In this document: positions 1-64,000 of the stretch, piece by piece
How positions within the stretch are numbered: position 1 is the first letter of the stretch
How the letters are laid out: every line of letters begins with the position of its first letter
NCBI GenBank assembly: GCA_024680815.1
Contig: JAILBQ010000111.1
Coordinates: 8,600 to 72,599, forward strand
DNA length: 64,000 nt
Source: Lachnospiraceae bacterium
Lineage (GTDB): Bacteria; Bacillota; Clostridia; Lachnospirales; Lachnospiraceae
Direction of reading: 5' to 3'
Translations under genes and position numbers: made by a program
Notes under the pieces: model-generated
Told to the model about the DNA's origin: nothing
What the model saw: only the letters and a program-made list of their open reading frames with translations
The model's database searches: none

Positions 1-1
1 T

Positions 2-927
2 TACGACGGAATCAGCTCCGCCTGCGATAATCTTTCATGCCCTCTGTTCACGAGGGAAAACGTTCCGGAAGAGGAAGAAGCTGTTAAAAAGGCGGTGAAA
101 GAGCTGGCGGGTCTGGGAAGCCGGGTGATTTTCCTGACAAGCTACGGATACGGGAATGGGCGGACGAAATTGTCAGGGAATATCCCGAGGTGGCCTTTTA
201 TTCTATTTCCGGAGGAGGAGAAGCGAAAAACTGCACTTCGTATTTCGCGAGAATGTATCAGGTGAGATACCTTTCGGGAATTGTCGCCGGAGCTCAGAGC
301 AAAACCGGGGTGCTGGGTTATGTGGCCTCCTGGCCCATGCCCGAAACCAACCGCGCCATAAACGCCTACACTTTGGGGGCCCAGGTGTCAAATCCCGATG
401 TCCGCGTTATTGTCAGGTTCACAGGAAGCTGGGATAACGAAGAGGAAGAAAAAAATTCCGTTTATCTTCTGGCTGAGAGGGGAGCGGATGTCATAACCTA
501 TCATGAGGACAAGCCCTACGCTATAGAGGCCGCCGAGGAGCTGGGGCTTTATTCCACCGGATTTGACGCGGTTTATCAGGATTATTCGGATAAATTCCTT
601 ACGGCCGCCCTCTTTAACTGGAGTGTTGTATATGAAAAGATTCTGGTGGATTATCTCAGCGGAAGAGCCAATTTTTCAAAAAGCTACTGGCTGGATATTT
701 CCGAAGAGGCGGTTCTGCTCTACACCTATTCTCCTCTTGTGAAAACGCCGACGAGAGCTCTTGTTTCGGGAGAGAAGGGGAGGATTTCGGGAAAAAATGA
801 TGTCTTTTCGGGAGAAATTCGTGATAATGCCGGGATTCTGCGCTGTGAAAGGGATGAGTGCATAAGCGATGAAGAATTGTTTAACGGCATGAAATGGCTG
901 GCGGAGGGTGTAGAGGTATATGAATAA
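2..927 (+). CDS. BMP-family substrate-binding protein, 5'-truncated by the window, with an apparent frameshift at ~152-154
   Basis: Frame 2 from nt 2 reads YDGISSACDNLSCPLFTRENVPEEEEAVKKAVKELAGLGSRVIFLTSYGYG; frame 1 continues EWADEIVREYPEVAFYS...YQVRYLSGIVAG...GVLGYVASWPMPETNRAINAYTLGAQ...FTGSWDN, typical BMP motifs. Confidence 0.75.
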
Positions 928-3643
928 AAAGGAACCTTCACAAAAATACAGGATTACGGCAGTTGTGCTGTTTTTTGCCTGTGTCCTGCTGTTTGTAGGT
1001 ATATTGCTGGAGAGCCGGATGGGAGCGCTGCTGACCGCCTATACCGAAAGGCAGATGAAACGCCAGGCCGAAACCTTCGCCTATCTTGCGGCAGAGGAGT
1101 TTGAAACCCAGCTGGACGATCTTGAATACATAGCCTCAAAGCTGGAAAAAAATCCGGAGGAAACGAGCGTGCTGATGCCTCTGGTTTTCGATGAAACCGG
1201 AGTTAAGCAGGGACTGCTTTCAATAGACGGAGTCGCCATATACGGGGAGGGACTTCATGTACGCACCTTCGACGGTATTCAGGCTTCGTTTCGGGGGAAA
1301 AGCGCCATAACCTTTGTGGAAAATGAGGGACTTTTATTTACTTACCCCGTGTTTCACGGAAAAAACATAAAGTATGTGCTCTACCGTCTGTTTCCCACGA
1401 ACACTCTGGAGGACAGCTTTTCCATAAGCTGCTATGACGATCTCGGAGGGATCTGCGTCGTAACGAGAGACCCCCAGGTCATCATTCCCTTCAAGGATGT
1501 GACAAACGCGGAAAGGGAATGGTTCGCAAGCGAAGAGACCCTCGAGAATTATATATCCATGTACCGGGAAATGGAGGTCTCCGTCGCGGCTGCGGAGGTT
1601 TTCCCGACGGAATTCGGGGATATGCTGCTTTTCGAGGCGGAGGTGCCGGGCACGGATTATCTTGTGGAAGGCTTTGTGCCGATGAAGGTTGCCTCCGAGG
1701 GAATTGACAGAATAACCCTGCTTGTGGCCTGGGTGTTCGGGCTTTTGATGCTTCTTGTGCTCATTGGCGCTCTTTATCTGGTCAAGGCAAGCCTTAAGCT
1801 TCGGGAAAGCAACGCCCTCAGAAAAGCCAAGGCCATGGCGGAGGAAGCCTCCAGAGCTAAAAGCGATTTTCTGGCGAACATGTCTCACGAAATACGAACG
1901 CCTATAAACGCGGTTCTGGGAATGAACGAGATGATACTCAGGGAGGCGGATGACGAAACTATTCTGTCCTACTCCGCGAATATAAAAAACGCGGGCAGCA
2001 CTCTTCTCGGTCTTATAAATGACATCCTGGACTTTTCAAAGATCGAGGCGGGAAAGATAGAGATTATTCCGGTGGATTACGACCTGCTTATTGTCATTAA
2101 CGATCTGATGAACATGATCCATACCCGCGCGGATGAAAAGGGACTTTTACTGCAATTTGACATAGACCCGGATACGCCCAGAAAGCTTAACGGCGATGAG
2201 GTGCGCATCAAGCAGATCATTACCAATATTCTGACGAACGCCGTGAAATATACGGAGAAGGGGAGCGTCACCTTAAGTGTCGGTTATGAAAAGCTGAAGG
2301 ACGAACCGGACAGCGTGATGCTGAAAGTGTCCGTAAAGGATACCGGAATCGGCATAAAATTCGAGGATATGAAAAAGCTGTTTTCGGAGTTTGAGCGTAT
2401 CGAGGAGGAGCGCAACCGCAATATCGAAGGCACGGGTCTGGGAATGAGCATCACAAAGAGCCTGCTTGGCCTTATGGGATCATCCCTTGAGGTGGACAGT
2501 GTTTACGGTCTGGGCTCAACCTTCGGCTTTTCCTTAAAACAGAAGGTCATAAGCTGGGAAAAGCTGGGGGATTACGAGACAGCGTACCGCGAGCATATAA
2601 AGCGGCATGAATACCGGGAGAGCCTGACGGCCCCGGACAGCCGCATTCTCGTGGTGGACGACAATCCGATGAACCTCATGGTGTTTAAGAGCCTTGTGAA
2701 GCAGACCCTCGTTATGGTGGATACGGCAAATGACGGAGATGAGGGGATACAGTTCGCTGCCCGGACAAAGTACGATATAATTTTCCTTGACCATATGATG
2801 CCGGGGAAGGACGGAATAGAAACTCTTCATGAGCTGCGGGGGAGGAGCGACACTCTCAACATTAGCACTCCCGCTGTATGCCTGACGGCCAACGCCATAT
2901 CCGGAGCGAAGGAAAAATACATTGATGCAGGCTTTGACGACTATCTCACAAAGCCCATAAATCCCGATGCCCTTGAGAGCATGCTTATTGAATATCTGCC
3001 GAAGGATAAGGTCAGAATGACAAGCGTTTCAGGGGCGGAAAGCAGGGAGAGTCTGCCGGAGAATTTAAGGGTTCTTAAAGGGCAGAGTCTTATAGATCCG
3101 GAACTGGGAATAAAAAACAGCGGTGCCGAGGAGGCATATATGCCGCTGCTTAAGGTGTTTTACAGCTCCGCCGATGAAAACGCGGAGGCGCTCGGGAGCT
3201 TTCTTGCCGAAGAGGATTATCGCAACTACACAATCAAGGTTCATGCGCTGAAGAGCTCCTTAAGAATAGTCGGAGCCATCTCCCTCGGGGAAGAGGCCCA
3301 ACAGCTGGAGAATGCCGGAAATGAAGGGAATTTCACGTATATCCGGGATAATCACGAAGCTTTTATCGGAAAATACCTGGATTTAAAGGAAGTGCTCTCA
3401 GTCCTCTTTGAGGAGGATGATTCGGATTCCGGCAAGCCGGAGGCTGAAGCTGAGTTTATGGAGGAGATTTTAAAGGATATTGAGGCCGCTGCGGATGATA
3501 TGGACTGCGACCGGCTGGAAGGAATCTTTGAGAAAATGGAAGCCTACCGTATACCCGAAGCCCAGAGGGAACTGTACGGGAAACTCAGAGACGCCGCGGA
3601 TAAATATGAATATGAAACGATACTTTCACTGTTGAAAAATTGA
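920..3643 (+). CDS. Hybrid sensor histidine kinase: 2 TM + extracytoplasmic Cache-like domain, HisKA, HATPase, REC, Hpt
   Basis: H-box FLANMSHEIRTP, N-box ILTNAVKYT, G boxes DTGIGI/GTGLG, REC IIFLDHMMP, Hpt IKVHALKSS; SD GAGGT before ATG 920. Confidence 0.95.
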   Translation: MNKKEPSQKYRITAVVLFFACVLLFVGILLESRMGALLTAYTERQMKRQAETFAYLAAEEFETQLDDLEYIASKLEKNPEETSVLMPLVFDETGVKQGLLSIDGVAIYGEGLHVRTFDGIQASFRGKSAITFVENEGLLFTYPVFHGKNIKYVLYRLFPTNTLEDSFSISCYDDLGGICVVTRDPQVIIPFKDVTNAEREWFASEETLENYISMYREMEVSVAAAEVFPTEFGDMLLFEAEVPGTDYLVEGFVPMKVASEGIDRITLLVAWVFGLLMLLVLIGALYLVKASLKLRESNALRKAKAMAEEASRAKSDFLANMSHEIRTPINAVLGMNEMILREADDETILSYSANIKNAGSTLLGLINDILDFSKIEAGKIEIIPVDYDLLIVINDLMNMIHTRADEKGLLLQFDIDPDTPRKLNGDEVRIKQIITNILTNAVKYTEKGSVTLSVGYEKLKDEPDSVMLKVSVKDTGIGIKFEDMKKLFSEFERIEEERNRNIEGTGLGMSITKSLLGLMGSSLEVDSVYGLGSTFGFSLKQKVISWEKLGDYETAYREHIKRHEYRESLTAPDSRILVVDDNPMNLMVFKSLVKQTLVMVDTANDGDEGIQFAARTKYDIIFLDHMMPGKDGIETLHELRGRSDTLNISTPAVCLTANAISGAKEKYIDAGFDDYLTKPINPDALESMLIEYLPKDKVRMTSVSGAESRESLPENLRVLKGQSLIDPELGIKNSGAEEAYMPLLKVFYSSADENAEALGSFLAEEDYRNYTIKVHALKSSLRIVGAISLGEEAQQLENAGNEGNFTYIRDNHEAFIGKYLDLKEVLSVLFEEDDSDSGKPEAEAEFMEEILKDIEAAADDMDCDRLEGIFEKMEAYRIPEAQRELYGKLRDAADKYEYETILSLLKN

Positions 3644-3684
3644 TTTTAAGGAACTGTAACAGATCCTGAGAACGGGTAAAAAGT

Positions 3685-5031
3685 ATGGAGTACTGGATAG
3701 TAGTTGTGGATGATGAACCGCTGAGCCTGACTAACGCGAAGCTTCTTTTAAATGAAAACGGCATGCGGGTAAGCTGTCTGAGAAGCGGCAGGGAGCTTTT
3801 AAGGTTCATGGATAAAAATTCGCCTGATCTTATTCTGCTGGATATCCTGATGCCGGAAATGGACGGCTTTGCGACCTATAACAATTTAAGGCAGAACGAG
3901 GAAAAATACGGAAGGGCGAAAACCCCGGTTATCTTTCTTACGGGAGAAAACAACAGGGAGACGGAGCGGCGGGGGCTGAAGGCGGGGGCCTCTGATTTTA
4001 TCCGAAAGCCCTTTGACAGGGATATTCTGCTTAAGCGCATAAAGAATACGATAATCAACAGCAAGACCATAGAAAACCTTACGGAAGAGGCTTCCCTGGA
4101 TAAGCTGACCGGCTTTCTCAACAAGGCCAGCGGGACAGACAGGGTAGGGCGTCTGTGCGGGGAAAGGGCCGGAGCGCTGATGATTTTTGACCTGGACAAT
4201 TTCAAGCTGGTGAATGATCTCTATGGCCACGATATGGGCGACAGAGTACTCGTTGCCTTCTCTGAAATCGTCAGATTAAATATAAGGGCCGAAGATGTGG
4301 TGAGCCGCGTGGGCGGCGATGAATTCATGGCCTATTTCCCGGGGCTAACAGAAGAGGACGCGGTTCGCGCACTGACCGTAAGACTCAACGAACAGTTCAT
4401 GAAAAAAGCGGAGGAGCTTATGGGAGAAGATCACGGCATACCTGTCGGAATTTCCGTCGGGGCCGCTTTTTCGCCCGCTCACACAAAAGACTACCAGCTC
4501 CTCTTCCAGTATGCCGACAGTTCCCTGTATAAGGTAAAACAGAACGGCAGGCACAGCTATGCTATTTATGATGCTGAAGAGGATTTTATCGAGACAGGGG
4601 AAGATCTTGACAGGGAGCTTATCCGGATCACCCGGATTATGGAGGAGAGAGGTGACACAAAGGGAGCCCTGTTTCTTAATCAGGATGCCTTTTCCTGGGA
4701 CTACCGCTTTATAATGCGGTTTATGAAGCGATATAACGGAATCGTCAACAGATTTCTGATTTCTCTGTCCACGGAGGAAAAGGGAGTTGTCTTTTCGGAG
4801 ATTGTGGCTGAATTCGGCAGCGTAATGCGTCAGACCTTAAGACGGTGTGACATTATCTTTCAATGTAAGCCGAATCAGTTTTTTGTGGTTCTTCCTCAGC
4901 TTACGGAGCATAACGCCCCCAAGGTTATCCGGCGTATCCTGGGTGAATGGGAAAAGAAGGAATATCATGACAGGGTTAAAATACGCTATGCCACTGCAAC
5001 GGTTTCTTCTGAAACGGATCAGGGAAAATAA
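3685..5031 (+). CDS. Response regulator diguanylate cyclase (REC-GGDEF) with a C-terminal degenerate GGDEF-like domain
   Basis: REC ILLDILMP; DKLTGFLNK, DLDNFKLVNDLYGHDMGD, RAEDVVSRVGGDEF; the C-terminal region has RRCDIIFQCKPNQF. Confidence 0.93.
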   Translation: MEYWIVVVDDEPLSLTNAKLLLNENGMRVSCLRSGRELLRFMDKNSPDLILLDILMPEMDGFATYNNLRQNEEKYGRAKTPVIFLTGENNRETERRGLKAGASDFIRKPFDRDILLKRIKNTIINSKTIENLTEEASLDKLTGFLNKASGTDRVGRLCGERAGALMIFDLDNFKLVNDLYGHDMGDRVLVAFSEIVRLNIRAEDVVSRVGGDEFMAYFPGLTEEDAVRALTVRLNEQFMKKAEELMGEDHGIPVGISVGAAFSPAHTKDYQLLFQYADSSLYKVKQNGRHSYAIYDAEEDFIETGEDLDRELIRITRIMEERGDTKGALFLNQDAFSWDYRFIMRFMKRYNGIVNRFLISLSTEEKGVVFSEIVAEFGSVMRQTLRRCDIIFQCKPNQFFVVLPQLTEHNAPKVIRRILGEWEKKEYHDRVKIRYATATVSSETDQGK

Positions 5032-5055
5032 CGGCTTAAACGGACATTAAGGAGT

Positions 5056-5451
5056 ATGGGGAAAATGGATGAAAAGCAATACAGAATACTGATTGTGGAC
5101 GATGATCCGGCCTATGCAAAGATGATTAAAGCCTGGATTAAGGATATTTACAGGGTGGATGTGGTGACAGCCGGGGCCCAGGCGATAACCTTCCTTGGCA
5201 GGCTTCCGGGAGATAAAAAGGTGGATATGATACTTTTGGACTATGAGATGCCTGTTATGAACGGCCCCCAGGTGTTTAAGCTTCTTAAGGAGGAGCCGGT
5301 TACAAAGGATATTCCGGTGATCTTTCTTACGGGAGCGGGAAATGAGGAAGCATTGTCTCTTATAAAGAGCCTTGAGCCGAAGGGATATATATCGAAAACC
5401 TCCACAAGGGATGAACTCCTTGAGTATCTGGGGGAAAGGCTCGAGGGATGA
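5056..5451 (+). CDS. Stand-alone receiver-domain (CheY-like) response regulator
   Basis: ILIVDDD, ILLDYEMP, VIFLTG; no output domain; SD AAGGAG. Confidence 0.92.
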   Translation: MGKMDEKQYRILIVDDDPAYAKMIKAWIKDIYRVDVVTAGAQAITFLGRLPGDKKVDMILLDYEMPVMNGPQVFKLLKEEPVTKDIPVIFLTGAGNEEALSLIKSLEPKGYISKTSTRDELLEYLGERLEG

Positions 5452-5543
5452 TCAGGTTGTTTTGCGTTTCCGTTTATAGTAAACTTAAACCGTAAAACCT
5501 GTTTTTTTCCGTTTCTGCAATTACAGAGGAGGTACACAGAATA

Positions 5544-5951
5544 ATGAATCTTTCAGGCATTGACAAAGTATTTGATTTTATGAACAAAGCGGAAACCTAT
5601 TATCTGGCGACGGTTGAAAAGGGAGAGCCCAGGGTAAGGCCTTTCGGGACGGTGCTTCTCTATGAAGGGAGGCTTTATATCCAGACCGGAAAGTCAAAGG
5701 ATGTGTCGAAACAGCTTTCCGCAGATCCCCACGCGGAGCTCTGCGCATTTAAAGACGGGAAATGGCTCCGTGTCAGGGGCGAGCTTATCAATGACGACAG
5801 AATCGAGGTAAAGAGGGCGATGCTGGATAAGTATCCGAGCCTTCAGTCAATGTACAGCCCTGAGGACGATAATACGCAGGTGCTGTATCTGTCGAATGCG
5901 AAAGCGACCTTTTATTCGTTTACGGAAGCTCCTGAGACAGTGACCTTCTGA
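5544..5951 (+). CDS. Pyridoxamine 5'-phosphate oxidase-like FMN-binding protein
   Basis: YYLATVEKGEPRVRPFG...KDVSKQLSADPHAELC pattern; SD GAGGAGG. Confidence 0.85.
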   Translation: MNLSGIDKVFDFMNKAETYYLATVEKGEPRVRPFGTVLLYEGRLYIQTGKSKDVSKQLSADPHAELCAFKDGKWLRVRGELINDDRIEVKRAMLDKYPSLQSMYSPEDDNTQVLYLSNAKATFYSFTEAPETVTF

Positions 5952-5995
5952 TCAGGCCGGAAAAAACCCGAATAACAGTTGAGGAGAATGCGGTT

Positions 5996-7141
5996 ATGGC
6001 GCTTGAAATAATCAGGTTTAACGGACTTAAAAGCAAAGACTGGCTGATATATAAATATCCTTCTGAGAATATCATCATGGGTTCCCAGCTCATAGTTCAG
6101 GAAGGGCAGGTCGCGATTTTTTCACGCGGCGGAGCTATGGCGGATATGTTTTATCCGGGTACCTATACGCTTAAGACGGAAAATCTGCCGATTCTCAGGA
6201 CTCTTGTAAATCTTCCCTTCGGCGGAAATTCCCCGTTTTCAGCGGAGATCTATTTCGTCAACACCACGGTAAAGCTGGATATAACCTGGGGCACAACGGA
6301 TCCGATACAGCTTGTCGATCCCAAATATCACGTGAAGCTGAGGATAAGGGCTTTCGGACAGATGGGAATGCGTGTCCGCGACGTTTCGGGAATGTTCAGG
6401 GAAATAATCGGAGGTCTCGGAAAGGACGAGTGGGTAAGATTTGACCGGATCAGGGAATACTACCGCGGTATTCTGGTGGTCAAGGTCAAGTCCGCCATCG
6501 CCAACGCAATAATAACGGACGGCATTTCCGCTCTGGAGATAGATGCCTATCTCGACTCATTGTCACAGAAGGTGAAGGAGCAGGTGGAGCCGGAATTTAT
6601 CCGCTACGGTTTTTCAGTGGCGAATTTTTTCATACAATCCATCAACTTCCCGGACGAAGACTTCGATATGATCAACAATATCCTTGCAGACAGGGCTGCG
6701 TTTGATCTTATGGGAGACAACCGCTATGCCACAAAGCGCTCCTTTGACGTCTATCAGGATGCCGCCAGCAACCAGAACGGGATGGCGGGAACCTTCGTGG
6801 CCGGCGGAATGGGTCTCGGCGCAGCCATAGGAGTGGGATCGGCCATGGGTAACGCGCTGGGAAATCCTATGATGCAGAGTCAGGCCGGAAAAGCTATGGG
6901 CGCAGGCGCGGAAGAAGCAGCGGCAGCTGGTGCGGCCGGTGCGGCGGTTGCGGGAGCTGAGGCCGTGGCAGAAGCAGCCTCTTCGAAAAAATGTGTTTCC
7001 TGCGGAGCCGAATTTCCTTCGAAATATAAATTCTGCCCGGAATGCGGTTTTAATAACGCTGAGATTGAGTGCAGGGGATGCGGAAGAATGCTGAACCCCG
7101 GTATAAAATTCTGCCCGGAATGCGGAACCAGAGTTGAATAA
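5996..7141 (+). CDS. SPFH (YdjI-like) domain protein with a C-terminal double zinc ribbon
   Basis: SQLIVQEGQVAIF, PGTYTLKTENLPIL, PFSAEIYFVN, WGTTDPI; four CxxC pairs at the C-terminus (KFCPECG twice). Confidence 0.88.
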   Translation: MALEIIRFNGLKSKDWLIYKYPSENIIMGSQLIVQEGQVAIFSRGGAMADMFYPGTYTLKTENLPILRTLVNLPFGGNSPFSAEIYFVNTTVKLDITWGTTDPIQLVDPKYHVKLRIRAFGQMGMRVRDVSGMFREIIGGLGKDEWVRFDRIREYYRGILVVKVKSAIANAIITDGISALEIDAYLDSLSQKVKEQVEPEFIRYGFSVANFFIQSINFPDEDFDMINNILADRAAFDLMGDNRYATKRSFDVYQDAASNQNGMAGTFVAGGMGLGAAIGVGSAMGNALGNPMMQSQAGKAMGAGAEEAAAAGAAGAAVAGAEAVAEAASSKKCVSCGAEFPSKYKFCPECGFNNAEIECRGCGRMLNPGIKFCPECGTRVE

Positions 7142-7158
7142 CGTGAAAGGAGCCTAAA

Positions 7159-7935
7159 GTGAAAAAGATCATTATTCTGCCGGCGATATTACTTGTTTTT
7201 TACCTTACGATTTTTTCAATAATAACCTTCGGAATCATAAAATTTCAGAATCATGATCATTTCGTGATTGCCCTGATCTTTGAGCTTATCGGCTTTATTC
7301 TTCTGGCACTGGTCGCCGTGATGAATATGATAGTGAATCCGCCTGTTAAAACGGGTTTCTTTGCTCCGCTTACTCTGATTACTCTTTTTTATACAGTATT
7401 CCTTCATATTCTCAACATAGGACTGGTTCAGTTAATGCCTTCCATCTGGGGCGTGCTTCTGAACCTTATACTTCTGTTTGTTTACCTGACGATAGCAGGG
7501 CTTATGGTTTTTGCCGGAAGAATGGATACAAGGCCTCATTCCGGAGTTTTAACCCAGCACGTCATAGGTCGGGAAGCCAGGCAGGAGGGAACAAGGGAAT
7601 GTCCTCACTGTAATGTGATGATCCCCTACAGCGTAGAGTTCTGTCCCGTGTGCGGAAAGCCTTCAAGTCCCCCGCAGCCGCCCATACCTCCGGTGTCCCA
7701 GCCGCTGACTCCTCCGGCGAGCGCCACCTTCGGCAGACCGGTCCAGGTGGCGAGCGGCGATCCGGGGATGCCGGGAAGCGCTTATGCGCCCGTAACGCCG
7801 CCGCCTGCGCCCGTAACGCCGCCGCCTGCACCGGCGCCTTCAGGGGCAGGGTCTGCTCCTCTCGTGTGTGCCTGCGGAGCCCCGCTGCTTATGGGCTCTA
7901 AATTCTGTCCGAACTGCGGCCGTTCCGTGGGATGA
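7159..7935 (+). CDS. Membrane protein (4 TM) with two zinc ribbons separated by a Pro-rich linker
   Basis: Hydrophobic N-terminal 120 aa; CPHC...CPVCG and CACG...CPNCG; GTG start with SD AAGGAG. Confidence 0.8.
   Translation: MKKIIILPAILLVFYLTIFSIITFGIIKFQNHDHFVIALIFELIGFILLALVAVMNMIVNPPVKTGFFAPLTLITLFYTVFLHILNIGLVQLMPSIWGVLLNLILLFVYLTIAGLMVFAGRMDTRPHSGVLTQHVIGREARQEGTRECPHCNVMIPYSVEFCPVCGKPSSPPQPPIPPVSQPLTPPASATFGRPVQVASGDPGMPGSAYAPVTPPPAPVTPPPAPAPSGAGSAPLVCACGAPLLMGSKFCPNCGRSVG
7785..7826 (+). repeat. Two exact tandem copies of a 21-bp unit encoding APVTPPP
   Basis: TGCGCCCGTAACGCCGCCGCC x2, read directly. Confidence 0.95.
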
Positions 7936-7971
7936 ACCGTGGAAACAGCGGGATAAGAGTGACGGAAAAGT

Positions 7972-9321
7972 ATGGATGAAAAGAATATAATGATTACATT
8001 TCCAATCATTGAAATACTGTTGATGATCCTGGTATGTTTCATCTTGCTCAGGCTCAATCACGCTATTTTCAAGCAGCTTCAGAGAAAGAAGAAAAGACTG
8101 CATCTCCTGTTTTTCGAAAATGTGTTAAGGGCCGGGATCATCATTTTCTGCGTGATTGTTGCGCTTTCGGGATATGAAGGATTTACGAAGCTGTACCGGT
8201 TTATTTTCAGCGGTACGGTTGTTTTAACCGGTGTTGTCGGACTTGCCTGCCAGGATATCTTAAAGGACATCCTCGCGGGAGTTCTAATTTCTCTGTGCAG
8301 ACCCTTCGATGTGGGGGACAGGGTGCTCATAAACGATATTGAAAAACCCTGCGTGGTGGAGGATATGACAGTACGTCATGTGGTTTTAAAGACCATGGAC
8401 GGAATCCGCTATCTTATTCCCAACAGCGAAATCAACAACAAGCTGATCACCAATACCAGCTATCACCAGAAGCTGCGTGGAACCTTTATAAAAATTCCGG
8501 TGGCTTATTCGGCTGATTTAAGAAAGGCGATTGAAGTTACAAGAAAGGTTGTACGCGACTGCCCCTTTACCTTCCCGAACAACGAGAATAATGATGATCT
8601 GGATAACTACGGCGAGGTCTATGTGGTGGGGTATGACTCCAGCTCGGTTACACTGGAAACCACAATCTGGACCGAGCCTTCCATGGACAACTTCCTCGCC
8701 TGCAGCGAGATACGTTTAAGCATCATAGAGGCTTTCCGTAAGAACGGCGTGGAGATCCCGTATAATTATACCAATGTCATCCTTAAAGAGCAGAAGGATG
8801 ATATACAGTATATAACTCCGGTTCAGCGCGATATCACGTCAAAGTCGGATATAATCACTGTCACGAACTACAGAAAAGAGCTGCCGGAATGCCTGAAGCA
8901 CGTTAAGAAGTTCCAGGAATTCTATAAATTTGATATCAAGTGGGATACTTTAAATCTCCTTGTTGAAGAGCTCCTGATGTTCAGCAACCGCATTCTTCCC
9001 AGGGAAAAAATGGATTTCTGGATGGAAGCCAATATGCGGAGGATAAAGTTCTGTCTGCAAACCACAGGAATTATCAAGGTCTCAAAGCTGATGAAGCTGG
9101 TTAATAAAAATAAAAATGTAAAGCTTCCGGATGTACTCATAGCCCGCTTAAGGCTGATGGTTAAAAAGGACATCGAGCCTGACGGGTGGCTTTTCGACTC
9201 TGACAGCATAGGAGGAGAGGATGATATGATTGAGAAAAAGCTCCTGATGGCGTATGCGGATTCCCTGAAGATCGGAGTAATTGATAAACATCTGACGATT
9301 GCGGTGATAAAAAATCTTTAG
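7972..9321 (+). CDS. MscS-family mechanosensitive channel with a ~170-aa C-terminal extension
   Basis: TM N-terminus, GLACQDILKDILAG, RPFDVGDRV, RYLIPNSEI, IEAFRKNGVEIPY. Confidence 0.88.
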   Translation: MDEKNIMITFPIIEILLMILVCFILLRLNHAIFKQLQRKKKRLHLLFFENVLRAGIIIFCVIVALSGYEGFTKLYRFIFSGTVVLTGVVGLACQDILKDILAGVLISLCRPFDVGDRVLINDIEKPCVVEDMTVRHVVLKTMDGIRYLIPNSEINNKLITNTSYHQKLRGTFIKIPVAYSADLRKAIEVTRKVVRDCPFTFPNNENNDDLDNYGEVYVVGYDSSSVTLETTIWTEPSMDNFLACSEIRLSIIEAFRKNGVEIPYNYTNVILKEQKDDIQYITPVQRDITSKSDIITVTNYRKELPECLKHVKKFQEFYKFDIKWDTLNLLVEELLMFSNRILPREKMDFWMEANMRRIKFCLQTTGIIKVSKLMKLVNKNKNVKLPDVLIARLRLMVKKDIEPDGWLFDSDSIGGEDDMIEKKLLMAYADSLKIGVIDKHLTIAVIKNL

Positions 9322-9348
9322 GAACAGTTGCGGAAAGGGCAGGATTTT

Positions 9349-10263
9349 ATGGAGGAGTTAAAGGAGACATACGGAAGAGCGGTGCTTGAAAGCCTAGCGG
9401 AAATATACCGGCAGCTCTATCTCGTGCCGGGAAAGAAGGGTGAGGAGGAATACTCTCTTGTTGTACGGCAGGGGCAGGAGCCGGAGGAAAAAAATCTTTC
9501 CCACTTTAAATCAGACGAAAAGGACAGTCTCGTCTTTATGGACACGCCGGTGGGAGAGGTCTGCGTGATTACCCTCAATGAGAGGCAGGATTTTGTGACC
9601 TTTCTGCAGATAATGGCAAACCGCTGTGCGGAAGTTAATATTCCGGATACTCAGGGAGCATCCATTTTAAGCGGGGTTATTAACTGGAGAAAGATAGAGG
9701 CGCGCAGAGACGCTTTTTTTGAAGAGGAAAAGGAAAAGGGGAACGACTTTCCGGACTGGAACGGGGAGTTTAAGCGCTTTACTTCGGATAAGTCGAATTA
9801 TCTCGATACGCTTATAGTGCTGTCAGTGGGACCTTACAGCTTTGTTCCGGGATCGGAATTCGGCTTTTCCGCGGAAGAATGGACAGCTTATTCAAATACC
9901 ATACGTCTGTATCACGAGTGTACCCACTTTATATGCCGGAAGAAGTTTCCCGAAAAAAAGGACGCGGTTATGGACGAGCTTGTGGCGGATGCCGTGGGTA
10001 TTTATGCCGCTTTCGGGAAGTTCAACCGTCAGATGGAAGAGAGATTTTTAGGTATCAGCGGGGGACATTATACGGGCGGGCGGCTTGAAAATTATGTGAC
10101 GGCTGATACGGAGGAAGAAAAAAGCCGCATTCTTGCGGAAATGTCCGGAAAGGTATCGGCCGTGCTCTCGGAATTCGATGATATCATTTCCGCCCGGGAA
10201 TCCATATCACCCTTTGAACTGGCGGTATTGCTGGGCGAGGGTTCTTTTTCGGTAACAATTTGA
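9349..10263 (+). CDS. Hypothetical protein with an HExxH motif (possible metallopeptidase fold)
   Basis: Long ORF; IRLYHECTHF and downstream DELVADAVG; ATG 9349 has a purine-rich SD. Confidence 0.7.
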   Translation: MEELKETYGRAVLESLAEIYRQLYLVPGKKGEEEYSLVVRQGQEPEEKNLSHFKSDEKDSLVFMDTPVGEVCVITLNERQDFVTFLQIMANRCAEVNIPDTQGASILSGVINWRKIEARRDAFFEEEKEKGNDFPDWNGEFKRFTSDKSNYLDTLIVLSVGPYSFVPGSEFGFSAEEWTAYSNTIRLYHECTHFICRKKFPEKKDAVMDELVADAVGIYAAFGKFNRQMEERFLGISGGHYTGGRLENYVTADTEEEKSRILAEMSGKVSAVLSEFDDIISARESISPFELAVLLGEGSFSVTI

Positions 10264-10381
10264 CGGGCTGATTTGTTCTGTACTGCCAGGATTGCCTTTG
10301 ACAAATTCAGGAAGGACGCGGAAAACTGGTATACAGGAAAGACCAGCTAAATCTGCTGTTTTGAAAGGGGAGAAAAGCAGC

Positions 10382-11065
10382 TTGCAGCGTGACCATGAGC
10401 TGGCACGGAAAAGAGTGCTGGCGGCAGGAATAATACTGATAGTTCTGGCTCTTTTTGCCGTTATAGCGATTAAGTTTTACCTCCCGATACTCAAAATGGC
10501 GGATAATCCCGAGGAATTCAGGCTTTATCTGGAGGAAAGGGGGGTTGGCGGAATAGTTCTCTTCACCGTGATTATGGCCCTTCAGGTTATAATCGCGGTG
10601 ATTCCCGCAGGCCCGCTGGAGGTCGCCGCCGGATACTGTTTCGGTTCCTTTATCGGGACACTGATATGCGATATAGGGATGACTGTCGGCAGCGTAACGG
10701 TTTTCGCCCTGGTCAGACGTTTTGGAATGGCTTTTATCGAGCTTTTCTTTTCGAAGGAAAAAATAAAGTCACTGAAGATTCTCAAAAGTACCGGACAGTC
10801 GAGACTGGTGCTCTTTCTGATTTTTCTGATTCCGGGAACCCCGAAAGATATCATCGGCTACGGCGTGGGTCTCACCGATCTGAAGCTTCTGCCCTGGATT
10901 TTCATTACCCTGATCGGGAGAATCCCGTCCATACTTCTTTCCGCCATGAGCGGGGATGCGCTTATGGAAGGAGATTATACTGTCTTTATAATTATTATCG
11001 TCGCACTGGTTTTATCGGCGGGAATCGGGACTTTTGTTTACCGCAGGTGGTTCCGTAAGCAGTAA
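10382..11065 (+). CDS. TVP38/TMEM64 (VTT/DedA-like) membrane protein
   Basis: LQVIIAVIPAGPLEVAAGYCFG, FLIPGTPKDIIGYGVGLT; TTG 10382 follows GAAAGGGGAG. Confidence 0.88.
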   Translation: MQRDHELARKRVLAAGIILIVLALFAVIAIKFYLPILKMADNPEEFRLYLEERGVGGIVLFTVIMALQVIIAVIPAGPLEVAAGYCFGSFIGTLICDIGMTVGSVTVFALVRRFGMAFIELFFSKEKIKSLKILKSTGQSRLVLFLIFLIPGTPKDIIGYGVGLTDLKLLPWIFITLIGRIPSILLSAMSGDALMEGDYTVFIIIIVALVLSAGIGTFVYRRWFRKQ

Positions 11066-11075
11066 GAAAGCATTT

Positions 11076-11945
11076 TTATTCCGTCTGTTCCGGTTTGTCC
11101 TCGATCTTATTGATGATGTCCTGATAGCTGCTGTGACCGTTTTCCGCAAAATTGTTCAACAGCATTCCGGTTCCGAACAGCTTGTGGTACATGAACTGTT
11201 TTTTCATATGAGCATACCGCTCTTCCAGCTCGGAAAGCTTCTGCTTCTGTTTTTCTTTTCTTTCCTCATACTTCTGCTTTCCTTTGGCGAGCTTATCCAT
11301 CGCGTTCAGCGTATCGGCTGTTATATGCTCCGTCATTCCGTCACTGAGCTTCAGGATCGCATTCTCCATACGCTTCATGTGTTCAAGCTGTTTGTTCAGC
11401 TTCAGAATCGTCATGACGGTGATTATCAGATCGGCAATAAAGACAAGGTACATAACTCCAAGCATAAGCTTCCCCGCGAAAACGGGAATAATACCGATCA
11501 CTTTGTCAAAAAACGGCTGGATCACACGCAGCACAAAGGCAATGGCAAGGCCCCAGACGATACTGAACTCCAGGCAGATATATCCGTTCAGGTTAAACCT
11601 CCTGTCTCTGTAATCCCACCATCTGGCGTGAAACAGCTTGTCCAGAAGAAAGCCCGCAATGAGCTCTATAAGCGTGGCAAAAACGATACCTACAATGAAA
11701 AGGAGAAGGGAGCTGGCTTTTTCGAGATCCGTCTCGAACCCGAATATGCTTCCGGCTATATTCAGGGCAGAGAGTACCATTATAACTCCGCAGCCGTATA
11801 CGGGGCATAAGGGGCCGTTAAGAAATCCCCTGTTGACGGCCTTCCCCAGGGTAACCGCATGGAAGCTGACCTCTATCATCCAGCCCACAACCGAGTAAAT
11901 CATGAAGTACCACAAAATGTTATAAACTGTCATTCCGAAAAGCAT
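11076..11945 (-). CDS. Putative ABC transporter permease (CmpB/DUF1113-like)
   Basis: FMIYSVVGWMIE, NRGFLNGPLCPVYG, RWWDYRDRRFNLNGYICL signature. Confidence 0.85.
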   Translation of the reverse strand: MLFGMTVYNILWYFMIYSVVGWMIEVSFHAVTLGKAVNRGFLNGPLCPVYGCGVIMVLSALNIAGSIFGFETDLEKASSLLLFIVGIVFATLIELIAGFLLDKLFHARWWDYRDRRFNLNGYICLEFSIVWGLAIAFVLRVIQPFFDKVIGIIPVFAGKLMLGVMYLVFIADLIITVMTILKLNKQLEHMKRMENAILKLSDGMTEHITADTLNAMDKLAKGKQKYEERKEKQKQKLSELEERYAHMKKQFMYHKLFGTGMLLNNFAENGHSSYQDIINKIEDKPEQTE

Positions 11946-12066
11946 GGTGTTTTTTCCTTTGTATGGCTATAGCAGCAACGTCAGATTTTCGGATAAGTAT
12001 ATCACACTTCGTCCGGAAAATGTCCTGAAAATATTGAGCTTTTTTGCTGGCGTTCAGTGAATGAAG

Positions 12067-12158
12067 CATGATATGATACAAACGTCAAAAGTCCAAATGG
12101 CGTTCGAGCTGGCTCGATAAGCCATTTGACTTTTGGCGACCAAATCATGTTATGATAC
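12067..12158. repeat. 56-nt inverted repeat (12083-12138) flanked by 13-bp imperfect direct repeats; REP/MITE-like
   Basis: CGTCAAAAGTCCAAATGGC...TCGAGC-TG-GCTCGA...GCCATTTGACTTTTGGCG; flanks CATGATATGATAC (12067-12079) and CATGTTATGATAC (12146-12158). Confidence 0.7.
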
Positions 12159-12226
12159 CACCAGCAGGATTCGTGAGGAGGCCGGGTATTGTTTTTAAGG
12201 GGGCCGGGGAAACGGTAAATCGGGTT

Positions 12227-15200
12227 ATGGAAAAAAGCATAGTATTTACAAACGACAATTGTATAGGCTGTAATAAATGCATCAAGGTCTGCAGCGCGAT
12301 AGGAGCCTGTATATCCAGAGAGGAAAACGGAAGGGCCAGAATAGCCGTCGACGGAAGCAAATGTGTGGCCTGCGGAAGCTGCATTGATGTATGCGTACAC
12401 GACGCCAGGGAATTCCTTGACGATACGGAGCGGTTTTTTGAGGATCTTAAAGGCGGGGAGGAAATATCCCTTCTCCTTGCTCCCGCCTTTAAGGCCAATT
12501 ATCCGGACGAGTATGAAAGCGTGCTGGGAGGCCTGAAACAGCTCGGAATCAGAAGAATCATCAGTGTTTCCTTCGGCGCGGATATCACCACCTGGGGATA
12601 TATCAATTACATTAAGAAACATGATTTTACCGGAGGAATATCCCAGCCCTGTCCGGCTGTGGTTTCCTATATCGAAAGATACCTGCCGGAGCTTCTTCCG
12701 AAGCTCTTTCCGGTGCAGAGTCCCCTGATGTGCGCGGCAAAGTATGCCAGAAACGAAATGGGCATAAAGGACAGGTTTGCCTTTATCAGTCCTTGCATAG
12801 CCAAAAAGCTGGAAATCGAGGATCCTCATAACGCCGGCCTGGTTCAGTACAATGTGACTTTTGAGCATCTTATGAGGTATGTAAGGGAGCACGGCATCAA
12901 AGGCGCTCCGGTCCACAGCGAGATAGAGTACGGACTCGGATCCTATTATCCGACTCCGGGGGGACTTGCGGAGACTGTCAGGTGGTTTCTCGGCGATAAT
13001 GTTTTCATCCGCCAGGTCGAGGGGGAACGCCATCTCTATGAATGGATGCATCTGAATGAAGAGAGGATTAAAAACACAAAGACACCGTTTTTATTCATAG
13101 ACGCCCTTAACTGCAAAAACGGCTGTATCTGCGGTACGGCGGTAAATCCGGAAAAATCAAAGAACGACGATGCTCTTTATGCCCTGCTTGAAATCAGGGA
13201 AAAATCCAAAAAGACACAGAGCGGAGATGCCTGGTCCGTACCCGATACCCCGGCGGAGCGGCTTAAGAACTACAATAAGCAGTTTGAGAACCTTAAGCTT
13301 GAAGATTATACGCGGGGATATACCGACAGATCCGCGGAATGCAGATACCTTATACCGGATAAGGAGGAGCTGGACAGGATCTTTGTCAGCATGAACAAAC
13401 TGACTGAAGACTCCCGTCAGATCAACTGCACCTGCTGCGGGTACGATGGCTGTGAACAGATGGCGACCGCTATATTTAACGGATTCAACCATAAAGAGAA
13501 CTGTATCTATTACGAGAGGGCAATGATTCATGATCTGGAGATGGAAAAGACCATTGCCGAGGAAGCCACAAGAGCCAAGAGCGCTTTTCTGGCCAATATG
13601 TCCCATGAGATCAGGACACCGATAAACGCTGTTCTGGGAATGAATGAGATGATCTTAAGGGAGAGCAGGGAGAAAAGCATTATCGGATATGCCGAAAATA
13701 TACGTGCGGCCGGTAATACGCTTCTGGGACTTGTCAATAATATACTTGATTTTTCCAAGATCGAAGCGGGAAAGATAGAAATCATTCCCGTGGAATATGA
13801 CCTGTCCTCCGTAATAAACGATATCGTCATTATGATACAGACCAGGGCGGACAACAAGGGACTGGAGTTTAAGATTGATTTCAATAAAGAAATACCGAAG
13901 CGCCTTTACGGCGACGAGATAAGACTGAAGCAGATTATCACGAACATTCTTTCCAATGCGGTCAAATATACGGAAAAGGGGAGCGTTTGCTTCAGTATGG
14001 ATTACGAACGCGATCCGGCTGAGTCAAACAGCGTGTTTCTTGACGTTTCAATAAGGGATACCGGTATCGGTATTCGGCCGGAAGACATGCATAAGCTCTT
14101 TTCGGAGTTTGAGCGGATTGAGGAGGAGAGAAACAGAACCATTGAAGGCACAGGCCTCGGAATGAACATAACACGCCAGCTCCTTGAAATGATGGACTCC
14201 TCCCTTGGGGTTGAAAGCGTTTACGGTGAGGGCTCGCACTTTTATTTCAGGCTGAAGCAGAAGGTAATCAGCTGGGAAGGCGTCGGAGATTATAAAGCCT
14301 CTTATAAGACCGCTGCCGCGGCAGGCAAAAAGTACAAAGAAAGCTTCACGGCGCCGGATGCCCTTGTGCTTGTGATTGATGATACCGAAACAAATCTTTC
14401 GGTATTTAAGAGCCTGCTGAAACGTACAAAGGTAAAAATAGAAACCGCGTCAGGCGGTGACGAAGGCCTCTCTCTTACCCGTGATACGAAATATGACATT
14501 ATTTTCCTCGACCATATGATGCCGGAAAAAGACGGAATACAGACGTTTCACGAGCTTCGCGGGGAGGCTCAAAATCCGAATCTTTTTACACCGGTGATCT
14601 GTCTTACCGCAAATGCCATTTCCGGCGCAAGGGAGGAATATCTTTCCGAAGGCTTTGATGATTATCTGACCAAGCCGATAGACGCCGAAAGGCTTGAAGA
14701 GATGCTGAAGGAATACCTGCCGGAGGAAAAGGTTATCGTATCGGACTCCGAAGAGGAGGAGGCGGAAGAGGAAAGCGTACCGCTTCCGGAGTGGCTTATG
14801 GCCTGCGGGGGGATTGATACACAGGAAGGTGTAAAAAACTCAGGAGGAACAGAGGAATATCTGAAAATTCTTACGCTCTTTCATTCCGCGATTGAATCAA
14901 AGGCCGATGAGATAGAAGAGTATTACAAAGCCGGGGATATCCGTAACTACACGGTGAAGGTGCATGCGCTTAAATCCTCCGCCAGAATTGTAGGCGCGGC
15001 GGAGCTGTCCGAAAAGGCGGCACTTCTGGAGGACGCGGGCAATGAGAACAATACGGAATATATCAGGGAAAACACGGATGAACTTTTAAGACAGTACAGG
15101 TCATATAAGGATATTCTCGCTCCGCTTTCCGGGAGCGCCGAGGAGCTTCCGGATATTCCGGCCGATGTGCTGGCGGATGCGTATGCGGGCCTTATGGAAT

Positions 15201-15361
15201 TCGCGGAAATGCAGGATTACGAGCTTGCCCGCATGGTAGTGGAGTCCATGAAGGAATACTCCCTTCCGGGTGAAGACAGGGAGCGCTTTAAGGAAATTCA
15301 GGCTTTCCTGGCCGGGATGGACTGGGACGGGATAATGGATGTCATAAAAAGAAGAGGGTAG
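12227..15361 (+). CDS. Sensory [FeFe]-hydrogenase-like (group C/HydS-type) module fused to a hybrid histidine kinase (HisKA-HATPase-REC-Hpt)
   Basis: 2x[4Fe-4S] CIGCNKCIKVC / CVACGSCIDVC; H-cluster-like motifs SQPCP, SPCIAKKLE, DALNCKNGCICG; FeS domain CTCCGYDGC...ENC; then FLANMSHEIRTP, LDHMMP, VKVHALKSS. ATG 12227 chosen because the ferredoxin motif starts immediately after it. Confidence 0.9.
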   Translation: MEKSIVFTNDNCIGCNKCIKVCSAIGACISREENGRARIAVDGSKCVACGSCIDVCVHDAREFLDDTERFFEDLKGGEEISLLLAPAFKANYPDEYESVLGGLKQLGIRRIISVSFGADITTWGYINYIKKHDFTGGISQPCPAVVSYIERYLPELLPKLFPVQSPLMCAAKYARNEMGIKDRFAFISPCIAKKLEIEDPHNAGLVQYNVTFEHLMRYVREHGIKGAPVHSEIEYGLGSYYPTPGGLAETVRWFLGDNVFIRQVEGERHLYEWMHLNEERIKNTKTPFLFIDALNCKNGCICGTAVNPEKSKNDDALYALLEIREKSKKTQSGDAWSVPDTPAERLKNYNKQFENLKLEDYTRGYTDRSAECRYLIPDKEELDRIFVSMNKLTEDSRQINCTCCGYDGCEQMATAIFNGFNHKENCIYYERAMIHDLEMEKTIAEEATRAKSAFLANMSHEIRTPINAVLGMNEMILRESREKSIIGYAENIRAAGNTLLGLVNNILDFSKIEAGKIEIIPVEYDLSSVINDIVIMIQTRADNKGLEFKIDFNKEIPKRLYGDEIRLKQIITNILSNAVKYTEKGSVCFSMDYERDPAESNSVFLDVSIRDTGIGIRPEDMHKLFSEFERIEEERNRTIEGTGLGMNITRQLLEMMDSSLGVESVYGEGSHFYFRLKQKVISWEGVGDYKASYKTAAAAGKKYKESFTAPDALVLVIDDTETNLSVFKSLLKRTKVKIETASGGDEGLSLTRDTKYDIIFLDHMMPEKDGIQTFHELRGEAQNPNLFTPVICLTANAISGAREEYLSEGFDDYLTKPIDAERLEEMLKEYLPEEKVIVSDSEEEEAEEESVPLPEWLMACGGIDTQEGVKNSGGTEEYLKILTLFHSAIESKADEIEEYYKAGDIRNYTVKVHALKSSARIVGAAELSEKAALLEDAGNENNTEYIRENTDELLRQYRSYKDILAPLSGSAEELPDIPADVLADAYAGLMEFAEMQDYELARMVVESMKEYSLPGEDRERFKEIQAFLAGMDWDGIMDVIKRRG

Positions 15362-15376
15362 AAACAGGAGAAGAGT

Positions 15377-17428
15377 GTGAACAGTATTATAAAAGAACGG
15401 TTGATGATATTGATCACCACCCTGGCGGGAATATCCTGCATATTGCAGAATTTCTTCGGAGGGTGGGAATTCTGGATGCCTGCGGTGGTTCTGATCGGAG
15501 GCGTGGCTTTGTGGTACGTTCATTTTACCCAGAAGCCGGATTCATACTACAGAATCAATATTTATTTTGCCTATGCGGCTTTACTGCTCTTTTATCACGG
15601 CGTTCACGATACCAGTTTGTTTGATCTTTCTGTCTCCGTTGTGCTTTTTATGGTTACGTTTACAATGGCCGACAGTATAAGGATGCTCAATCTTATCCTG
15701 GCCGAATACGGGATAGTGATGGCGATTCAATTCTGGTTCCTGTACAGGAACGGCGGGCTTAACATGAGTGCGTTTAACGGTATGAGGATAGTTTATCATA
15801 TCGGTACCGTGCTTATTATGTATGTTTTCAGCCGCATTACCGTCAGCAACAGGGTTTCAGAGCGCGAGAGGATAAAAAGGTGGGAGGAATCCGTCCGGGA
15901 AAACGACAGCGATATGGAGGATTTCCTTTCGAATATTTCGCATGAACTGCGTACACCAGTGAACGTGATAAGCGGAATGACTGCCATCATGCAGAAAGAT
16001 AATGACTGCAAAGAGCTTGCCTCCATAAAGGATGCGGGAATCCGGCTGGCCAGGCAGATAGAGGATATTCAGGATTATACGGAGATAAAGCGGGGCGAGC
16101 TCCATCTTGAGGAAGAGAACTATATGAGCATCTCCCTGATAAATGATGTTGTAGCCTACTATAAGGAAAACAACAGGAACAAAAACCTTGATCTGGTCGT
16201 GGATATCGCACCGGAAACGCCGTCGATGCTAAAGGGAGATGTAAAAAAGCTCGGCAAGCTCTTAAGGCATCTTCTGGATAACTCAATCAAGTTTACCAGA
16301 CACGGGGGCATATATATTAAGATGTTCTCTGTGCCGCAGAAATACGGTACAAACCTGACAATAGAGGTTACGGATACAGGCATAGGCATGACCCGGGGGG
16401 AGATGTCACGCCTGTCAAAGGGGATGTATCAGGCCAACAAAAAGCGTAACCGCAGTACCGGAGGAATAGGCACGGGGGTGCCTGTTGTATATGGCTTTGT
16501 ACGCAAAATGGGAGGCTTTGTCAAAATAGACAGCTCAAAGGGCAGAGGCACGACGGTTCACATTTCGATTCCGCAGCAGGTAGTGGATCCGGCTCCCTGT
16601 CTGAAAATTGAAGAGGAAGCCAGGGAGGGTCTGGTTTTCTTCATAAGACCCGAAAAATACAAAGTGCCCGAGGTACGGGAATTCTACAGAAACATGGCCG
16701 TAAACCTGGCCAGGGGGCTTAATGTAAAGCTCTATTCCGCGGGCGAGAAGAGGGAGCTGGAGCAGGTTATAAAGGAGCTTAACATTTCCCATATCTTCAC
16801 GGGCCGGGAGGAATACGAGGACGAAACCGGAATGCTCGATTATTTATTGAGCCAGGGCTACAAGGTGGTGGTGTCCGCGGATGAGGGTTATAAAGCTCCT
16901 CCGGGCAGCGGGATTATGGTGCTCCCCAAGCCCCTGTATGCCTTCCCCATCGTGCGGGTTTTAAACGGTGAAGAGGTTGCGGACGGATACGGGGAGGAGA
17001 ATAAAGGACGGCTTTCCTTTGACGGAGTGCGTGCTCTTGTTGTGGATGACGAGCCCATGAACCTTGTGGTGGCGTCAGGCCTGTTCCGGAATTATGAAAT
17101 GGATATCGATACCGCGGAAAGCGGCAGGGAAGCCATCAAGAAGTTTGACAGGAATGACTATGATGTCATCTTCATGGATCATATGATGCCGGAGATGGAC
17201 GGCGTCGAAGCCATGAAAATCATAAGACAGGCGGCCCTGGGAAGCGGCAGAAAGCCTGTCATTGTCGCTCTTACCGCCAACGCCTTAAGCGGAGCCAGAG
17301 AGATGTTCATAAAAGAGGGATTTGACGGGTTTATTGCCAAACCCATAGATATAGCGGAGTTCGAAAGGGTTATGAAACGTGTCCTGCCCGAAGAATTGTT
17401 TAATTACAAGGGGAGGGATGAGCAGTGA
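15377..17428 (+). CDS. Membrane-bound hybrid histidine kinase (multi-TM, HisKA, HATPase, degenerate REC, REC), no Hpt
   Basis: About 5-6 TM segments; FLSNISHELRTP, LLDNSIKFT, DTGIG, atypical G2 GGIGTG; C-terminal IFMDHMMP. Confidence 0.9.
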   Translation: MNSIIKERLMILITTLAGISCILQNFFGGWEFWMPAVVLIGGVALWYVHFTQKPDSYYRINIYFAYAALLLFYHGVHDTSLFDLSVSVVLFMVTFTMADSIRMLNLILAEYGIVMAIQFWFLYRNGGLNMSAFNGMRIVYHIGTVLIMYVFSRITVSNRVSERERIKRWEESVRENDSDMEDFLSNISHELRTPVNVISGMTAIMQKDNDCKELASIKDAGIRLARQIEDIQDYTEIKRGELHLEEENYMSISLINDVVAYYKENNRNKNLDLVVDIAPETPSMLKGDVKKLGKLLRHLLDNSIKFTRHGGIYIKMFSVPQKYGTNLTIEVTDTGIGMTRGEMSRLSKGMYQANKKRNRSTGGIGTGVPVVYGFVRKMGGFVKIDSSKGRGTTVHISIPQQVVDPAPCLKIEEEAREGLVFFIRPEKYKVPEVREFYRNMAVNLARGLNVKLYSAGEKRELEQVIKELNISHIFTGREEYEDETGMLDYLLSQGYKVVVSADEGYKAPPGSGIMVLPKPLYAFPIVRVLNGEEVADGYGEENKGRLSFDGVRALVVDDEPMNLVVASGLFRNYEMDIDTAESGREAIKKFDRNDYDVIFMDHMMPEMDGVEAMKIIRQAALGSGRKPVIVALTANALSGAREMFIKEGFDGFIAKPIDIAEFERVMKRVLPEELFNYKGRDEQ

Positions 17429-20400
17429 AGTTTTTCGGAAAAATCAAAGAACGCATTTTCGGATACCTTTATGATTCGTCGATCTATGTAAAGGACAGAA
17501 CCTTTGTGCTCTTTATCATCGCCGAGCTTGAGGCGCTCTTTGTCCAGTCACTGATCAGCATGTTTTTAGGCGAGTCCCGTTCCAACTCAATGATAACATT
17601 GGCCGGTGTCGTTATCGGTGCCATGCTGATGCTGTTACTGATAAAAAAAGACAAGATCAGGACTGCCAGAATCGTGGTCACACTGATACTTGTATGTGCC
17701 CTGCGTCCCGTGCTGTTTTTCGCGAAAGGAGGAATCAACAACGGCACGCTGATTATGTTTCTTCTGGGAAGCTACTATCTGGTGCTGGTTCTGGACGGTG
17801 TCTTCAGGGTCGTTATGTGTCTGCTGGATACAACCGTTCTTATCGCCTGCGGGATCATGGCCTACTACCATCCGGTGCTTCTGGCCGATTATTCACGAAA
17901 AGGAAATTACGTCCATTCATTCATTCAATATATCATAACCCTGATCGTGCTTACGGTCCTGATTATTTTCCAGACCAGGATATATCAGAAGGAAGCAAAG
18001 AACGCGGAGGACAAATCGAAGGAGCTGGAGGAGATGAACAGGGCCCAGAACCGCTTTTTCTCCAGTATGAGCCATGAGATACGAACCCCTATAAACACGG
18101 TGCTGGGACTGAACGAGATCATACTCCGCCAGGAGGACGCTTCCGAGGAGATCCGGAGAGACGCAGCCAATATTCAGGGCGCGGGCAAAATGCTGCTTGC
18201 TCTTATAAACGATATCCTTGACATGTCAAAGATCGAGGCCGGAAAGATGGATATCGTGCCGGTGAATTATGATGTGACCTCGCTATTATCGGATATTGTC
18301 AATATGATCTGGCTGAAGGCGGAGGAAAAGGGATTGAAATTTGAGGCTGATATCGATCCCAATGTGCCTGAAGCCCTGTACGGAGATGAAGTCAGAATCA
18401 AGCAGATACTTATAAATCTTCTGAACAATGCCGTCAAATATACCCAGGCAGGCTTTGTGAGCCTCCATATCGAGTGTGAATTTACCGGAACGGATGATGT
18501 GCTGCTTAAAATAAGCGTTTCCGATACCGGAATAGGCATAAAGCCGGAGGCACTGCCGTGTCTTTTTAACACCTTCCAGAGGGTTGATGAGGAAAAAAAC
18601 CGTTATATTGAGGGAACGGGTCTCGGATTGTCGATCGTCAAGCAGCTTGTCGGGCTGATGGACGGGGAGATAACGGTAAACAGTGTTTATACGCAGGGCT
18701 CCACCTTCACCGTCACCTTGAAACAGAAGGTATCCTCGGATAAGCGTATAGGAGATATCAATATCACAAGCTCCGGCCTGCCGGGAACGGGGAAGTATGA
18801 ACACAGCTTCGAGGCGCCGACTGCCAGGATTCTTATAGTTGATGACGACGAGATGAATCTGCAGGTTGAGAAGAAGCTTCTCGGCGAAACCCACATGCAT
18901 GTGGATCTGGCTCTTTCCGGGATCGAGGCACTGGGTCTTACGCTCCGCAACAGATATGACGTTATCCTTATGGACCATCTGATGCCTGAAATGAGCGGAA
19001 TCGAATGCTTTGAGCGGATACGCGCCCAGAAGGGAGGACTGAATCAGAATATACCTGTTATCGTCCTTACCGCCAATGCAGGAGGAGAAAACTTTGAACT
19101 GTACAATAATACGGGCTTTGACGGCTACCTTGTCAAACCGGTATCGGGCCGTCAGCTTGAAAGTATGCTGCTTGCCCATCTTCCTGCCGGGAAGGTTGTA
19201 AGCACCGGAAGCATTGAGATGACAGGCTCCCAGATAAACACCGCGGACAGATATGCGAAAAAGAAACCCGTAGTGATAGCGACCAGCACCATGAGTGACC
19301 TGCCGCAGAATATCATAAAGGAGCTGCAGATCAGCATCATTCCCTACACGGTCATAACAAACGAGGGTGAGTTTTTTGATAATATAGACATGGATTCCGA
19401 AGAGCTTGTACAGTATATGTCGGAAAAGAGCAGACTGGTTACCTCGGAACCGCCGTCGGAGGAGGCGTTGGCCCGGTTCTTCTCCGCGGAATTAAAAAAG
19501 GCCCATCATCTGATCTATATCACACTTACCACCAGCAGCAGCAGGGAATACGCGAGGGCCATAAACGCGGCGAAGACCTTTGACAACGTCACGATAGTTA
19601 ATTCGGAATATCTGTCCAGCTCAACGGGTATTCTTGTCATGGCAGCGGCAAGGCTGGCGGGACAGGGGATGCAGGTTGACAGGATAGTCTCAGAACTCGA
19701 GGAGACCAAAAAATTCATAAGATGCAGCTTTGTGGTAAAGAACGCTGACGTAATGGCAAGACGCGAGCGCATCAGCCCGTTTATGAGCAACATCCTGAAC
19801 ACCTTCTGGCTCCGGCCGATGCTGAGAGTCGTAAACGACAGACTGGGCGTCGGAAGATTCATGTTCGGAAGCAAAATGAAATGCTATGAAAAATACATAA
19901 AACATGCTCTGCCGTCCAATGAAGGAATCGACACTTTATTTGTGTTCGTTACCTATGCGGGTATGGATGAAGAGGATCTTTTATGGATAGAAGAGAAGGT
20001 AAAGGAAAGGGTCAGCTTTGAAAATGTTGTCTTCCAGAAAGCATCGGCCGGAATATCCTCCAACTGCGGGGCGGGAACCTTCGGGCTTCTGTATATGATA
20101 AAGGGCAACAGAAATTATAATTTCGGACCGCTTTTCGCAAAAGAGACAGGGGAGGCCGTGAACCGGGAAGACCTTCCGGAGGAGGAAGAAGCGGATATTG
20201 AGGAGGGCCTGGAAGAGACCTCTCCCGGGGCGGATGAGGGCACGAAGGAGAAAAAATGGTATGAAGACGTTCCGGGAATCGATCCGGAAGAGGCCATAAA
20301 GGTAAGCGGCACGGAGGAAGCTTTTCTGTCGGTGCTTCAGATTTATTATGATTCCTACGCTGCAAAGTCAGAAGAGATCCAGGGGTATTATGATTCGCAG

Positions 20401-20841
20401 GACTGGGAAAATTACACAATCAAGGTACACGCCTTAAAAAGCAGCTCCAGACTTGTGGGCGCAATGAAAATCGGTGAAGATGCCGAAGCGCTGGAAATGG
20501 CGGGGAAGAGGTCGGATATTGATTTCATTACAGACCACCACGACAGCCTCATGGAGGAATACCGCGCCGTGATTGATCAGCTGAAGCCCGTGATGGCAAA
20601 AGCAAAGGAGGATGCTCCGGATATTCCTGAGGATATTCTTTCGGATGCGTATGAAGCGCTTCTGGAATTTTCCGGGGCAATGGATTATGAACTTGTAAAG
20701 ACTGTTCTGGATTCCGTACAGGAATACAAGCTTTCTCCCGGGGATGAGGAACGCTTTGAAAGAGTGAATATATTATTGTCACAGATGGACTGGGATGGTA
20801 TAAAAGAAACTATAAATAACAGGGGGGATTCTGAAGTATGA
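17425..20841 (+). CDS. Hybrid histidine kinase with an internal DegV domain (TM-HisKA-HATPase-REC-DegV-Hpt)
   Basis: [34 protein letters not shown]; DegV-like ATSTMSDLP...IIPYTV...TSEPP...[10 protein letters not shown]...NCGAGTFG (~19261-20100); Hpt IKVHALKSS. Confidence 0.92.
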   Translation: [1138 protein letters not shown]

Positions 20842-21605
20842 AAAAAACAATTCTTATTGTTGCTCCCGCGGAGGGGTTTATCATCAAGGGGCTTGAAACG
20901 AAGCTCCTGGGCATAGGAGTAGAATCCGAATACTCGCCTCCGAAGCTTAAGGAGCTCCAGAACAAATGCTATAAAGGAGATCTTATTATCATCTTTACCG
21001 ATGACAGTGTGGAATCGATAGCCGATGTATTCGTATTTATCAAGGATTTCTGCATAGAAAGGGATAAGCAGGTCATAGTGGTAGGTACGAAAAATGAGTA
21101 TGATGTTCTGAAAGAGTATATAACGGAGGACATAATTGCGGAATTCTTTGAAAGACCTCTGGATATCGGGAGTCTGCTGAACAAAGTGGAGAGCTGTCTG
21201 GAAAAGGGCACGGAACAGGAAAGGAGAAAGAGCATTCTCGTAGTCGATGACGACGTGTCCTATATGAGTATGATAATGGACTGGCTCAAGGATTCCTACA
21301 GGGTTTCTCTGGCAAATTCCGGCATGTCGGCCATCACCTGGCTTGCAAAAAATCGTGCGGATCTTATTCTTCTGGACTACGAAATGCCTATTACAACCGG
21401 TCCGAAGGTTCTTGAAATGCTGAGATCCGATGCGGAGCTGTCCGATATACCGGTTATGTTTCTTACGGGAAAGGGTGATAAGGAAAGCATAATGAAGGTT
21501 CTTGCACTGAAGCCCGTGGGATATCTCCTCAAAACGGTAAAAAAGGAGGAGCTGCGCGGAACCATCAAAAAATTCTTCGTTACACAAACGGTGAAAAGCA
21601 GCTGA
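20838..21605 (+). CDS. Response regulator with a degenerate N-terminal REC-like domain and a C-terminal REC; no DNA-binding domain
   Basis: C-terminal ILVVDDD, ILLDYEMP, VMFLTG; the N-terminal half has a REC-like pattern without the canonical Asp motif. Confidence 0.88.
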   Translation: MKKTILIVAPAEGFIIKGLETKLLGIGVESEYSPPKLKELQNKCYKGDLIIIFTDDSVESIADVFVFIKDFCIERDKQVIVVGTKNEYDVLKEYITEDIIAEFFERPLDIGSLLNKVESCLEKGTEQERRKSILVVDDDVSYMSMIMDWLKDSYRVSLANSGMSAITWLAKNRADLILLDYEMPITTGPKVLEMLRSDAELSDIPVMFLTGKGDKESIMKVLALKPVGYLLKTVKKEELRGTIKKFFVTQTVKSS

Positions 21606-21629
21606 TCGGTAGCCTGGCTGTGGGAGATA

Positions 21630-21638
21630 TGTTATAAT
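21630..21638 (+). promoter_or_regulatory. Extended -10 promoter likely driving the aarF-remnant/ychF/lgt transcript
   Basis: TGTTATAAT is a perfect TGn-TATAAT; the -35 is weak (TAGCCT). Confidence 0.55.
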
Positions 21639-22113
21639 GGCTTCATTCATGCTGCTTCGCTCCCTCATCATGATCGAGGGGGTTATAGAGGAATTATGCC
21701 CCAGGCTTAATCTTTTCGAGCTGCTTTCCACGAAGTTCGTGGATCGGGCGAAGAAGAATTTTGACCTGAAAAAGGAGATTCTGAAGGTGGGAGAGGACGT
21801 GCTCTCACTCGGGAAAAAAGCCGCGCGTATTCCGGCGCTTTGTGCCGACGCCCTTAAGGATATCGTAAAAGGAAATACGAAGATCAATCTTGAGCTTACG
21901 GGGTATGAGGAGTTAGAGCATTCCATCGGCGAAATGGTGAGGAACGTGATCTACGCGGTCTTTGCCTGTGTTATGTTCTACGGCTCCTGTCTTCTGTGCG
22001 CGACGGAAATTGAGCCCAAGGCGGAAAACGGAATGCCGCTGTTAGCCATAGCCGGTTTTCTTTTCTCAATTGCGCTGGGGATATATTCGGTAAAAAGGAT
22101 GTCGAAGAAGTGA
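21637..22113 (+). pseudogene. C-terminal remnant of an AarF/UbiB (ABC1) kinase-family gene
   Basis: MLLRSLIMIEGVIEELCPRLNLFE plus two terminal TM helices match the ABC1-family C-terminus (recalled pattern); an in-frame TAG at ~21610 precludes the kinase core. Confidence 0.65.
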
Positions 22114-22128
22114 GGAGGTTTACATAAT

Positions 22129-23226
22129 TTGCGTCTGGGAATCGTAGGGCTTCCGAATGTCGGAAAAAGCACCTTATTCAATTCATTGACAAAAGCCGGG
22201 GCATCCGCGGAAAATTTCCCGTTCTGTACAATTGATCCCAATGTTGGGGTCGTTAACGTGCCGGACAGCCGGGTGGATACCCTGGGGGAGATGTATCATT
22301 CAAAAAAGGTCACCCATGCCGTGATTGAGTTTGTGGATATCGCCGGGCTTGTAAAGGGAGCGTCGAAGGGAGAGGGACTCGGAAACCAGTTTCTTGCGAA
22401 CATCCGCGAAACCGACGCCATCGTACACGTCGTACGCTGCTTCGAGGATTCCAATGTTGTCCATGTGGACGGCTCGGTCGATCCCCTCCGGGATATAGAG
22501 ACCATAGAGCTGGAGCTTATTTTCGCCGATCTGGAGGTCATCGAAAAGCGGATTGCCAAGGTCGGAAAGTCCGCGAGAATCGATAAAAGCTATGCCGCTG
22601 AAGCCTCACTCCTTGAAAAACTCAAGGCGCTGCTGGAGGACGGAAAGAGCGTAAAAACATATGTACCGGAGGATGAGGAGGAGGAAAAGCTCCTTAAGGG
22701 GCTTTCCCTTTTGACCGCCAAGCCGGTGATTTACGCCGCGAATGTTGCGGAAGAGGAGCTTGCGGAAGACGGAGCGGGGAATCCTTTCCTTAAGTCGGTC
22801 AGGGAATATGCCGCGGCGGAGGGTTCGGAGGTTTTCACGATCTGCGCAAAGATCGAAGCGGAGCTTTCAGACCTGGAGGATGAGGACAGGAAGGCTTTTT
22901 TAGAGGATCTGGGACTTAAGGAATCCGGACTGGACAAACTTGTCCGGGCGAGCTATTCACTGCTGGGGCTCATCTCGTTTCTTACCTGCGGGGAGGACGA
23001 ATCCCGGGCCTGGACAATTAAAAAAGGAACGAAAGCTCCTCAGGCGGCAGGAAAAATCCACACCGATTTTGAACGGGGCTTTATCAAGGCCGAGGTCATT
23101 GCCTACGATGAGCTTATTGCCAACGGTTCCATGAATGCGGCGAAGGAAAAGGGGCTCGTGCGTATGGAGGGAAAGGACTATGTCGTCGGGGACGGCGATG
23201 TTGTGTTATTCAGGTTTAATGTATGA
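22129..23226 (+). CDS. ychF: Redox-regulated ATPase YchF
   Basis: [62 protein letters not shown]; TTG start with SD GAGGAGG. Confidence 0.98.
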
Positions 23227-24101
23227 TGGGAGATAAGGATATAGCGTTTCCCCATTTGAATATTTATCTGACGAATGTGCCGAAGACGTTTTCGGTCTTC
23301 GGCTTTCAGATTGCTCTTTACGGCTGTCTTATAGCCACAGGGATTCTGCTGGGCCTCTGTCTTGCCTCCTATGACCGTAAAAGCCGGGGGCTGGATCCCA
23401 ATCCGGTATGGGACTGTGCGCTGTACGGTATAATTACCGCGATTATCGGAGCGAGAGTCTATTATGTTATTTTTGCCTGGGATTATTATAAGGATAATCT
23501 GCTGTCCATAATCAATCTCCGGCAGGGCGGACTTGCAATCTACGGCGGAGTGATAGCGGCCTTCCTGACGGTGTTTATTGTGGCGCGCTCCCATAAGGAG
23601 CCCGTGCTTGAGCTTTTTGACTCCATTGCCCTGGGGTTTCCCGTGGGTCAGGCAATAGGACGCTGGGGTAATTTTTTCAACCGTGAGGCCTTTGGTGATT
23701 ATACCGACAATCTGCTGGCGATGAGGCTTCCGCTGGCTGCCGTGCGCAGCTGGGAAATCACGGATAAGATGAAGGAGCATATTACGGATGGGGTAAACTA
23801 TATTCAGGTGCATCCCACGTATCTTTACGAGTGCTGCTGGAGCCTCTGCCTCCTGCTCTGCCTGTTCCTCTACAGGAAGCATAAAAAGTTCAGCGGAGAG
23901 GTGTTCTTCCTTTACCTTTTGGGCTACGGGGCAGGAAGAATCTGGATTGAGGCCCTCCGGACGGATCAGCTTAAGCTTCCCGTTATCGGGGTGCCTGTAA
24001 GCCAGGTGGTGGCCGGTGTATGCATCATCGTTTCGCTGACGGTAATAATCTTCTTTCGAATTAAGAAAGGAAGAGAAAAGATAACAGTAACGGGAGAATG
24101 A
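23223..24101 (+). CDS. lgt: Prolipoprotein diacylglyceryl transferase
   Basis: GARVYYV, GGLAIYGG, GQAIGRWGNFFNRE, HPTYLYE, RIWIEALR. Confidence 0.97.
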   Translation: MMGDKDIAFPHLNIYLTNVPKTFSVFGFQIALYGCLIATGILLGLCLASYDRKSRGLDPNPVWDCALYGIITAIIGARVYYVIFAWDYYKDNLLSIINLRQGGLAIYGGVIAAFLTVFIVARSHKEPVLELFDSIALGFPVGQAIGRWGNFFNREAFGDYTDNLLAMRLPLAAVRSWEITDKMKEHITDGVNYIQVHPTYLYECCWSLCLLLCLFLYRKHKKFSGEVFFLYLLGYGAGRIWIEALRTDQLKLPVIGVPVSQVVAGVCIIVSLTVIIFFRIKKGREKITVTGE

Positions 24102-24131
24102 TTTTTATAAATAAATACAGTTCGGGCATAG

Positions 24132-24173
24132 ACACCTGCTGAGAGCGGAGGCTTTTGGCAGGTGTTTTATTTT
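24132..24173 (+). terminator. Intrinsic terminator after lgt
   Basis: ACACCTGC...GCAGGTGT stem followed by TTTATTTT. Confidence 0.8.
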
Positions 24174-24177
24174 ACTG

Positions 24178-24392
24178 TGAAAGTCCCGGCCGGAGGCTGC
24201 CAGGCCGAGCGCTTGCGGTCAGGCCTGAGCAGACATCGGACGGGATGATGTGTATGAGGAAAAAAGCCACACGGTTAGTCATAAGGGGGATCGCGAAGCG
24301 GTGGATCCCTTATGACCGAAGCGTGGGGCGATTTCCGAATGCACATCCAGGATTACGAGAGCAGCGTAGCTGCGAAGTAATCCGCACTTTCA
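24178..24392. ncRNA. Candidate structured ncRNA or ssDNA element (four-way junction); family not assigned
   Basis: P1 TGAAAG/CTTTCA encloses P2 TCCCG/CGGGA, P3 GATGTGTAT/ATGCACATC (with nested GTCATAAG/CTTATGAC) and P4 GGATTAC/GTAATCC; intergenic. Confidence 0.6.
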
Positions 24393-24478
24393 TCATTGGT
24401 GATGTCAGCTTTTGCGGACATGAAAGTTTGGTTATTTTTGACAAAATTTCGGGTGAAAGGATAGTGCATTTTGACTAA

Positions 24479-24563
24479 TTGACATTCAAAGCGTCGAAAG
24501 GTAAAATGTTATCAAGCTGTAATACAGCATACAGCATACGGCTTACCGCTTACAGCATACTGT
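24479..24563 (+). promoter_or_regulatory. Sigma-A promoter plus operator-like array upstream of the cyclase-ABC1 operon
   Basis: TTGACA(24479)-17-TAAAAT(24502); CTGTAATACAG at 24517 and six tandem WTACNGY heptamers at 24522-24563. Confidence 0.85.
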
Positions 24564-24606
24564 TTCGGACTTTTGAAAGAAAAAGAATTAAAAAGGAGGA
24601 CTCCCA

Positions 24607-25287
24607 ATGAAAACATATCTTTCGTACATTCTTGATCCCGACGATCTGGTCTGGCCGGGAGAACCGAATATCGAAGTGACGCACTGTACGGAAATCAAGG
24701 GGGAAAGCAAGTATAATTCCTTCCTTTCCAGTCTTCCGAATCACTGCGGCACGCATTACGACGGCCCCTGGCATTTTAATCCGAACGGAGTAAAGTTCAC
24801 GGAGCTTCCGATAGAGTATTTCTGGTTTGATAAGGTGGCAGTCATCGATGTGCCGAAGAAGCCGGAGGAGGGAGTTGAGCCGAAGGATCTGGAGCCCTTC
24901 AGTGAGGAAATCGATAAGGCCGAGCTTTTGCTTATCAAGACCGGGTTTGCCTTTGTAAGAGAAAAGGAGCCGAAGGTATACCAGAATAACGGGCCGTATC
25001 TCTCACCCGATGTTGCGACTTATATGGTTGAAAATTTCCCCAAGCTCCGCACAGTGGGCTTTGACTTTCTTTCAATCGGTTCGCCCTGCAACAATCTCTC
25101 GGCTGAGACGCACCAGATCCTGCTGGGCTGCCATTCCGACCATTTTATAACGGGTATTGAGGATATGGACTTGAGGCCTCTGTATGAAAACACGGGAAAG
25201 GTTAAGCAGGTCATTGCCGCTCCTCTTCGTATAATCGGTCTGGACAGTTCCCAGGTATGTGTTATCGCAGAGCTGGAAGATAAATAA
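24607..25287 (+). CDS. Cyclase-family metal-dependent hydrolase (KynB/isatin hydrolase-like)
   Basis: PNHCGTHYDGPWHF (HxGTHxDxPxH), VGFDFLSIG, HQILLG, GIEDM; SD AAGGAGG. Confidence 0.92.
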   Translation: MKTYLSYILDPDDLVWPGEPNIEVTHCTEIKGESKYNSFLSSLPNHCGTHYDGPWHFNPNGVKFTELPIEYFWFDKVAVIDVPKKPEEGVEPKDLEPFSEEIDKAELLLIKTGFAFVREKEPKVYQNNGPYLSPDVATYMVENFPKLRTVGFDFLSIGSPCNNLSAETHQILLGCHSDHFITGIEDMDLRPLYENTGKVKQVIAAPLRIIGLDSSQVCVIAELEDK

Positions 25288-25353
25288 AACGAACACCGCA
25301 CCGTGAGGTGAGGAAATAAAAAAAGACAATTAAAAACAATGAAGGAGGTTGAA

Positions 25354-26565
25354 ATGAAACAGAAGGTATTGGCAGCTTTACTTACAGTGGCGATGACAGC
25401 GTCACTTCTTGCAGGTTGTACCGGAGCACCCGCCGGAGCAGCGGCTCCCGCAGCAGAACCGGCAGGCGGAGCGGATGAAGCGGCTGGCGCACCGGCATCC
25501 GACGCCGGAGCATCAGGCGATAAAATCAAGATCGGCTGCTCTATTTGGTCAACAACCGACGCCCTTGGCTCGCAGTGCAAACAGATTCTTGACGCGGCTG
25601 CGGATGCGCTCGGCGCAGAGGTTCAGTATGTTGACACGGGCTTTGTGGCGGATCAGGTTACGGGCTCCGTCGAACAGCTTGCAGCAGCGGGCTGCCAGGG
25701 AATCATAATCTGCAACTCGGCTGATTCGGAAATGGCTTCAGCTCTTCAGACCTGCAATGACAACAATGTTTATCTTGCACAGTTCTTCAGAATCGTTTCT
25801 GAAGAAAACAGCCCTGAAATTTATAAGATGGCTCAGGAATCCCCTTACTTCATCGGCGCGGTTCACGAAGATGAGGTGGAGAACGGAAAGGAACTTATCA
25901 GGATTCTTACCGAAGATAAGGGCTGCAGAGATATAGGTCTTATCGGATGGGTACAGGGCGATGCCACCTGGCTTGGAAGATGGGAAGGCTACAAGCAGGG
26001 AATCGAGGCGTGGAATTCGGCTCATCCCGATGATCCCGCAACCCTTTCGGAGCCTCAGTACGCCGGAACTTCTTCAGACGGCGGACGGAAAGCTGCGGAA
26101 GCTCTTATGTCTGCTGATCCCAACCTGGATGCTCTTATTCCGGCTGGCGGAAACGGAAATCCCCTTTTAGGCACCATCGCTGCAGTTGAAGGAGCAGGCA
26201 AGGTCGGTGAAATCGCCATCGTATCGACTGACTTTATCCCCGAGCTCGGCGAGAGACTTGCGGATGGATCAATGACTGCAGAGTCCGGCGGACATTACTG
26301 CGATCCCCTTATTGCCTTCATGATGGTTTACAACGCAATAAAGGGCAACTATCCGGTAGCGACAGATTCCTTTGAAAACGTGGATTTCCCTTATATCTTC
26401 GTTTCCTCCAAGGAAGACTATGATAATTACGCAAAATACTTTGTAGATGAGCTTCCGTATACGGAAGATGAGCTTAAGGAAATGGCAGAGCTTTCAATGC
26501 CTGAGCTCAAGGAAAAGGCAGCAGCGCTTTCACTTGAAGAAGTGCAGAGCCGTCACGGTAATTAA
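25354..26565 (+). CDS. Sugar ABC transporter substrate-binding lipoprotein (ABC1)
   Basis: Lipobox LLAGC, Ala/Pro linker, periplasmic-binding-protein pattern; SD AAGGAGGT precedes ATG 25354. Confidence 0.88.
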   Translation: MKQKVLAALLTVAMTASLLAGCTGAPAGAAAPAAEPAGGADEAAGAPASDAGASGDKIKIGCSIWSTTDALGSQCKQILDAAADALGAEVQYVDTGFVADQVTGSVEQLAAAGCQGIIICNSADSEMASALQTCNDNNVYLAQFFRIVSEENSPEIYKMAQESPYFIGAVHEDEVENGKELIRILTEDKGCRDIGLIGWVQGDATWLGRWEGYKQGIEAWNSAHPDDPATLSEPQYAGTSSDGGRKAAEALMSADPNLDALIPAGGNGNPLLGTIAAVEGAGKVGEIAIVSTDFIPELGERLADGSMTAESGGHYCDPLIAFMMVYNAIKGNYPVATDSFENVDFPYIFVSSKEDYDNYAKYFVDELPYTEDELKEMAELSMPELKEKAAALSLEEVQSRHGN

Positions 26566-26576
26566 CCGGTAGCTGG

Positions 26577-26607
26577 GAGCCGGCTTTCGTTTCGGCGAGG
26601 CCGGCTC
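26577..26607 (+). terminator. Stem-loop after the SBP gene (partial terminator or mRNA stabiliser)
   Basis: GAGCCGGCTTTCG...CGAGGCCGGCTC. Confidence 0.6.
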
Positions 26608-26655
26608 TCTTCTTAAAATGAACACCCTTCGGGGTGTTACGGTAAAGGAGCACTT

Positions 26656-27624
26656 ATGAATTCTTCCGGTTCAAAGAGCGGACTAAACAGAATTTTCGGA
26701 CGTTACACAGGCGCTGTTATCCTTGTGGGTCTTATTCTGGTTTCGTATGTGATATTCAAAATTCTCCGTCCCGAAACCTTCGGCCAGCCGAATCAGGTGC
26801 TGGCATACTTCCAGCAGTGTCTTATCGATTCGGTGGGAGCTGTCGGTCTGTATTTTATAATTGTCATGGGGCTTTTCGATTTTTCCCTGGGTGCAAACTG
26901 TATACTCTGCGCCATTGTGGGAACCGTATTCATGAAAGATCTGGGATTGGGCTATGCCGGTTTCCTCATTGCTCCGATTGTCTGCGGAGCTTTGGTGGGA
27001 CTCATTAACGGTATTGCATATATAAAGCTGCACATTCCGTCTATGATAGTCACCACCGGGCTGGCCCTGATTTATGAGTCTGTGGGCTACTATGTCAGCG
27101 GGGATGTCCAGGCGTTTCTTACAAAGGAACAGACCTTTTTCGGACATGTTCCCGGAAATCTGATTATCGCCTGCTTCGCTTTCCTTTTATCATATGTTCT
27201 GCTGGTGTATACAAAGGTAGGTACCTATGCCTACGCTATCGGCTCCAATGAAGCCGTGGCAAAAAACATGGGCATAGACGTTAAAAAATATAAGGTGCTG
27301 ACCTTTGTGATCACCGGGTTTTTTGACGGTCTTATGGGAATACTTGCGATTTCCTACGGTTCTTCAATGGCGGCCATTACGGGCATGGCTTCCATGAGCA
27401 GGAACTTTGCTCCTACCATGGGATGTTTCTTCGGATTGGCTTTCCGGCAGTACGGGATACCGATTCCGGCAATAATCGTGGGTGAGTTTCTTATTCAGAT
27501 AGTATACAACGGATTTGTTACACTGGGAGCCCCTACGGCCGTGCAGAATGTGGTTACGGGCGTGGCGCTGCTTCTGGTTGTTGCGTTTACCATGAAACCG
27601 GTTAAGGGTGAAATAGTCAAGTAA
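26656..27624 (+). CDS. Sugar ABC transporter permease (CUT2)
   Basis: Multi-TM; FDFSLG, GALVGLING, IPSMIVTTG, AYAIGSNEAVAKNMGIDV. Confidence 0.92.
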   Translation: MNSSGSKSGLNRIFGRYTGAVILVGLILVSYVIFKILRPETFGQPNQVLAYFQQCLIDSVGAVGLYFIIVMGLFDFSLGANCILCAIVGTVFMKDLGLGYAGFLIAPIVCGALVGLINGIAYIKLHIPSMIVTTGLALIYESVGYYVSGDVQAFLTKEQTFFGHVPGNLIIACFAFLLSYVLLVYTKVGTYAYAIGSNEAVAKNMGIDVKKYKVLTFVITGFFDGLMGILAISYGSSMAAITGMASMSRNFAPTMGCFFGLAFRQYGIPIPAIIVGEFLIQIVYNGFVTLGAPTAVQNVVTGVALLLVVAFTMKPVKGEIVK

Positions 27625-27639
27625 GGAGGTTTCATCGAT

Positions 27640-29142
27640 ATGCCAGATGTCAGACTGCAGGCCATAGACGTATGCAAGACCTTCGGCGTTATAAAGGCTG
27701 TTCAGAATGTTTCCATAGACTTTTATAAGGGTGAGGTTCACGGCCTTATCGGTGAAAACGGTTCGGGAAAATCCACTCTTATGCATACGCTTACCGGGAT
27801 TTTTTCATCAGACAGCGGAAGATTCATTCTGGACGGAAAGGAAGTACATGTAAAAAATCAGGTGGAAGCCAACAAAGAAGGCATCTCCATTATAGTTCAG
27901 GAGCTCGGAACCCTGTCGGGACTCACTGTTGCCGAAAACATTTTTTTAGGTCATGAGGACAGGTTTGTAAAATTCGGAATCAAAAACACCAACGCAATGG
28001 TGAAGGAAGCCGACGAGCTCTTAAAAAAGTACGGGTTTGAGCGGATTCATGCCGCTGATATGATCGACCGGTACAATTTCGAGGACAGAAAGCTTATAGA
28101 GATCGTAAAATCCACGTATTTTTCACCGAAAGTGGTGGTTATTGACGAGACCACGACAGCTCTTTCCCAGGAAGGAAGAGAAGAGCTCTATAAGCATATG
28201 AAGCGCATAAAGGAAGAGGGAAATACGGTAATCTTCATTTCCCATGACCTGTCGGAGGTTCTCTCTAAGTGTGACAGAGTGTCCGTGCTGAGGGATGGTG
28301 TTTATATTGATACGGTAAACGCCGCTGATGTTACCGAGGATGATCTTAAAAAACTCATGGTGGGGCGTGAACTGGGGGAACACTATTACAGAGAGGATTA
28401 CGGCGAAAAGATATCCGACGAGGTGGTTCTGACCGTGCGTAACGTGACGGTTCCCGGAATAATCCATGACGTGAGCTTTGAGCTTCATAAAGGGGAGATC
28501 TTAGGCTTCGGAGGTCTTTCGGAATGCGGTATGCATGAGCTGGGAAAAGCCGTGTTCGGAGCCTCCTATGACAGGGAGGGATCTGTAACCCTGGCTGACG
28601 GAACTGAGATAGACTCCATCATAAAAGCCATAAAGCACAGCATAGCCTATGCCTCAAAGGACAGGGACAATGAATCCATAGTTATAAATGAGAGCATCGG
28701 CGATAATATCTGCCTGCCCTCCCTTGACGAGCTGGGCGGCAGCGCTCATGTTCTCATAGATAAAAAGCTTAAGGAATTTGCCGAAAAGCAGGCGAAGGAA
28801 ATGAACGTAAAGATGGTGGATACGGAGCAGTTCGTGTCTGAGCTTTCCGGCGGAAATAAGCAGAAGGTCGTGCTAGCGCGCTGGATAGGAAAGAATTCGG
28901 ACATCATAGTGCTGGACAGTCCCACCAGGGGAATCGACGTGAAGGTTAAAGCCGATATTTATGCCCTTATGGATGAAATGAGAAAGAACGGCAAGTCCAT
29001 AATTATGATATCCGAAGAAATAATGGAGCTCATCGGAATGTGTGACCGCATAATAATTATGAAAGACGGCAGAAACAGCGGTGAAGAGCTTCTTCGGAAT
29101 CCTGAGCTTACCGAAAATGATCTCATAGCAAAGATGGTTTAA
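27640..29142 (+). CDS. Sugar ABC transporter ATP-binding protein (tandem NBD)
   Basis: GENGSGKST, VIDETT, LSGGNKQKV, LDSPTRGIDV. Confidence 0.96.
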   Translation: MPDVRLQAIDVCKTFGVIKAVQNVSIDFYKGEVHGLIGENGSGKSTLMHTLTGIFSSDSGRFILDGKEVHVKNQVEANKEGISIIVQELGTLSGLTVAENIFLGHEDRFVKFGIKNTNAMVKEADELLKKYGFERIHAADMIDRYNFEDRKLIEIVKSTYFSPKVVVIDETTTALSQEGREELYKHMKRIKEEGNTVIFISHDLSEVLSKCDRVSVLRDGVYIDTVNAADVTEDDLKKLMVGRELGEHYYREDYGEKISDEVVLTVRNVTVPGIIHDVSFELHKGEILGFGGLSECGMHELGKAVFGASYDREGSVTLADGTEIDSIIKAIKHSIAYASKDRDNESIVINESIGDNICLPSLDELGGSAHVLIDKKLKEFAEKQAKEMNVKMVDTEQFVSELSGGNKQKVVLARWIGKNSDIIVLDSPTRGIDVKVKADIYALMDEMRKNGKSIIMISEEIMELIGMCDRIIIMKDGRNSGEELLRNPELTENDLIAKMV

Positions 29143-29152
29143 GGAGGATGAA

Positions 29153-30142
29153 ATGGCTGGTGGTGATACATCAAAAAATGAAGCCCTTTCAATCGAAACG
29201 AATGCTTTAAAAAGAGCGGTGCTGGCTTCAAGGATCAGAGCCATACTTCCGGTCATCGGTCTTGTGGCGATCTCTTTGATTTTTAATATTCTGTCGGCAG
29301 GAAAGCTTCTGGCTCCTTCGAATATAAAGCTCTTAATGTCCCAGGTCTATGTGACCATGATAGCTGCAACCGGAGTGTTTTTCATAATGACAATGGGAGG
29401 TCTGGATTTTTCACAGGGTTCCATTCTCGGTGTGGCAGCCCTCGTATTCTGCTTTTTGTCAAAATACAATGTTCCGATCGCGATACTCGGAGGCATTCTT
29501 GCCGGAGCCTGCATAGGGGCGGTTAACGGTTTCTTCTATGTGAAGCGTAAGGTGAAGAGCTTTGTTGTTACGATATGTACAATGTTCCTTTTCAGGGGAG
29601 CGATAGAATTTGCAACCACAAACGCTCCGGTTCAGGGCGACATAGTTAAAACGGTCGCACTCAATAATGACAGACTGAAAATAACCATTACGCTCATAGT
29701 TCTTGTGGTGGCGTTCTTCTTTTTCAGATTTACAAAATTCGGAAAATATCTGAAGGCCATCGGGGCGGGAGAAAAGGCAGCGGCCTTTTCCGGAGTGGAA
29801 ACGGATAAGATGAAGTTCTGGGTATATGTGCTCTCCGGAGCAATAACGGGACTTGCCGCATTTATAAATGTGATAAAGGTGGGATCTGTTACGGCTAATT
29901 CCGGAAGCCAGCTTGAAACGAGGATCATGATAGCGCTGGTTATAGGCGGTATGCCTATTTCAGGCGGCTCCAAGGTCCGGTTTGAAAACGTGGTTGTAGG
30001 TTCCCTTCTTTACATTATCCTGAGCGCGGGCCTGGTTGCGCTGGGACTTACACCCGCCATGCAGCAGCTTATTGAAGGCGTTGTATTCCTTATTGTTGTT
30101 GCAATAACGAGTGACCGCAACTCGGTACAGGTAGTAAAGTAA
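29153..30142 (+). CDS. Sugar ABC transporter permease (CUT2)
   Basis: GGLDFSQGS, GAVNG, KAIGAGEKAAAFSGV, ALVIGGMPISGG. Confidence 0.92.
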   Translation: MAGGDTSKNEALSIETNALKRAVLASRIRAILPVIGLVAISLIFNILSAGKLLAPSNIKLLMSQVYVTMIAATGVFFIMTMGGLDFSQGSILGVAALVFCFLSKYNVPIAILGGILAGACIGAVNGFFYVKRKVKSFVVTICTMFLFRGAIEFATTNAPVQGDIVKTVALNNDRLKITITLIVLVVAFFFFRFTKFGKYLKAIGAGEKAAAFSGVETDKMKFWVYVLSGAITGLAAFINVIKVGSVTANSGSQLETRIMIALVIGGMPISGGSKVRFENVVVGSLLYIILSAGLVALGLTPAMQQLIEGVVFLIVVAITSDRNSVQVVK

Positions 30143-30167
30143 CTTAACAGTTTTTTGTTTCCTCCTG

Positions 30168-30202
30168 AAAAAAAGCTGCACCGTTAAGGTGTAGCTTTTT
30201 TT
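30168..30202. terminator. Bidirectional intrinsic terminator between ABC1 and gntR
   Basis: A7-GCTGCACC-GTTAA-GGTGTAGC-T7. Confidence 0.9.
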
Positions 30203-30258
30203 CGACTTTAATTTGAAAGGGGGGATGTAATTATCAGGGAGATTTTCCGGACTTTCGT

Positions 30259-30948
30259 TTAATCGGAAAAATATTTGTAGTTCTGTCCGATGTGTTCCCG
30301 CATAATCTGTTCGGCCAGGGCTTCGTTTCTCTTTTTCATGGCACTGATAATTTTCCTGTGGTAGTCCAGCGCCGGCTTGTAGCCCATCTTTTCTATAACG
30401 GAGTACATGGACTCCTTAAGCACGTTCAGAAGAATATCATAGGCCTTTATTATCATCGGATTGCCGGAAAGCTTTACTATGACCATATGAAATTTCAGAT
30501 CATAGTGTGAAAAGGATTTTCCGTTGTCCTCGGAGGCAGCTTTTTTCATCTTGTCAAGCAGATCCTCAAGATGTTTAAGGCTCTTGGCGTCCGCAATCGG
30601 AGTGGCGATCCGTACGCTGGCGGATTCAATCATTTCACGGAACTGGAAAACATGAACCTGCGAGGGCTTTCCTATATACATAAGGGGGATAAGCTCGTTA
30701 AGGGAATCCTCCAGATTGAGCTCGCGGACATAGGAGCCTGAACCGGTACGGGTTTCTATGAGCCCCAGGGCTTTCAGCTTCTGCATCGCCTGACGGATGG
30801 TCATGCGGCTGACACCGAAGGTAGCCGACAGCTCATTTTCGGAGGGCAGCTTGTCGCCGGAACGCCAGGTTCCTTCTATAAGAAGCTGCTGCATCTGATC
30901 AAAGACCTGTTCCACTACATTGATTTTCTGGATTGGCTGAATATTCAT
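30259..30948 (-). CDS. GntR/FadR-family transcriptional regulator
   Basis: GDKLPSENELSATFGVSRMTIRQA...GSGSYV; FCD domain DLKFH...NP...HRKI...EH. Confidence 0.96.
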   Translation of the reverse strand: MNIQPIQKINVVEQVFDQMQQLLIEGTWRSGDKLPSENELSATFGVSRMTIRQAMQKLKALGLIETRTGSGSYVRELNLEDSLNELIPLMYIGKPSQVHVFQFREMIESASVRIATPIADAKSLKHLEDLLDKMKKAASEDNGKSFSHYDLKFHMVIVKLSGNPMIIKAYDILLNVLKESMYSVIEKMGYKPALDYHRKIISAMKKRNEALAEQIMREHIGQNYKYFSD

Positions 30949-30987
30949 AATGACCTTTCAAAATGTGTAATGCTGTCAACCGGTTAC

Positions 30988-31040
30988 CTGTCTTACAAGT
31001 TATCATTTCTTATTATAACTGCACTGATTGAATATGTCAA
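30988..31040 (-). promoter_or_regulatory. gntR promoter with a downstream operator-like site
   Basis: Minus strand TTGACA(31040-31035)-17-TATAAT(31017-31012), then TTGTAAGACAG (30998-30988). Confidence 0.8.
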
Positions 31041-31106
31041 AAGGAAAATCTGATTTTTGGTAATTGTGCAAGAAAAAAGTGGTCAATGATAGTACATTTT
31101 AACCAA

Positions 31107-31178
31107 TTGACAATTTCACAACGGACAGATAAAATGGACTTAACCTGTTATACAGCTTACGGCTTTACAACATACAAC
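31107..31178 (+). promoter_or_regulatory. Promoter plus operator-like array upstream of the transketolase-garR operon
   Basis: TTGACA(31107)-17-TAAAAT(31130); CTGTTATACAG at 31145; heptamers ATACAGC, TTACGGC, TTACAAC, ATACAAC. Confidence 0.85.
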
Positions 31179-31241
31179 TTATTTCGGGAGTGTTTCCCGG
31201 AATACCAAAAACAGCTATGAACCGGTGGAGGGAAAATAATC

Positions 31242-32063
31242 ATGGCGTACAGCGAAGAACTGATCAGATCATTAAAGGAAAAAGGTCAGGTGCTCAGACG
31301 CGACTGCATAAAGTGCATCGGCGTGGGCGTGGCCGGTCATGTGGGAGGGAGCTGCTCGAGTGCTGATCTTGTAGCTGCTCTGTATTTCCACAAGATGAAG
31401 GTGGATCCGAAGAATCCGGAGTGGGAGGAGAGGGATTATTTCCTTCTTTCCAAGGGGCATGTGGCGATTCTGCAGTATGCGGCCCTGGCAGAGAAAGGAT
31501 ATTTCCCGGTAGAGGATCTTCCTCATTGCAAGGATATAGGATTTTATCTTCAGGGTCATCCCCATCTCGGAATTCCCGGGATCGAAGCCGGCACAGGCTC
31601 CCTGGGACAGGGACTTTCCCTTGGCTCCGGCATGGCGATAGGTCTTAAAATGGACGGCAAACCCAACCGGGTATATGTGCTGGTAGGCGACGGCGAAATG
31701 GACGAGGGACAGATCTGGGAAGCGGCCATGTCCTCAAGCGCCAAGAAGCTGGACAATCTCTGCGCGATTATAGACAACAACGGCCTGCAGGCCATGGGTG
31801 TCATCAAGGACAGGCTTCCCAACGAACCGGTAGCCGATAAATGGAAGGCCTTCGGCTGGAACGTTATCGAAATCGACGGTCATAATATGGAAGAAATTCT
31901 TGAGGCGCTGGATGAGGCGGAAAAATTCAAAGGCGCTCCCACCGCAATAGTGGCTCATACAGTTAAGGGCAAGGGCATCAGCTTTGCGGAGAATCAGGTA
32001 GGCTACCACAACAGAGCCCTGACCCAGGAAGAGTTTGACAAGGCTATGGAAGAGCTTGCATAA
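31242..32063 (+). CDS. Transketolase, N-terminal (TPP-binding) subunit
   Basis: GHVGGSCS, FLLSKGH, LQGHP, TGSLGQG, VGDGEMDEGQIWEA, DNNGLQ. Confidence 0.96.
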   Translation: MAYSEELIRSLKEKGQVLRRDCIKCIGVGVAGHVGGSCSSADLVAALYFHKMKVDPKNPEWEERDYFLLSKGHVAILQYAALAEKGYFPVEDLPHCKDIGFYLQGHPHLGIPGIEAGTGSLGQGLSLGSGMAIGLKMDGKPNRVYVLVGDGEMDEGQIWEAAMSSSAKKLDNLCAIIDNNGLQAMGVIKDRLPNEPVADKWKAFGWNVIEIDGHNMEEILEALDEAEKFKGAPTAIVAHTVKGKGISFAENQVGYHNRALTQEEFDKAMEELA

Positions 32064-32080
32064 GAAAAGGAGAAAAAATA

Positions 32081-33016
32081 ATGGCTGAAACAAATCAAAG
32101 AAATGCATATGGCAAGACACTTGTGGAGCTCTGCCGTGAAAACAAAAATATCGTAGCCCTTGATGCCGATCTGGGCGGCTCAACTATGGGGAAGATGGTG
32201 GAAATAGAGCCCGGTATGGAGGAAAGACATATCGAAATGGGAATTGCCGAGGCAAATATGATTTCCACCGCCGGAGGTCTGGCGAGAGTCGGGAAAATTC
32301 CGTTCTGCAGCTCGTTCGCGGTGTTTACTGCGGGAAGAGCCTTCGACCAGATCAGACAGTCCATCGCCATCGGAAAGCTTAATGTTAAAATATGCGGTTC
32401 CTCGGCAGGATGCTCGGACTTCGGAGACGGGGCGACCCATCAGTCCGTGGATGACATCGCATATATGAGGGTTATTCCCAACATGAGCGTGTTTGTTCCG
32501 GCGGATGCCAACGAGACAGTGGCTGTCATAAAATATATGGCAAGTCATGAGGGACCCATGTATATGCGTGTTAACCGCAATCCGTACGATAACGTAACAC
32601 CGGAAGGCGCCGAGTTTGTTCCCGGCGAACCGGTCGTGCTTAAGGAGGGCACGGATGTGGCGGTTTTTGCCTGCGGAATAATGGTTATCAAGGCTCTGGA
32701 GGCCGCGAAGGCCCTGGAGGGGAAAATTTCCGTAAAGGTAGTCAATGTACGTTCCATCAAGCCCCTTAACCGGGAGAGCGTTATAGATATTGCAAAGAGT
32801 GTAAAGGGCTGCGTGACCGCCGAAGAGCACAGCATTATCGGCGGCCTGGGCGGCGCGATTTCCGAAGCTCTACGTCTGGAACGCGTACCGGTGGAGTTTG
32901 TGGGAATCAATGACAGATTCGGTTCTTCCGCTCATAATTACAAGGATATCCTCGATTATCTCGGGCTGACCTCCGATCATATTGTGGAAGCGGTTGAAAA
33001 GATTAATTCGCTGTAA
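32081..33016 (+). CDS. Transketolase, C-terminal subunit
   Basis: LDADLGGST, EMGIAEANM, RAFDQIR, DGATHQS, YMRVNR, TAEEHSIIGGLG. Confidence 0.96.
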   Translation: MAETNQRNAYGKTLVELCRENKNIVALDADLGGSTMGKMVEIEPGMEERHIEMGIAEANMISTAGGLARVGKIPFCSSFAVFTAGRAFDQIRQSIAIGKLNVKICGSSAGCSDFGDGATHQSVDDIAYMRVIPNMSVFVPADANETVAVIKYMASHEGPMYMRVNRNPYDNVTPEGAEFVPGEPVVLKEGTDVAVFACGIMVIKALEAAKALEGKISVKVVNVRSIKPLNRESVIDIAKSVKGCVTAEEHSIIGGLGGAISEALRLERVPVEFVGINDRFGSSAHNYKDILDYLGLTSDHIVEAVEKINSL

Positions 33017-33049
33017 TAAGGAGCTGTATAAAGAAAGGAGATATTTATC

Positions 33050-33946
33050 ATGAAGGTAGGTTTTGTAGGACTCGGAATTATGGGACGCCCCATGTGCAAG
33101 AATCTTCTGAAGGCGGGTTATGAGGTAACAGCCTTTGATCCGTTTGCGAAGGAAGCCTTGGACGATGTGGTGTCTGCCGGAGCGGCAAGGGGAGAGAGCA
33201 ATGCCGACGTGGCTTCTAAAAGCGACGTTGTGATTACGATGGTTCCCAATTCACCCCACGTCCGTGAAGCGATCTTCGGCGAAAAGGGTGTGGCGGAAGG
33301 CGCTAAGGCCGGACTTGACATCATCGACATGAGCTCCATTGCACCGCTTCAGTCAAAGGATATCGCGGAGAAATGCGCTGAGAAGGGCATCAATATGATG
33401 GATGCTCCGGTTTCCGGCGGAGAGCCCAAGGCGATCGACGGCACTCTTTCGATTATGTGCGGCGGCCCGAAGGCTCTGTTCGACAAGTATTCCGAGCTTC
33501 TGGGAGTTATGGGTGCCTCCGTTGTCCACTGCGGAGAGTTGAACGGAGCCGGTAACACCACAAAGCTTGCCAATCAGGTAATTGTAGCCGTAAATATCGC
33601 GGCCTGCGCTGAGGCCTATGAACTGGCTATTATGGCTGGTGTGGATCCCGAAAAGGTATTTGCCGCGATCCGCGGAGGACTTGCGGGCTCAACTGTTATG
33701 GATGCCAAGGTTCCCATGATGCTGGACGGCAATTTCAAGCCCGGCTTCCGTATCGACCTGCACATCAAGGATCTGAACAATGCTCTGGATACCGGCCACG
33801 GTGTCGGCACCCCGATGATTCTTACAAGCGCCGTGCAGGAGATGCTGCAGTGGCTGCATAACAATGACTGCGGCAGCGATGATCACAGCGCAATCCTTAA
33901 GTATTATGAAAAGCTCTCGGGAGTTGAGATGAGAAAAATTAAATAA
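33050..33946 (+). CDS. garR: 2-hydroxy-3-oxopropionate (tartronate semialdehyde) reductase
   Basis: GFVGLGIMGRPM, MVPNSPHV, DMSSIAP, DAPVSGGEPKAIDGTL, TKLANQVIV, FRIDLHIKDL; closely GarR-like. Confidence 0.9.
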   Translation: MKVGFVGLGIMGRPMCKNLLKAGYEVTAFDPFAKEALDDVVSAGAARGESNADVASKSDVVITMVPNSPHVREAIFGEKGVAEGAKAGLDIIDMSSIAPLQSKDIAEKCAEKGINMMDAPVSGGEPKAIDGTLSIMCGGPKALFDKYSELLGVMGASVVHCGELNGAGNTTKLANQVIVAVNIAACAEAYELAIMAGVDPEKVFAAIRGGLAGSTVMDAKVPMMLDGNFKPGFRIDLHIKDLNNALDTGHGVGTPMILTSAVQEMLQWLHNNDCGSDDHSAILKYYEKLSGVEMRKIK

Positions 33947-33974
33947 ATAACGGGGTGCATTTAATAAAAAATTG

Positions 33975-34029
33975 TTGCAAATTTAACAAAGCTCTGATAA
34001 AATCTGTTATACAGGATACAGTATAACAG
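33975..34029 (+). promoter_or_regulatory. Promoter plus palindromic operator-like site upstream of the ABC2-glycerate kinase operon
   Basis: TTGCAA(33975)-17-TAAAAT(33998); CTGTTATAC-AGGATACA-GTATAACAG at 34004-34029. Confidence 0.85.
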
Positions 34030-34124
34030 GTGCCATCCGGACATCGATGAAGCCGTGTGAAAAAACGAACCATTCACCGAAAGGTGGGTAAATATTAATC
34101 CAATAATTTTTTAAGGAGGTTAAC

Positions 34125-35165
34125 ATGAAAAACAAGTTACTCGCAACATTGATTACCGCAGCAATGACAGCTTCTCTTCTTGCAGGATGCACCGGCGCAG
34201 CGCCTGCAGAGAGCGCCGCTCCCGCAGCGGAGCCCGCAGCCGAGGCAGCGACAGAGGATGCCGCCCCCGCAGCGGATGCTTCTTCCGGAGATTCGGGAAA
34301 TCTTACGGTGGGCTTCAGCCAGTATGCTTCCTACAACAACTGGCGCGTGACCAACACGGACGATATCAACCGTGCGCTTAACGAGCAGGGCTGGAAGGTT
34401 ATCTTCGCCGATGCCAATGATGACACGGCCCAGCAGATTTCCGATCTGGAAGACATGATTGCCCAGCAGCCTGATTATCTCGTAATCGGTGCCCGCGAGC
34501 AGGAAGGCTATGAGAACGTTCTTCAGGAAGCGGCTGATGCGGGAATCAAGATCGTGCTTTTCGACCGCCTGGCGGATGGCCCTCATGATGTTCTGATTCA
34601 GGGCGACTATATCATGGAAGGTGAAAATGTAGGACAGGCTGTTGTGGATACCTTCGGCGATGACAAGGAGATCAATATCGTCGAGCTTACAGGAACACCC
34701 GGCGCGGACGTGACCGCCCAGCGTTCCGAAGGCTTCATGAACATCATTTCGCAGCATCCCAATTACAAGATTCTTGCTTCCCAGGTCGGAAACTTCTCCC
34801 GTACTGAGTCCCAGACGGCTATGGAGAATCTGATTCAGTCCTACGGCGATAAGATCGATGTTGTCTATGCTCATTCCGATGATAACGGCATCGGCGCCAT
34901 CAACGCCATCGAGGCTGCCGGACTTAAGGCCGGTGAAGATATTGAGGTCTTCGGTGTTGACGGAACCAAGGACGGCCTCCAGGCTATCGTGGACGGCAAG
35001 ATGAAGGCCACCTACCTCTGCAATCCTTTCTACGGCGACGCTATTGTTGATCTCATCAAGAGACTCGAAGCCGGAGAAACCTTTGAGGACAGAGAGATCC
35101 TTCAGGGCAAGCTCTACACCATCGACAACGCGCAGGCTTCTCTTGACGCCGGCGAGGGCTTCTAA
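34125..35165 (+). CDS. Sugar ABC transporter substrate-binding lipoprotein (YtfQ-like, ABC2)
   Basis: Lipobox LLAGC; VGFSQ...WRVTNT, AGIKIVLFDR, GTPGA...RSEGF, SQVGNFSR, DDNGIGAI, GVDG. Confidence 0.9.
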   Translation: MKNKLLATLITAAMTASLLAGCTGAAPAESAAPAAEPAAEAATEDAAPAADASSGDSGNLTVGFSQYASYNNWRVTNTDDINRALNEQGWKVIFADANDDTAQQISDLEDMIAQQPDYLVIGAREQEGYENVLQEAADAGIKIVLFDRLADGPHDVLIQGDYIMEGENVGQAVVDTFGDDKEINIVELTGTPGADVTAQRSEGFMNIISQHPNYKILASQVGNFSRTESQTAMENLIQSYGDKIDVVYAHSDDNGIGAINAIEAAGLKAGEDIEVFGVDGTKDGLQAIVDGKMKATYLCNPFYGDAIVDLIKRLEAGETFEDREILQGKLYTIDNAQASLDAGEGF

Positions 35166-35207
35166 GTATAATAAATTCTGTAAATAATTGCTATTTCATA
35201 ATGTGAG

Positions 35208-35236
35208 GTGGAGGAGCCTTTTGCTCCTCCACTTTT
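35208..35236 (+). terminator. Stem-loop with U-tract after the SBP2 gene
   Basis: GTGGAGGAGC-CTTTT-GCTCCTCCAC-TTTT. Confidence 0.75.
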
Positions 35237-35257
35237 AAAAAAGGGACAGGAAAAGAT

Positions 35258-36787
35258 ATGGATAATAACCTTCTTCTCGAAATGAAACAGATCGACAAAC
35301 ATTTTACCGGCGTACACGCGCTGGATCAGGTCGATTTTGCGGTCAGAAAGGGAGAGATCCATGCGCTGATGGGAGAGAACGGAGCCGGAAAGTCAACCCT
35401 GGTTAAGGTTCTGACGGGACTCTACGGCAAAGATTCGGGGCAGATAATCTTTGACGGGGAGGAGCGCAGTTTCCCTACGCCTCAGGATTCCCAGAACGCC
35501 GGCATCAGCACTATCTATCAGGAAATCAACCTGATCCCGCATCTGTCCGTGGCGGAAAATATTTTCATCGGAAGGGAACCGAAAAATGTTTTCGGCATTG
35601 ACTGGAAGGCGGTGCGTTCCCAGGCCAGGCAGCTGCTTTTAGACAACGGAATTGATATCGACGTGACACAGGATCTGGCCACCTATTCCACCGCGATCCA
35701 GCAGATGGTTGCGATAACCAGAGCCATTTCTCAGAACGCGAAACTTTTGATTATGGACGAGCCCACATCTTCCCTGGCGGAGGATGAAATCCAGGTGATG
35801 TTTGAGAAAATGCGGGAGCTGGTGGCAAAGGGCATGTCCATTATTTTCATCAGCCACAAGCTGGACGAGGTTTATACGATCTGCGACAGGGCCACTATTC
35901 TTAAAGACGGAAAACTTGTGGGCAGTTACGATATAGACAAAATCTCCAGGCTGGAAATGGTTTCCAAAATGATCGGGCGGGACGCCAGCAACGTACTGAA
36001 GCGTTCCGTGGGTGAATATGAGGCGAAGGAAGGAACTGCGGCGCTGCTCCATACAAAGGATATCGACAACAGGGTTAAGCTTCACGGAATATCCATTGAT
36101 ATAAGGCCCGGCGAGATCGTGGGTGTGGCAGGGCTTTTAGGCGCGGGTAAAACGGAGTTTGCCAAGGTGGTATTCGGCTGCGACAACACCTATACCGGTG
36201 AGATTGAGGTGGAGGGAAAGCCCATCCGCATGAATACCCCCAAGGGTGCCATCGATCTGGGCTTTGCCTATTGCTCCGAGGACAGGAAGGTGGAGGGGAT
36301 CTTCCCGCACATGTCCGTAAAGGAGAATATGACCATTACGGCCCTTTCCAGAATTTCAAAATTCGGTGTGGTGGATACCCGGAAACAAAAGGAAATTGTG
36401 GATAAATACATCGATTCCATCCGTATCAAGACCCCGAGTCCGGATCAGCTGATCTGCAACCTTTCAGGCGGAAACCAGCAGAAGGTGCTCTTAGGGCGGT
36501 GGCTCTCCATGGATCCGAAGCTTATTATTCTGGACGAACCCACCCGCGGCATCGACGTGGGAGCGAAGGCGGAGATTGAGGCTCTTATCAAACAGTTCTC
36601 CGAAAACGGCATCAGCGTTCTTTATATTTCCTCAGAGCTGGAGGAGCTTATCAGAAACTGCTATCGTGTGGTGGTTATCCGAGACGGCATGAATTCCGGC
36701 GAGCTCACCGGAGAGGATATCACAGAGGCAAATATCATGAACTATATCGCAAAAAACATGAAGGAAACGGAGGAGGCTCATGGCTGA
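35258..36787 (+). CDS. Sugar ABC transporter ATP-binding protein (YtfR-like)
   Basis: GENGAGKST, MDEPTSSL, LSGGNQQKV, LDEPTRGIDVGAK. Confidence 0.96.
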   Translation: MDNNLLLEMKQIDKHFTGVHALDQVDFAVRKGEIHALMGENGAGKSTLVKVLTGLYGKDSGQIIFDGEERSFPTPQDSQNAGISTIYQEINLIPHLSVAENIFIGREPKNVFGIDWKAVRSQARQLLLDNGIDIDVTQDLATYSTAIQQMVAITRAISQNAKLLIMDEPTSSLAEDEIQVMFEKMRELVAKGMSIIFISHKLDEVYTICDRATILKDGKLVGSYDIDKISRLEMVSKMIGRDASNVLKRSVGEYEAKEGTAALLHTKDIDNRVKLHGISIDIRPGEIVGVAGLLGAGKTEFAKVVFGCDNTYTGEIEVEGKPIRMNTPKGAIDLGFAYCSEDRKVEGIFPHMSVKENMTITALSRISKFGVVDTRKQKEIVDKYIDSIRIKTPSPDQLICNLSGGNQQKVLLGRWLSMDPKLIILDEPTRGIDVGAKAEIEALIKQFSENGISVLYISSELEELIRNCYRVVVIRDGMNSGELTGEDITEANIMNYIAKNMKETEEAHG

Positions 36788-37763
36788 GGGAAGACAGAAG
36801 GCTCAGGTTTACAAAACCGTGCTTAACGAGCATTTGAAAAAGTTCGGTGCGGTATATGCATTCCTGCTCCTGATTATAATTAATGCGATATCCAACGAGA
36901 ACTTCCTGGCCATCAACACCATGTGGAACCTGCTTATACAGGCTTTCCCCATCATCATCACCTCTCTGGGCATGCTCTTTGTCATTTCCAGCGGCGGTAT
37001 CGATGTTTCCGTGGGATCGGTCATGGCTGTGGCCGGCGGTATGAACGCGGTTATTATGAACGGGATTTATCCGGCTTTCCCGCGAAGTATTTTTCTCGGT
37101 ATCGTGATGGCGCTTGTGGTATCGCTGATGTTCGGATTTTTTAACGGGTTCATGATTTCGGTCTTTAACATGCAGCCGATTATCGTGACGCTGACCACCT
37201 ATATCATAGCCAGAGGGCTGACGCAGCTCATCGCAAACGGCAAGATTCTTTCATTCTCCAATACGCCGTTTAACGCGGTGGGAGTTTTAAGGCTTCCCGG
37301 CAATGTCCCGATCCAGTTCATAATAGAAATACTGTTCGTGCTGATTACGGCCTTTGTGATAAAGAGGATGGTGTTCGGCTATCAGGTGCAGGCCATCGGT
37401 GAGAATCCTCAGGCGGCAAAGCTTTGCGGGATACAGACCACGAAGGTACAGATCATGGTATATATGATCAGTTCCTTTATTGCCGCTATCGCCGGACTCC
37501 TGGTTTCTTCCCGGACAAGCGCGGCTGATCCCACCAATCTGGGAGCGCTGGCGGAGATGGATGCCATCGCGGCCGTTGCCATCGGCGGCACCTCGATGTC
37601 GGGCGGCAAATCAAGGATTTTAACCACCGTCATCAGCGCGATGATCATCCAGCTTATCACGATAACCATCAACATGAATAATATCCACTATGCCTACGCC
37701 CGTATCATGAAGGGCCTGATTATTATCATAGCGGTATATATTCAGCAGGATAAAAAGCGCTAA
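36780..37763 (+). CDS. Sugar ABC transporter permease (YtfT-like)
   Basis: GGIDVSVGS, MQPIIVTL, AIGENPQAA, EMDAIAAVAIGGTSMSGG. Confidence 0.93.
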   Translation: MAEGRQKAQVYKTVLNEHLKKFGAVYAFLLLIIINAISNENFLAINTMWNLLIQAFPIIITSLGMLFVISSGGIDVSVGSVMAVAGGMNAVIMNGIYPAFPRSIFLGIVMALVVSLMFGFFNGFMISVFNMQPIIVTLTTYIIARGLTQLIANGKILSFSNTPFNAVGVLRLPGNVPIQFIIEILFVLITAFVIKRMVFGYQVQAIGENPQAAKLCGIQTTKVQIMVYMISSFIAAIAGLLVSSRTSAADPTNLGALAEMDAIAAVAIGGTSMSGGKSRILTTVISAMIIQLITITINMNNIHYAYARIMKGLIIIIAVYIQQDKKR

Positions 37764-37777
37764 GGGGGGACGGAAAA

Positions 37778-38731
37778 ATGACAGCCATAAAGAGATTTTT
37801 CTCAAAACAAAGTGCCCTCGCTGCGTTGATCGTGATTTTCATCATATCCCTGATGCTCTATCCTGTTTCACGCACCTGGACCAATATGTATAACCTGCTC
37901 CGGCAGAATTCCATGATCGGTCTGATTGCCGTGGCGATGACCATGGTTATCTTAACCGGCGGCATCGATCTTTCGGTCGGCGCGGTCTGTTCGATGATCA
38001 CCGTTATTTCTGCATACCTGAGCATAACGGAAAATCCGGTGATTATCCTCCTGCTTCCGCTGATAATCGGAACTCTGTTCGGCTTTGTGAACGGCTTTGT
38101 CGTCGCCAAGATGAGAGTGGCGCCGATTATATCATCCCTGGGCATACAGCTTATTGCCAGGGGAATTTCGCTGGTTATGACCAGCGGTGAGACCATGCAT
38201 ATTTCGGGCAGCGCGAAGCAATGGCTTCCCCAGATCGCAAAGATCAAGGTGGGACCGCTTCCTCTTATTTTCCTGGTCTTTCTCGTGTTTGCGCTTATCT
38301 TTATTTATATTCTTAAGTTCAGGAAATTCGGCCGTCAGATTTACGCGGTGGGCGGAAATGAGGATGCGGCACAGATGATGGGAATCCGCGTGGATCGCAT
38401 AAAAATCGCGGTGTACACCATTTCCGGCTTCGCCTCGGCGCTGGCGGGACTCATCCTGGTTTCCAGGGCCGGTACCGGGCAGCCCGTGGCCTGCGACGGC
38501 TGGGAGATGGACGCCATTGCCTCAGTGGCCATCGGCGGAACAAGCCTGGCGGGCGGCTCAGGCAATATTGAAACGACAATTTACGGTGTGTTTATTCTTG
38601 CCATTATCGGAAATATGATAAATCTTCAGGGGAATATCAATTCCTGGTGGCAGCAGATTATTACCGGACTGCTTCTTATAGTGGTGCTTATGCTTCAGGT
38701 AATTCCGTCCTGGAGAAAGAGCAGGGCATAG
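37778..38731 (+). CDS. Sugar ABC transporter permease (YjfF-like)
   Basis: TGGIDLSVG, YAVGGNEDAAQMMG, WEMDAIASVAIGGTSLAGG. Confidence 0.93.
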   Translation: MTAIKRFFSKQSALAALIVIFIISLMLYPVSRTWTNMYNLLRQNSMIGLIAVAMTMVILTGGIDLSVGAVCSMITVISAYLSITENPVIILLLPLIIGTLFGFVNGFVVAKMRVAPIISSLGIQLIARGISLVMTSGETMHISGSAKQWLPQIAKIKVGPLPLIFLVFLVFALIFIYILKFRKFGRQIYAVGGNEDAAQMMGIRVDRIKIAVYTISGFASALAGLILVSRAGTGQPVACDGWEMDAIASVAIGGTSLAGGSGNIETTIYGVFILAIIGNMINLQGNINSWWQQIITGLLLIVVLMLQVIPSWRKSRA

Positions 38732-38742
38732 GATTAAGTAAA

Positions 38743-39891
38743 ATGAAATTATTATTTGCTTCGGATTCCTTTAAAGGAGGCCTTACAAGCCGGCAGACGA
38801 TCGAGCTTCTGACAAAGGCCGCGCACGAGGTTTTCGGTGATTGCGAAACCGGCGGTGTTCCGGTGGCGGATGGCGGAGAGGGAACGGTTGACGCCGTTAT
38901 TGGAGCGGAAAACGGAGATATTATCCGCTGTGAAGTGCACGGGCCTCTTATGGAAAAAATTGAAGCCCGTTACGGGGTTTTCGGAGGAGACCAGGCGGTT
39001 ATCGAGATGTCCGCCTCTTCCGGCCTTCCTCTTGTCCCGCTTAAAGACCGCAATCCGATGTACACCTCGACCGTGGGCACCGGAGAGCTGATAAAGGATG
39101 CCCTGGACAAAGGATACCGGAAGCTTGCCGTCGCCATCGGAGGTTCGGCTACCAATGACGGCGGTATGGGCTGCGCCCGCGCTCTGGGTGTGCGCTTTCT
39201 GGACAAGGACGGCAGGGAGCTTGAGGGTTGCGGAAGAGACCTTATCAATGTGCGTTCGATAGACCTCTCCGGCCTCGACGGACGCGTAAAGGAAAGTGAA
39301 ATCACCGTTATGTGCGATGTCACGAATCCCCTTTGCGGCCCTGACGGCGCAACATGGACTTTCGGCGCACAGAAGGGCGCCACGCCTGAAATCCAGGAGC
39401 AGCTCGAAGAGGGGATGTGCAATTACCGGGATGTGATAAAAGCTTCTTTCGGGGTTGATTGCGACGCTTTGCAGGGGGCCGGTGCAGCCGGGGGACTTGG
39501 TGCGGCTTTATCGGTTTTTTTCGGTGGAAGGATGAAATCCGGTATTGATACGGTGCTTGATCTGATACACTTCGATGAGCGTCTTGAAGGCGTTGACCTG
39601 GTTGTTACCGGCGAGGGCAGAACCGACTGGCAGAGCTGCTTCGGAAAGGTTATGCGGGGAGTCGGAGAGAGGGCTAAGGCAAAAGGGATTCCGGTACTCG
39701 GTCTTTCCGGTTCGCTGGGGAAAGGCGCGATGGATATCTGCAAATACGGGGTTTCATCCCTGATGGTCACGGTCAATACCCAGATGACCCTGGAGGAGGC
39801 GATTGAGAAGGGAGAGGATCTGTATTACGAGGCCGCGGTCCGGATGTTCCTCTTTGTCAGAACCGGAATGGGGATGAAGCATATCTTGTAG
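38743..39891 (+). CDS. glxK: Glycerate kinase (GlxK/GarK family)
   Basis: ASDSFKG, PVADGGEGT, IGGSATNDGG, GAGAAGGLG, TGEGRTD; ATG 38743. Confidence 0.95.
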   Translation: MKLLFASDSFKGGLTSRQTIELLTKAAHEVFGDCETGGVPVADGGEGTVDAVIGAENGDIIRCEVHGPLMEKIEARYGVFGGDQAVIEMSASSGLPLVPLKDRNPMYTSTVGTGELIKDALDKGYRKLAVAIGGSATNDGGMGCARALGVRFLDKDGRELEGCGRDLINVRSIDLSGLDGRVKESEITVMCDVTNPLCGPDGATWTFGAQKGATPEIQEQLEEGMCNYRDVIKASFGVDCDALQGAGAAGGLGAALSVFFGGRMKSGIDTVLDLIHFDERLEGVDLVVTGEGRTDWQSCFGKVMRGVGERAKAKGIPVLGLSGSLGKGAMDICKYGVSSLMVTVNTQMTLEEAIEKGEDLYYEAAVRMFLFVRTGMGMKHIL

Positions 39892-39930
39892 GTCACTCAA
39901 GGTAACATAACTAAATATGGGTTTTAACTG

Positions 39931-39958
39931 AAAAGGCGGAGTTTATCCGTCTTTTTTT
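39931..39958 (+). terminator. Intrinsic terminator ending the catabolic island
   Basis: AAAAGGCGGA-GTTTA-TCCGTC-T7. Confidence 0.85.
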
Positions 39959-39991
39959 GTGCCTTTTTTCTGCCATTTTTCTAAAAAACTA

Positions 39992-40073
39992 TTGCTTTAC
40001 ATAAAAAAATAGGTTAAAATGGGCACCAAGTGGTGAAAAGTGTCGAAAAGTGACACGAAGTGGTGGAAAAGGG
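39992..40073 (+). promoter_or_regulatory. dcw promoter and MraZ-box direct repeats
   Basis: TTGCTT(39992)-17-TAAAAT(40015); AAGTG at 40028, 40038, 40048 and 40058 (10-bp period), as expected for MraZ autoregulation. Confidence 0.8.
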
Positions 40074-40081
40074 TAAAGAGC

Positions 40082-40510
40082 ATGTACATGGGGCAGTATT
40101 CTCATTCGATCGACGCGAAGGGAAGGATAATCATTCCCTCCCGGTTCCGCGAACAGCTCGGTGAGAAATTCAATATCATAAAAGGTTATGATGCCTGTCT
40201 TTATGCCATGGATCAGGAGACCTATCAGGCGCGCTTTGCGGAAATCTGCGCCCTTCCTGACTCTCTGCCCGACGCCAGGGCCATCAAGCGTTATTTTTTC
40301 CAGGGCTCGATGGAGGCGGAATATGATAAGCAGGGCCGCGTGCTGATTTCCCAGGAACTGCGGAACCATGCAGGGCTTTCCAAGGACGTGATCCTTGTGG
40401 GCGCGGGCGACAAGGTGGAAATCTGGAGCGCCGAAAACTACGGCGAGGCCGTCCCCGACAATATCGAAGAAATTGCAAAACGCTTAAACGACCTGGGTTA
40501 CAAGATTTAA
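40082..40510 (+). CDS. mraZ: Transcriptional regulator MraZ
   Basis: MYMGQYSHSIDAKGRIIIPSRFR, DKQGRVLI, GAGDKVEIW. Confidence 0.97.
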   Translation: MYMGQYSHSIDAKGRIIIPSRFREQLGEKFNIIKGYDACLYAMDQETYQARFAEICALPDSLPDARAIKRYFFQGSMEAEYDKQGRVLISQELRNHAGLSKDVILVGAGDKVEIWSAENYGEAVPDNIEEIAKRLNDLGYKI

Positions 40511-40511
40511 G

Positions 40512-41462
40512 ATGGAATTCAGTCATGTTCCGGTTCTGCTCCGGGAAACCATCAGGCTGCTTAATATCCGCTCTGACGGAATATATCTGGACGCGACTGT
40601 GGGAGGCGGAGGTCATTCCTTTGAAATTGCTTCCCGCTTAAACGCCGGAGAGGGCGGAAGGCTCATATGTCTCGATCAGGACAGGGAGGCAGTGGAAGCT
40701 GCGGCGAAGCGTCTTGAGCCCTTTGGCGGCATGGTAACGCTGATACACGATAATTTCGGAAATATGGGAAAGCAAATGTCAGGGCTGGGTATATCCGCCC
40801 TTGACGGAATATTGATGGATCTCGGCGTCTCCTCCTTTCAGTTGGATTATGCCGAACGGGGATTCTCCTACCTGGATAGCGCACCTCTTGACATGAGAAT
40901 GAACAGGGAGAATCCCCTAACGGCAAAGGAGATCGTAAATACTTACGAAAAGGAAGAGCTCGAGAGAATATTCAGGGAATACGGGGAAGAACGCTTTGCC
41001 GGACGGATTGCCGGTGAAATTGTAAAAAGGCGGAGCGGGAAGCCGGTTACGGATACAATCGAGCTGAGGGACATTGTGGAGGAGGCAATTCCGGGAAGGG
41101 TCAGGAGAAGCGAACATCATCCCGCGAAACGTGTCTTTCAGGCTCTCAGGATCGAGGTCAATAATGAACTCGGAATATTGACGGACGTTCTGGACGAAGC
41201 GGTGGAGCTTTTAAAACCCGGAGGGAGACTGGCGATAATTACGTTCCACTCGCTGGAGGACAGAATCGTGAAGCAGGGAATGAAGCGGAACGAATTACCC
41301 TGTATCTGTCCGAAGGAATTTCCGGTCTGCACCTGCGGAAGAGTAAGCAGAGGCAAGGTTGTCACAAGAAAGCCGGTCACGGCGGGAGAAGAGGAATTAA
41401 ACAGCAATCCGCGTTCAAGGAGCGCGAAGCTCAGAGTGTTTGAGAAAAACGGAAACAGCTGA
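40512..41462 (+). CDS. rsmH: 16S rRNA m4C1402 methyltransferase
   Basis: HVPVLL, DATVGGGGHS, DLGVSSFQLD, RGFSY, FQALRIEVN, FHSLEDRIVK, NPRSRSAKLR. Confidence 0.98.
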   Translation: MEFSHVPVLLRETIRLLNIRSDGIYLDATVGGGGHSFEIASRLNAGEGGRLICLDQDREAVEAAAKRLEPFGGMVTLIHDNFGNMGKQMSGLGISALDGILMDLGVSSFQLDYAERGFSYLDSAPLDMRMNRENPLTAKEIVNTYEKEELERIFREYGEERFAGRIAGEIVKRRSGKPVTDTIELRDIVEEAIPGRVRRSEHHPAKRVFQALRIEVNNELGILTDVLDEAVELLKPGGRLAIITFHSLEDRIVKQGMKRNELPCICPKEFPVCTCGRVSRGKVVTRKPVTAGEEELNSNPRSRSAKLRVFEKNGNS

Positions 41463-41479
41463 GCAGCAGGGGGGAAGCA

Positions 41480-42007
41480 ATGCGTACGGGAAGCAGAGGA
41501 AGAACTTATTCATCCAGGAGAGTTGCCGGCGGCGGAAAGCGTTATTACACCGAGACCGAATACTATATCACTGACGGAAGCGCTGTCCGTATTTCCGTTC
41601 CGGACTATTATGAGCAGTCGATGCCCGGACTTTCGAGGCGGCCTTCGATTACGGTTGCGAAAAACCGCGCGAAAGCTGCGCATATGAATCCGGGCTATAT
41701 ACTGTTTTTATGCCTGGCTTTGTTTATCTGCGCCGCGGCGGCCATAGCGTATGTGAATCTGCGTTCCGAAAACACCGCTCTGATGAAGCAGGCGACAAAG
41801 CTTGAAGGAACATATAACGAGATGAAGCAGTCCAACGACGAAGAATTTAACCGGATAAAGGCCTCAATAAACATGGAAGAGATAAAGCGGATTGCCATGG
41901 AGGAGCTCGGAATGAGATATCCCGACGAGGAGCAGGTGGTGGATATATCGGGAAAGAGCGAGGACTACGTCAGGCAGTACAGGAAGATTCCCGAGGCGGA
42001 AAAATAA
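41480..42007 (+). CDS. ftsL: Cell division protein FtsL-like
   Basis: Position between rsmH and the PBP; single TM, coiled coil, IKRIAMEELGM. Confidence 0.75.
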   Translation: MRTGSRGRTYSSRRVAGGGKRYYTETEYYITDGSAVRISVPDYYEQSMPGLSRRPSITVAKNRAKAAHMNPGYILFLCLALFICAAAAIAYVNLRSENTALMKQATKLEGTYNEMKQSNDEEFNRIKASINMEEIKRIAMEELGMRYPDEEQVVDISGKSEDYVRQYRKIPEAEK

Positions 42008-42026
42008 AGGATTTCGGAGAAGCGTT

Positions 42027-44342
42027 TTGACAAAGCCCCGGCAAAAAAGAAAAATCCGGATTCCGGGAAAATTCAAATCATTTATGCAAAAAAAGCTGGT
42101 AGTGCTCTTTGTGTTTGTACTGCTGGCTTTTGTCGCGCTTTCCTGGAGACTGGTTCATATAAGCCAGGATAACGGGGAAAGCTATAAAAAAAGGGTGCTT
42201 TCCCAGCAGGTACAGGATTCCCGTGTGCTGCCTTTTAAGCGGGGGGAAATTCTTGACCGCAAGGGCTCAAAGCTGGCCTATTCGGAAAAGGTGTATAATC
42301 TGGTAGTGGATTCCAAAATGCTTCTTGCCGACGACGGAAATCATGTGGAACCCACTTTTGATGCCATTCATAAGTGTTTTCCGGAGGTCAATACGGATGA
42401 AATCCGCTCCTTTGCCGAGGCCAGCCCTTCATCCCGATACAGGGTGTTCGCAAAAAATCTTACCTGGGACGAGATGGATGCCTTTGAAAAACTGCGTAAA
42501 AAGTCGGTTTCTTCAGGGAATGCCTCAAAAAAGAGCGTTTCTTCGGGAAGCGCCTCATCGAAGAAAACCATTCAGGGAGTATGGTTTGAGGATGCGTATC
42601 TGCGCCGCTATCCCTTCGGAACCCTCGGGTGCAACCTTCTTGGTTTCGTGAACGGGGAAAACCTGGGGAATTACGGGCTAGAGGGCTATTACAATACGAC
42701 CCTGGACGGAGTGAACGGGCGGCAGTACGGCTATTTAAACGAAGATTCCATAGCCGAAAGCACGATGAAGATTGCCGAGGACGGCGATACTCTTATAACT
42801 ACCATAGACACAAACATCCAGACTATCGTTGAGAAACACATCAAGCGCTTCATGGATGAGCATAAAAACGCTTACCGTGAAGGGGCGGCCTGTGAAAATA
42901 TCGGTGTCATTGTCATGAATCCGAAAAACGGCGAAATCTATGCCATGGCGACCTACCCGGTATTTGATCCGAATGATCCGCTGAATGAGGATGTGCTTTC
43001 GGAGGTGGATGTTTCCAAATTTCTTCCTAAGGCATATCAGGAGGGCGGGGTTTCCGGAAACGCTGTGAGCGGAAATCAGGCCTATGATGAAGCCTGGCAG
43101 AAGGCGAAGAGCGACGCTCTCGGAAGCGTCTGGAGAAATTTCTGCATCTCCGATTCCTATGAGCCGGGCTCGGTTATGAAGCCCTTTACCGTGGCGGGAG
43201 CGCTGGACTCCGGAAAAATCACGGGGGAGGAGACCTATAACTGCGGCGGCTATCTCGAGGTCGGGGACTATCAGATCCACTGTCACAACAGGCTCGGTGA
43301 CGGGCTTCTGACGGTAAAGCAGGGAGTCGCGAAGTCCTGCAACGTTGTGCTGATGAATATAGCCTTTGCTATGGGAAAAGAGGAGTGGCTCCGGTATAAC
43401 CGGATTTTCAACTTCGGGCTTAAAACGAATATAGATCTCTACGGGGAGAGCAACGCGGGGAGCCTGACCTTCGACGAATCCATGGGAACGACGGATCTTG
43501 CGGTGGCTTCCTTCGGACAGGGCTTTAATGTTACAATGATTCAGATGGCCACGGGCTTTTCCGCCCTGGTTAACGGGGGTTACTATTATCAGCCCAGAGT
43601 GGTCAGCGAGATCAAAAACGCCGACGGGGCGGTGGTGGAGGAAAAACACGCCAGACTGGTAAAACAGGTAATCAGCGAAGCAACAAGCGCAAAAATGCGG
43701 GATTACCTGAAGGCGGTGGTGATGAGTGATCCTTCCGAATGTACAGGGTGGTCCGCGAGACCCGCAGGCTACAGCGAGGGAGGAAAGACCGGAACGGCCG
43801 AGATGTATCCCAGAGACGGCATCAACTACCTTATTTCGTTCATGGGCTATGTTCCGGCGGATGACCCGGAGGTGCTGTGCTATGTCGTTATAGACCGGCC
43901 CAATACGGCCCTGCAGGGTGAATCCACAAGACTTGCGACCGTGCTCAACAAGGAAATCATGACGGAGGTGCTTCCGTATCTGAATATATTCATGACTGAA
44001 GAGCTGACGGATGAAGAGCGGGAGGAGCTTTCAAAGCAGGAGAGCATGTTTGCTTCGGGAATAAGCGAAAACTCCGCCGGAGAAGGCGAAGCCGGGGAGG
44101 AGGCTCCCGCTGAGGACGGGGATGAGGATGCAATCGTCATAGAGGAAGAACCGCCGAGGACTGACAGCGGCGGAAACATCATAGGAGAGAACGAGATTCT
44201 CTATGATCCCGAGACGGGATATCCGCTGGATCCGGCAACGGGAGAGGTTCTGGATCCGGAGACGCTTCAGCCGGTAAATCCTTCATCGGATTTGCCGGAG
44301 GTGAAACTTTTCGGGGAATTTCCCGAGGGAGAGAATCCTTAA
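42027..44342 (+). CDS. ftsI: Class B penicillin-binding protein (FtsI/PbpB-type)
   Basis: KRGEILDRKG, RRYPFG, GLEGYYN; SxxK (SVMK), SxN (SCN), KTGT; acidic tail with DPETG repeats. Confidence 0.9.
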   Translation: MTKPRQKRKIRIPGKFKSFMQKKLVVLFVFVLLAFVALSWRLVHISQDNGESYKKRVLSQQVQDSRVLPFKRGEILDRKGSKLAYSEKVYNLVVDSKMLLADDGNHVEPTFDAIHKCFPEVNTDEIRSFAEASPSSRYRVFAKNLTWDEMDAFEKLRKKSVSSGNASKKSVSSGSASSKKTIQGVWFEDAYLRRYPFGTLGCNLLGFVNGENLGNYGLEGYYNTTLDGVNGRQYGYLNEDSIAESTMKIAEDGDTLITTIDTNIQTIVEKHIKRFMDEHKNAYREGAACENIGVIVMNPKNGEIYAMATYPVFDPNDPLNEDVLSEVDVSKFLPKAYQEGGVSGNAVSGNQAYDEAWQKAKSDALGSVWRNFCISDSYEPGSVMKPFTVAGALDSGKITGEETYNCGGYLEVGDYQIHCHNRLGDGLLTVKQGVAKSCNVVLMNIAFAMGKEEWLRYNRIFNFGLKTNIDLYGESNAGSLTFDESMGTTDLAVASFGQGFNVTMIQMATGFSALVNGGYYYQPRVVSEIKNADGAVVEEKHARLVKQVISEATSAKMRDYLKAVVMSDPSECTGWSARPAGYSEGGKTGTAEMYPRDGINYLISFMGYVPADDPEVLCYVVIDRPNTALQGESTRLATVLNKEIMTEVLPYLNIFMTEELTDEEREELSKQESMFASGISENSAGEGEAGEEAPAEDGDEDAIVIEEEPPRTDSGGNIIGENEILYDPETGYPLDPATGEVLDPETLQPVNPSSDLPEVKLFGEFPEGENP
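42498..42557 (+). repeat. Imperfect 30-bp tandem duplication encoding KKSVSSGNAS/KKSVSSGSAS
   Basis: Read directly from the DNA. Confidence 0.9.
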
Positions 44343-44369
44343 AACCAGGGAGAAAGGGGGCGAAATATC

Positions 44370-45347
44370 ATGGCAATGAGCGTGGTGGTTTCGATTATAG
44401 CGGCATTTGTGATTTCCGCGCTGAGCGGTCTTGTCGTTCTGCCGTTTTTAAGAAGGCTGCATGCGGCACAGACCGAACGCGAGGACGGCCCTGCGACACA
44501 TCTTAAAAAAACGGGAACTCCGACTATGGGCGGCTTTATATTCCTTATCGGCTTTCTCGTTGTTTCCACCTTTTATTCCATCACGAACCGGGCAATCATT
44601 CCGGTAATTATCGCGACCATGGGCTTCGGCTTTGTGGGATTTCTGGATGATTACATAAAGGTTGTGAAAAAGCGTTCCCTGGGGCTTAAGGCCTGGCAGA
44701 AAATAGTTCTTCAGCTGCTGGTTACGGCAGCGCTTCTGTGGTATATAGCCTCCTTCACCTCGGTGTCCTTTGATATGGCTGTGCCCTTTTCGGCGATGTT
44801 TTCTCCGGACGGAAACAGCATATACGTGAATTTCGGATTTTTCACCATACCCTTCCTGGTGCTGGTTATTCTGGGAACGGTTAACGGGGCGAATTTAACC
44901 GACGGTCTGGACGGGCTTTTAGGCAGCGTGACAACTGTTGTCGCTCTCTTTATCGTTGCGGCCTCCCTGAAGCTGGGCATACATATCGCCCCTGCGGGAG
45001 GGGCTATGGCCGGGGCTTTGATCGGCTTTCTTCTTTACAACTGGCATCCGGCGAAGGTATTTATGGGAGATACGGGATCTCTCGCACTTGGAGGCTTTGT
45101 GGTTTCCTCAATGATTATGATGAAGATGTCGATTTTTATCATAATAGTATGCTTTGTTTACTTTGCGGAATCCCTTTCCGACATCATTCAGGTTCTGTAT
45201 TTTAAGGCGACCGGCGGGAAACGGTTTTTCCGCATGGCACCGCTCCATCATCATTTTGAGCTGGGAGGCTGGAGCGAGATCAGGGTGGTTCGGGTGTTTG
45301 TGCTTGTAACGGTTTTTCTCTGCGTGTTATCCTTCTGGATTCTGTGA
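44370..45347 (+). CDS. mraY: Phospho-N-acetylmuramoyl-pentapeptide transferase
   Basis: GTPTMGG, LDDYIK, NLTDGLDG, FMGDTGS, APLHHHFEL. Confidence 0.98.
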   Translation: MAMSVVVSIIAAFVISALSGLVVLPFLRRLHAAQTEREDGPATHLKKTGTPTMGGFIFLIGFLVVSTFYSITNRAIIPVIIATMGFGFVGFLDDYIKVVKKRSLGLKAWQKIVLQLLVTAALLWYIASFTSVSFDMAVPFSAMFSPDGNSIYVNFGFFTIPFLVLVILGTVNGANLTDGLDGLLGSVTTVVALFIVAASLKLGIHIAPAGGAMAGALIGFLLYNWHPAKVFMGDTGSLALGGFVVSSMIMMKMSIFIIIVCFVYFAESLSDIIQVLYFKATGGKRFFRMAPLHHHFELGGWSEIRVVRVFVLVTVFLCVLSFWIL

Positions 45348-45383
45348 TTTTTTTGATGATTATTTTTTAAAGAGGCGTTTGAA

Positions 45384-46766
45384 ATGGTCTGGAACGGAAA
45401 AAAAGTTTTGGTTATAGGGACGGGAAAGAGCGGAATCGCTTCGGCAAAGCTTCTGGTGCGCTCAGGCGCAGAACCGGTGCTGTTTGATTCAAATCCTTTA
45501 GTTGACAGGGCTTCGGTACTGAAGAATTTTACGGGGGAAAGTGTGCCCGCCATGTACGCGGGAAGCCTTCCCGGGGAGGTTATAGACGGGACGGAGACTG
45601 TGGTTTTAAGCCCCGGCGTGCCACTCGACAATCCTGATGTGGAAAGAATAAGAAAAAGCAATAAGGAAATAATCGGTGAAATAGAGCTTGCCTGGACGTT
45701 TGAAAAGGGATCGCTGCTGGCGGTGACAGGCACAAACGGGAAGACCACCACTACTACCCTCCTCGGAGAAATCATGAAGAATTACTGCCGGGAAAAGGGC
45801 CGGGCTTTTGTTGTCGGAAACATCGGGGAGCCCTATACGGACATTGCGGATGAAACCGACGAAAACAGCGTGACGGTGGCGGAGATAAGCTCTTTCCAGC
45901 TGGAGACCGTTAAAAGCTTTCATCCCAGGGTGTCCGCGATTTTAAATCTGACACCGGATCATTTAAACAGACATAAAACCATGGCCGGTTATGTTGCTGC
46001 CAAGGAACGCATTTTTGAGCGGCAGGGGGAAGAGGATACCGTGGTTTTGAACTATGATGATGCCCTGACAAGGGATGCCGCGGGGAGAACAAAATCAAAA
46101 GTCGTATTTTTCACAAGGCAGAACGATTTTGATAAGACGGCAGCGCCGGGTGATTTTCTGCATCTTGAGGATAAAAAAATATATTATAACGAAATACCGG
46201 TTGTCTGCGTGGATGAACTGAAGCTTATCGGGGTTCATAACTACGAAAACGTCATGGCGGCCGTGGGCATGGCCGCAAGCTTCGGAGTGCCGATGGATAT
46301 AATCCGTGAAACGGTGCGTTCCTTTAAGGCCGTGGAACACAGGATTGAGTTTGTGCGGAGAGTAAACGGGGTTGATTATTACAACGATTCCAAAGGAACC
46401 AATCCGGACGCGGCCATAAAAGCCGTCGAGGCAATGAGCGCGCCTACGGTTCTTATCGGCGGAGGGTATGACAAACGTTCCTCATATGATGAATGGATCG
46501 AATCCTTCGGAAGTAAGGTACGTGCTCTGGTGCTGCTAGGAGAAACAGCTGACGCAATAGAAAAAGCTGCCAGGGATCACGGATTTACGGAGATTCACCG
46601 GGTGAATACGCTGGAAGAGGCAGTAAGGCTGTCCGCCACTCTTTCCAAACCCAGAGGAGCGGTGCTTCTGTCTCCGGCCTGCGCAAGCTGGGACATGTTT
46701 AAAAGTTATGAGGAACGGGGAAGATTGTTTAAGGAGTACGTGGCTTCATTGAAGGAAGAGGACTGA
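45384..46766 (+). CDS. murD: UDP-MurNAc-L-Ala:D-Glu ligase
   Basis: VLSPGVP, VTGTNGKTTT, EISSFQL, LNLTPDHL, YNDSKGTN, LLSPACASWD. Confidence 0.98.
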   Translation: MVWNGKKVLVIGTGKSGIASAKLLVRSGAEPVLFDSNPLVDRASVLKNFTGESVPAMYAGSLPGEVIDGTETVVLSPGVPLDNPDVERIRKSNKEIIGEIELAWTFEKGSLLAVTGTNGKTTTTTLLGEIMKNYCREKGRAFVVGNIGEPYTDIADETDENSVTVAEISSFQLETVKSFHPRVSAILNLTPDHLNRHKTMAGYVAAKERIFERQGEEDTVVLNYDDALTRDAAGRTKSKVVFFTRQNDFDKTAAPGDFLHLEDKKIYYNEIPVVCVDELKLIGVHNYENVMAAVGMAASFGVPMDIIRETVRSFKAVEHRIEFVRRVNGVDYYNDSKGTNPDAAIKAVEAMSAPTVLIGGGYDKRSSYDEWIESFGSKVRALVLLGETADAIEKAARDHGFTEIHRVNTLEEAVRLSATLSKPRGAVLLSPACASWDMFKSYEERGRLFKEYVASLKEED

Positions 46767-46780
46767 CACGGTATTTTCGG

Positions 46781-47908
46781 ATGACTGAAAAACGAAATTA
46801 CATGGACTACAGCCTGATCTTCGTGGTGATTTTTCTGCTGGCTTTCGGCCTGATCATGGTGTATTCCGCGAGCTCATACGAGGCGAGCATAAAATTCAAT
46901 GATTCCACCTACTATCTCAGGAGTCAGCTGAGAGCCACCATCCTGGGAGTGGTTGTGATGATCGTGATGGCGGTCATTGACTATCATCTGCTTTCGAAAA
47001 TATCCTTTTTGTTTTATCTGGGCTCCCTCGGGCTTATCGCACTGGTTATGACCCCGCTGGGGATCGAAAGAAACGGCGCCAGACGCTGGCTCAACCTGGG
47101 GATGTCGCTGCAGCCCTCGGAAGTGGCGAAGGTAGCGCTCATCATTTTTCTTGCGGTTCTGATAGTAAAACACCAGAATACGGTAAATACATTCTGGGGA
47201 ATGGTGAAGATGATGGCGGTGGCTGCCGTTCCTGCAGGAATGGTGCTTGTTATTACAAGGAACATGAGCTCTGCCATAATCCTTATGGGAATAGCGTTTC
47301 TGATGCTTTTTGTGGCGGCAAAACGTTATACGCCCTATGTGGTTGTGGCTGTGCTGGGAGTCGCGGGTGCGGCTCTTGTAGTGTATTATGTATGGCATCT
47401 TTCGCCGGCGGAGGCGGCGGAGCATTTCCGTCTGGCCCGCGTGCGCGCCTGGCTTGAGCCGGAGGAATATTCTTCGGTTACAAGCTACCAGACTCTTCAG
47501 GCGCTGTATTCCATCGGTTCCGGCGGAGTGTTCGGCAAAGGCCTCGGACAGAGCACCCAGAAGCTGGGATTTGTCCCCGAGGCGCAGAATGATATGATTT
47601 TTTCGATTATATGCGAGGAGCTGGGACTCTTTGGCGCCATGGCGCTGATATTCATGTTCCTGATCCTGATCTGGCGTTTTCTGGTGGTGGCCAGCAATGC
47701 GCCGGACCTGTTCGGGTCGCTTCTTGTTATAGGCGTTATGGCACATATTTCGCTGCAGGTAATACTGAATATCGCGGTTGTAACGAATACCATTCCCAAT
47801 ACGGGGATAACTCTGCCGTTTATATCCTACGGAGGGAGCTCCGTTGTGTTTTTGCTCATGGAAATAGGCATGGTTCTGGGCGTTTCCAGGAGGATACGGT
47901 TTGATTAG
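46781..47908 (+). CDS. ftsW: SEDS peptidoglycan polymerase FtsW
   Basis: GARRWL, QPSEVAK, GSGGVFGKG, PEAQNDMIF, GITLPFISYGGSS. Confidence 0.95.
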   Translation: MTEKRNYMDYSLIFVVIFLLAFGLIMVYSASSYEASIKFNDSTYYLRSQLRATILGVVVMIVMAVIDYHLLSKISFLFYLGSLGLIALVMTPLGIERNGARRWLNLGMSLQPSEVAKVALIIFLAVLIVKHQNTVNTFWGMVKMMAVAAVPAGMVLVITRNMSSAIILMGIAFLMLFVAAKRYTPYVVVAVLGVAGAALVVYYVWHLSPAEAAEHFRLARVRAWLEPEEYSSVTSYQTLQALYSIGSGGVFGKGLGQSTQKLGFVPEAQNDMIFSIICEELGLFGAMALIFMFLILIWRFLVVASNAPDLFGSLLVIGVMAHISLQVILNIAVVTNTIPNTGITLPFISYGGSSVVFLLMEIGMVLGVSRRIRFD

Positions 47909-48641
47909 TGAAAGAAACCGGAAAATCTTAGGCCTTGCTGTTGCCCTGGTCTCAATATTGCTCGTTTTTCTCGGACTTCTGATAGCACAGGAGTATTTTA
48001 CCGTGCAAAAGGTTACGGTGAGCGGCGCCGAGCACTATTCGAAAAAGGAAATCGAGGATATGGTGATGGATTCTCCGATCGCCCATAATTCCCTGTACCT
48101 GAAGCTCAGGTACAGAAACAGAAGCGTGGAAAACATCCCCTTCATAGAACGGATGGAGGTGGTAATCGATTCCCCGAAGGAGATAACCATTAATGTCTAT
48201 GAAAAGGCCATTGCCGGATATATAGAATATCTGGGGAGGTATATGTATTTCGACAAGGACGGCATTATAGTGGAAAGCTCAGCCGAAAGAACCGGATCGG
48301 TGCCCTTTGTTACCGGGCTTAAATTCAGCGAATGCGTTATGTACGAGGCTCTTCCGGTGGAGAACCGCACGGTGTTTTCCGAGATTCTTTCCATAACCCA
48401 GCTTATGAACAAATACAATATCAACGCGGACAGGGTGCTTTTCGGTACCGATCAGTCCATCACCCTGTTTTTCAATACGGCCCGGGTAGCCATAGGGCAG
48501 TTTGATAATATAGATGAAAAGATGATCCGGCTGCAATATATTGTTCCGGAGCTTGACGGGATGAAGGGGGTGCTGCATATGGAAAACTATTCCGAAGAAG
48601 ACGACGGTCGCTACATTGCCTTTGAAACTGACGGATGTTAA
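47901..48641 (+). CDS. ftsQ: Cell division protein FtsQ/DivIB
   Basis: Single TM, POTRA-like VTVSGAEHYS...INVYEK, position upstream of ftsZ. Confidence 0.85.
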   Translation: MISERNRKILGLAVALVSILLVFLGLLIAQEYFTVQKVTVSGAEHYSKKEIEDMVMDSPIAHNSLYLKLRYRNRSVENIPFIERMEVVIDSPKEITINVYEKAIAGYIEYLGRYMYFDKDGIIVESSAERTGSVPFVTGLKFSECVMYEALPVENRTVFSEILSITQLMNKYNINADRVLFGTDQSITLFFNTARVAIGQFDNIDEKMIRLQYIVPELDGMKGVLHMENYSEEDDGRYIAFETDGC

Positions 48642-48650
48642 AAAATATGG

Positions 48651-48756
48651 TTGATAAATCGGCGGAAACATTATATATTATTAGGTAGTCTGTGCGCAGG
48701 CTCTTTTTGGCTGAATTTTTTCAGACGCTGAAGACGGAAGTGGCCTGCGGACACAG
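48651..48756 (+). promoter_or_regulatory. Internal ftsZ promoter and structured 5' leader
   Basis: TTGATA(48651)-17-TATATT(48674); stem CTGTG-CGCAGGC/GCCTGCG-GA-CACAG (48690-48756) with an inner CTGAA/TTCAG hairpin. Confidence 0.6.
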
Positions 48757-48782
48757 AGGGAGTGTGTTAAAGGAGGATATCC

Positions 48783-50102
48783 GTGTTAGAGATTAAGGAA
48801 GACGACAGCATTAATTCCTGTCAAATCCTGGTAGTCGGGGTTGGCGGCGCGGGAAACAATGCGGTCAACAGAATGATAGAGGAAGAAATCAAGGGCGTTG
48901 ACTTTCTCGGAGTGAATTCCGACAAGCAGGCGCTGCAGCTCTGCAAATCCCCGAAGCTTCTCCAGATCGGAGAAAAGCTTACAAAGGGACTCGGAGCAGG
49001 TGCCCAGCCCGCCATCGGCGAAAAGGCGGCGGAAGAGAGTATTGACGACCTGACAAACGCGGTCCGCGGGTATGATATGGTGTTCGTGACCTGCGGGATG
49101 GGCGGCGGAACCGGTACCGGAGCGGCCCCTATTGTGGCCAGGGTCGCAAAGGAAATGGGAATTCTGACCGTCGGAGTTGTGACAAAGCCGTTTAAATTCG
49201 AGGCCAGGACCCGGATGACCAATGCCGAGACCGGAATCGAGAAGCTTAAGCAGGCAGTTGATACCCTGATAGTGATTCCCAATGACAAGCTTCTGGATAT
49301 CGTGGACCGGCGGACAACACTGGCGGATGCGCTTAAAAAGGCGGATGAGGTTCTCCAGCAGGCTGTTCAGGGTATTACGGATCTTATCAATGTTCCCGCC
49401 CTCATAAATCTGGACTTTGCCGATATCAGCACGGTCATGAGGGAAAAGGGCGTGGCCCATATCGGAATAGGTGAAGGACGGGGGGATGAAAAGGCCGCGG
49501 ATGCCGTCAGACTTGCCGTGGAGAGCCCTCTTTTAGAGACTACGATTAAGGGCGCGTCCAATGTTGTTCTGAATATTTCCGGGGATATCACCCTTACGGA
49601 TGTTTCGGATGCGGCCAATTATGTTCAGGATCTGACCGGTGAGGATACAAATATCATCTTCGGAGCCAAGCAGGATGAGACAAGCTCCGATTATGTTAAG
49701 ATCACGGTTATAGCAACAGGACTTGATGACGGCCGTTCGGCGAGAGGCGCGGGCGGACTGTCCGGCCGTCTCGGCTTTGATCATAAGATTCCGGCTGCAC
49801 CGTTTAATCCTGCCGGCATTCAGAGGGCCCCGATGATGCAGGGTGCACCCGCACAGGTTCAGGGTGCCGCTCCGGTTAATCCGAATCCGGCTCCTTACGG
49901 CGGGTTTGATGAGTCCGATACTCTTCGTCCCATTCAGGGAGGTTCGATAGCGGTTCAGCCTCAGAATGCTCAGCAGGTGGCTCCTCAGCCTCAGGTTCAG
50001 CCTCAGCCCCAGCCGCAGTACGATCCCAATAAGGCGATCCGCTCCCAGGTTGAGCCCAGACATATTAAGGTACCCGATTTCCTGAATAAGAGAAATAATT
50101 AA
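48783..50102 (+). CDS. ftsZ: Cell division protein FtsZ
   Basis: [26 protein letters not shown]-terminal IKVPDFL; GTG start with SD AAGGAGG. Confidence 0.99.
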
Positions 50103-50123
50103 CAGTTTTTAAGGAGAAATTTT

Positions 50124-50573
50124 ATGAAATGCCCGTTCTGTGGACATGACAATACACGCGTCATTGATTCAAGGCCGGCGGATGACGGAAGCTCCATCCG
50201 GCGGCGGAGGGTCTGCGATGAATGCGGAAAGCGTTTCACGACATATGAGAAAGTGGAGACGATTCCCCTTATCGTGATTAAAAAGGACAACAACAGGGAA
50301 ACCTACGACCGCTCAAAGATTGAGCAGGGTGTCCTTAGGGCCTGTCACAAACGGCCGATTTCCGCCACCCAGATTACACAGCTGGTGGACGAGGTGGAGA
50401 CGGAGGTCGTAAATCTCGAGGAGAAGGAGATTCCCAGCACCCTGATCGGCGAAAAGGTTATGGAAAAGCTCAAAGATCTGGATTCGGTCGCGTATGTCAG
50501 GTTCGCTTCCGTGTACCGGGAATTCAAGGATATAAATTCGTTTATGGAAGAGCTGAAAAAGGTTTTGCAATAA
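50124..50573 (+). CDS. nrdR: Transcriptional repressor NrdR
   Basis: MKCPFC...IDSR...[15 protein letters not shown]; ATP cone; [10 protein letters not shown]. Confidence 0.98.
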
Positions 50574-50586
50574 GAGGATTACGATG

Positions 50587-50616
50587 GAGCCTCACTCTAA
50601 GGGTGGGGCTCTTCTT
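50587..50616 (+). terminator. Terminator after nrdR
   Basis: GAGCCTCAC/GTGGGGCTC followed by TTCTT. Confidence 0.65.
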
Positions 50617-50621
50617 AATAT

Positions 50622-52028
50622 ATGGGCAATATAAGGGTTAAAAAAATTATCTATTCAGCCCTGCTTCTTCTGGTGGGGATGATCTGGGGAATGGCCTTCG
50701 TTGTGGTCAAGGATATGACAGGGTCGGTGCCGCCGCTTTATATGATGGCGTTTCGGTTTTTCATTTCCTTTCCCGTGGGCGTGCTTATAGTCGTATTCAA
50801 AAAGACAGCTCTTTCAAAAAGGGCTCTTATTGACGGCTTTTTTCTCGGTATATCCTTTTTCCTGGCATATGCGTTTCAGACCTACGGAGTGAAGTATACC
50901 ACGGCCGGGAAAAATGCATTTTTAACAACCATTTATCTTGTACTTGTGCCGTTTCTCGGCTACATATTCTACAAAACAAAGCTTCATCCCGTGCATCTTG
51001 CCGGAGCGGCCCTTGCCGTTGCCGGAGTCGGCCTTTTAACCCTCGGCGGGGAGGGGGGCTTTAATTTCGGAGACTTTCTCACGATTTTATGCAGCATATG
51101 CTTCGCGGTTCAGATTATTCTGATGAGTCATTTTGTCGCCCGTTCGGACGCCATGCTCTTAAACGTGGTGCAGCTCGGAGTAGTGGCCCTGTTTTCCTGG
51201 CTGTTCGCCCCTGTCCTGGACGGAAAAATGAGTGAAGTCGTGACATTTTCCTCCGGGATGTGGCTCGGACTTATTTATCTCGGGGTTTTAAGCACGTTTT
51301 TTGCTGAGGCGGTACAGCTTCTGGCCCTTAAATATCTCCGGCCGGTGGTGGCGACGATTCTTATGTCCACGGAATCCCTTTTCGGTGTTCTCGCTTCGGC
51401 CATTTTCCTTGGAGAGAGGATGACCTCCAGAATGCTTGCGGGCTGTGCGCTGACCTTTCTGGCTGTTTTGCTGGCGGAGCTCGGAGAGCTGAATCTTAAT
51501 GATGTTTTTCTTCCGGATGAAGAGTGCTCTTCTTCCTATGAGCTGGATTATGAGGGATTATATAAAGCCGGGAAGAGGGGACTTATCTTTGATATAGACA
51601 ACACTCTTGTGCCCCACGGCGCTCCGGCGGACGAGCGAAGTATAGAGCTTTTCAAAAGACTGCATGCTATCGGTTTTTCCACACTGCTTCTTTCAAATAA
51701 CGGCAGAAAACGGGTGGCACCCTTTGCGGAGGCCGTTTCCTCGGACTATATCTGCAATGCCGCGAAACCTGCGAAAAAGGGATACCTTTCGGCGCTTGAA
51801 CGTCTGGGCTGCACTGTGGATGAAGCCCTTTTTATCGGCGATCAGCTTTTTACCGATATCCTGGGAGCCAAAAGAGCCGGAATTTCCAATGTTTTTGTGC
51901 ATAAGATAGACAGGAAGGAAGAGATTCAGATAGTTCTAAAAAGAATACCCGAGAAAATGCTTTTTCACGGCTGGAGAAAAAGCGGAAAGATCGGTGAAGA
52001 CAGCCGGGATGAAAGAGGATCAGAATGA
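50622..52028 (+). CDS. EamA/DMT transporter fused in frame to a YqeG-family HAD phosphatase
   Basis: IWGMAF, YTTAGKNAFLT, GDFLTILC...A, ESLFG (DMT); FDIDNTLV, LLSNN, AAKP, FIGDQLFTDILGA (YqeG). Confidence 0.9.
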   Translation: MGNIRVKKIIYSALLLLVGMIWGMAFVVVKDMTGSVPPLYMMAFRFFISFPVGVLIVVFKKTALSKRALIDGFFLGISFFLAYAFQTYGVKYTTAGKNAFLTTIYLVLVPFLGYIFYKTKLHPVHLAGAALAVAGVGLLTLGGEGGFNFGDFLTILCSICFAVQIILMSHFVARSDAMLLNVVQLGVVALFSWLFAPVLDGKMSEVVTFSSGMWLGLIYLGVLSTFFAEAVQLLALKYLRPVVATILMSTESLFGVLASAIFLGERMTSRMLAGCALTFLAVLLAELGELNLNDVFLPDEECSSSYELDYEGLYKAGKRGLIFDIDNTLVPHGAPADERSIELFKRLHAIGFSTLLLSNNGRKRVAPFAEAVSSDYICNAAKPAKKGYLSALERLGCTVDEALFIGDQLFTDILGAKRAGISNVFVHKIDRKEEIQIVLKRIPEKMLFHGWRKSGKIGEDSRDERGSE

Positions 52029-52867
52029 GAGATATCGACGGGAGGACAATAATAACCGGGCTTATAGGAAGTCCGGTGGAGCATACATATTCGCCGCTTA
52101 TACAGAATACCTTTGCCGAAAACCTGGGGGTCAACGCGGTATATATTCCGCTGGGTGTGAAGGAGTCTCTTCCGGACGCGCTTAAAGGTGCCTTTGCCTT
52201 CGGCTTTGCAGGGATGAATGTGACGGTGCCTTATAAACAGGCTGTAATTCCGCTGCTTTCCGGAATCGATCCGGTATCGGAGCGTATCGGCGCGGTCAAT
52301 ACCCTTGTTAAGGATGAAGAGGGTTATCGGGGTTACAATACGGACAGCACCGGTTTTATCAGGGCGATGGATAAAGCCGGTATTGATGTGCGGGGCCGGG
52401 ACTGCATCATCCTCGGCGCGGGAGGGGCATCCAGGGCGGTCTATGATGCCCTGCACTGCTCCGGAGCTGATCATGTCTATGTTTTGAACCGTTCATTGGA
52501 TCGCGCAAGGGAGAATTTCGGGCAGTGCAGTGATGTGACGCTCCTTTCGGTCCGGGATTACCGTTCTCTTCCTTCCGGGCAGTATATCTGTATACAATGC
52601 ACCCCGGTGGGACTTTATCCGGACAACGACCGTACCGTTATAGAGGATGAGGCCTTTTATGACCTTATAGAGGCCGGTTTTGACCTGGTCTACCGCCCCG
52701 CCAGGACGGAATTTATGAAACGTCTTGAAAGACAGGGCAAAAAGGCCTGTAACGGACTGGATATGCTTTTGTTTCAGGCGGCGGAATCTTTTGAACTCTT
52801 TACAGGAACGAAGGTCACGGAAGAGGCAATGGAGGCGGCAGAAAAAGCGCTGTCGAAGGTGCTGTGA
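52025..52867 (+). CDS. aroE: Shikimate dehydrogenase
   Basis: GLIGSPVEHTYSP, NVTVPYK, GAVNT, NTD, LGAGGAS, DMLLFQA. Confidence 0.97.
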   Translation: MRDIDGRTIITGLIGSPVEHTYSPLIQNTFAENLGVNAVYIPLGVKESLPDALKGAFAFGFAGMNVTVPYKQAVIPLLSGIDPVSERIGAVNTLVKDEEGYRGYNTDSTGFIRAMDKAGIDVRGRDCIILGAGGASRAVYDALHCSGADHVYVLNRSLDRARENFGQCSDVTLLSVRDYRSLPSGQYICIQCTPVGLYPDNDRTVIEDEAFYDLIEAGFDLVYRPARTEFMKRLERQGKKACNGLDMLLFQAAESFELFTGTKVTEEAMEAAEKALSKVL

Positions 52868-53388
52868 GGCCTCTTGTTCTTATCGGCTTTATGGGCAGCG
52901 GAAAGAGCACATACGGCCGGGCGCTGTCCGGGAAGTGCGGCTGCCCCTTTATTGATACCGATGACACCATCGAGGAACGGGCCGGAAAAAGGATTGCGGA
53001 TATTTTTGCCGACGAGGGGGAAGAAGCGTTCAGGAACATGGAAAGCGCTCTCATACGGGAGCTCGCAGAAAAGCAGGATGAAGAGGCTGTTATTTCCTGC
53101 GGCGGAGGACTTCCCGTGAGAGAGGAAAACAGAAAGCTTTTGAAAAAGGCGGGAGTGTGCGTCTACCTCAGAGCGGGAGAAGAGTTCCTTTTACGGCGGC
53201 TGGAAAATGACAGGGATGAAAGGCCGATGATTTCCGCAGGCGACCTTAAGGAGCGGATTCATTCACTGCTTTCAGCCAGGGAGGAGCTTTATCTTGAGGC
53301 TGCGGACTTCGTGCTTGAACTGGAGGATATTCCGGAAGAAAAGGTGATTTCTTCACTGGAAAGGATATGGAGAGAAATAAATTCATGA
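52864..53388 (+). CDS. aroK: Shikimate kinase
   Basis: IGFMGSGKST, DTDD, GEEAFR..E, SCGGG, RP. Confidence 0.96.
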   Translation: MRPLVLIGFMGSGKSTYGRALSGKCGCPFIDTDDTIEERAGKRIADIFADEGEEAFRNMESALIRELAEKQDEEAVISCGGGLPVREENRKLLKKAGVCVYLRAGEEFLLRRLENDRDERPMISAGDLKERIHSLLSAREELYLEAADFVLELEDIPEEKVISSLERIWREINS

Positions 53389-53864
53389 AGCTTTTGGTTA
53401 TAAACGGACCGAATCTGAACTTTCTGGGAATAAGAGATAAAAAAGTGTACGGAACCGAGGATTACAACGCTCTTCTGGACATGATCCGGGCTCATGCAAA
53501 AGAGCTGGGGGCAGAGGCGGAGTGCTTCCAGTCCAACGGAGAGGGCGAAATTATCGACCGGATACAGAAGGCATATTCAGACGGAACGGACGGGATAGTA
53601 ATCAATCCGGGAGCCTATACCCACTACAGCTATGCTATAAGGGATGCTCTGGATTCCTTCGATACGATTCCCATGGTGGAAATTCATATTTCGGATATTA
53701 ACGCAAGGGAGGAATTCCGCAGAATTTCCGTGACCGCTCCGGCCTGCGATTATCAGATTGTCGGCCACGGACTTAAAGGATATCTGGAGGCTATGGACTG
53801 GATAGTGCGATATCACCGGCATTCTCAGGAAAACGATTCGGGCTTGAATTTGTCAGAGCGGTGA
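53385..53864 (+). CDS. aroQ: Type II 3-dehydroquinate dehydratase
   Basis: NGPNLNFLGIR...YG, QSNGEGEII, INPGAYTHYS, VEIHIS. Confidence 0.97.
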   Translation: MKLLVINGPNLNFLGIRDKKVYGTEDYNALLDMIRAHAKELGAEAECFQSNGEGEIIDRIQKAYSDGTDGIVINPGAYTHYSYAIRDALDSFDTIPMVEIHISDINAREEFRRISVTAPACDYQIVGHGLKGYLEAMDWIVRYHRHSQENDSGLNLSER

Positions 53865-53916
53865 TGTAGACTAATATAGGATTAAATGCTAAGGATTGTC
53901 AGGAGGAATTATATTT

Positions 53917-54474
53917 ATGGTTTCAGCAGGTGATTTTCGGAACGGCCTTACGGTGGAGATAGACGGCACCGTATATCAGATCATTGAGTTCCAGCATGTT
54001 AAGCCCGGTAAAGGCGCGGCGTTTGTCCGCACGAAGCTTAAGGACATAATTAATTCCGGTGTGGTGGAGAAAACCTTCCGCCCGACCGAGAAGTTTCCTT
54101 CAGCCCATATAGACCGTAAGGAGATGCAGTATCTCTACGCGGACGGAGATCTTTATAATTTCATGGATCCCGAAAGCTATGAGCAGATTTCCATCGGCAA
54201 GGACGTGGTCGGAGACGCCATGAAGTTTGTCAAGGAAAATGACAGCTGCAAGGTCTGTTCCTATAACGGCTCCGTGTTTTCGGTCGAGCCTCCGCTGTTT
54301 GTGGAGCTGGAAATCACCGAAACGGAACCCGGCTTCAAAGGCGATACCGCACAGGGCGCAACGAAACCCGCGACGGTAGAAACCGGGGCAGTTGTTCAGG
54401 TGCCGCTGTTTGTCAATCAGGGCGATAAAATAAAGATCGATACCCGCTCGGGCGAGTATCTGTCAAGAGTCTGA
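53917..54474 (+). CDS. efp: Elongation factor P
   Basis: [27 protein letters not shown]; SD AGGAGG precedes ATG 53917. Confidence 0.99.
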
Positions 54475-54649
54475 GTTCTCCGGGCGACCGGAGAGGGTTC
54501 CTGTCCGGCCGTCCGTCTTTTTTTAGATAGTTTTCGAGTCTTCTTCATTCTTTGTGTTTTCTGTCATTGTGTTTTCTGTCTTTTTCACGATGCTTTCTTC
54601 TGCCCGAAGAATTTATTTTTGATGCCGTTTTTTCGGAAGAAAGGAAGCT

Positions 54650-55549
54650 ATGAATTTTGAGGAATTCAGCGAAGCAGTAACAATGAAGGTACGCGCGTCA
54701 GCAGATGAAAACAGCAGTATAAGAGAGGTGAAAGTCACAAGAAACAACGGAATCTGTCTTACGGGTCTTGTTCTGGAAAAAGCCGGAAGCAGAATTTCTC
54801 CCACGGTATATCTGGACGGACTCTATGAAAAATACAGGGAAGGCGAAGAGCTTGACGAGATTGCGGGGGAGATATCGGCGGCCTTTGATTCGCCGAAGGA
54901 GCCTTTCAGTTTGGCCGTAAACGCTCTTTCGGATCCCGCCTTCATAAAATCCCATGTGGTATACAGGCTGGTGCACTATGACAGAAACAGAGAGCTCTTA
55001 TCCTCGGTGCCTCACCGGCGTTTTCTGGACCTTGCCGTGATGTACAGTGTGTTTTTATCCTCGGAAGGGGATTATATGTCTTCCGTGCTTGTGCGTAATG
55101 AACATCTGAAAGGCTGGTCTATTAAAGACACCGAGCTGGAGGAGCACGCGAGGATCAACTCGCCGAAGCTCCTTCCGATGCGTATAAAGAGCATTATCTC
55201 CATGCTTTCCGAGCTCGCCGGTGCGGAGCCTGATCCCGGGGAAGAAAGAGAGAGAGAACTGTCGGAAATGTATGTCGCAACAAACGAATACGGGATTAAC
55301 GGGGCTTCGATTCTTCTTTATCCCGACAGGATCCGCAGCTTTGCTGAAGAAAAGAAGCGGGATCTCTATGTGCTGCCCTCGTCAGTGCATGAGGTAATTC
55401 TGCTTCCGGTCTACAGACGGAGCGACCCCGCAGAGCTTAAAAATCTGGTGAGCTTTGTGAACCGCACCCAGGTACGGGAAGAGGAACAGCTATCCGACAC
55501 CCTGTATTGTTTTAAAAGAAAAACGGGGGAGCTGGAGATGGTACGGTAA
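54650..55549 (+). CDS. DUF5688-like protein
   Basis: VTRNNGICLTGL, ISPTVYL, MYVATN..GINGA, YVLPSSVHEVI (family pattern recalled, not searched). Confidence 0.8.
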   Translation: MNFEEFSEAVTMKVRASADENSSIREVKVTRNNGICLTGLVLEKAGSRISPTVYLDGLYEKYREGEELDEIAGEISAAFDSPKEPFSLAVNALSDPAFIKSHVVYRLVHYDRNRELLSSVPHRRFLDLAVMYSVFLSSEGDYMSSVLVRNEHLKGWSIKDTELEEHARINSPKLLPMRIKSIISMLSELAGAEPDPGEERERELSEMYVATNEYGINGASILLYPDRIRSFAEEKKRDLYVLPSSVHEVILLPVYRRSDPAELKNLVSFVNRTQVREEEQLSDTLYCFKRKTGELEMVR

Positions 55550-55636
55550 TAATTCTGTAATATTTTTTTCGCAGATTTTCAATGTTTCAGGAAAGGTGTT
55601 GTTTTTTTCGGGATTTTATGTTAATATAAGCCGAAT

Positions 55637-55710
55637 GCGTTTGTAGCTCAGCTGGATAGAGCACAGGCCTCCGACGCCTGGTGTCGTGGGTTCGAATCCC
55701 GTCAAACGCA
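55637..55710 (+). tRNA. tRNA-Arg(CCG); CCA not encoded
   Basis: Acceptor GCGTTTG/CAAACGC, D arm TAGCTCAGCTGGATAGAGC, anticodon stem CAGGC/GCCTG with loop CTCCGAC, T loop GGTTCGAATCC. Confidence 0.97.
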
Positions 55711-55772
55711 TCGGCGCGCGGGGGGATGTCCCCCCGCGGAGAATTCGACAGTAAGATTATATTGAGGATATT

Positions 55773-56996
55773 ATGAGAAACAGCAGTGTTGACGATATAA
55801 AAGAATTTATCATCGACCATTATCAGTATTTCGCGGTTGGAGTTCTCTTTATTGTACTGATAGTAGTCTTGTTTGTCTTTTCCGCAAGCCGGAAGGACGG
55901 CAAGGATGTGCTTAACGCCGAGGAGCTTTCAGAGTCCGTGGGAAACGGCGAAGAAGAGGGCGGGACCGAGGCTCTGGAAGTGCCGGATGTCAAACTGGAA
56001 CAAAACGCGTATGAGGATCTGAATTCCTTCTTCGCCACTTATTACAGCGCCATGAGCGACGGTGATATCGATACGGTCGCTTCAATGTGGAGCAATCTGG
56101 ATGACGAGGACAGAATCCGCTATCAGACGAAGGCTTCATTTACCGAAGGCTACGACAATATGTCCGTATATACAAAACCCGGACCGGTGGACAATTCCTA
56201 TATTGCCTTTGTGTATTATGAGATCAAGTTCAAAAACATCGACACCACGGCTCCGGGGCTTTCCACTTTCTTTGTATGCTCGGGAGACAACGGTTATTAT
56301 ATCCAGGATATGAATTCCATTCCCCAGAATCAGAAGGACTACATTACCGCCATTGCAAACCAGGAGGATGTGCAGGAGCTTCTGACCGATGTGGATACGC
56401 TCTATACGAATAACATCCAGTCCGATCCCACTCTTGAGGCTTTCATGAAGTCCCTGCAGATCAAGACGGATGAAGCCGTGGCACAGGCCAAACAGAACGG
56501 CGACTCGTCCGGTTCTTCGGGTGAGTCTTCGGACGGCGGCCTGGAAGCGGGCGAGAGTGAGGTAAGGGTTACCACGACAGACGCCGTCAATATCCGTGAG
56601 CAGGCGGACAAGAATAGTGCGAAGCTGGGTTCAGCGGCCAAGGGTGACACTTTTGTGCGGCTTGCCGAGGAAGGCGAGTGGAGCAGAATTAAGTATAAAG
56701 ACGGGGAGGCGTATATCAAGTCCGAGTTCCTGACCACTGCCAATACAGGCGGTGACGATGCTCCGGCTGCTCCTGCGACGGAGGGCGAAACAGGCGGCGC
56801 GACTCCCGCGTCGGGAACCATTGTTGCCAACGAGGCGGTTTCCATCCGCTCAGGCCCCAGCACCGATAATCAAAAGCTCGGAAGTGCTCACCGGGGTGAC
56901 AAGTTCACCGTGACCGGAGAGGAGAACGGGTGGTACCAGATCGATTACAACGGTTCCACTGCCTATATCAAGGGAGAGTATTGTACAAAGAACTGA
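55773..56996 (+). CDS. Membrane-anchored protein with an NTF2-like region and two C-terminal SH3b domains
   Basis: N-terminal TM; VNIREQADKNSAKLG...EWSRI.Y..GEAYI and VSIRSGPSTDNQKLG...GWYQIDYNGSTAYI; no catalytic motif seen. Confidence 0.85.
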   Translation: MRNSSVDDIKEFIIDHYQYFAVGVLFIVLIVVLFVFSASRKDGKDVLNAEELSESVGNGEEEGGTEALEVPDVKLEQNAYEDLNSFFATYYSAMSDGDIDTVASMWSNLDDEDRIRYQTKASFTEGYDNMSVYTKPGPVDNSYIAFVYYEIKFKNIDTTAPGLSTFFVCSGDNGYYIQDMNSIPQNQKDYITAIANQEDVQELLTDVDTLYTNNIQSDPTLEAFMKSLQIKTDEAVAQAKQNGDSSGSSGESSDGGLEAGESEVRVTTTDAVNIREQADKNSAKLGSAAKGDTFVRLAEEGEWSRIKYKDGEAYIKSEFLTTANTGGDDAPAAPATEGETGGATPASGTIVANEAVSIRSGPSTDNQKLGSAHRGDKFTVTGEENGWYQIDYNGSTAYIKGEYCTKN

Positions 56997-57005
56997 TGAT
57001 TGAAT

Positions 57006-57050
57006 AAAAAAACACCGCAGGCACGAAGAAATGTGCCTGCGGCTTTTTTT
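57006..57050. terminator. Bidirectional terminator between the SH3 gene and gdhA
   Basis: A-run, CCGCAGGCAC/GTGCCTGCGG, T7. Confidence 0.9.
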
Positions 57051-57090
57051 CGGGATGTCAGACCCCGGGTGCGGATCCTGCGCTTACGGC

Positions 57091-58458
<1,368 letters not shown>

Positions 58459-58557
58459 TTATGTCAACCATAGGCTGGCATTGCTGTTGCTTAAAAGGTG
58501 CCTAAAAAAAGCGAAATCACAATTTCGCTTATTTCAGACACCTTTGTCCCGTGGAAA

Positions 58558-58586
58558 ATAATAAATCAGACGTGAAAAACTGTCAA
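58558..58586 (-). promoter_or_regulatory. gdhA sigma-A promoter
   Basis: Minus strand TTGACA(58586-58581)-17-TATTAT(58563-58558). Confidence 0.75.
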
Positions 58587-58654
58587 GCTGCATATTCCTA
58601 AATCCTGACGGCGATCCCTTTTCGCAAAGCAGGAGCTCTTAGAGAAAACCGGCG

Positions 58655-58683
58655 AAGACAATAACTCCAACAAGTGATATACT
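58655..58683 (+). promoter_or_regulatory. TA operon promoter (probably leaderless)
   Basis: AAGACA-17-TATACT with an upstream TG; ATG follows 6 nt after the -10. Confidence 0.65.
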
Positions 58684-58689
58684 ATCGTT

Positions 58690-58938
58690 ATGACAATCGA
58701 GTATAGCAAGCGGTCTGTAAAATCCATAAACGAAATGGATAGTCGCTCCAAGCAAAGAATAAAGACTGCCATTGAGGCTATCCCGAAAGGTGACATCAAG
58801 CCCCTCAACGGCAGCGATGTCCTATATAGATTACGTGTGGGAAGCTGGCGCATTATCTTTTCATATCCAGACGATAAAACCGTCCTGATAGAGAAAATTG
58901 CTCCACGGGGTGATGTTTATAAAGGAGGCATACTATGA
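58690..58938 (+). CDS. RelE/ParE-family toxin
   Basis: IEYSKRSVK...GDIKPLNG...YRLRVGSWRIIF...IAPRGDVYK. Confidence 0.9.
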   Translation: MTIEYSKRSVKSINEMDSRSKQRIKTAIEAIPKGDIKPLNGSDVLYRLRVGSWRIIFSYPDDKTVLIEKIAPRGDVYKGGIL

Positions 58939-59129
58939 ACGCTAAAAACCAGATAGTCCAAATGATAGATTATGTTCCCGAAAATGACCTCGCCATTTTA
59001 TTAGAGGTTGTGAAACATTTTATATCTGATGATATAGCCACCCCTGATGATTTAGAAGCCCACCGGGAAGCAGAAGCTGAATATGCTGCCGGCGAGACAA
59101 TAAATCATAACGATATCAAGTGGGATTGA
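58935..59129 (+). CDS. Putative cognate antitoxin (64 aa, acidic)
   Basis: Overlaps the toxin stop (ATGA), strong SD AAAGGAGG, acidic C-terminus typical of small clostridial antitoxins. Confidence 0.75.
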   Translation: MNAKNQIVQMIDYVPENDLAILLEVVKHFISDDIATPDDLEAHREAEAEYAAGETINHNDIKWD

Positions 59130-59136
59130 GTATTGA

Positions 59137-60528
59137 TCATCTGTAATAGTCTCTTTTATCCGGAAAGGCGGAGGAAGGAAGGCGTATTCTCATGAAATGT
59201 CGGTAATACAGGAAGTATCCGACGGAGGCGGTGAGCCATGAGAGCGGATAGCAAAGGGTCAGAACCTTTAACGAAGCTGTTGCCGGGACGACGGTCAGCA
59301 TCCAGATAATACGCAGCGCACAGATGGATCCGAGGGAGATAAGCAGAGGGCGGAAGGATTCGCCCATACCACGAAGCGCCCCGGTAAAAACCTCGATGAG
59401 GTTATAGGTGATGTAGGCAGGGGTTATCATGTGGATCATGGTGGTACCGATTCTTATAACGTCCGGATCGTTGGTGAAGATTGATAAAAGCGGAGTGGAA
59501 AAGACGAGAACCACTATGCTTGAAAGAATAGAAACCGTTGTGGTCATGAGAGCGCTGATGCGTACTCCGCGACGTACCCGTTCAATGTTTCCCGCACCGT
59601 AGTTCTGGCCCACAAAAGTCATGATGGAGGTGCCAAGGGAGGCCATCAGCATCCAGTAGAGCAGGTCTATTTTGCCATAGGCGGTCCATGCCGCCACGGT
59701 ATCGGTGCCGAAGCTGTTGATCCCGCTTTGTACGATGACGTTTGCAAAGGTGTACATCAAGGACTGCGCGCCGGAGGGGAGGCCGATTCTGAGAATTTTG
59801 GCCGCGTGATGGGGGCTTATGCGGAATTCCTTCCATCTTAAACCGTAGGGCGCATCGGTGTGAAACAGGACAAAAAGGGCCAGGGAGGCGCTTATTATCT
59901 GGCAGATCACCGTTGCGTACGCGGCTCCGGCTACTCCCATCCGGAATTTCACGACGAAGAGGAGATCGAGGGCGATGTTAATAAGGCAGGAGAGCATCAG
60001 AAAAAGCAGCGGACGTCTGGAATCACCGACGGCGCGCAGAATCGCCGCACTCATGTTGTAGAGAAGGTTTGCGGTCATTCCGAGGAAAAAGATTCTCATA
60101 TATGTGGCGGAAACCGTCATCAGCTCATCAGGGGTTCCGATGATGCGGAGCATGCCCGGGGTGAAGAGGATGCCGGTAATCGTGACAGCTATGCCGATGC
60201 CCAGGGTTAAAAGAATCGAGGTGTGCACGGTTTTGCGGACGTCCCTGTTGCGTCTCGCGCCGTAATACTGCGAAACCACGACGGCAGCGCCGCTGGTCAT
60301 GGATATAAAGAAGCCGACAAACATGGAAAGCAGGGCGCCGGTTGAGGAACCCACGGCGGAAAGGGCGATTTTTCCGGCGTAGTGCCCCACGATAACCGCA
60401 TCTGCCGTGTTGTAAAGCTGCTGAAAGAATGAGGAGCCCAGCAGTGGGAAGAAGAACCGCAGAATCTGCCGGTATATAACCCCCTCAGTCATATCAATGT
60501 CGCTTTTTTTTCCCTTTTCTATAAGCAT
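59137..60528 (-). CDS. MATE-family efflux transporter
   Basis: DMTEG, FQQLYNTADAVIVG, ALSAVG, LRAVGDSRRPL, INIALDLLFV, GVAGAAYAT. Confidence 0.96.
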   Translation of the reverse strand: MLIEKGKKSDIDMTEGVIYRQILRFFFPLLGSSFFQQLYNTADAVIVGHYAGKIALSAVGSSTGALLSMFVGFFISMTSGAAVVVSQYYGARRNRDVRKTVHTSILLTLGIGIAVTITGILFTPGMLRIIGTPDELMTVSATYMRIFFLGMTANLLYNMSAAILRAVGDSRRPLLFLMLSCLINIALDLLFVVKFRMGVAGAAYATVICQIISASLALFVLFHTDAPYGLRWKEFRISPHHAAKILRIGLPSGAQSLMYTFANVIVQSGINSFGTDTVAAWTAYGKIDLLYWMLMASLGTSIMTFVGQNYGAGNIERVRRGVRISALMTTTVSILSSIVVLVFSTPLLSIFTNDPDVIRIGTTMIHMITPAYITYNLIEVFTGALRGMGESFRPLLISLGSICALRIIWMLTVVPATASLKVLTLCYPLSWLTASVGYFLYYRHFMRIRLPSSAFPDKRDYYR

Positions 60529-60593
60529 GAGGGCATTGTCTCACGACCTGTGGGGAAATGTCAATTATACATGGCGCCCTGTTAAAAGTCCGC

Positions 60594-60622
60594 TTGACAG
60601 TTTTTCTGAAAAATGCTAATAT
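60594..60622 (+). promoter_or_regulatory. tRNA-Leu promoter
   Basis: TTGACA(60594)-17-TAATAT(60617) with an extended TG. Confidence 0.8.
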
Positions 60623-60635
60623 CGTTCTTGCGCTT

Positions 60636-60719
60636 GCGGAGATGTCGGAACTGGCAGACGAGCTAGACTAAGGATCTAGTGACAGCAATGTCGTGTGGGT
60701 TCAAGTCCCATTCTCCGCA
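60636..60719 (+). tRNA. tRNA-Leu with anticodon AAG (A34); CCA not encoded
   Basis: Acceptor GCGGAGA/TCTCCGC, D loop GGAACTGGCAGAC, anticodon stem CTAGA/TCTAG with loop CT-AAG-GA (60670-60672), long variable arm, T loop GGTTCAAGTCC. Confidence 0.95.
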
Positions 60720-60724
60720 CTTCT

Positions 60725-60758
60725 AACGGGAAGCCCGAATAGAGGGGTTCCCGTTTTT
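60725..60758 (+). terminator. Terminator after tRNA-Leu
   Basis: AACGGGAAGCCC...GGGGTTCCCGTT followed by TTT. Confidence 0.7.
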
Positions 60759-60800
60759 GGTATAACAGCAGAAAGCAAAACAATGGAAAGGAAAGAAAAA

Positions 60801-61958
60801 ATGAATACTGAGATTACCGGAGATATTGTTTATATCGGCGTAAATGATCATGAGGTGGATCTGTTTGAAGGACAGTATGACGTTCCGAACGGGATGGCAT
60901 ATAATTCATATGTCATTCTGGATGAAAAGATTGCGGTTATGGATACCGTGGACCGGAATTTCACCGGGGAATGGCTGGGAAACCTTAAGGAGGCGCTTTC
61001 GGGAAAAAAGCCAGACTATCTTGTCGTACAGCATATGGAGCCCGATCATTCCGCAAATATCGTGGAGTTTCTGAAGGTTTATCCTGAAAGCACTGTGGTG
61101 GGAAATGCCAAAACCTTCACCATGATGGAACAGTTTTTCAATTTGCCGGAGGATATGAAACGGCTTGTGGTTACGGATGGCGAAAGTCTTTCGCTTGGAA
61201 AACATGAGCTGACCTTTGTTTTTGCGCCCATGGTTCACTGGCCGGAGGTCATGGTGACATATGATTCCGCGGACCGTGTGCTGTTTTCGGCTGACGGCTT
61301 CGGAAAGTTTGGTGCTCTGGATGTGGAGGAGGACTGGGCCTGCGAGGCGAGGCGCTATTATTTCGGAATCGTCGGAAAGTACGGCATGCAGACCGGAAAT
61401 CTTTTAAAAAAAGCGGCGAACCTCGATATTGCGGTTATCTGCCCGCTGCACGGCCCCGTGCTTAAGGAAAATCTCGGCTATTATATCGACCTCTATCAGA
61501 AATGGTCTTCCTATACCCCGGAAAGCGAGGGGGTTTTCATCGCCTACACTTCGGTATACGGACATACGAAGGAAGCCGCAGAACGTCTTAAGGCCCTCCT
61601 TGAGGAGAAGGGCTGTCCGAAGGTCTCCATCTCCGACCTCGCAAGAGAGGACATGGCGGAAGCCGTCGAGGACGCCTTCAGATATGACAGACTGGTGATG
61701 GCTACCACGACTTATAACGCCGAAATATTCCCCTTTATGCGGGAATTTGTGAACCATCTTACGGAAAGAGGATATCGGAACAGAAAAATTGCCCTGATTG
61801 AAAACGGTACCTGGGCGCCCATGGCGGCAAAGGTGATAAAGGGTATGATGGAAAAATGTAAGGATATCACCTGGGTTGAGCCTGTGGTCACGATAAAATC
61901 CGCCCTTAAGGAAGACAGCCTGGAAGCTCTTTCGACACTGGCGGATGCTCTTAAGTAA
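60801..61958 (+). CDS. fprA: Flavodiiron protein (FprA-type; O2/NO reductase family)
   Basis: YNSY, HMEPDH, VHWPE, FSADGFG, PLHGP, flavodoxin YTSVYGHT; ATG 60801 follows GAAAGGAAAG. Confidence 0.93.
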   Translation: MNTEITGDIVYIGVNDHEVDLFEGQYDVPNGMAYNSYVILDEKIAVMDTVDRNFTGEWLGNLKEALSGKKPDYLVVQHMEPDHSANIVEFLKVYPESTVVGNAKTFTMMEQFFNLPEDMKRLVVTDGESLSLGKHELTFVFAPMVHWPEVMVTYDSADRVLFSADGFGKFGALDVEEDWACEARRYYFGIVGKYGMQTGNLLKKAANLDIAVICPLHGPVLKENLGYYIDLYQKWSSYTPESEGVFIAYTSVYGHTKEAAERLKALLEEKGCPKVSISDLAREDMAEAVEDAFRYDRLVMATTTYNAEIFPFMREFVNHLTERGYRNRKIALIENGTWAPMAAKVIKGMMEKCKDITWVEPVVTIKSALKEDSLEALSTLADALK

Positions 61959-61978
61959 AAACGGCAGAAAGGAAAATT

Positions 61979-63529
61979 ATGAAGAAAAAAGCATGGAAAT
62001 GCGTTGCCCTCCTTTTGAGTGTGACGATGGCGTCAGCTCTCGTTTCCTGTACAAAAGCAGGCACGGATAAAACTGTTGTGGACGGTCTCACCGGTGGAGA
62101 ATACAAAGAAAATCGGAAGGACGGGGATGAAACGGGCGGAAATCCGGATAATACCGTGACTGATGCGGAGGAATCCCCGGAAAAGACAGGAAATGAAGCT
62201 CCGGACGCCGAAGAGGTTTTTAAAAAGACCCTTGCCTGGCTTAAAACCAACGGCGGTAAGGAGCTGACCATAAATTTTCAGCCCGTGAAATACCGTCCCG
62301 GGAAGCGTTCCGCCTCCTTAAACGAAGCCTCAAAGCCTGATGAGCTGCTGCCTTTTCGTTCGCCTTCCGAATTTATCGCGAAAAGAGTCCGGATGACCCG
62401 TAAGGATAACGGGGCGGCAATGGATTTTGATGTTTACGCAAAGCGGGATAACGAAAAGCTTTATCTTATCGAGGCTGTGGAATACGGAACGGTCAGGGAA
62501 AGTACGCGCTATTATTTCGATGAAAACGGCAGGCTCTGTTATGTCTCTTCATGGGAGGATAACCCCCTCGGAACCCTTAACAGGCTGGACACTGATCTGC
62601 CCGGAAAGAAATGCGTGTTTGCCGGAGATACAATGCTCCGCTGCGAGATTACCGATGCGGAAGAGAAATACAACGGAAGCTATTCCGCGAAGGATTATTC
62701 GAAATTCGACAGCTTTTTAAAGAAGCAGTATGACCAGCTGGAAAAAGATTATGTAAACCAGGCGTATTGTATTCTGGACGCTGTAAAGTCCGTTCCCGGC
62801 TATGCCCGTGTATATGGCTACGCGGCGGATGAATTCGGCGGAACCCTTAAGGGCACCGAAGTGGAAATAAGCTCCGTGGAGCATGATTACAGAGAGACGA
62901 TGGAAACGGATGACGATGGCTTTTTTGCTTTCTACGTCCCTGTAAACACGCTGGGCTGGTATAACCTTAAGTTTAATTACGGAGACTATCTCCCCTCCGA
63001 GATTGACGATGTCTGCATCCGGCCGCTGACGGTGGATTACTGTGCCGGAGTCGCATATATGGCGCCTCCCGGAGGTTTAAAGCACGAGCAGTATGTATAC
63101 CTTATGAATATCAACGAAAAGCCGGATGAAAAGCTTTCGGAAGGCGAATATGAGGTAACGCTGACCTTTGACGGCACAAAGGCCGAATTGATGCCCTACG
63201 GCCTGATAACCGGAAACGAGGTTAAGGAGCTTTCCGTGAAGGCGGTGCTCGGGGGAGAGAAAACGGTATACAGCCTTATCGTTGATTCGAATAAGATCGA
63301 TGATTTTAAGCTGGTTGTACGCGATGAAAAGGGTATTGCCGAAGATAATCCCTATTCCTACGACATGTCTTTAAGCGGGGCGCTGGTAAAGATTTATAAT
63401 TGTGACGGCATAGCGGCGGCATTTCCGGTACCCGCCGGAGCTGCCGGAGTGACCTGGGAATGCGCGGAAATTCTTGCCGGAAGGATTGTGCCCCGGAATA
63501 ATTATTATCAGGAAGCGCTTAACTGGTAA
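61979..63529 (+). CDS. Hypothetical lipoprotein with a carboxypeptidase-regulatory-like beta domain
   Basis: Signal peptide ending LVSC; VYGYAADEFGGTLKGTEVEI...TDDDGFFAFYV pattern. Confidence 0.7.
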   Translation: MKKKAWKCVALLLSVTMASALVSCTKAGTDKTVVDGLTGGEYKENRKDGDETGGNPDNTVTDAEESPEKTGNEAPDAEEVFKKTLAWLKTNGGKELTINFQPVKYRPGKRSASLNEASKPDELLPFRSPSEFIAKRVRMTRKDNGAAMDFDVYAKRDNEKLYLIEAVEYGTVRESTRYYFDENGRLCYVSSWEDNPLGTLNRLDTDLPGKKCVFAGDTMLRCEITDAEEKYNGSYSAKDYSKFDSFLKKQYDQLEKDYVNQAYCILDAVKSVPGYARVYGYAADEFGGTLKGTEVEISSVEHDYRETMETDDDGFFAFYVPVNTLGWYNLKFNYGDYLPSEIDDVCIRPLTVDYCAGVAYMAPPGGLKHEQYVYLMNINEKPDEKLSEGEYEVTLTFDGTKAELMPYGLITGNEVKELSVKAVLGGEKTVYSLIVDSNKIDDFKLVVRDEKGIAEDNPYSYDMSLSGALVKIYNCDGIAAAFPVPAGAAGVTWECAEILAGRIVPRNNYYQEALNW

Positions 63530-63553
63530 TCCAGAAAGAGAGTTGATTTTTCC

Positions 63554-64000
63554 GTGGAACGCAAAAAGCGGATCCGAATCATAAAAATAATCGTGACAGT
63601 GCTGCTTACCCTTCTTGCGTTTGTTCCGGTGGCTCTTTGCGTGGTGCTGATCAGGACCGGCATTCAGGCTGTGGGCAGGGAGGCTCTTCTGGCCAGAGAG
63701 GTTTCTGAGCTTGAAACCAGGGTCGAAGAGCTTTCCCGAAGAGAAAACCTGAGCGATATCGTGACATATTACGAAACGGCAGGCGCGCGGTCGGCTCCCG
63801 GGGGAAAAACCGAGGAGAGCGTGCTGGATTCCATAAGCCTGGATGACGCATCGGTGGAAAGCAGGACGGATTCCGCCTATTCGCCCTCGATCAACGCCGC
63901 CCTCGGAGAGGGAGACGGACACCGGAGGGCCTATCTGACCATAGACGACGGGCCTTCGATTTATACCGACGAGATCCTGGACATTCTGAAGGAACATGAC
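63554..64000 (+). CDS. Polysaccharide deacetylase (NodB/CE4), 3'-truncated by the window
   Basis: Frame-2 ORF from GTG 63554: TM anchor, coiled coil, then AYLTIDDGPSIYTDEILDILKEHD; not in the supplied ORF track. Confidence 0.85.
   Translation, partial: MERKKRIRIIKIIVTVLLTLLAFVPVALCVVLIRTGIQAVGREALLAREVSELETRVEELSRRENLSDIVTYYETAGARSAPGGKTEESVLDSISLDDASVESRTDSAYSPSINAALGEGDGHRRAYLTIDDGPSIYTDEILDILKEHD

Follow-up and report, generated by a model that had tools for sequence, protein, structure and literature searches.

A single-polypeptide histidine kinase with a divergent [FeFe]-hydrogenase module, a candidate H2 sensor of a rumen Lachnospiraceae bacterium

Introduction

The sensory role of group C [FeFe]-hydrogenases is termed putative in reviews (PMC8924675), and studies have been confined to PAS-type or stand-alone enzymes. 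Among the closest described systems is TamHydS of Thermoanaerobacter mathranii (group D, M2e), which comprises two [4Fe-4S] clusters, an H-domain and a Cx2Cx4Cx16C motif, has no PAS domain, was shown to take up [2Fe]adt and to react with H2, and has a kinase-like ATPase among its gene neighbours (PMC8163306). TmHydS and Ruminococcus albus HydS (group C, M2f; HydDB C3, phosphatase-linked) consist of the same three iron-sulfur modules in the same order, and Cx2Cx4Cx16C is considered a hallmark of the M2e/M2f sensory hydrogenases (PMC8163306, PMC13104023). In concept, HydDB group C1 ('histidine kinase-linked, putative') is also close, since here a hydrogenase-like sensor is tied to a histidine kinase; in the regulatory [NiFe] systems HoxBC/HupUV with HoxJ/HupT (group 2b), H2 is signalled to a histidine kinase by an impaired hydrogenase (PMC5037454). 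The latter systems differ in that their metal site and fold are unrelated, the sensor and the kinase are separate proteins, and the hosts are aerobic H2 oxidisers.

The hydrogenase fold is also found in eukaryotic Nar1/IOP1 (NARFL), which retains the iron-sulfur ligands in organisms without HydEFG. These proteins function in cytosolic iron-sulfur assembly and have neither a Cx2Cx4Cx16C domain nor a signalling output, and we set them apart by description. In the literature that we searched, we found no characterised kinase- or MCP-fused hydrogenase sensor, and no characterised member of the module clade described below.

Domain organization of the sensor kinase

The window, that is, the whole stretch of 64,000 nucleotides that was analysed, comes from a rumen Lachnospiraceae bacterium. 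It contains an open reading frame at 12152..15361 on the forward strand, in which the start codon was placed at 12227, because the N-termini of the homologues agree (MxxxSIV(F/Y)TNDNCIGCNKC). The features of the gene, with the evidence for each, are as follows.

12227..15361, +, gene for the sensor hybrid histidine kinase, a soluble protein of 1044 aa; span including the stop codon
12239..12406, +, ferredoxin-like N-terminal domain (residues 5-60) with two CxxCxxCxxxC motifs (2x[4Fe-4S]); Fer4 family matches
12476..13144, +, divergent [FeFe]-hydrogenase H-domain (residues 84-306); PF02906, PDB matches, fold match, motif columns, alignment with group A, group B and HydS proteins
13145..13417, +, helical linker (residues 307-397) with a conserved AW...LEDY..YTDRS stretch; AlphaFold2 secondary structure, conserved columns
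13418..13510, +, C-terminal cluster domain Cx2Cx4Cx16C, presumed to hold a [4Fe-4S] cluster and to transduce the signal; PF04060
13505..13573, +, coupling helix that joins the last cluster Cys to HisKA; AlphaFold2 model
13574..14260, +, kinase core, HisKA (residues 450-515) and HATPase_c (562-678); Pfam, with H, N, G1 and G2 boxes
14366..14707, +, receiver domain (residues 714-827), phospho-acceptor D762; Pfam, with the DD, D, T and K residues present
14867..15085, +, Hpt domain (residues 881-953) with H913; Pfam, HALKSS motif

Pfam placed a Fer4 dicluster at residues 5-60, Fe_hyd_lg_C (PF02906) at residues 84-303 (99.5 bits, E 3e-28, the cut-off being 22.1 bits) and the PF04060 iron-sulfur domain at residues 398-428, followed by HisKA, HATPase_c, Response_reg and Hpt within the boundaries listed above. 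The original prediction had given this order (2x[4Fe-4S], H-domain, cluster domain, HisKA-HATPase-REC-Hpt) and had noted that transmembrane segments and PAS domains are lacking; both points were borne out. The highest 19-residue Kyte-Doolittle mean in the protein is 1.41, hence no membrane segment, and Pfam yielded no PAS match, the coupling helix after C426 leading directly into HisKA.

The H-domain

All three H-cluster-type motifs are present at the positions initially claimed: SQPCP at residue 139 (nt 12641), SPCIAKKLE at residue 188 (nt 12788) and DALNCKNGCICG at residue 292 (nt 13100). Together with APAF and FGAD, the H-domain thus contains SQPCP with C142, SPCIAKKLE with C190 and K193, and DALNCKNGC with C296 and C300. 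The predicted mapping onto CpI also agrees with the alignment, as C300, C355, C499 and C503 of CpI are retained as C142, C190, C296 and C300, K358 is kept, and the replacements are C299 to P141, M353 to S188 and M497 to L294. None of the 83 homologous modules deviates at the four cysteines, the three replacements, the equivalents of K358 and E361, or in the APA, FGAD and SP framework motifs, so the pattern is not due to chance; genomes without maturases show the same invariance at these motif residues. The canonical TSCCP / MPCxxKxxE / ExMxCxxGCxxGGGQP signature is not observed, as the protein reads SQPCP / SPCIAKKLE / DALNCKNGCICGT, without GGGQP. When the H-domain was aligned to group A, group B and HydS proteins, no bulky residues were seen at the pocket positions. 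The substitutions had been likened to those of sensory group C/D enzymes, and indeed M353 to S with M497 to L is the exact TamHydS pair, the proton-relay Cys being non-conserved in TamHydS as well, a likeness that comes from the published description and not from sequence identity (PMC8163306).

Compared with the PDB sequences, the H-domain matches those of HydA proteins (E 3e-18). Modelled with AlphaFold2, residues 1-445 (pLDDT 85.4, pTM 0.85) retrieved the solved [FeFe]-hydrogenases DdH, TmHydA and CpI in Foldseek with TM 0.60-0.65 and E down to 6e-17. The PF02906 score above the gathering threshold and the hydrogenase fold place the protein in the [FeFe]-hydrogenase superfamily.

The fold and the ligands would also be expected if a catalytic hydrogenase had been fused to a kinase by happenstance, or if the gene were decaying. 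However, the proton-relay Cys is Pro in 83/83 sequences and both pocket Met are replaced, the mean column identity of the module across genera is 74%, its fusions comprise seven signalling outputs, and the reading frame is intact with every kinase motif present, which makes such an origin very improbable.

Relation to described sensory hydrogenases

Among the traits of the sensory groups C and D (M2f/M2e), we observe 2x[4Fe-4S], Cx2Cx4Cx16C, the loss of the proton-relay Cys and the replacement of M353 and M497; a PAS domain behind the C-terminal cluster, the trait of group C (M2f) only, is lacking. TamHydS differs from the sensor kinase in being stand-alone, with no fused output. In the HydS type, a PAS domain is added, and the gene is followed by that of a PP2C phosphatase, beside hydABC. 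The Lachnospiraceae HydS-type proteins that we aligned match over residues 5-430 at 26-31% identity, retain CCP at L1, have G at position 353, score approximately 190 bits against PF02906 versus approximately 100 bits for the sensor module, and form a deep clade apart from it.

The HydDB class was judged solely by BLAST against the reference fragments printed in the supplement of PMC6776011. References of group C2 ('chemotactic, putative'), among them Treponema bryantii WP_022931679 and Ruminococcus flavefaciens WP_028517519, carry an ISQPCP / TQQCP motif. Their fragments are covered in full by the alignments, at 35-40% identity (E 5e-27, 4e-24 and 9e-15), and ISQPCP is shared with the sensor kinase (PMC6776011 supplement). 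The likeness extends over (I)SQPCP / TQQCP at L1, SPC(I/F)A(K/E)K at L2 and the YTDRS...Cx2Cx4Cx16C..AIFNG tail, the YTDRS stretch of the linker being found in the T. bryantii fragment too. In contrast, alignments with the C1 references are partial and span 74-87 residues (E 4e-9 and 4e-5); these references read STACPS / SSYCP at L1 and SPCPSKV / TPCAAKI at L2, and have no KK.E. Thus, the assignment to group C1 suggested earlier was not upheld. Group C2 is named after chemotaxis in HydDB, and the methyl-accepting chemotaxis output expected of it is missing here, the gene encoding HisKA-HATPase-REC-Hpt and no MCP signalling domain. Judging from the fragments, the protein is a C2-type sensor with a kinase output.

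The C-terminal cluster and the phosphorelay

The C-terminal motif is C401-x2-C404-x4-C409-x16-C426, and its cysteines are present wherever the column is ungapped (81-82 of the 83 modules); in the ferredoxin-like domain, 8/8 Cys are invariant. Among the compared hydrogenases, Cx2Cx4Cx16C is common only to the group C/D sensors. The spacing between C426 and the phospho-accepting H460 is 34 residues, identical in 21/21 kinase-type homologues, and residues 427-444 form a helix in the AlphaFold2 model. A concrete coupling mechanism is thereby suggested, in which a helix of constant length, 34 residues, leads from the last cluster Cys up to the phospho-His.

The relay residues are canonical (H460 in the H-box, the N-box, G1, G2, D762 of the receiver and H913 of Hpt). 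With all boxes, the Asp and the Hpt His in one chain, the protein is an unorthodox hybrid kinase of the BarA/ArcB/TorS type; the best NCBIfam models for the kinase part are BarA, TorS and ArcB, each scoring under its own cut-off.

A large family with several outputs

More than 4,800 homologues were found, labelled 'response regulator' in those sources that give them a name; the family occurs in rumen and gut Lachnospiraceae. Thus, this kind of sensor is common and forms a large family, and the kinase belongs to a known, already predicted kind of H2 or redox sensor. The module of about 440 aa is fused to seven output types, with kinase, MCP and GGDEF fusions interleaved within the clade at 64-80% module identity. 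Seven signalling outputs and an invariant 34-residue spacing are typical of sensor domains and hence support this role. Four paralogues are present in the genome, with a kinase relay, a kinase-less relay, an MCP output (MCPsignal, on contig C9) and GGDEF-EAL, respectively.

Maturases and other hydrogenases

The principal alternative to H2 sensing is a redox sensor that never receives the [2Fe] subcluster, in which kinase activity is governed by whether the C-terminal cluster is reduced or oxidised. The chain of [4Fe-4S] clusters, four in number with two at the N-terminus, the cubane of the H-domain and the C-terminal one, would equilibrate with reduced ferredoxin or, as another possible input, would be oxidised or damaged by O2 or NO; the protein would then be a hydrogenase-derived energy or oxygen sensor, functionally akin to the eukaryotic Nar1/IOP1 type. 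Nar1-type proteins likewise conserve the Cys ligands and the KK.E motif. Furthermore, flagellated anaerobes of the gut and rumen carry the module mostly as MCP fusions, a pattern consistent with energy taxis or with the avoidance of oxygen.

The original prediction had made the presence of hydEFG in the genome a test between the two. Its outcome was mixed: hydE is present (453 bits, radical-SAM CxxxCxxC intact), cut by the end of contig C128, whereas searches of this assembly, which is 92.9% complete, found neither hydG nor hydF. Contamination during binning was considered for the hydE contig and rejected (GC 0.503 versus the mean of 0.504; tetranucleotide distance rank 37/95). In 10/20 maturase-positive relatives hydG directly follows hydE, the order hydE-hydG-hydF being observed in 5; hydG and hydF probably lie just past the contig end in the source genome.

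Several observations link the module to the maturases and argue against a sensor with iron-sulfur clusters only. In the cultured Lachnospiraceae bacterium AD3010, an MCP-fused module forms an operon with hydE, hydG and hydF, which come after it on that strand at a distance of approximately 10 nt, and in MAG RGIG9281 the maturases are 3 kb from the module. The module is next to or near the maturases in 2/80 loci versus 0.17 expected by chance (P about 0.013). Searches of this assembly with PF02906 and by tblastn with group A, group B and HydS queries for a catalytic [FeFe]-hydrogenase matched only the four paralogues, hence hydE has no other [FeFe] client in it; likewise, this assembly (G000), G135 and G141 have maturases, and their PF02906 proteins are all of the module type. 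In G081 (same genus, 99% complete), the modules, hydG and hydF are absent together.

Conversely, the module is intact, with invariant motifs, in carriers that have none of hydE, hydF and hydG, which make up 29/50 module-bearing genomes (58%). These include whole clades, such as the Butyrivibrio-like MCP clade and the seven nearest kinase orthologues (L016, L018, L019, L021, L023, L024 and L026); G042, 99% complete, has an 80%-identical orthologue, yet no hydG or hydF. Nor is the module statistically associated with hydG, as among genomes at least 95% complete 9/20 module carriers and 48/100 others are HydG-positive (Fisher p = 1.0). However, intact group A/B hydrogenases and HydABC-HydS-PP2C loci are equally often found without maturases, so that the argument from their absence is weak and not specific to the module. 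We therefore rejected maturase presence or absence as a decisive test, given also the position of hydE at a contig end, and the step from missing maturases to a Nar1-like role is not proven. Overall, a sensor operating with iron-sulfur clusters only is possible, if on the doubtful side.

A dual sensor, loaded and responsive to H2 where maturases are available (probably here) and acting as a [4Fe-4S] redox sensor elsewhere, with the same output coupling, would explain both the maturase links in some genomes and the long conservation without maturases in others. It is unparsimonious in that one pocket would be selected for two states, and we consider it improbable.

The assembly also encodes a [NiFe] Ech hydrogenase with hypD and hypE, and therefore H2 is physiologically relevant in this organism.

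Gene neighbourhood

Both groups of genes with receiver domains named in the original prediction were confirmed by Pfam.

15377..17428, +, membrane hybrid kinase HisKA-HATPase-REC, 16 nt 3' of the sensor gene; Pfam
17425..20841, +, membrane hybrid kinase whose REC and Hpt domains are separated by a DegV domain; Pfam, 4-nt overlap with the preceding gene
20838..21605, +, 255-aa protein, first 130 aa without a family match, then REC; Pfam, 4-nt overlap with the preceding gene
3685..5451, +, REC-GGDEF response regulator (3685-5031) and single-domain REC protein (5056-5451); Pfam

At least 10 related loci have the first kinase adjoining the sensor gene, the DegV-type kinase is kept beside it in L016, L017, L019, L030 and L033, and the REC protein at 20838..21605, a candidate terminal acceptor, is kept near it in 8 loci. 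The REC-GGDEF and REC genes are located behind another HK-REC-Hpt hybrid kinase (920-3643), and their link to the sensor kinase is only inferred. Promoter and terminator scans yielded sites no more numerous than in shuffled sequence.

Discussion

We suggest, with a probability of about 0.5, that the gene encodes a cytoplasmic one-polypeptide H2 sensor kinase with a C2-type [FeFe]-hydrogenase module as its input. The initial reading, an H2 sensor feeding a phosphorelay, holds for the domain order, the motif mapping onto CpI and the lack of transmembrane and PAS domains, and fails in the HydDB class and in offering a clean maturase test. Counting against H2 sensing are the maturase-free carriers, hydG and hydF not found here, and the divergence of the H-domain (about 100 versus about 190 bits); counting for it are hydE at the contig end, the AD3010 gene order, the co-absence in G081 and the TamHydS-like substitutions.

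The mechanism may be as follows. Through HydE, HydG and HydF, the [4Fe-4S] cluster that is ligated by C142, C190, C296 and C300 would acquire a [2Fe] subcluster. With Pro in place of the proton-relay Cys, and Ser and Leu in place of the pocket Met, H2 would be bound and slowly split, and not turned over. H2, the presumed ligand, would alter the redox state along the chain of clusters, down to the one at the C-terminal Cx2Cx4Cx16C motif. As C426 heads a rigid helix, 34 residues from H460, reduction of this cluster would switch autophosphorylation, a direction that we infer. The phosphoryl group may then pass from H460 to D762 and H913, with either the REC proteins encoded in the conserved four-gene kinase cluster or the nearby REC-GGDEF as putative next acceptors. 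In the source organism, H2 would be produced by the [NiFe] Ech hydrogenase and sensed through the four paralogous modules.

Rather unlikely, and put forward tentatively, is an extension in which the [FeFe] maturases are kept solely for sensors, and four H-cluster modules report the H2 level in parallel to a multi-kinase phosphorelay, chemotaxis and c-di-GMP turnover. If true, this would amount to a dedicated multi-output hydrogen sense in a rumen fermenter. The partial pressure of H2 in the rumen steers fermentation and methane output, and a sensor family found in many Lachnospiraceae and wired to motility, c-di-GMP and phosphorelays would take part in this control. A kinase-fused member offers a direct read-out, namely autophosphorylation with versus without H2. 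Finally, a caution for genome surveys is that hydrogenase genes often occur without maturases in this family; a tally of 'sensory hydrogenases' may therefore lump together proteins that sense H2 and simple redox sensors.

Gene, domains and structural model of the sensor kinase

In the window, one long open reading frame, that of the sensor kinase, spans 12152..15361 on the plus strand; as the N-termini of homologues read MxxxSIV(F/Y)TNDNCIGCNKC, the likely start is 12227, as originally predicted, giving 1044 amino acids. There is no doubt that the product is a soluble hybrid sensor kinase whose FeS input derives from a hydrogenase, and the original observation is borne out.

Domains of the sensor kinase (Pfam; gene on the plus strand)
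Residues 5-60, 2x[4Fe-4S] ferredoxin domain
Residues 84-303, Fe_hyd_lg_C (99.5 bits, E 3e-28)
Residues 398-428, small FeS domain PF04060
Residues 450-515, HisKA
Residues 562-678, HATPase_c
Residues 714-827, receiver, phospho-acceptor Asp D762
Residues 881-953, Hpt, His H913

The three H-cluster-type motifs start at residues 139, 188 and 292, exactly where they had been placed, and the C-terminal cysteines follow the pattern C401-x2-C404-x4-C409-x16-C426. Neither a PAS match in Pfam nor a hydrophobic segment was found in the protein, consistent with the predicted lack of PAS and transmembrane domains; the H, N, G1 and G2 boxes, D762 and H913 are all canonical. The AlphaFold2 model of residues 1-445 (38 homologues used) is confident (pLDDT 85.4, pTM 0.85) and resembles the solved [FeFe]-hydrogenases DdH, TmHydA, CpI and CbA5H (TM 0.60-0.65), the same hydrogenases being matched in a sequence search of the PDB (E 3e-18 and weaker).

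Assignment to a hydrogenase group

Putative sensory [FeFe]-hydrogenases comprise M2f (group C) and M2e (group D); their marks are a 2x[4Fe-4S] domain at the N-terminus, a missing proton-relay Cys and a Cx2Cx4Cx16C motif at the C-terminus (PMC8163306; PMC13104023). All three marks are found in the sensor kinase, which also shares with TamHydS the Leu and Ser at the positions of M497 and M353, respectively, in CpI numbering (PMC8163306; PMC13104023). Group C is subdivided in HydDB into histidine kinase-linked C1, chemotactic C2 and phosphatase-linked C3, each labelled "putative, undetermined role" (PMC5037454).

The original prediction pointed to C1. We compared its N-terminal module of about 440 residues by BLAST with HydDB-labelled reference fragments from the supplement of a rumen hydrogenase survey, where C2 fragments contain ISQPCP or TQQCP, SPC(F/I)A(K/E)(R/K) and ...YTDRS...NCGACGY..C..MA.AIFNG, and C1 fragments contain STACPS / SSYCP and SPCPSKV / TPCAAKI (PMC6776011). 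The C2 H-domain fragments aligned over their full length at 35% identity (E 5e-27, 4e-24) and the C2 C-terminal fragment at 40% (E 9e-15), whereas the C1 fragments aligned only over 74-87 residues (E 4e-9, 4e-5). As judged by these alignments, the sensor kinase is a C2-type sensor with a kinase output and not a C1 protein.

Classical Lachnospiraceae HydS (2xFer4, H-domain, FeS and PAS, adjoining hydABC and followed by a PP2C gene) forms a deep clade apart from the module clade, with 26-29% identity to the module over the first ~300 aligned residues and 27-31% over residues 5-430; groups A and B are as distant from the module as classical HydS.

HydDB already has a name for this kind of protein, and surveys have noted it repeatedly, with no tested member found in the literature searched, and the sensor kinase is a further uncharacterised case. 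New points are the change from C1 to C2 type, an invariant 34-residue coupling, a sensor-maturase operon in Lachnospiraceae bacterium AD3010, a set of paralogues with four outputs in an assembly whose sole catalytic hydrogenase is Ech, and the caution that maturase absence is widespread.

Family size and outputs

With residues 1-440 as the query, 4,861 proteins scored E <= 1e-10 among 8,000 candidates. Rumen and gut Lachnospiraceae are the source of the best 120 homologues (76-83% identity), which are annotated as "response regulator" wherever a name is given. A scan of species genomes yielded 80 module loci, including those of the cultured Roseburia hominis, R. yibonii, Lachnobacterium bovis DSM 14045 and Lachnospiraceae bacteria AD3010 and P6B14. 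Across the family, seven outputs are joined to the module.

Outputs of the module
HisKA-HATPase-REC-Hpt
HisKA-REC-Hpt, without the ATPase domain
HisKA-Hpt
MCP
MCP-REC
GGDEF
GGDEF-EAL

The cluster cysteines and the motifs APAF, FGAD, SQPCP, (Q/H)SP, SPCIAKK.E and DALNC..GC are invariant in 83/83 modules. The spacing between the last cluster Cys and the phospho-His is exactly 34 residues in all 21 kinase-type sequences; the model shows a single helix from residue 427 onward, and in the GGDEF and MCP versions the output begins directly after the same helix. Such a layout is that of a modular cytoplasmic sensor domain, from which the signal would exit via the C-terminal cluster domain.

Variants with HisKA, REC and Hpt and no catalytic ATPase (contig C103 of the window's genome; relatives' loci L017, L022, L031 and L034, about 875-900 aa; L032, HisKA-Hpt) cannot autophosphorylate alone and might receive their phosphoryl group in trans from the full kinase (modules 80% identical). 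In Roseburia hominis An869, whose genome has hydF and lacks hydE and hydG, codon 62 of an otherwise intact module-MCP gene (L045, about 6172) is a stop in frame (CEH*AREY), the only one, which could reflect recent decay or a sequencing error.

Gene neighbourhood and paralogues

The sensor kinase gene opens a series of four signalling genes that are 16 nt apart or overlap.

Genes following the sensor kinase (window coordinates)
15377-17428, plus strand, membrane HK-REC
17425-20841, plus strand, membrane HK-REC-DegV-Hpt, DegV (fatty-acid-binding type) inserted between REC and Hpt
20838-21605, plus strand, 255-aa protein, N-terminal 130 aa without a Pfam match, then REC

In the closest relatives, too, the sensor gene is accompanied by both membrane kinase genes and the gene for the REC protein; upstream lie a further HK-REC-Hpt, a REC-GGDEF and a single-domain REC. 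The REC protein, or a 158-aa ORF after it (21637-22113) without a Pfam match, could be the relay output. Elsewhere in the window there is no hydrogenase or maturase gene, as had been noted for hydEFG.

In the genome from which the window comes (2.86 Mb in 145 contigs, 92.9% complete), there are four module paralogues with 63-80% module identity.

Module paralogues in the window's genome
C62, the sensor kinase, HisKA-HATPase-REC-Hpt
C103:25840-28545, minus strand, HisKA-REC-Hpt, no HATPase domain
C9:2667-4625, minus strand, MCPsignal
C82:1307-3922, minus strand, GGDEF-EAL

No che, hyd or kinase-cluster genes adjoin the latter three. The protein encoded beside the MCP paralogue (C9:85-2583, 832 aa) has a flagellin-like C-terminus, hence motility is probable for this organism. 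As catalytic hydrogenase, the assembly shows only an Ech-type [NiFe] group 4e cluster (C132:3467-11171; large subunit RICGICSFGH, DPCISCTER; then hypD, hypE), thus the organism probably makes H2.

Maturases and the cofactor

Architecture, fold, conservation, gene context and family distribution of the sensor kinase are established here, and we infer its cofactor loading, ligand, switching direction and relay partners; the best single explanation in its own genome, with a probability of about 0.5, is that H2 is sensed via an H-cluster made by the maturases HydEFG. In the genome check for these, hydE was present (TIGR03956, 453 bits, cut-off 255) on contig C128, of 12,964 bp and normal composition, which ends within the gene; hydG and hydF were not found in the assembly. 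As hydG directly follows hydE in 10 of the 20 maturase-positive relatives (order hydE-hydG-hydF in five), both would most simply lie beyond the contig end. Searches with PF02906 and tblastn (group A, B and HydS queries) matched only the four paralogues, hence the assembly offers no further maturase client; the maturase-positive genomes G135 and G141 show the same module-only pattern. In AD3010 (L057, KK211389.1, 6001-11712) the module and the maturases form a run with gaps of about 10-40 nt.

Same-strand gene run in AD3010
6001-7953, module-MCP
7964-8995, hydE
9032-10480, hydG
10519-11712, hydF

The group B hydrogenase of AD3010 lies on a separate scaffold. In the metagenome-assembled genome RGIG9281 the maturases are 3 kb from the module; overall, 2 of the 80 module loci are close to maturases, versus 0.17 expected by chance. 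In G081 (same genus, 99% complete), PF02906 genes, hydG and hydF are jointly absent.

The main rival, a sensor of ferredoxin, redox state or O2 carrying [4Fe-4S] clusters only, is appreciably less probable and draws on the maturase-free carriers. Of the 50 genomes that carry the module, hydE, hydF and hydG are all present in 20, hydF alone in one and no maturase gene in 29, the last including those of the seven nearest sensor kinase orthologues and the entire Butyrivibrio-like MCP clade; in G042 (99% complete), with an 80%-identical orthologue, hydG and hydF were not found. In species genomes at least 95% complete, hydG occurs in 9/20 module carriers versus 48/100 others (Fisher p = 1.0), and the motif residues are equally invariant with and without maturases. 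A facultative mix of both sensing modes seems unlikely.

The maturase-free genomes call for calibration: PF02906 genes occur in 115/121 Lachnospiraceae genomes and hydG in 57, group A or B genes are present in 45/50 module-bearing genomes, and those of maturase-free genomes have perfect H-cluster motifs; even hydABC-HydS-PP2C loci are found in genomes lacking hydG and hydF (G012, G043, G110). Thus, the sensor module is not singled out by a lack of maturases.

Where census genomes (G001-G170) have [FeFe]-hydrogenase genes that are intact, with perfect L1-L3 motifs, about half show none of hydE, hydF and hydG, even a near-closed assembly of two contigs (G020); G025 and G070 have hydF and lack hydG. 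In 591-aa HydA-type proteins (group A, HydABC-like) of Lachnospiraceae, TSCSPGW replaces TSCCPGW at L1 (loci L097-L099, L102, L103, L106-L108, L112, L115, L116), placing Ser at a cluster-ligating Cys position in maturase-positive and maturase-negative genomes alike.

Follow-up and report, generated by a model that had tools for sequence, protein, structure and literature searches.

The structured element behind lgt in the window (the whole analysed stretch of 64,000 nucleotides of Lachnospiraceae DNA) is a copy of Clostridiales-1 (RF01699), an element which in this Lachnospiraceae genus forms the body of a MITE, probably mobilised by an IS1182-like transposase. The copy in the window itself is worn and in all likelihood a relic that no longer moves, and it most likely affects lgt and the downstream operon little or not at all.

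With cmscan the element matched RF01699 on the plus strand over the full model (positions 1-166 of 166, 82.1 bits, E = 1.3e-18; gathering score 48 bits), and the match covered exactly 24178-24392. The preliminary description had named this motif as the first candidate, and had foreseen that a strong Rfam match would remove most of the novelty while confirming the structure; both points held. An independent minimum free energy fold of the same nucleotides has the topology of the full model, i.e. a closing helix and three hairpins, at -113.6 kcal/mol. Shuffled sequences fold at -71.4 +/- 4.1 kcal/mol (z = -10.3, none of 200 as good), and the reverse strand folds less well (-95.3 kcal/mol, z = -7.4). 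According to the model alignment and the alignment of the copies (A1), all conserved loops of the family are present, namely GCUUGC at the tip of P2, AUGAG/CGAAU in P3 and GGAUUrCG-GNNA...GNA-GyAAUCC in P4. The features of the element and its surroundings are the following:

23223-24101, plus strand: lgt, prolipoprotein diacylglyceryl transferase (PF01790 LGT, E = 1.4e-67), given as context only.
24130-24175, plus strand: terminator-like hairpin and T-run of lgt, abutting the element (consensus scan: 17 pairs, 7 of them G-C, then TATTTTACTG).
24167-24173 and 24432-24438, plus strand: TTATTTT, a possible weak 7-bp duplication around a 258-nt unit, in a T-rich context and after several boundaries were tried.
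24171-24177, plus strand: TTACTGT heptamer directly 5' of P1.
24178-24392, plus strand: RF01699 core, four-way junction of P1, P2, P3 and P4 (cmscan, minimum free energy fold, helix map).
24178-24184 and 24386-24392, plus strand: P1, UGAAAGU/ACUUUCA (in DNA TGAAAGT/ACTTTCA; helix map).
24185-24244, plus strand: P2, a long hairpin with basal CCCG/CGGG, inner helices and a CUUG loop at the tip.
24247-24347, plus strand: P3 arm with the helices GAUGUGUAU/AUGCACAUC, GGAAA/UUUCC, GCC-CACG/CGUG-GGC and GUCAUAAGGGG/UCCCUUAUGAC; the helix map also contains a tandem G-A internal loop (AUGAG/CGAAU) and an A-rich internal loop.
24274-24321 (approximate bounds), plus strand: insertion at the P3 tip, where Infernal places 49 nt against 3 nt in the model.
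24278-24316, plus strand: 39-nt hairpin GTCATAAGGGGGATCGCGAAGCGGTGGATCCCTTATGAC inside this insertion.
24350-24383, plus strand: P4 arm, GGAUUAC-GAGA-GCAGC-GUA-GCUGC-GAA-GUAAUCC, the part of the family most conserved in sequence.
24393-24431, plus strand: 3' extension travelling with the sub-group of the window copy, including the mini-palindrome TGATGTCAGCTTTTGCGGACATGA (24400-24423).

All stems named in the preliminary description were recovered in place; only T24184, counted there with P2, belongs to P1. Its placement of the element between the lgt terminator and the next promoter also stands: sigma-70-like promoter matches were detected only downstream of the element (24438-24465 and 24479-24507). 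The same consensus scan revealed no promoter-like site on the plus strand upstream of 24178 and no terminator-like site after 24392. A 107-aa open reading frame overlapping the element has no Pfam match. The 3' extension shows 93% identity to positions 8773-8855 of contig C5 (G000), through ..GTTTGG, and a similar hairpin follows the copy on contig C90. As seen by eye, TTACTNT precedes GAAAGT in four copies of this sub-group (the window copy, those on C90 and C111, and locus L103 of genome G010), and the heptamer may be a part of the element and not of its flank.

When the entire window was scanned against Rfam in gathering mode, two tRNAs were the only matches; the window copy was missed and matched RF01699 solely with lax filters on 600 nt. 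The whole-genome search with this family missed it, too. Presumably the filters fail on the 49-nt insertion, the hairpin type of which is present at four places in the genome, always capping another hairpin. In practice, copies with a nested hairpin slip past the default Infernal filters, and copies of the element also break draft assemblies.

An orphan ncRNA was one of the options in the preliminary description, but the element is not single. The assembly contains 24 RF01699 matches, several of them at contig ends; 21 exceed the cut-off and the window copy is not among them, which gives at least 22 copies above the cut-off in a genome of 2.86 Mb. Among 18 genomes of the genus the number varies from 0 to at least 64, and at least 14 identical 157-nt cores are present in G013, a genome of a sister species. 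Among named Lachnospiraceae genomes, at least 120 contigs contain the P4 motif GGATTGCGRGAG-N9-17-CGRAGCAATCC. The hosts of the MITE form observed here are a group of gut and rumen bacteria.

Copies of the younger subfamilies are bounded by terminal inverted repeats of 17-18 bp, which fall into the classes GATGT.AGGGTCAAAAG and GAT..CGCCAAAAGT. The left repeat, GAT-N5-SGYCAAAAG, is the same sequence as the 5' strands of P1 and P2, and a second intact repeat lies within a 3' extension of 25-35 nt. In G013 the inverted-repeat pattern gave 236 matches, compared to a single one for the reversed-pattern control. An AT-rich target of 7 bp, approximately WTANNAT, is duplicated on either side of the whole unit. 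Perfect duplications (7 of 7 positions) flank eight of 13 long-form copies; among 59 further copies from 11 genomes, 20 carry one directly after the right inverted repeat, compared to a mean of 0.7 when flanks were swapped. In the genome of the window, such duplications surround the copies on C122 (ATAACAT) and C45 (ATAGAAT). A duplication length of 6 bp was considered and dropped once the 7-bp duplications had been aligned. The AT-rich boxes upstream of the copies had been taken as candidate -10 promoter elements; this was dropped as well, the aligned duplications explaining the boxes.

Comparison with relatives, all of them different species with 65-80% DNA identity, revealed filled and empty sites. 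From the flgG stop to the next start codon there are 3-25 nt in nine related species; at the same junction of our genome a copy of 163 nt is inserted, beginning in the last codon and stop. At the spacer between the genes for HPF and thiolase, the relatives lack the copy that is present in this genome. Both operon sites tested for orthologous retention of old copies proved to be insertions specific to the lineage of this genome. Downstream of lgt, no RF01699 match was found in 11 related species. In the search for a strain-level empty site, no record of a gene with the exact Lgt sequence was found, and the exact 28-mer of the lgt terminator was absent from the metagenome contigs searched. The predicted empty form of this site would have the T-run of the terminator continuing into ...TTATTTTTGAC.

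Full-length insertion sequences that agree with the younger MITEs in their ends, 7-bp duplication and target type encode a transposase of 542-561 aa with the Pfam domains DUF772, DDE_Tnp_1 and DDE_Tnp_1_6. One of them (locus L057 of genome G044) has the ends GATGTTGGGGTCAAAAG... and ...CTTTTGACCCTTACATC and is flanked by ATTATAT; over 17 nt its right end does not differ from the right repeat of the MITE. Duplications of 7 bp also surround the insertion sequences in G015 (L056) and G047 (L054). The genome of the window holds the start of one such insertion sequence (C13:57573-58138, partial, at a contig end), and its end, GATTGAAACGCCAAAAGT, is close to the ends of the genome's own MITEs. Against NCBIfam, IS1182 (NF033551) was the best-scoring family (157, 141 and 106 bits, nearly the whole model aligned). 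The scores are below the equivalog cut-off of 270 bits; we therefore call the transposase IS1182-like, on the basis of the best family and the fitting Pfam architecture. Inside the insertion-sequence loci no match to RF01699 was obtained, and the fold of P2 tip, P3 and P4 is absent there.

Of 47 genomes of the genus, no more than 5-6 contain the transposase. The complete genome G010 contains 18 copies of the element without such a transposase, and in G013, the genome with the burst of copies, there is just an insertion sequence whose ends differ. No transposase was found between distant inverted-repeat pairs in G013; between the pair at C4:30728-33490 lie ordinary genes for a thiolase and a hibernation factor, and solo repeats close to contig ends turned out to be mini-palindromes or composite elements. 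Most of the solo repeat-like motifs in the genome of the window lie beside ordinary genes, and only the motif at the end of C13 led to a transposase. The mechanism proposed for the MITEs is mobilisation in trans by the IS1182-like transposase, through the usual cut-or-copy and paste reaction of DDE enzymes.

The subfamily of the window copy is an older one, with GAAAGT... ends and without recognisable long repeats. Its inverted repeat is confined to the 7 bp of P1, and at its GA..TC ends no target-site duplication was detected (TTACTGT versus ATCATTG). The TTATTTT pair is a possible target-site duplication, weak enough to have arisen by chance. No autonomous partner with GAAAGT-type ends was found for this subfamily. 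The earlier idea of a non-autonomous mobile element holds at the family level, in view of the inverted-repeat ends, the 7-bp duplications and the matching transposase-bearing element. The window copy itself offers no proof of recent mobility and no clear target-site duplication, and is placed in the mobile class because of its family resemblance. The long inverted repeat and any discernible duplication have been lost from it, the nested hairpin in P3 has been gained, and its position is behind the lgt terminator.

The fold is well kept throughout the family: a closing helix and three arms were obtained by folding for 67 of 75 unique copies. As the copies are kin, the following counts overstate independence; pairs were counted on anchored positions, since the MAFFT alignment A1 misaligns P1 and P2. 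Canonical pairs make up 96.7% of P1 in 74 unique copies, and 39% when the partner strand is shifted by one position; both sides have changed in 177 cells, and there are 16 G:U pairs and 1 A:C pair. For the basal helix of P3 the two percentages are 85% and 29%. The Rfam sense strand is the more stable one in all 75 copies, by 9.4 kcal/mol on average. In A1 there is no variation in GAG of P3 and almost none in CGA of P3 or in the GCTTGC loop of P2. The C111 copy is the nearest paralogue of the window copy, and compensatory changes between the two keep all four helices. The orientation of the copies is biased, too: young G013 copies between co-directional genes are sense in ten cases and antisense in two, and in the genome of the window 11 copies start -6 to +7 nt from the stop codon of a co-oriented gene, with one antisense. 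These sequence comparisons suggest that the four-way-junction fold is selected in the transcript, and the junction would then be a cargo of the MITE kept by selection on the sense-strand transcript. Because P1 joins the two ends of the element, a copy inserted behind a stop codon and ahead of the following ribosome-binding site probably forms a tight knot of its own and disturbs the operon little.

In another reading, the fold has been co-opted by the host as a cis-acting mRNA element, e.g. a stabiliser, a processing site or a device holding a stop codon close to the following start site, the window copy being kept for a role in the 3' region of lgt. The sense orientation fits this, as do copies whose first nucleotides lie at a stop codon and whose last ones lie 15-60 nt ahead of the following start codon, and older subfamilies with no recognisable long repeats or duplications retain all four helices by compensatory changes. 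We nevertheless regard this explanation as improbable. The window copy is probably poorly transcribed because it is located between the lgt terminator and the next promoter, its site downstream of lgt is empty in the 11 relatives, and truncated and internally deleted copies (C5, C133, C134) indicate that copies do decay. An independently transcribed gene for a trans-acting sRNA, the copies being a paralogous sRNA family, appears quite improbable as well. Weinberg et al. (2010, Genome Biol 11:R31, PMC2864571) placed Clostridiales-1 among the probable RNAs without a cis-regulatory role, and its strong strand-specific fold with CUUG loop, tandem G-A and GNNA/GNA internal loops, together with the AT-rich -10-like heptamers directly upstream of most copies, would suit such a gene. 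The heptamers, however, are target-site duplications, and as they touch the element, a transcript begun there would lack the 5' strand of P1. The window copy has neither a promoter match upstream nor a canonical terminator behind it in the consensus scan, many copies reside inside operons, after a stop codon and ahead of the following ribosome-binding site, and identical copies with inverted repeats and duplications, in numbers that differ so widely within one genus, are the behaviour of a transposon.

The preliminary description had also considered an ssDNA element, i.e. a repeat of REPIN/RAYT type or derived from IS200/IS605 and moved by an HUH enzyme. IS608 targets TTAC, and the TTACT ahead of four copies is reminiscent of it; the complex strand-specific fold and the lack of a duplication in the subfamily of the window point the same way. 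We consider this highly improbable: duplications in the younger subfamilies have a fixed length of 7 bp, and the inverted repeats at the element ends match those of a DDE insertion sequence, whose transposase acts on duplex DNA, and no match to Y1_Tnp (PF01797) was found in this genome (92.9% complete), with control genomes positive. The reading as a MITE mobilised by an IS1182-like transposase is preferred and considered probable. As a tentative and rather doubtful extension of it, the junction might be no passive passenger but an RNA module that lets MITEs live inside operons: in a copy inserted at a stop codon, the P1 knot would return that codon to the downstream ribosome-binding site, preserve translational coupling and resist nucleases, old copies without their transposon ends would be kept or tolerated for this RNA behaviour, and a host factor would bind to the conserved purine-rich loops in P3 and P4.

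The elements share with other MITEs of the IS1182 family the absence of coding capacity, ends identical to those of a transposase-bearing element, a duplication of fixed length and bursts of copies; the transposase likewise combines DUF772 with DDE domains and has IS1182 as its best family match. They differ in their body, which is a foreign, covarying four-way junction and not an internally deleted insertion sequence. IS1272, of the same family, is reported to target stem-loops and to leave no duplication (PMC5678879). The elements described here make ordinary 7-bp duplications at AT-rich heptamers instead. ERIC, BOX and Correia/NEMIS of enterobacteria, pneumococci and neisseriae, respectively, are small non-coding repeats in transcribed intergenic regions with RNA folds, compensatory changes, modular or truncated forms and possible effects on mRNA fate, and are essentially long imperfect hairpins. 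Clostridiales-1 resembles them as a small, folded, non-coding intergenic repeat, but has a three-armed junction, conserved purine-rich internal loops and a matching autonomous element. REP/REPIN sequences with their RAYT are also dispersed, structured and extragenic, often at the 3' ends of genes. REPINs, however, are without target duplications and need a single-copy Y1 transposase, whereas here 7-bp duplications and no Y1 transposase were found.

Compared to the published Clostridiales-1 RNA motif (PMC2864571), the four stems, the conserved loops and the hosts (gut Clostridiales and Lachnospiraceae) are the same, and the window copy has the nested P3 insertion in addition. Rfam and the publication list an sRNA of unknown function without flagging a repeat or mobile element, whereas here the motif is multi-copy and sits on transposon ends. 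In the searchable papers that mention the motif, no interpretation as a MITE was found.

For the window, the supposed orphan junction is thus another copy of a motif catalogued in 2010 and no new regulator of lgt or of the catabolic island. For 16 years Rfam has listed Clostridiales-1 as an sRNA that is very common in the gut and has no known function; its spread as a MITE in this Lachnospiraceae genus is documented by inverted repeats, 7-bp duplications, identical copies, filled and empty sites and the IS1182-like element. The sharper question is now why a DDE-type MITE carries a deeply conserved, strand-specific three-armed RNA fold. Counts of Clostridiales-1 in metagenomes reflect transposon load and not the expression of a regulatory RNA.

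Folded as RNA, the 215-nt element at 24178-24392 forms a closing helix (P1) and three arms (P2, P3 and P4) with a free energy of -113.6 kcal/mol. Dinucleotide-preserving shuffles (n = 200) reached -71.4 +/- 4.1 kcal/mol, and none of the 200 was as stable (z = -10.3). The reverse complement was less stable, too (-95.3 kcal/mol). All stems listed in the preliminary description were recovered in the helix map, and the surroundings given there, with lgt and a terminator on the 5' side and promoter-like sites on the 3' side, were borne out:

YchF-like GTPase gene, preceding lgt
Lgt ORF (PF01790), upstream of the element
Terminator-like hairpin and T-run, ending three bases 5' of the element
24178-24392, + strand, the element
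Promoter-like sites, 46-115 nt 3' of the element, the only such sites there
Cyclase-family protein gene, the next gene downstream

A gathering-mode Rfam scan of the full 64-kb window reported two tRNAs only and not this copy. An Rfam scan of 24050-24650 with laxer filters detected RF01699, Clostridiales-1, at 82.1 bits (E = 1.3e-18; gathering score 48), and model positions 1-166 of 166 align to exactly 24178-24392 on the + strand. This confirms the family that had been proposed for an Rfam check. A 49-nt insertion stands in place of the model's 3-nt P3 tip. The whole-genome search for RF01699 missed the window copy as well, presumably because this nested insertion defeats the speed filters of both default scans. 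The copy scores 34 bits above the cut-off although the default Infernal filters miss it; copies with nested hairpins escape them, and routine RF01699 counts are therefore underestimates.

Clostridiales-1 occurs as a repeat dispersed over the genome. The assembly to which the window belongs (G000; 2.86 Mb in 145 contigs, 92.9% complete) contains 24 RF01699 matches besides the window copy, 21 of them above the cut-off, several lying at contig ends as expected of repeats. The BLAST check of copy number added shorter fragments. One fragment lies inside the window at 12074-12144, about 80 nt upstream of an ORF starting at 12227. This 71-nt family member consists of a left repeat GATACAAACGTCAAAAGTC, the P2 hairpin only and a right repeat ACTTTTGGCGACCAAATC; its flanks ATGATAT and ATGTTAT are identical at 5 of 7 positions. 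Subfamilies can be distinguished among the copies: P1 and P2 differ considerably in sequence between them, yet the fold is similar. Across 18 genomes of the genus, the number of matches ranges from 0 to at least 64, and 11 of 12 genomes representing other families within the order had none. The conserved P4 motif occurs on at least 120 contigs of named genomes. Among the matches listed, nearly all belong to Lachnospiraceae, comprising Blautia, Butyrivibrio, Agathobacter, Bilifractor, Fusicatenibacter, Hungatella, Dorea and Muricomes as well as many gut MAGs (human, mouse, ruminant, chicken).

The copies of younger subfamilies carry the hallmarks of a MITE. In G013, another genome of the genus, 20 copies were retrieved; the 157-nt core is the same in 14 of them, and 13 carry a 34-nt 3' extension, which terminates in ACTTTTGACCCTTACATC, the inverted repeat of GATGTCAGGGTCAAAAG at the 5' end. 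With element ends defined as GATG...CATC, a direct repeat of 7 bp without mismatch brackets eight of these 13 long forms; a ninth shows one once the boundary is shifted by 1 nt, and in two others 6 of 7 positions agree. The duplicated heptamers are AT-rich (TTAACAT, ATATAAT, TTATGAT, TTAGCAT, ATAGAAT, ATGACTT, TTTGTAT; target roughly WTANNAT). Allowing up to 2 mismatches, the repeat matched 236 times in G013, compared to once for a reversed-pattern control, and among the 47 genomes from the genus, with 0-191 matches each, 34 contain this repeat type. In a further sample of 60 copies from 11 genomes, 59 had enough downstream flank to be testable; in 20 of these a 7-bp duplication without mismatch was present no more than 60 nt downstream, in every case immediately behind a right repeat that could be recognised, while swapping flanks across loci gave 0.7 duplications on average and 4 at maximum. 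Copies with such duplications in the genome studied here include those on contigs C122 (ATAACAT) and C45 (at 24255, ATAGAAT). Derivatives of every size were detected, too: 36-38-nt repeat-to-repeat palindromes, 70-90-nt P2-only forms, a form with P1 and P4 only, and composites broken up by a second MITE family.

At three G013 loci (L037, L038, L031) this second MITE, with ends GTTACTGTTCA...TGAACAGTAAC and an 8-9-bp duplication AATCCGTG, has interrupted Clostridiales-1 copies at a point after P4 and before the 3' strand of P1. Locus L032 (G013:C1:465300-466111) has an apparent group II intron 3' end with domains V and VI on the reverse strand, within a hairpin of the second MITE at the contig end. 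A locus of G010 (L096) and one of G013 (L028), genomes counted as different species, share the same insertion with the same flanks and the duplication TTAGCAT; therefore some insertions predate the species split, or both genomes are very close.

A matching transposase-bearing element exists. In this genome, contig C13 ends (G000:C13:57573-58138) with a solo repeat GATTGAAACGCCAAAAGT, the left end of an IS1182-like insertion sequence, and, about 170 nt further, with the initial 132 codons of a DUF772 transposase. This repeat closely resembles the MITE ends of the same genome, e.g. the right repeat GATTGAGACGCCAAAAGT of the C122 copy. As the insertion sequence is unassembled past the contig end, at least one autonomous partner of the MITEs is probably present in the genome. 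Full-length relatives were found in four other genomes:

G044 (locus L057), 561-aa transposase between GATGTTGGGGTCAAAAGCCCCT and AGGGTCTTTTGACCCTTACATC, with ATTATAT on both sides
G015, end GAGTCGCCCGACAAATG, duplication ATATTAT
G047, end GATTAGGGTGTCAAAAG, duplication CTTATAG
G013, contig C15, 545-aa frame, one end lost at the contig end

Over 17 nt, the right end of the G044 copy does not differ from the right repeat found on MITEs of G013, G010 and G007. G013 itself has a single copy of this kind of insertion sequence, whose ends differ in type from those of its MITEs. Insertion sequences and MITEs thus share GA...TC ends, the 7-bp length of the duplication and AT-rich heptamers as targets. 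The transposases contain the domains DUF772, DDE_Tnp_1 and DDE_Tnp_1_6; we call them IS1182-like since their best NCBIfam match, over nearly the whole model, is the IS1182 family at 157 bits, below the curated cut-off of 270. Since RF01699 was absent from the insertion-sequence loci, the part made up of the P2 tip, P3 and P4 is cargo and not the remnant of a deleted insertion sequence. Few genomes carry the partner (5-6 of the 47 from the genus), and the complete genome G010 lacks such a transposase despite 18 copies.

Comparison of orthologous sites revealed presence and absence of copies. In nine related species flgG ends in ...ANQLKR and the next gene starts after 3-25 nt. In this genome a 163-nt copy (G000:C130:64764-64926) begins in the last codon and stop of flgG (CGA TAA); the start of the following gene lies 16 nt past it. 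The P1 5' strand of this copy provides the last Arg codon and TAA, and the protein still ends in ...QLKR like that of the relatives (L265-L277). A copy between hibernation-factor and thiolase genes is absent in all relatives having both genes adjacent, and no RF01699 was detected downstream of lgt in 11 relatives. As the relatives are different species with 65-80% DNA identity, these sites demonstrate presence or absence and not precise excision footprints.

Eleven copies in this genome start -6 to +7 nt from the stop codon of a co-oriented upstream ORF, and in several of them the element's own TGA or TAA serves as the stop; a ribosome-binding site and start codon follow within 15-60 nt. One copy of this genome's set is antisense, and young G013 copies between co-directional genes are 10 sense versus 2 antisense. 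The target heptamers frequently include a stop triplet, which may account for part of this placement. One copy (G000:C64:7554-7723) lies between tRNA-Arg(TCT) and tRNA-His(GTG) as predicted by aragorn, starting 2 nt after the tRNA-Arg 3' end and ending 32 nt before tRNA-His. Copies in G004 (L092) and G016 (L112) apparently also follow tRNA 3' ends.

The window copy belongs to the GAAAGT-ended group, its nearest paralogue, on contig C111, being 86-89% identical over parts. P1 is its sole inverted repeat and its P2 lacks the CAAAAG motif. At its GA..TC ends the flanks TTACTGT and ATCATTG do not match as a target-site duplication. The heptamer TTACTNT directly precedes four copies of the group and may therefore be element sequence instead of flank. 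On the 3' side, similarity to an internally deleted copy on contig C5 extends to 24431, and TTATTTT at 24167-24173 is repeated at 24432-24438, which would flank a 258-nt unit within the terminator T-run; this has little weight as a duplication because the region is T-rich and several boundaries were tried. The similarity spans a 24-nt mini-palindrome, TGATGTCAG-N6-CTGACATNA, found 7-8 nt past three GAAAGT-type copies. The arm of this palindrome corresponds exactly to the initial 8 nt of an inverted repeat abundant in sister species, of which this genome has no full-length match. P3 holds one of four 39-41-nt hairpin modules, GTCATAAGG...CCTTATGAC, each capping another hairpin:

24400-24423, mini-palindrome in the window
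After G000:C90:9491-9656, mini-palindrome
After G000:C5:8809-8912, mini-palindrome
24278-24316, hairpin module in the window (P3, 39 nt)
G000:C14:3536-3576 and 3639-3679, hairpin modules
G000:C48:9002-9040, hairpin module

The module was not seen in about 270 loci fetched from relatives, and other large copies have different nested hairpins; it looks like a small insertion module in its own right. Most simply, the window copy is an old, immobile relic, a reading based on its lack of an own promoter and terminator and its position behind the lgt terminator. That it serves lgt or its neighbours as a cis element adopted by the host is unlikely.

For the family, Weinberg et al. (PMC2864571) reported significant covariation of Clostridiales-1 and considered it a probable RNA, neither cis-regulatory nor a switch, without flagging it as a repeat. 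Papers in the searched literature that name Clostridiales-1 or RF01699 assign no function and make no claim of mobility. In our data, a closing helix with exactly three arms is the minimum-energy fold of 67 of 75 unique copies, most others differing by a P1 bulge only. Pairing base i with base L+1-i over seven positions, P1 is 96.7% canonical, compared to 39% with the partner slid by one base. It shows up to six pair types per position, 177 cells with both sides changed, 16 G:U pairs and one A:C. With the invariant GAG/CGA loop as anchor, the P3 basal helix reaches 85% canonical pairs (29% when slid). The Rfam sense strand is more stable in all 75 copies, by 9.4 kcal/mol on average, mostly due to purine-rich loops and less to G:U pairs. 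Selection of the fold on one strand is supported but not decided by this asymmetry, because these loops give most of the gap and the copies share ancestry. A true sRNA gene would agree with the covarying fold, and is slightly less probable still than host adoption, given the repeats and duplications described here. An HUH-type ssDNA element, one form of the mobility suggested beforehand, is very improbable beside the DDE-type transposases. At the level of the family, the non-autonomous mobile element of the preliminary description gains support from the inverted repeats, the 7-bp duplications and the matching transposase element. The left inverted repeat comprises the P1 5' strand and the start of P2, so that the core resembles a palindrome running from repeat to repeat, with P3 and P4 interrupting its right half.

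As stem-loop or cruciform structures are the reported targets of IS1272, a member of the IS1182 family (PMC5678879), the fold may have a structure-related role in transposition, whereas the strand asymmetry argues for RNA. We propose that an IS1182-like enzyme would mobilise the Clostridiales-1 MITEs in trans, that the copies would be transcribed within host mRNAs, and that the fold may be selected since it renders the insertions harmless or useful.

Follow-up and report, generated by a model that had tools for sequence, protein, structure and literature searches.

In a rumen/gut Lachnospiraceae genome, we found one regulon centered on a special split transketolase (TK). With a probability of about one-half, the island described here would be the core of a GntR/FCD-repressed regulon for a sugar acid or its gamma-lactone, in which cleavage by the specialized TK would replace the usual dehydratase and aldolase steps. 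We infer every chemical step of this route, its acceptor, and the identity of its substrate. The island (positions 24607 to 39891 of the 64-kb window, i.e., the whole stretch of DNA analyzed) has housekeeping flanks, with lgt on one side and mraZ/rsmH/PBP on the other. It contains all genes named in a first-pass annotation, namely, a cyclase, two CUT2 importers, a split TK, GarR, and a glycerate kinase (Table 1). As also stated there, we found no aldolase, dehydratase, Gcl, or sugar kinase within the island. The true start of the glycerate kinase is probably 38743, not 38647.

Table 1. Features of the TK island and their positions in the window
Feature	Position	Strand	Basis or remark
Promoter + operator, 5' of cyclase/ABC-1 operon	24479..24527	+	TTGACA-N17-TAAAAT, operator CTGTAATACAG
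Cyclase-family metal hydrolase, candidate gamma-lactonase	24607..25287	+	PF04199, 76 bits
Lipoprotein substrate-binding protein (SBP), CUT2 ABC system 1 (ABC-1)	25339..26565	+	Divergent Peripla_BP_4
ABC-1 permease/ATPase/permease	26656-27624, 27640-29142, 29153-30142	+	
Bidirectional terminator-like hairpin, between ABC-1 and gntR	30166..30204		
GntR/FCD (FadR-type) regulator, divergent	30259..30948	-	
Promoter + operator, 5' of tktN	31107..31155	+	Operator CTGTTATACAG
TK N-terminal (PP-domain) subunit, TK-N	31242..32063	+	
TK C-terminal (Pyr + C domain) subunit, TK-C	32081..33016	+	
GarR, tartronate semialdehyde (2-hydroxy-3-oxopropionate) reductase	33050..33946	+	Profile score, likeness to Salmonella GarR
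Internal promoter + operator, before ABC system 2	33975..34014	+	TTGCAA-N17-TAAAAT, operator CTGTTATACAG
YtfQRT/YjfF-like (furanose-type) CUT2 ABC importer, ABC-2	34125..38731	+	
ABC-2 SBP; ATPase; permeases	34125-35165; 35258-36787; 36780-37763, 37778-38731	+	
Glycerate kinase, GlxK/GarK family	38743..39891	+	PF02595; TIGR00045, 424 bits

An operator, CTGT-N3-ACAG, is common to three promoters of the island and one on contig C15. Each island operator (at 24517, before the cyclase; at 31145, before TK-N; and at 34004, between garR and the second SBP) directly follows the -10 box of a TTGACA-N17-TAAAAT-type promoter, and the window contains just three copies of the sequence CTGTNNNACAG (0.3 expected). 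The same operator lies 5' of the TK operons in five related loci (L004, L005, L012, L016, and L052). Coregulation of the island genes is well supported, as the first-pass annotation had proposed, but the island is not self-contained: the fourth site (C15:5600) has the same promoter and operator architecture and stands directly 5' of a Zn-dehydrogenase gene. The presumed repressor of the regulon is the GntR/FCD protein, whose gene has its own perfect-consensus promoter (31040 to 31012). FCD-type regulators characteristically sense carboxylates, and an organic-acid effector is expected.

Judged by its sequence, the island TK is a distinct subfamily, separate from both the housekeeping TK and the apulose-4-P TK. 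TK-N has an intact catalytic His and intact GDG...NN Mg/ThDP motifs. The signature of the subfamily in TK-C is S107-S108-A-G-x-S-D113-F-G-D116-G-A-T-H120-Q, which places a Ser at the equivalent of the phosphate-binding His461 of Escherichia coli. This Ser is present in 55 of 56 aligned subfamily TK-C sequences, and Asp113 and the equivalents of Arg358, Ser385, Glu411, Asp469, His473, and Arg520 are kept in all 56. Since both arginines (Arg358 and Arg520) are retained, the island TK could still accept phosphorylated substrates. The natural His461-to-Ser change equals the H461S substitution engineered into E. coli TktA for cleavage of 5-keto-D-gluconate. The R358I/H461S/R520Q variant has raised activity on this keto-aldonate (PMC12016104), and its cleavage by TK has been reconstituted in vitro (PMC13527115). 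Elsewhere in the genome (contig C2, beside araD), a housekeeping split TK carries the normal motif T-H-A-G-x-T-V-G-E-D-G and shares 51% and 45% identity with the two subunits of the island TK. Of 101 genera sampled within the family, 64 have orthologs of the housekeeping TK; the island type was found in 8 of 301. The first-pass annotation had considered that the TK might cluster with housekeeping enzymes; in our tree, the island-type subfamily, which is present in at least eight phyla, forms one cluster, and long branches lead to the housekeeping TK and AptB, both of which fall outside it. Identity to AptA and AptB (the apulose-4-P TK) is only 32 to 37%, and the motif differs.

The genome neighborhoods of related TKs, a comparison already suggested in the first pass, were analyzed in 45 loci flanked by 5 kb or more on each side (full-flank loci) and in a wider set of 80 loci. 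A GarR ortholog adjoins the TK in 34 of the 45 full-flank loci, usually in a contiguous TKN-TKC-GarR block, and a conserved functional pairing of TK and GarR is supported by this gene order. An SDR or Zn-dehydrogenase is found in 38 full-flank loci, GntR in 19, and a ketose-3-epimerase-like TIM barrel in 10; GntR/FCD orthologs adjoin the TK in 35 of the 80 loci. Besides GntR/FCD, genes for acid transporters (TRAP and TTT), lactonase-like hydrolases, and glycerate kinases recur in many TK loci. The TK operon of the closest relative (L004) includes a TRAP DctPQM transporter, and the loci L012 and L016 include TctA; together with the FCD regulator, such transporters would indicate an acidic substrate. 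About 12 related operons also encode glycoside hydrolases (GH51 ArfA, GH43, GH127-like, GH2, and GH39) as well as ABC systems for oligosaccharides; these genes suggest that the sugar is neutral and derived from a glycoside, which the keto-acid model leaves unexplained.

The island GarR scores 457 bits (NF008592 cutoff, 397), passes two equivalog cutoffs, and is approximately 60% identical to Salmonella GarR (1VPD). GlxK is present in 10 of the 80 TK loci, often immediately 3' of GarR, and an unrelated MOFRL-type glycerate kinase replaces it in three further loci. GarR orthology and the recruitment of two glycerate kinase families point to a probable C3 product. Neither a Gcl match at cutoff nor an HpcH/GarL aldolase was found in the whole genome (estimated to be 93% complete), and this lack of other tartronate semialdehyde sources supports the TK. 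These absences, the TK-GarR pair, and the recurring glycerate kinases all favor the first-pass proposal that the TK supplies the C3 acid; what the proposal missed was the need for a ketone-forming dehydrogenase. The island gene set has no SDR or Zn-dehydrogenase, and the enzyme is instead present unlinked on C15 behind the shared operator. The C15 Zn-dehydrogenase is 88 to 90% identical to those of related operons (88% to the copy in L061, whose operon order is cyclase-ABC2-ZnADH-SDR-TKN-TKC-GarR) and 62 to 64% identical to those directly 5' of TKN in Enterocloster aldenensis. Zn-dehydrogenases of TK loci are of the polyol/L-idonate-5-dehydrogenase type, and the best solved relative of the SDR is gluconate 5-dehydrogenase.

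The cyclase is weakly related to kynurenine formamidase and has an intact metal motif (HxGTHxDxPxH). Its earlier assignment as a candidate lactonase fits the recurrence in TK operons of putative lactonase-like hydrolases of three folds (cyclase, Amidohydro_2, and metallo-beta-lactamase), but it may not serve the TK exclusively. It shares 85% identity with the gene that opens the L084 operon cyclase-ABC-eda-DgoD-ZnADH, and systems 83 to 90% identical to ABC-2 come after the cyclase in L084 and L061. The IclR-controlled L084/G134 operon (cyclase-ABC2-Eda-DgoD-ZnADH-PfkB-GlxK; DgoD equivalog, 635 bits) is a predicted D-galactonate route, and its Zn-dehydrogenase may oxidize a furanose at C-1 rather than act at the (omega-1) position. 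Since close relatives carry the cyclase, ABC-2, and Zn-dehydrogenase in a dgo-type operon, the island is composite, and the transporter may likewise be shared. The ABC-1 SBP has a 70% paralog on contig C141, with an uninformative gene context.

In the proposed route, the substrate would enter through one or both CUT2 systems. The YtfQ-like system recognizes furanose-shaped rings, and an aldono-1,4-lactone, having such a shape, is a candidate cargo of ABC-2. The cyclase-family hydrolase would open the lactone, and the C15 Zn-dehydrogenase would oxidize the penultimate (omega-1) hydroxyl, producing a HOCH2-CO-CHOH- ketol end. The TK would pass this C2 unit on, probably to glyceraldehyde-3-P as the acceptor (yielding xylulose-5-P), and free the remainder as an aldehyde-acid. 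GarR would reduce this tartronate semialdehyde to D-glycerate, reoxidizing the NADH from the Zn-dehydrogenase step, and GlxK would convert glycerate to phosphoglycerate for glycolysis. If the released piece is tartronate semialdehyde, the donor must be C5, and a 4-dehydropentonate is most likely; it corresponds to the 4-oxo-pentonate that was one of two substrates offered in the first pass. The conserved Asp116 and His120 (Asp469 and His473 in E. coli) would favor the D-threo isomer, a single compound known as 4-dehydro-D-arabinonate or 4-dehydro-L-xylonate. It could come from L-xylonate or D-arabinonate, and oxidative decarboxylation of galactarate would in principle yield it too. Plant ascorbate breakdown yields L-xylonate, L-lyxonate, and their lactones (PMC11066805), which are possible natural substrates. 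Aldonates of D-galactofuranose and L-arabinofuranose give ketols with the wrong configuration for TK unless an epimerase acts, and no operator-linked epimerase was found in this genome.

The likeness of the SDR to gluconate 5-dehydrogenase and the precedents speak equally for a C5 and a C6 donor. An unlikely alternative is that the TK cleaves 5-keto-D-gluconate and releases L-threo-tetruronate (tartaric semialdehyde). The donor would arise from D-gluconate via the SDR, from L-idonate via the Zn-dehydrogenase, or from D-galactonate via the Zn-dehydrogenase and an IolO-like epimerase; the tetruronate would be converted by the GarR homolog to L-threonate or by an aldehyde dehydrogenase to tartrate. 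This is the only case in which TK action on a keto-aldonate has a precedent from experiment (the engineered variant includes H461S), and stereochemical reasoning places the 3S,4R configuration needed by TK in 5-keto-D-gluconate. It would account for loci with an SDR alone versus a Zn-dehydrogenase plus epimerase (the TK-locus epimerase resembles the 5-keto-L-gluconate epimerase IolO), agrees with synteny to DgoD and a galactofuranose-type transporter, and matches L026 and L046, where an aldehyde dehydrogenase stands in for GarR and suits tartaric better than tartronate semialdehyde. However, a DUF1537 tetronate kinase is missing from the genome, which would leave the C4 acid without an onward route and waste four of the six carbons. 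The close true-GarR ortholog and the two unrelated glycerate kinase families indicate a C3 product, and close relatives of the L004 epimerase were not found in this genome. Improbable to a slightly greater degree is a composite island without dedicated TK acid chemistry, in which the cyclase, ABC-2, and Zn-dehydrogenase would turn galactofuranose/arabinofuranose into D-galactonate, to be finished by the dgoA-dgoK-dgoD cluster on contig C105, with GarR and GlxK serving another purpose. The TK would use neutral unphosphorylated by-products (glycolaldehyde or D-glyceraldehyde, as acceptor or donor) to make xylulose for a XylB-like kinase. The L084/G134 gene order, the XylB-like FGGY kinases beside the cassette in L004 and L084, and the arabinofuranoside glycoside hydrolases in many TK operons are in line with this, and the His-to-Ser change is compatible with any unphosphorylated substrate. 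Left unexplained are TK-GarR contiguity in three-quarters of full-flank loci, across many phyla and mostly without dgo genes; the acid transporters and FCD regulator accompanying the cassette; and the source of the GarR substrate in a genome without Gcl or GarL.

Two further readings have little probability. AptAB, a known TK, cleaves at the tertiary carbon of apulose-4-P, and the other first-pass option would have the island TK split a tertiary ketol acid derived from apiose or aceric acid, such as 3-oxo-isoapionate, into C2 and hydroxypyruvate; hydroxypyruvate would isomerize to tartronate semialdehyde and reach glycerate via GarR. A PdxA-family enzyme in L012 and L016, a Hyi-like TIM barrel in some loci, and a GH127 "aceric acid hydrolase"-like gene in L026 agree with this very unlikely route. 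The regulon, however, contains neither a PdxA/ApnO oxidoisomerase for the 3-oxo acid nor a hydroxypyruvate isomerase or reductase, the TK is distant from AptA and AptB, and most loci have only an SDR or Zn-dehydrogenase, neither of which can oxidize a tertiary carbinol. The least probable reading makes the "TK" a ThDP-dependent decarboxylase/carboligase, a nonhomologous Gcl substitute forming tartronate semialdehyde directly from oxaloglycolate (oxidized tartrate) or two glyoxylates. TKs decarboxylate hydroxypyruvate, and their relative DXS decarboxylates pyruvate; Gcl is absent; and a dehydrogenase, ThDP enzyme, GarR, and GlxK formally make up the classical tartrate-to-glycerate sequence. Yet every TK-specific residue that holds the C1 hydroxyl or the C3/C4 hydroxyls of the ketose donor is conserved, and ABC importers of the sugar type, glycoside hydrolases, epimerases, and lactonases would have no place in the use of C2 or C4 acids. 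Returning to the favored 4-dehydropentonate cleavage, the nearly constant pairing of this TK with GarR points to a widespread, uncharacterized split of keto sugar acids into a C2 unit and glycerate.

The window spans C62:8600-72599 of a 2.86-Mb Lachnospiraceae host genome (145 contigs) and carries an island of fourteen genes between lgt and the mraZ/rsmH cell division cluster (see the table). Gene calls and family matches bore out the gene inventory of the first-pass annotation, from the cyclase-family hydrolase to the glycerate kinase. The reductase is a predicted GarR/GlxR tartronate semialdehyde reductase that passes both curated equivalog models (NF008592, 457.5 bits against a cut-off of 397; TIGR01505, 400.9 bits against 340.75) and aligns with Salmonella GarR (1VPD) at 387 bits and about 60% identity, with identical substrate-site motifs. 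The kinase belongs to the GlxK/GarK family (TIGR00045, 424 bits against a cut-off of 168; PF02595, 436 bits), and the 2-kinase and 3-kinase equivalog models both score below their cut-offs. The cyclase has the PF04199 domain and the HxGTHxDxPxH metal site and scores 58 bits against the arylformamidase equivalog (TIGR03035; cut-off 223); it is predicted to be a family member with a substrate other than that of true arylformamidases, and its putative lactonase role comes solely from synteny. The regulator combines a winged helix-turn-helix (PF00392) with an FCD domain (PF07729). A paralogue of the first substrate-binding protein, on contig C141, lies in an uninformative context (RimK-like genes, uvrC, and hprK). 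An Rfam scan of the island matched only an upstream Clostridiales-1 RNA (RF01699; 82 bits, gathering threshold 48), which gave no pointer to a ligand. This structured element lies between the lgt terminator and the cyclase promoter, and in view of the match we dropped the idea of a new four-way junction. Clostridiales-1 RNA is a known small RNA motif of unknown function. A 107-amino-acid open reading frame overlapping it had no family match.

Coordinates of the island and of related features (window positions unless a contig or locus is named; L numbers are related transketolase loci, C numbers are contigs of the host genome unless prefixed by G134, a relative genome)
Feature	Location	Strand
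Clostridiales-1 RNA element	24178-24392	+
107-amino-acid open reading frame	24155-24478
PF04199 cyclase-family hydrolase	24607-25287
CUT2 ABC importer 1 (SBP, permease, ATPase, permease)	25339-30142
GntR/FCD regulator, divergent	30259-30948	-
gntR-tktN intergenic region	30949-31241
Transketolase subunit TK-N	31242-32063
Transketolase subunit TK-C	32081-33016
GarR	33050-33946
YtfQRT/YjfF-like CUT2 ABC importer 2	34125-38731
GlxK-family glycerate kinase	38743-39891 (likely true start)
Canonical split transketolase	C2:479-2267	-
Cyclase-ABC-Eda-DgoD operon	L084 11595-19599
Cyclase-ABC-Eda-DgoD operon	L101 (G134:C21) 8191-18648
Host counterparts of galactonate operon	C105 about 10144-13070
Host counterparts of galactonate operon	C15:5663-6688
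MOFRL-type glycerate kinase	L022 11917-13215	-
MOFRL-type glycerate kinase	L024 5638-6867
MOFRL-type glycerate kinase	L082 5670-6935
Glycoside hydrolase operon with transketolase cassette	L027 4784-9140
Glycoside hydrolase operon with transketolase cassette	L013 7532-9115
Glycoside hydrolase operon with transketolase cassette	L026 5978-8080
Glycoside hydrolase operon with transketolase cassette	L087 12814-20724
XylB-like FGGY kinase	L004 11999-13546
XylB-like FGGY kinase	L084 4934-6472	-
BtpA/SgcQ-family protein	L084 4061-4882	-

We aligned the island transketolase (TK) with human TK, the split TK of C. hydrogenoformans, and the host's own housekeeping TK. Its subunits carry the domains (PF00456, PF02779, and PF02780) and catalytic residues of a split transketolase (EC 2.2.1.1), including the GDG...NN ThDP/Mg motif and the equivalents of His26, His66, His100, His261, Glu411, Asp469, and His473 (E. 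coli numbering). Its active site is located at the interface of the two subunits. The phosphate-binding set of Arg358, Ser385, His461, and Arg520 is incomplete, with Ser108 of TK-C at the place of His461 (residues of TK-C were mapped in separate alignments to the human and C. hydrogenoformans enzymes). When 56 island-type TK-C subunits were aligned with the housekeeping TK, this phosphate-binding histidine (human His416) was Ser in 55, and the segment after it read S-D-[FY]-G-D-G rather than T-V-G-E-D-G. The equivalents of Arg358, Ser385, Arg520, Asp469, and His473 were invariant across the aligned subunits, and the catalytic and ThDP residues were all kept.

Directly downstream of an L-ribulose-5-phosphate 4-epimerase (AraD)-like gene, the host encodes a second, canonical split TK, which is its housekeeping or pentose enzyme. 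The subunits of this TK are 51% and 45% identical to those of the island. Of 101 genera sampled from the family, 64 have orthologues of it, compared with 8 of 301 genera for the island type. The first-pass annotation had staked its pathway on a TK that does not cluster with housekeeping enzymes, and on the tree the island-type TKs indeed form their own branch, with the housekeeping TK and AptB outside on long branches. Members come from Bacillota, Spirochaetota, Verrucomicrobiota, Planctomycetota, Acidobacteriota, Actinomycetota, Atribacterota, and Pseudomonadota. Cultured carriers include Butyrivibrio sp. INlla21, Enterocloster aldenensis, Youngiibacter multivorans DSM 6139, Faecalicatena contorta, and Anaerobacterium chartisolvens DSM 27016. 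Together, the canonical enzyme beside araD, the distribution, and the tree rule out a housekeeping pentose phosphate TK. Identity to AptA and AptB of E. coli SE15 (37% and 32%), a different motif (GLNAGASYGPLASTHH), and the lack of an FGGY kinase in the island rule out the apulose-4-phosphate enzyme. Public sources that name subfamily proteins say only "transketolase" or "transketolase family protein."

To define the gene neighborhood of the subfamily, we fetched 80 related loci, 45 of which had at least 5 kb on each side. TK-N was present in 78 of all loci and in every full-flank locus, and GarR (52 to 96% identical) in 57 and 34, respectively. GntR (35 and 19), a psicose-3-epimerase/IolO-like TIM barrel (16 and 10), and GlxK (10 and 7) were less common. 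A short-chain dehydrogenase (SDR) or a Zn-dehydrogenase accompanied 38 of the 45 full-flank loci. The best solved relatives of the SDR are gluconate 5-dehydrogenases, and the Zn-dehydrogenases are of the polyol/L-idonate-5-dehydrogenase type; both types oxidize the penultimate carbinol and would thereby create the donor ketol of TK. In the closest relative (L004; 90% TK-C identity), GntR is followed by TK-N, TK-C, GarR, SDR, DctP, DctQ, DctM, an epimerase, an FGGY kinase, and a Zn-dehydrogenase, and two further loci (L012 and L016) have a TctA-type transporter and a PdxA-family enzyme. As TRAP and TTT systems transport carboxylates and FCD regulators sense them, the substrate is probably an acid.

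The TK operons include lactonase-like hydrolases with three different folds (cyclase, Amidohydro_2, and metallo-beta-lactamase). Nonorthologous displacement has put a MOFRL-type (class II) glycerate kinase in the place of the GlxK type in three of the TK-GarR loci, and this independent recruitment of two unrelated kinase families points to glycerate as the product. An aldehyde dehydrogenase substitutes for GarR in two loci that lack it. About a dozen TK operons also encode GH51 ArfA, GH43, GH127-like, GH2, GH39, and GH29-like enzymes together with oligosaccharide ABC systems; in the four listed in the table, GH51 ArfA (equivalog), GH2, GH43, a GH127-like "aceric acid hydrolase" homologue, and GH39 are co-operonic with the cassette and CUT1/Opp-type ABC genes. 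We know of no plant glycan that releases a pentonic acid, so these operons either act on a substrate we have not imagined or bundle several functions. In two close relatives, L004 and L084, the cassette is flanked by XylB-like FGGY kinases that fall short of the xylulokinase cut-off, the one in L084 accompanied by a BtpA/SgcQ-family protein. A possible role of these kinases is the phosphorylation of an unphosphorylated ketose produced by TK.

The operator CTGTNNNACAG occurs three times in the 64 kb against 0.3 expected, and none of 100 shuffles gave three copies. Each copy directly follows the -10 box of a strong promoter; one precedes the cyclase, one precedes TK-N, and the third lies in the gap from garR to the second substrate-binding protein gene. 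Only one further site in the genome has this layout, at C15:5600 (TTGACA-N17-TATAAT, then operator, then repeat), followed after 60 bp by a monocistronic Zn-dehydrogenase gene; sites on C126, C134, and C64 were discarded because promoter architecture or a relevant gene was missing. The CTGT-N3-ACAG operator also precedes the TK operons of five relatives (L004, L005, L012, L016, and L052). The island thus appears to be co-regulated, as the first pass had proposed, in a regulon of cyclase and importer 1, TK-GarR, importer 2 and GlxK, and the C15 Zn-dehydrogenase. With its winged helix-turn-helix and FCD domains beside a shared palindromic predicted operator, the neighboring GntR/FCD protein presumably acts as the repressor. 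Between gntR and tktN, two consensus promoters stand back to back, that of gntR being a perfect TTGACA-N17-TATAAT, and an operator is present on the tkt side only; gntR may therefore escape autoregulation through that site.

The island is a composite, and in relatives its TK module is repeatedly found next to a second one. In L084 and G134 (85% TK-C identity), the GntR-TKN-TKC-GarR unit adjoins an IclR-controlled operon of a cyclase, a YtfQ-like ABC importer, an Eda-like aldolase, DgoD (equivalog, 635 bits), a Zn-dehydrogenase, a PfkB kinase, and GlxK. This operon looks like an undescribed oxidative route from galactofuranose via D-galactono-1,4-lactone to D-galactonate (De Ley-Doudoroff), with a cyclase-family lactonase. 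In L061, a cyclase-ABC-Zn-dehydrogenase block is fused directly to SDR-TKN-TKC-GarR-Amidohydro_2. The host has the pieces scattered, with the Zn-dehydrogenase on C15 (88 to 90% identical to those of L061 and L084), dgoA-K-D beside gap-pgk-tpi on C105, and the cyclase and both transporters in the island. The repeated joining of an uptake and lactone-opening module to TK-GarR suggests a joint function, and the cyclase and importer 2 may serve the galactonate route as well. A cyclase-family lactonase in an oxidative galactofuranose-to-galactonate route would explain the fate of the sugar from YtfQ-type transporters.

Known sources of tartronate semialdehyde, which GarR requires, do not account for the island. 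The gar/gud (D-glucarate/galactarate) pathway was rejected because neither the GarD/GudD dehydratase nor the GarL aldolase is in the island and PF03328 (HpcH family) has no match anywhere in the host genome. The Gcl pathway was rejected since the best match to TIGR01504 in the host genome scores 340 bits against a cut-off of 711 and represents acetolactate synthase-like paralogues. In minimal cassettes (SDR, TK, GarR, and GlxK), TK is the only enzyme able to cut C-C bonds. TK releases the part of an HOCH2-CO-CHOH-R donor that lies beyond C2-C3, so a tartronate semialdehyde product requires a 4-dehydropentonate as donor. The reaction would be 4-dehydropentonate plus glyceraldehyde-3-phosphate to xylulose-5-phosphate plus tartronate semialdehyde, followed by glycerate and phosphoglycerate. 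Oxidation by the dehydrogenase and reduction by GarR would balance in a redox-neutral route suited to a fermenter. That the equivalents of Asp469 and His473 are conserved suggests the usual 3S,4R donor, here 4-dehydro-D-arabinonate (the same as 4-dehydro-L-xylonate), which by analogy with E. coli IdnD/IdnO could be reached from L-xylonate by the Zn-dehydrogenase and from D-arabinonate by the SDR. L-Arabinose- or D-galactose-derived aldonates would give L-threo or L-tagaturonate-type ketols, unsuited to TK without an epimerase, and on this stereochemistry a path from arabinofuranose via arabinonate to TK was not adopted despite the arabinofuranosidase neighbors. Plant ascorbate breakdown yields L-xylonate, L-lyxonate, and their lactones (PMC11066805). 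Chemical precedent comes from the cleavage of 5-keto-D-gluconate by E. coli TK, which is improved in the R358I/H461S/R520Q variant (PMC12016104, PMC13527115); the engineered H461S matches the natural His-to-Ser change of the subfamily.

Judging from sequence and gene context, we put at roughly 40% the reading that the split TKs with an SS-x-G-x-S-D-[FY]-G-D-G motif are natural keto-aldonate transketolases, which with an (omega-1)-dehydrogenase, GarR, and glycerate kinase would form an unrecognized route for pentonic acids or their lactones that is redox-neutral, conserves carbon, and has spread horizontally through anaerobes of at least eight phyla. L-Xylonate from ascorbate breakdown and D-arabinonate are the candidate substrates, and the island enzyme would be a dedicated catabolic TK for a carboxylated donor. 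Our full-text literature search found no paper joining TK with tartronate semialdehyde reductase and none describing the cassette.

The six-carbon version of this chemistry, from 5-keto-D-gluconate to tartaric semialdehyde, has the best precedents of all readings and explains why loci divide into those with an SDR alone and those with a Zn-dehydrogenase plus epimerase. We nevertheless find it rather unlikely, since the DUF1537 kinases that could make the C4 acid usable were absent from the host genome and the glycerate kinases would be left without a role. The DgoD synteny and FGGY kinases would also suit a composite island in which TK has no dedicated acid chemistry and acts on a neutral by-product, but the tight linkage to GarR is then unaccounted for, which makes this unlikely. 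Cleavage of a branched, apiose-derived keto acid needs an oxidoisomerase that is missing here and is very improbable. Least probable of all is a decarboxylase or carboligase, a role in conflict with the conserved ketose-binding residues and the sugar-type accessory genes.

The proposed keto-aldonate route resembles the 5-keto-D-gluconate TK route, proposed for grapevine tartrate synthesis, engineered in E. coli TktA R358I/H461S/R520Q, and reconstituted with TK and SSDH. In both, TK would act on an unphosphorylated (omega-1)-keto aldonate to release an aldehyde-acid, His461 is changed to Ser, and the ketone comes from a gluconate-5- or idonate-5-dehydrogenase-like enzyme. However, those cases involve housekeeping or engineered full-length TKs in biosynthetic or artificial settings, whereas here a dedicated split subfamily sits in a catabolic regulon. 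The island TK also retains both arginines, and its aldehyde would pass to a GarR orthologue and then a glycerate kinase, which implies a C3 rather than a C4 product. Like the island, the D-apiose pathway (ApsI, AplK, and AptA/AptB; MetaCyc PWY-8089) is encoded in a sugar catabolic cluster that combines a CUT2 ABC importer with a split TK of its own, and in our proposal the C2 unit likewise ends up in xylulose-5-phosphate. AptAB, in contrast, depends on the kinase AplK, acts on a phosphorylated branched ketose, and yields DHAP; the island has neither kinase nor isomerase, and the apiose route gives GarR and GlxK no role.

In the sulfoquinovose pathway, the split TK SqwGH likewise removes C2 units from a sugar with an anionic, nonphosphate end, and an NADH-dependent reductase acts on the leftover aldehyde, balancing redox in anaerobes. 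Gene context argues against SqwGH here, as no sulfoquinovose isomerase, sulfoacetaldehyde reductase, or sulfonate (isethionate) exporter was found in the island or the 80 related loci. The anion would instead be a carboxylate, and the leftover carbon would be kept as glycerate and phosphoglycerate rather than excreted. E. coli garPLRK-gudPD and gcl-hyi-glxR-glxK have the same terminal steps from tartronate semialdehyde via D-glycerate to phosphoglycerate, but here TK and a dehydrogenase would stand in for GarD/GudD with GarL, or for Gcl. The E. coli L-idonate and D-galactonate systems (IdnD/IdnO and DgoRKADT) are similar in that a Zn-dehydrogenase and an SDR work on the omega-1 carbon of aldonates and that a GntR/FCD repressor has a TGTA-N-TACA-type operator; in relatives, the cyclase/ABC module is linked to homologues of DgoD, DgoK, and DgoA. 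These routes use phosphorylation and dehydration and no TK, whereas the present loci have ABC or TRAP uptake and an added cyclase-family hydrolase.

To our knowledge, dedicated catabolic TKs are known for two substrates only, apulose-4-phosphate and sulfofructose. If our reading is true, TKs for unphosphorylated keto sugar acids would be a third class, allowing sugar acid breakdown without a dehydratase and an aldolase and providing a natural enzyme for the keto-aldonate cleavage now being engineered for tartaric acid production. A cassette that is common among anaerobes of gut, rumen, and sediment would also gain a function, and the reading could explain what happens in anaerobic habitats to pentonates and to the products of ascorbate breakdown.
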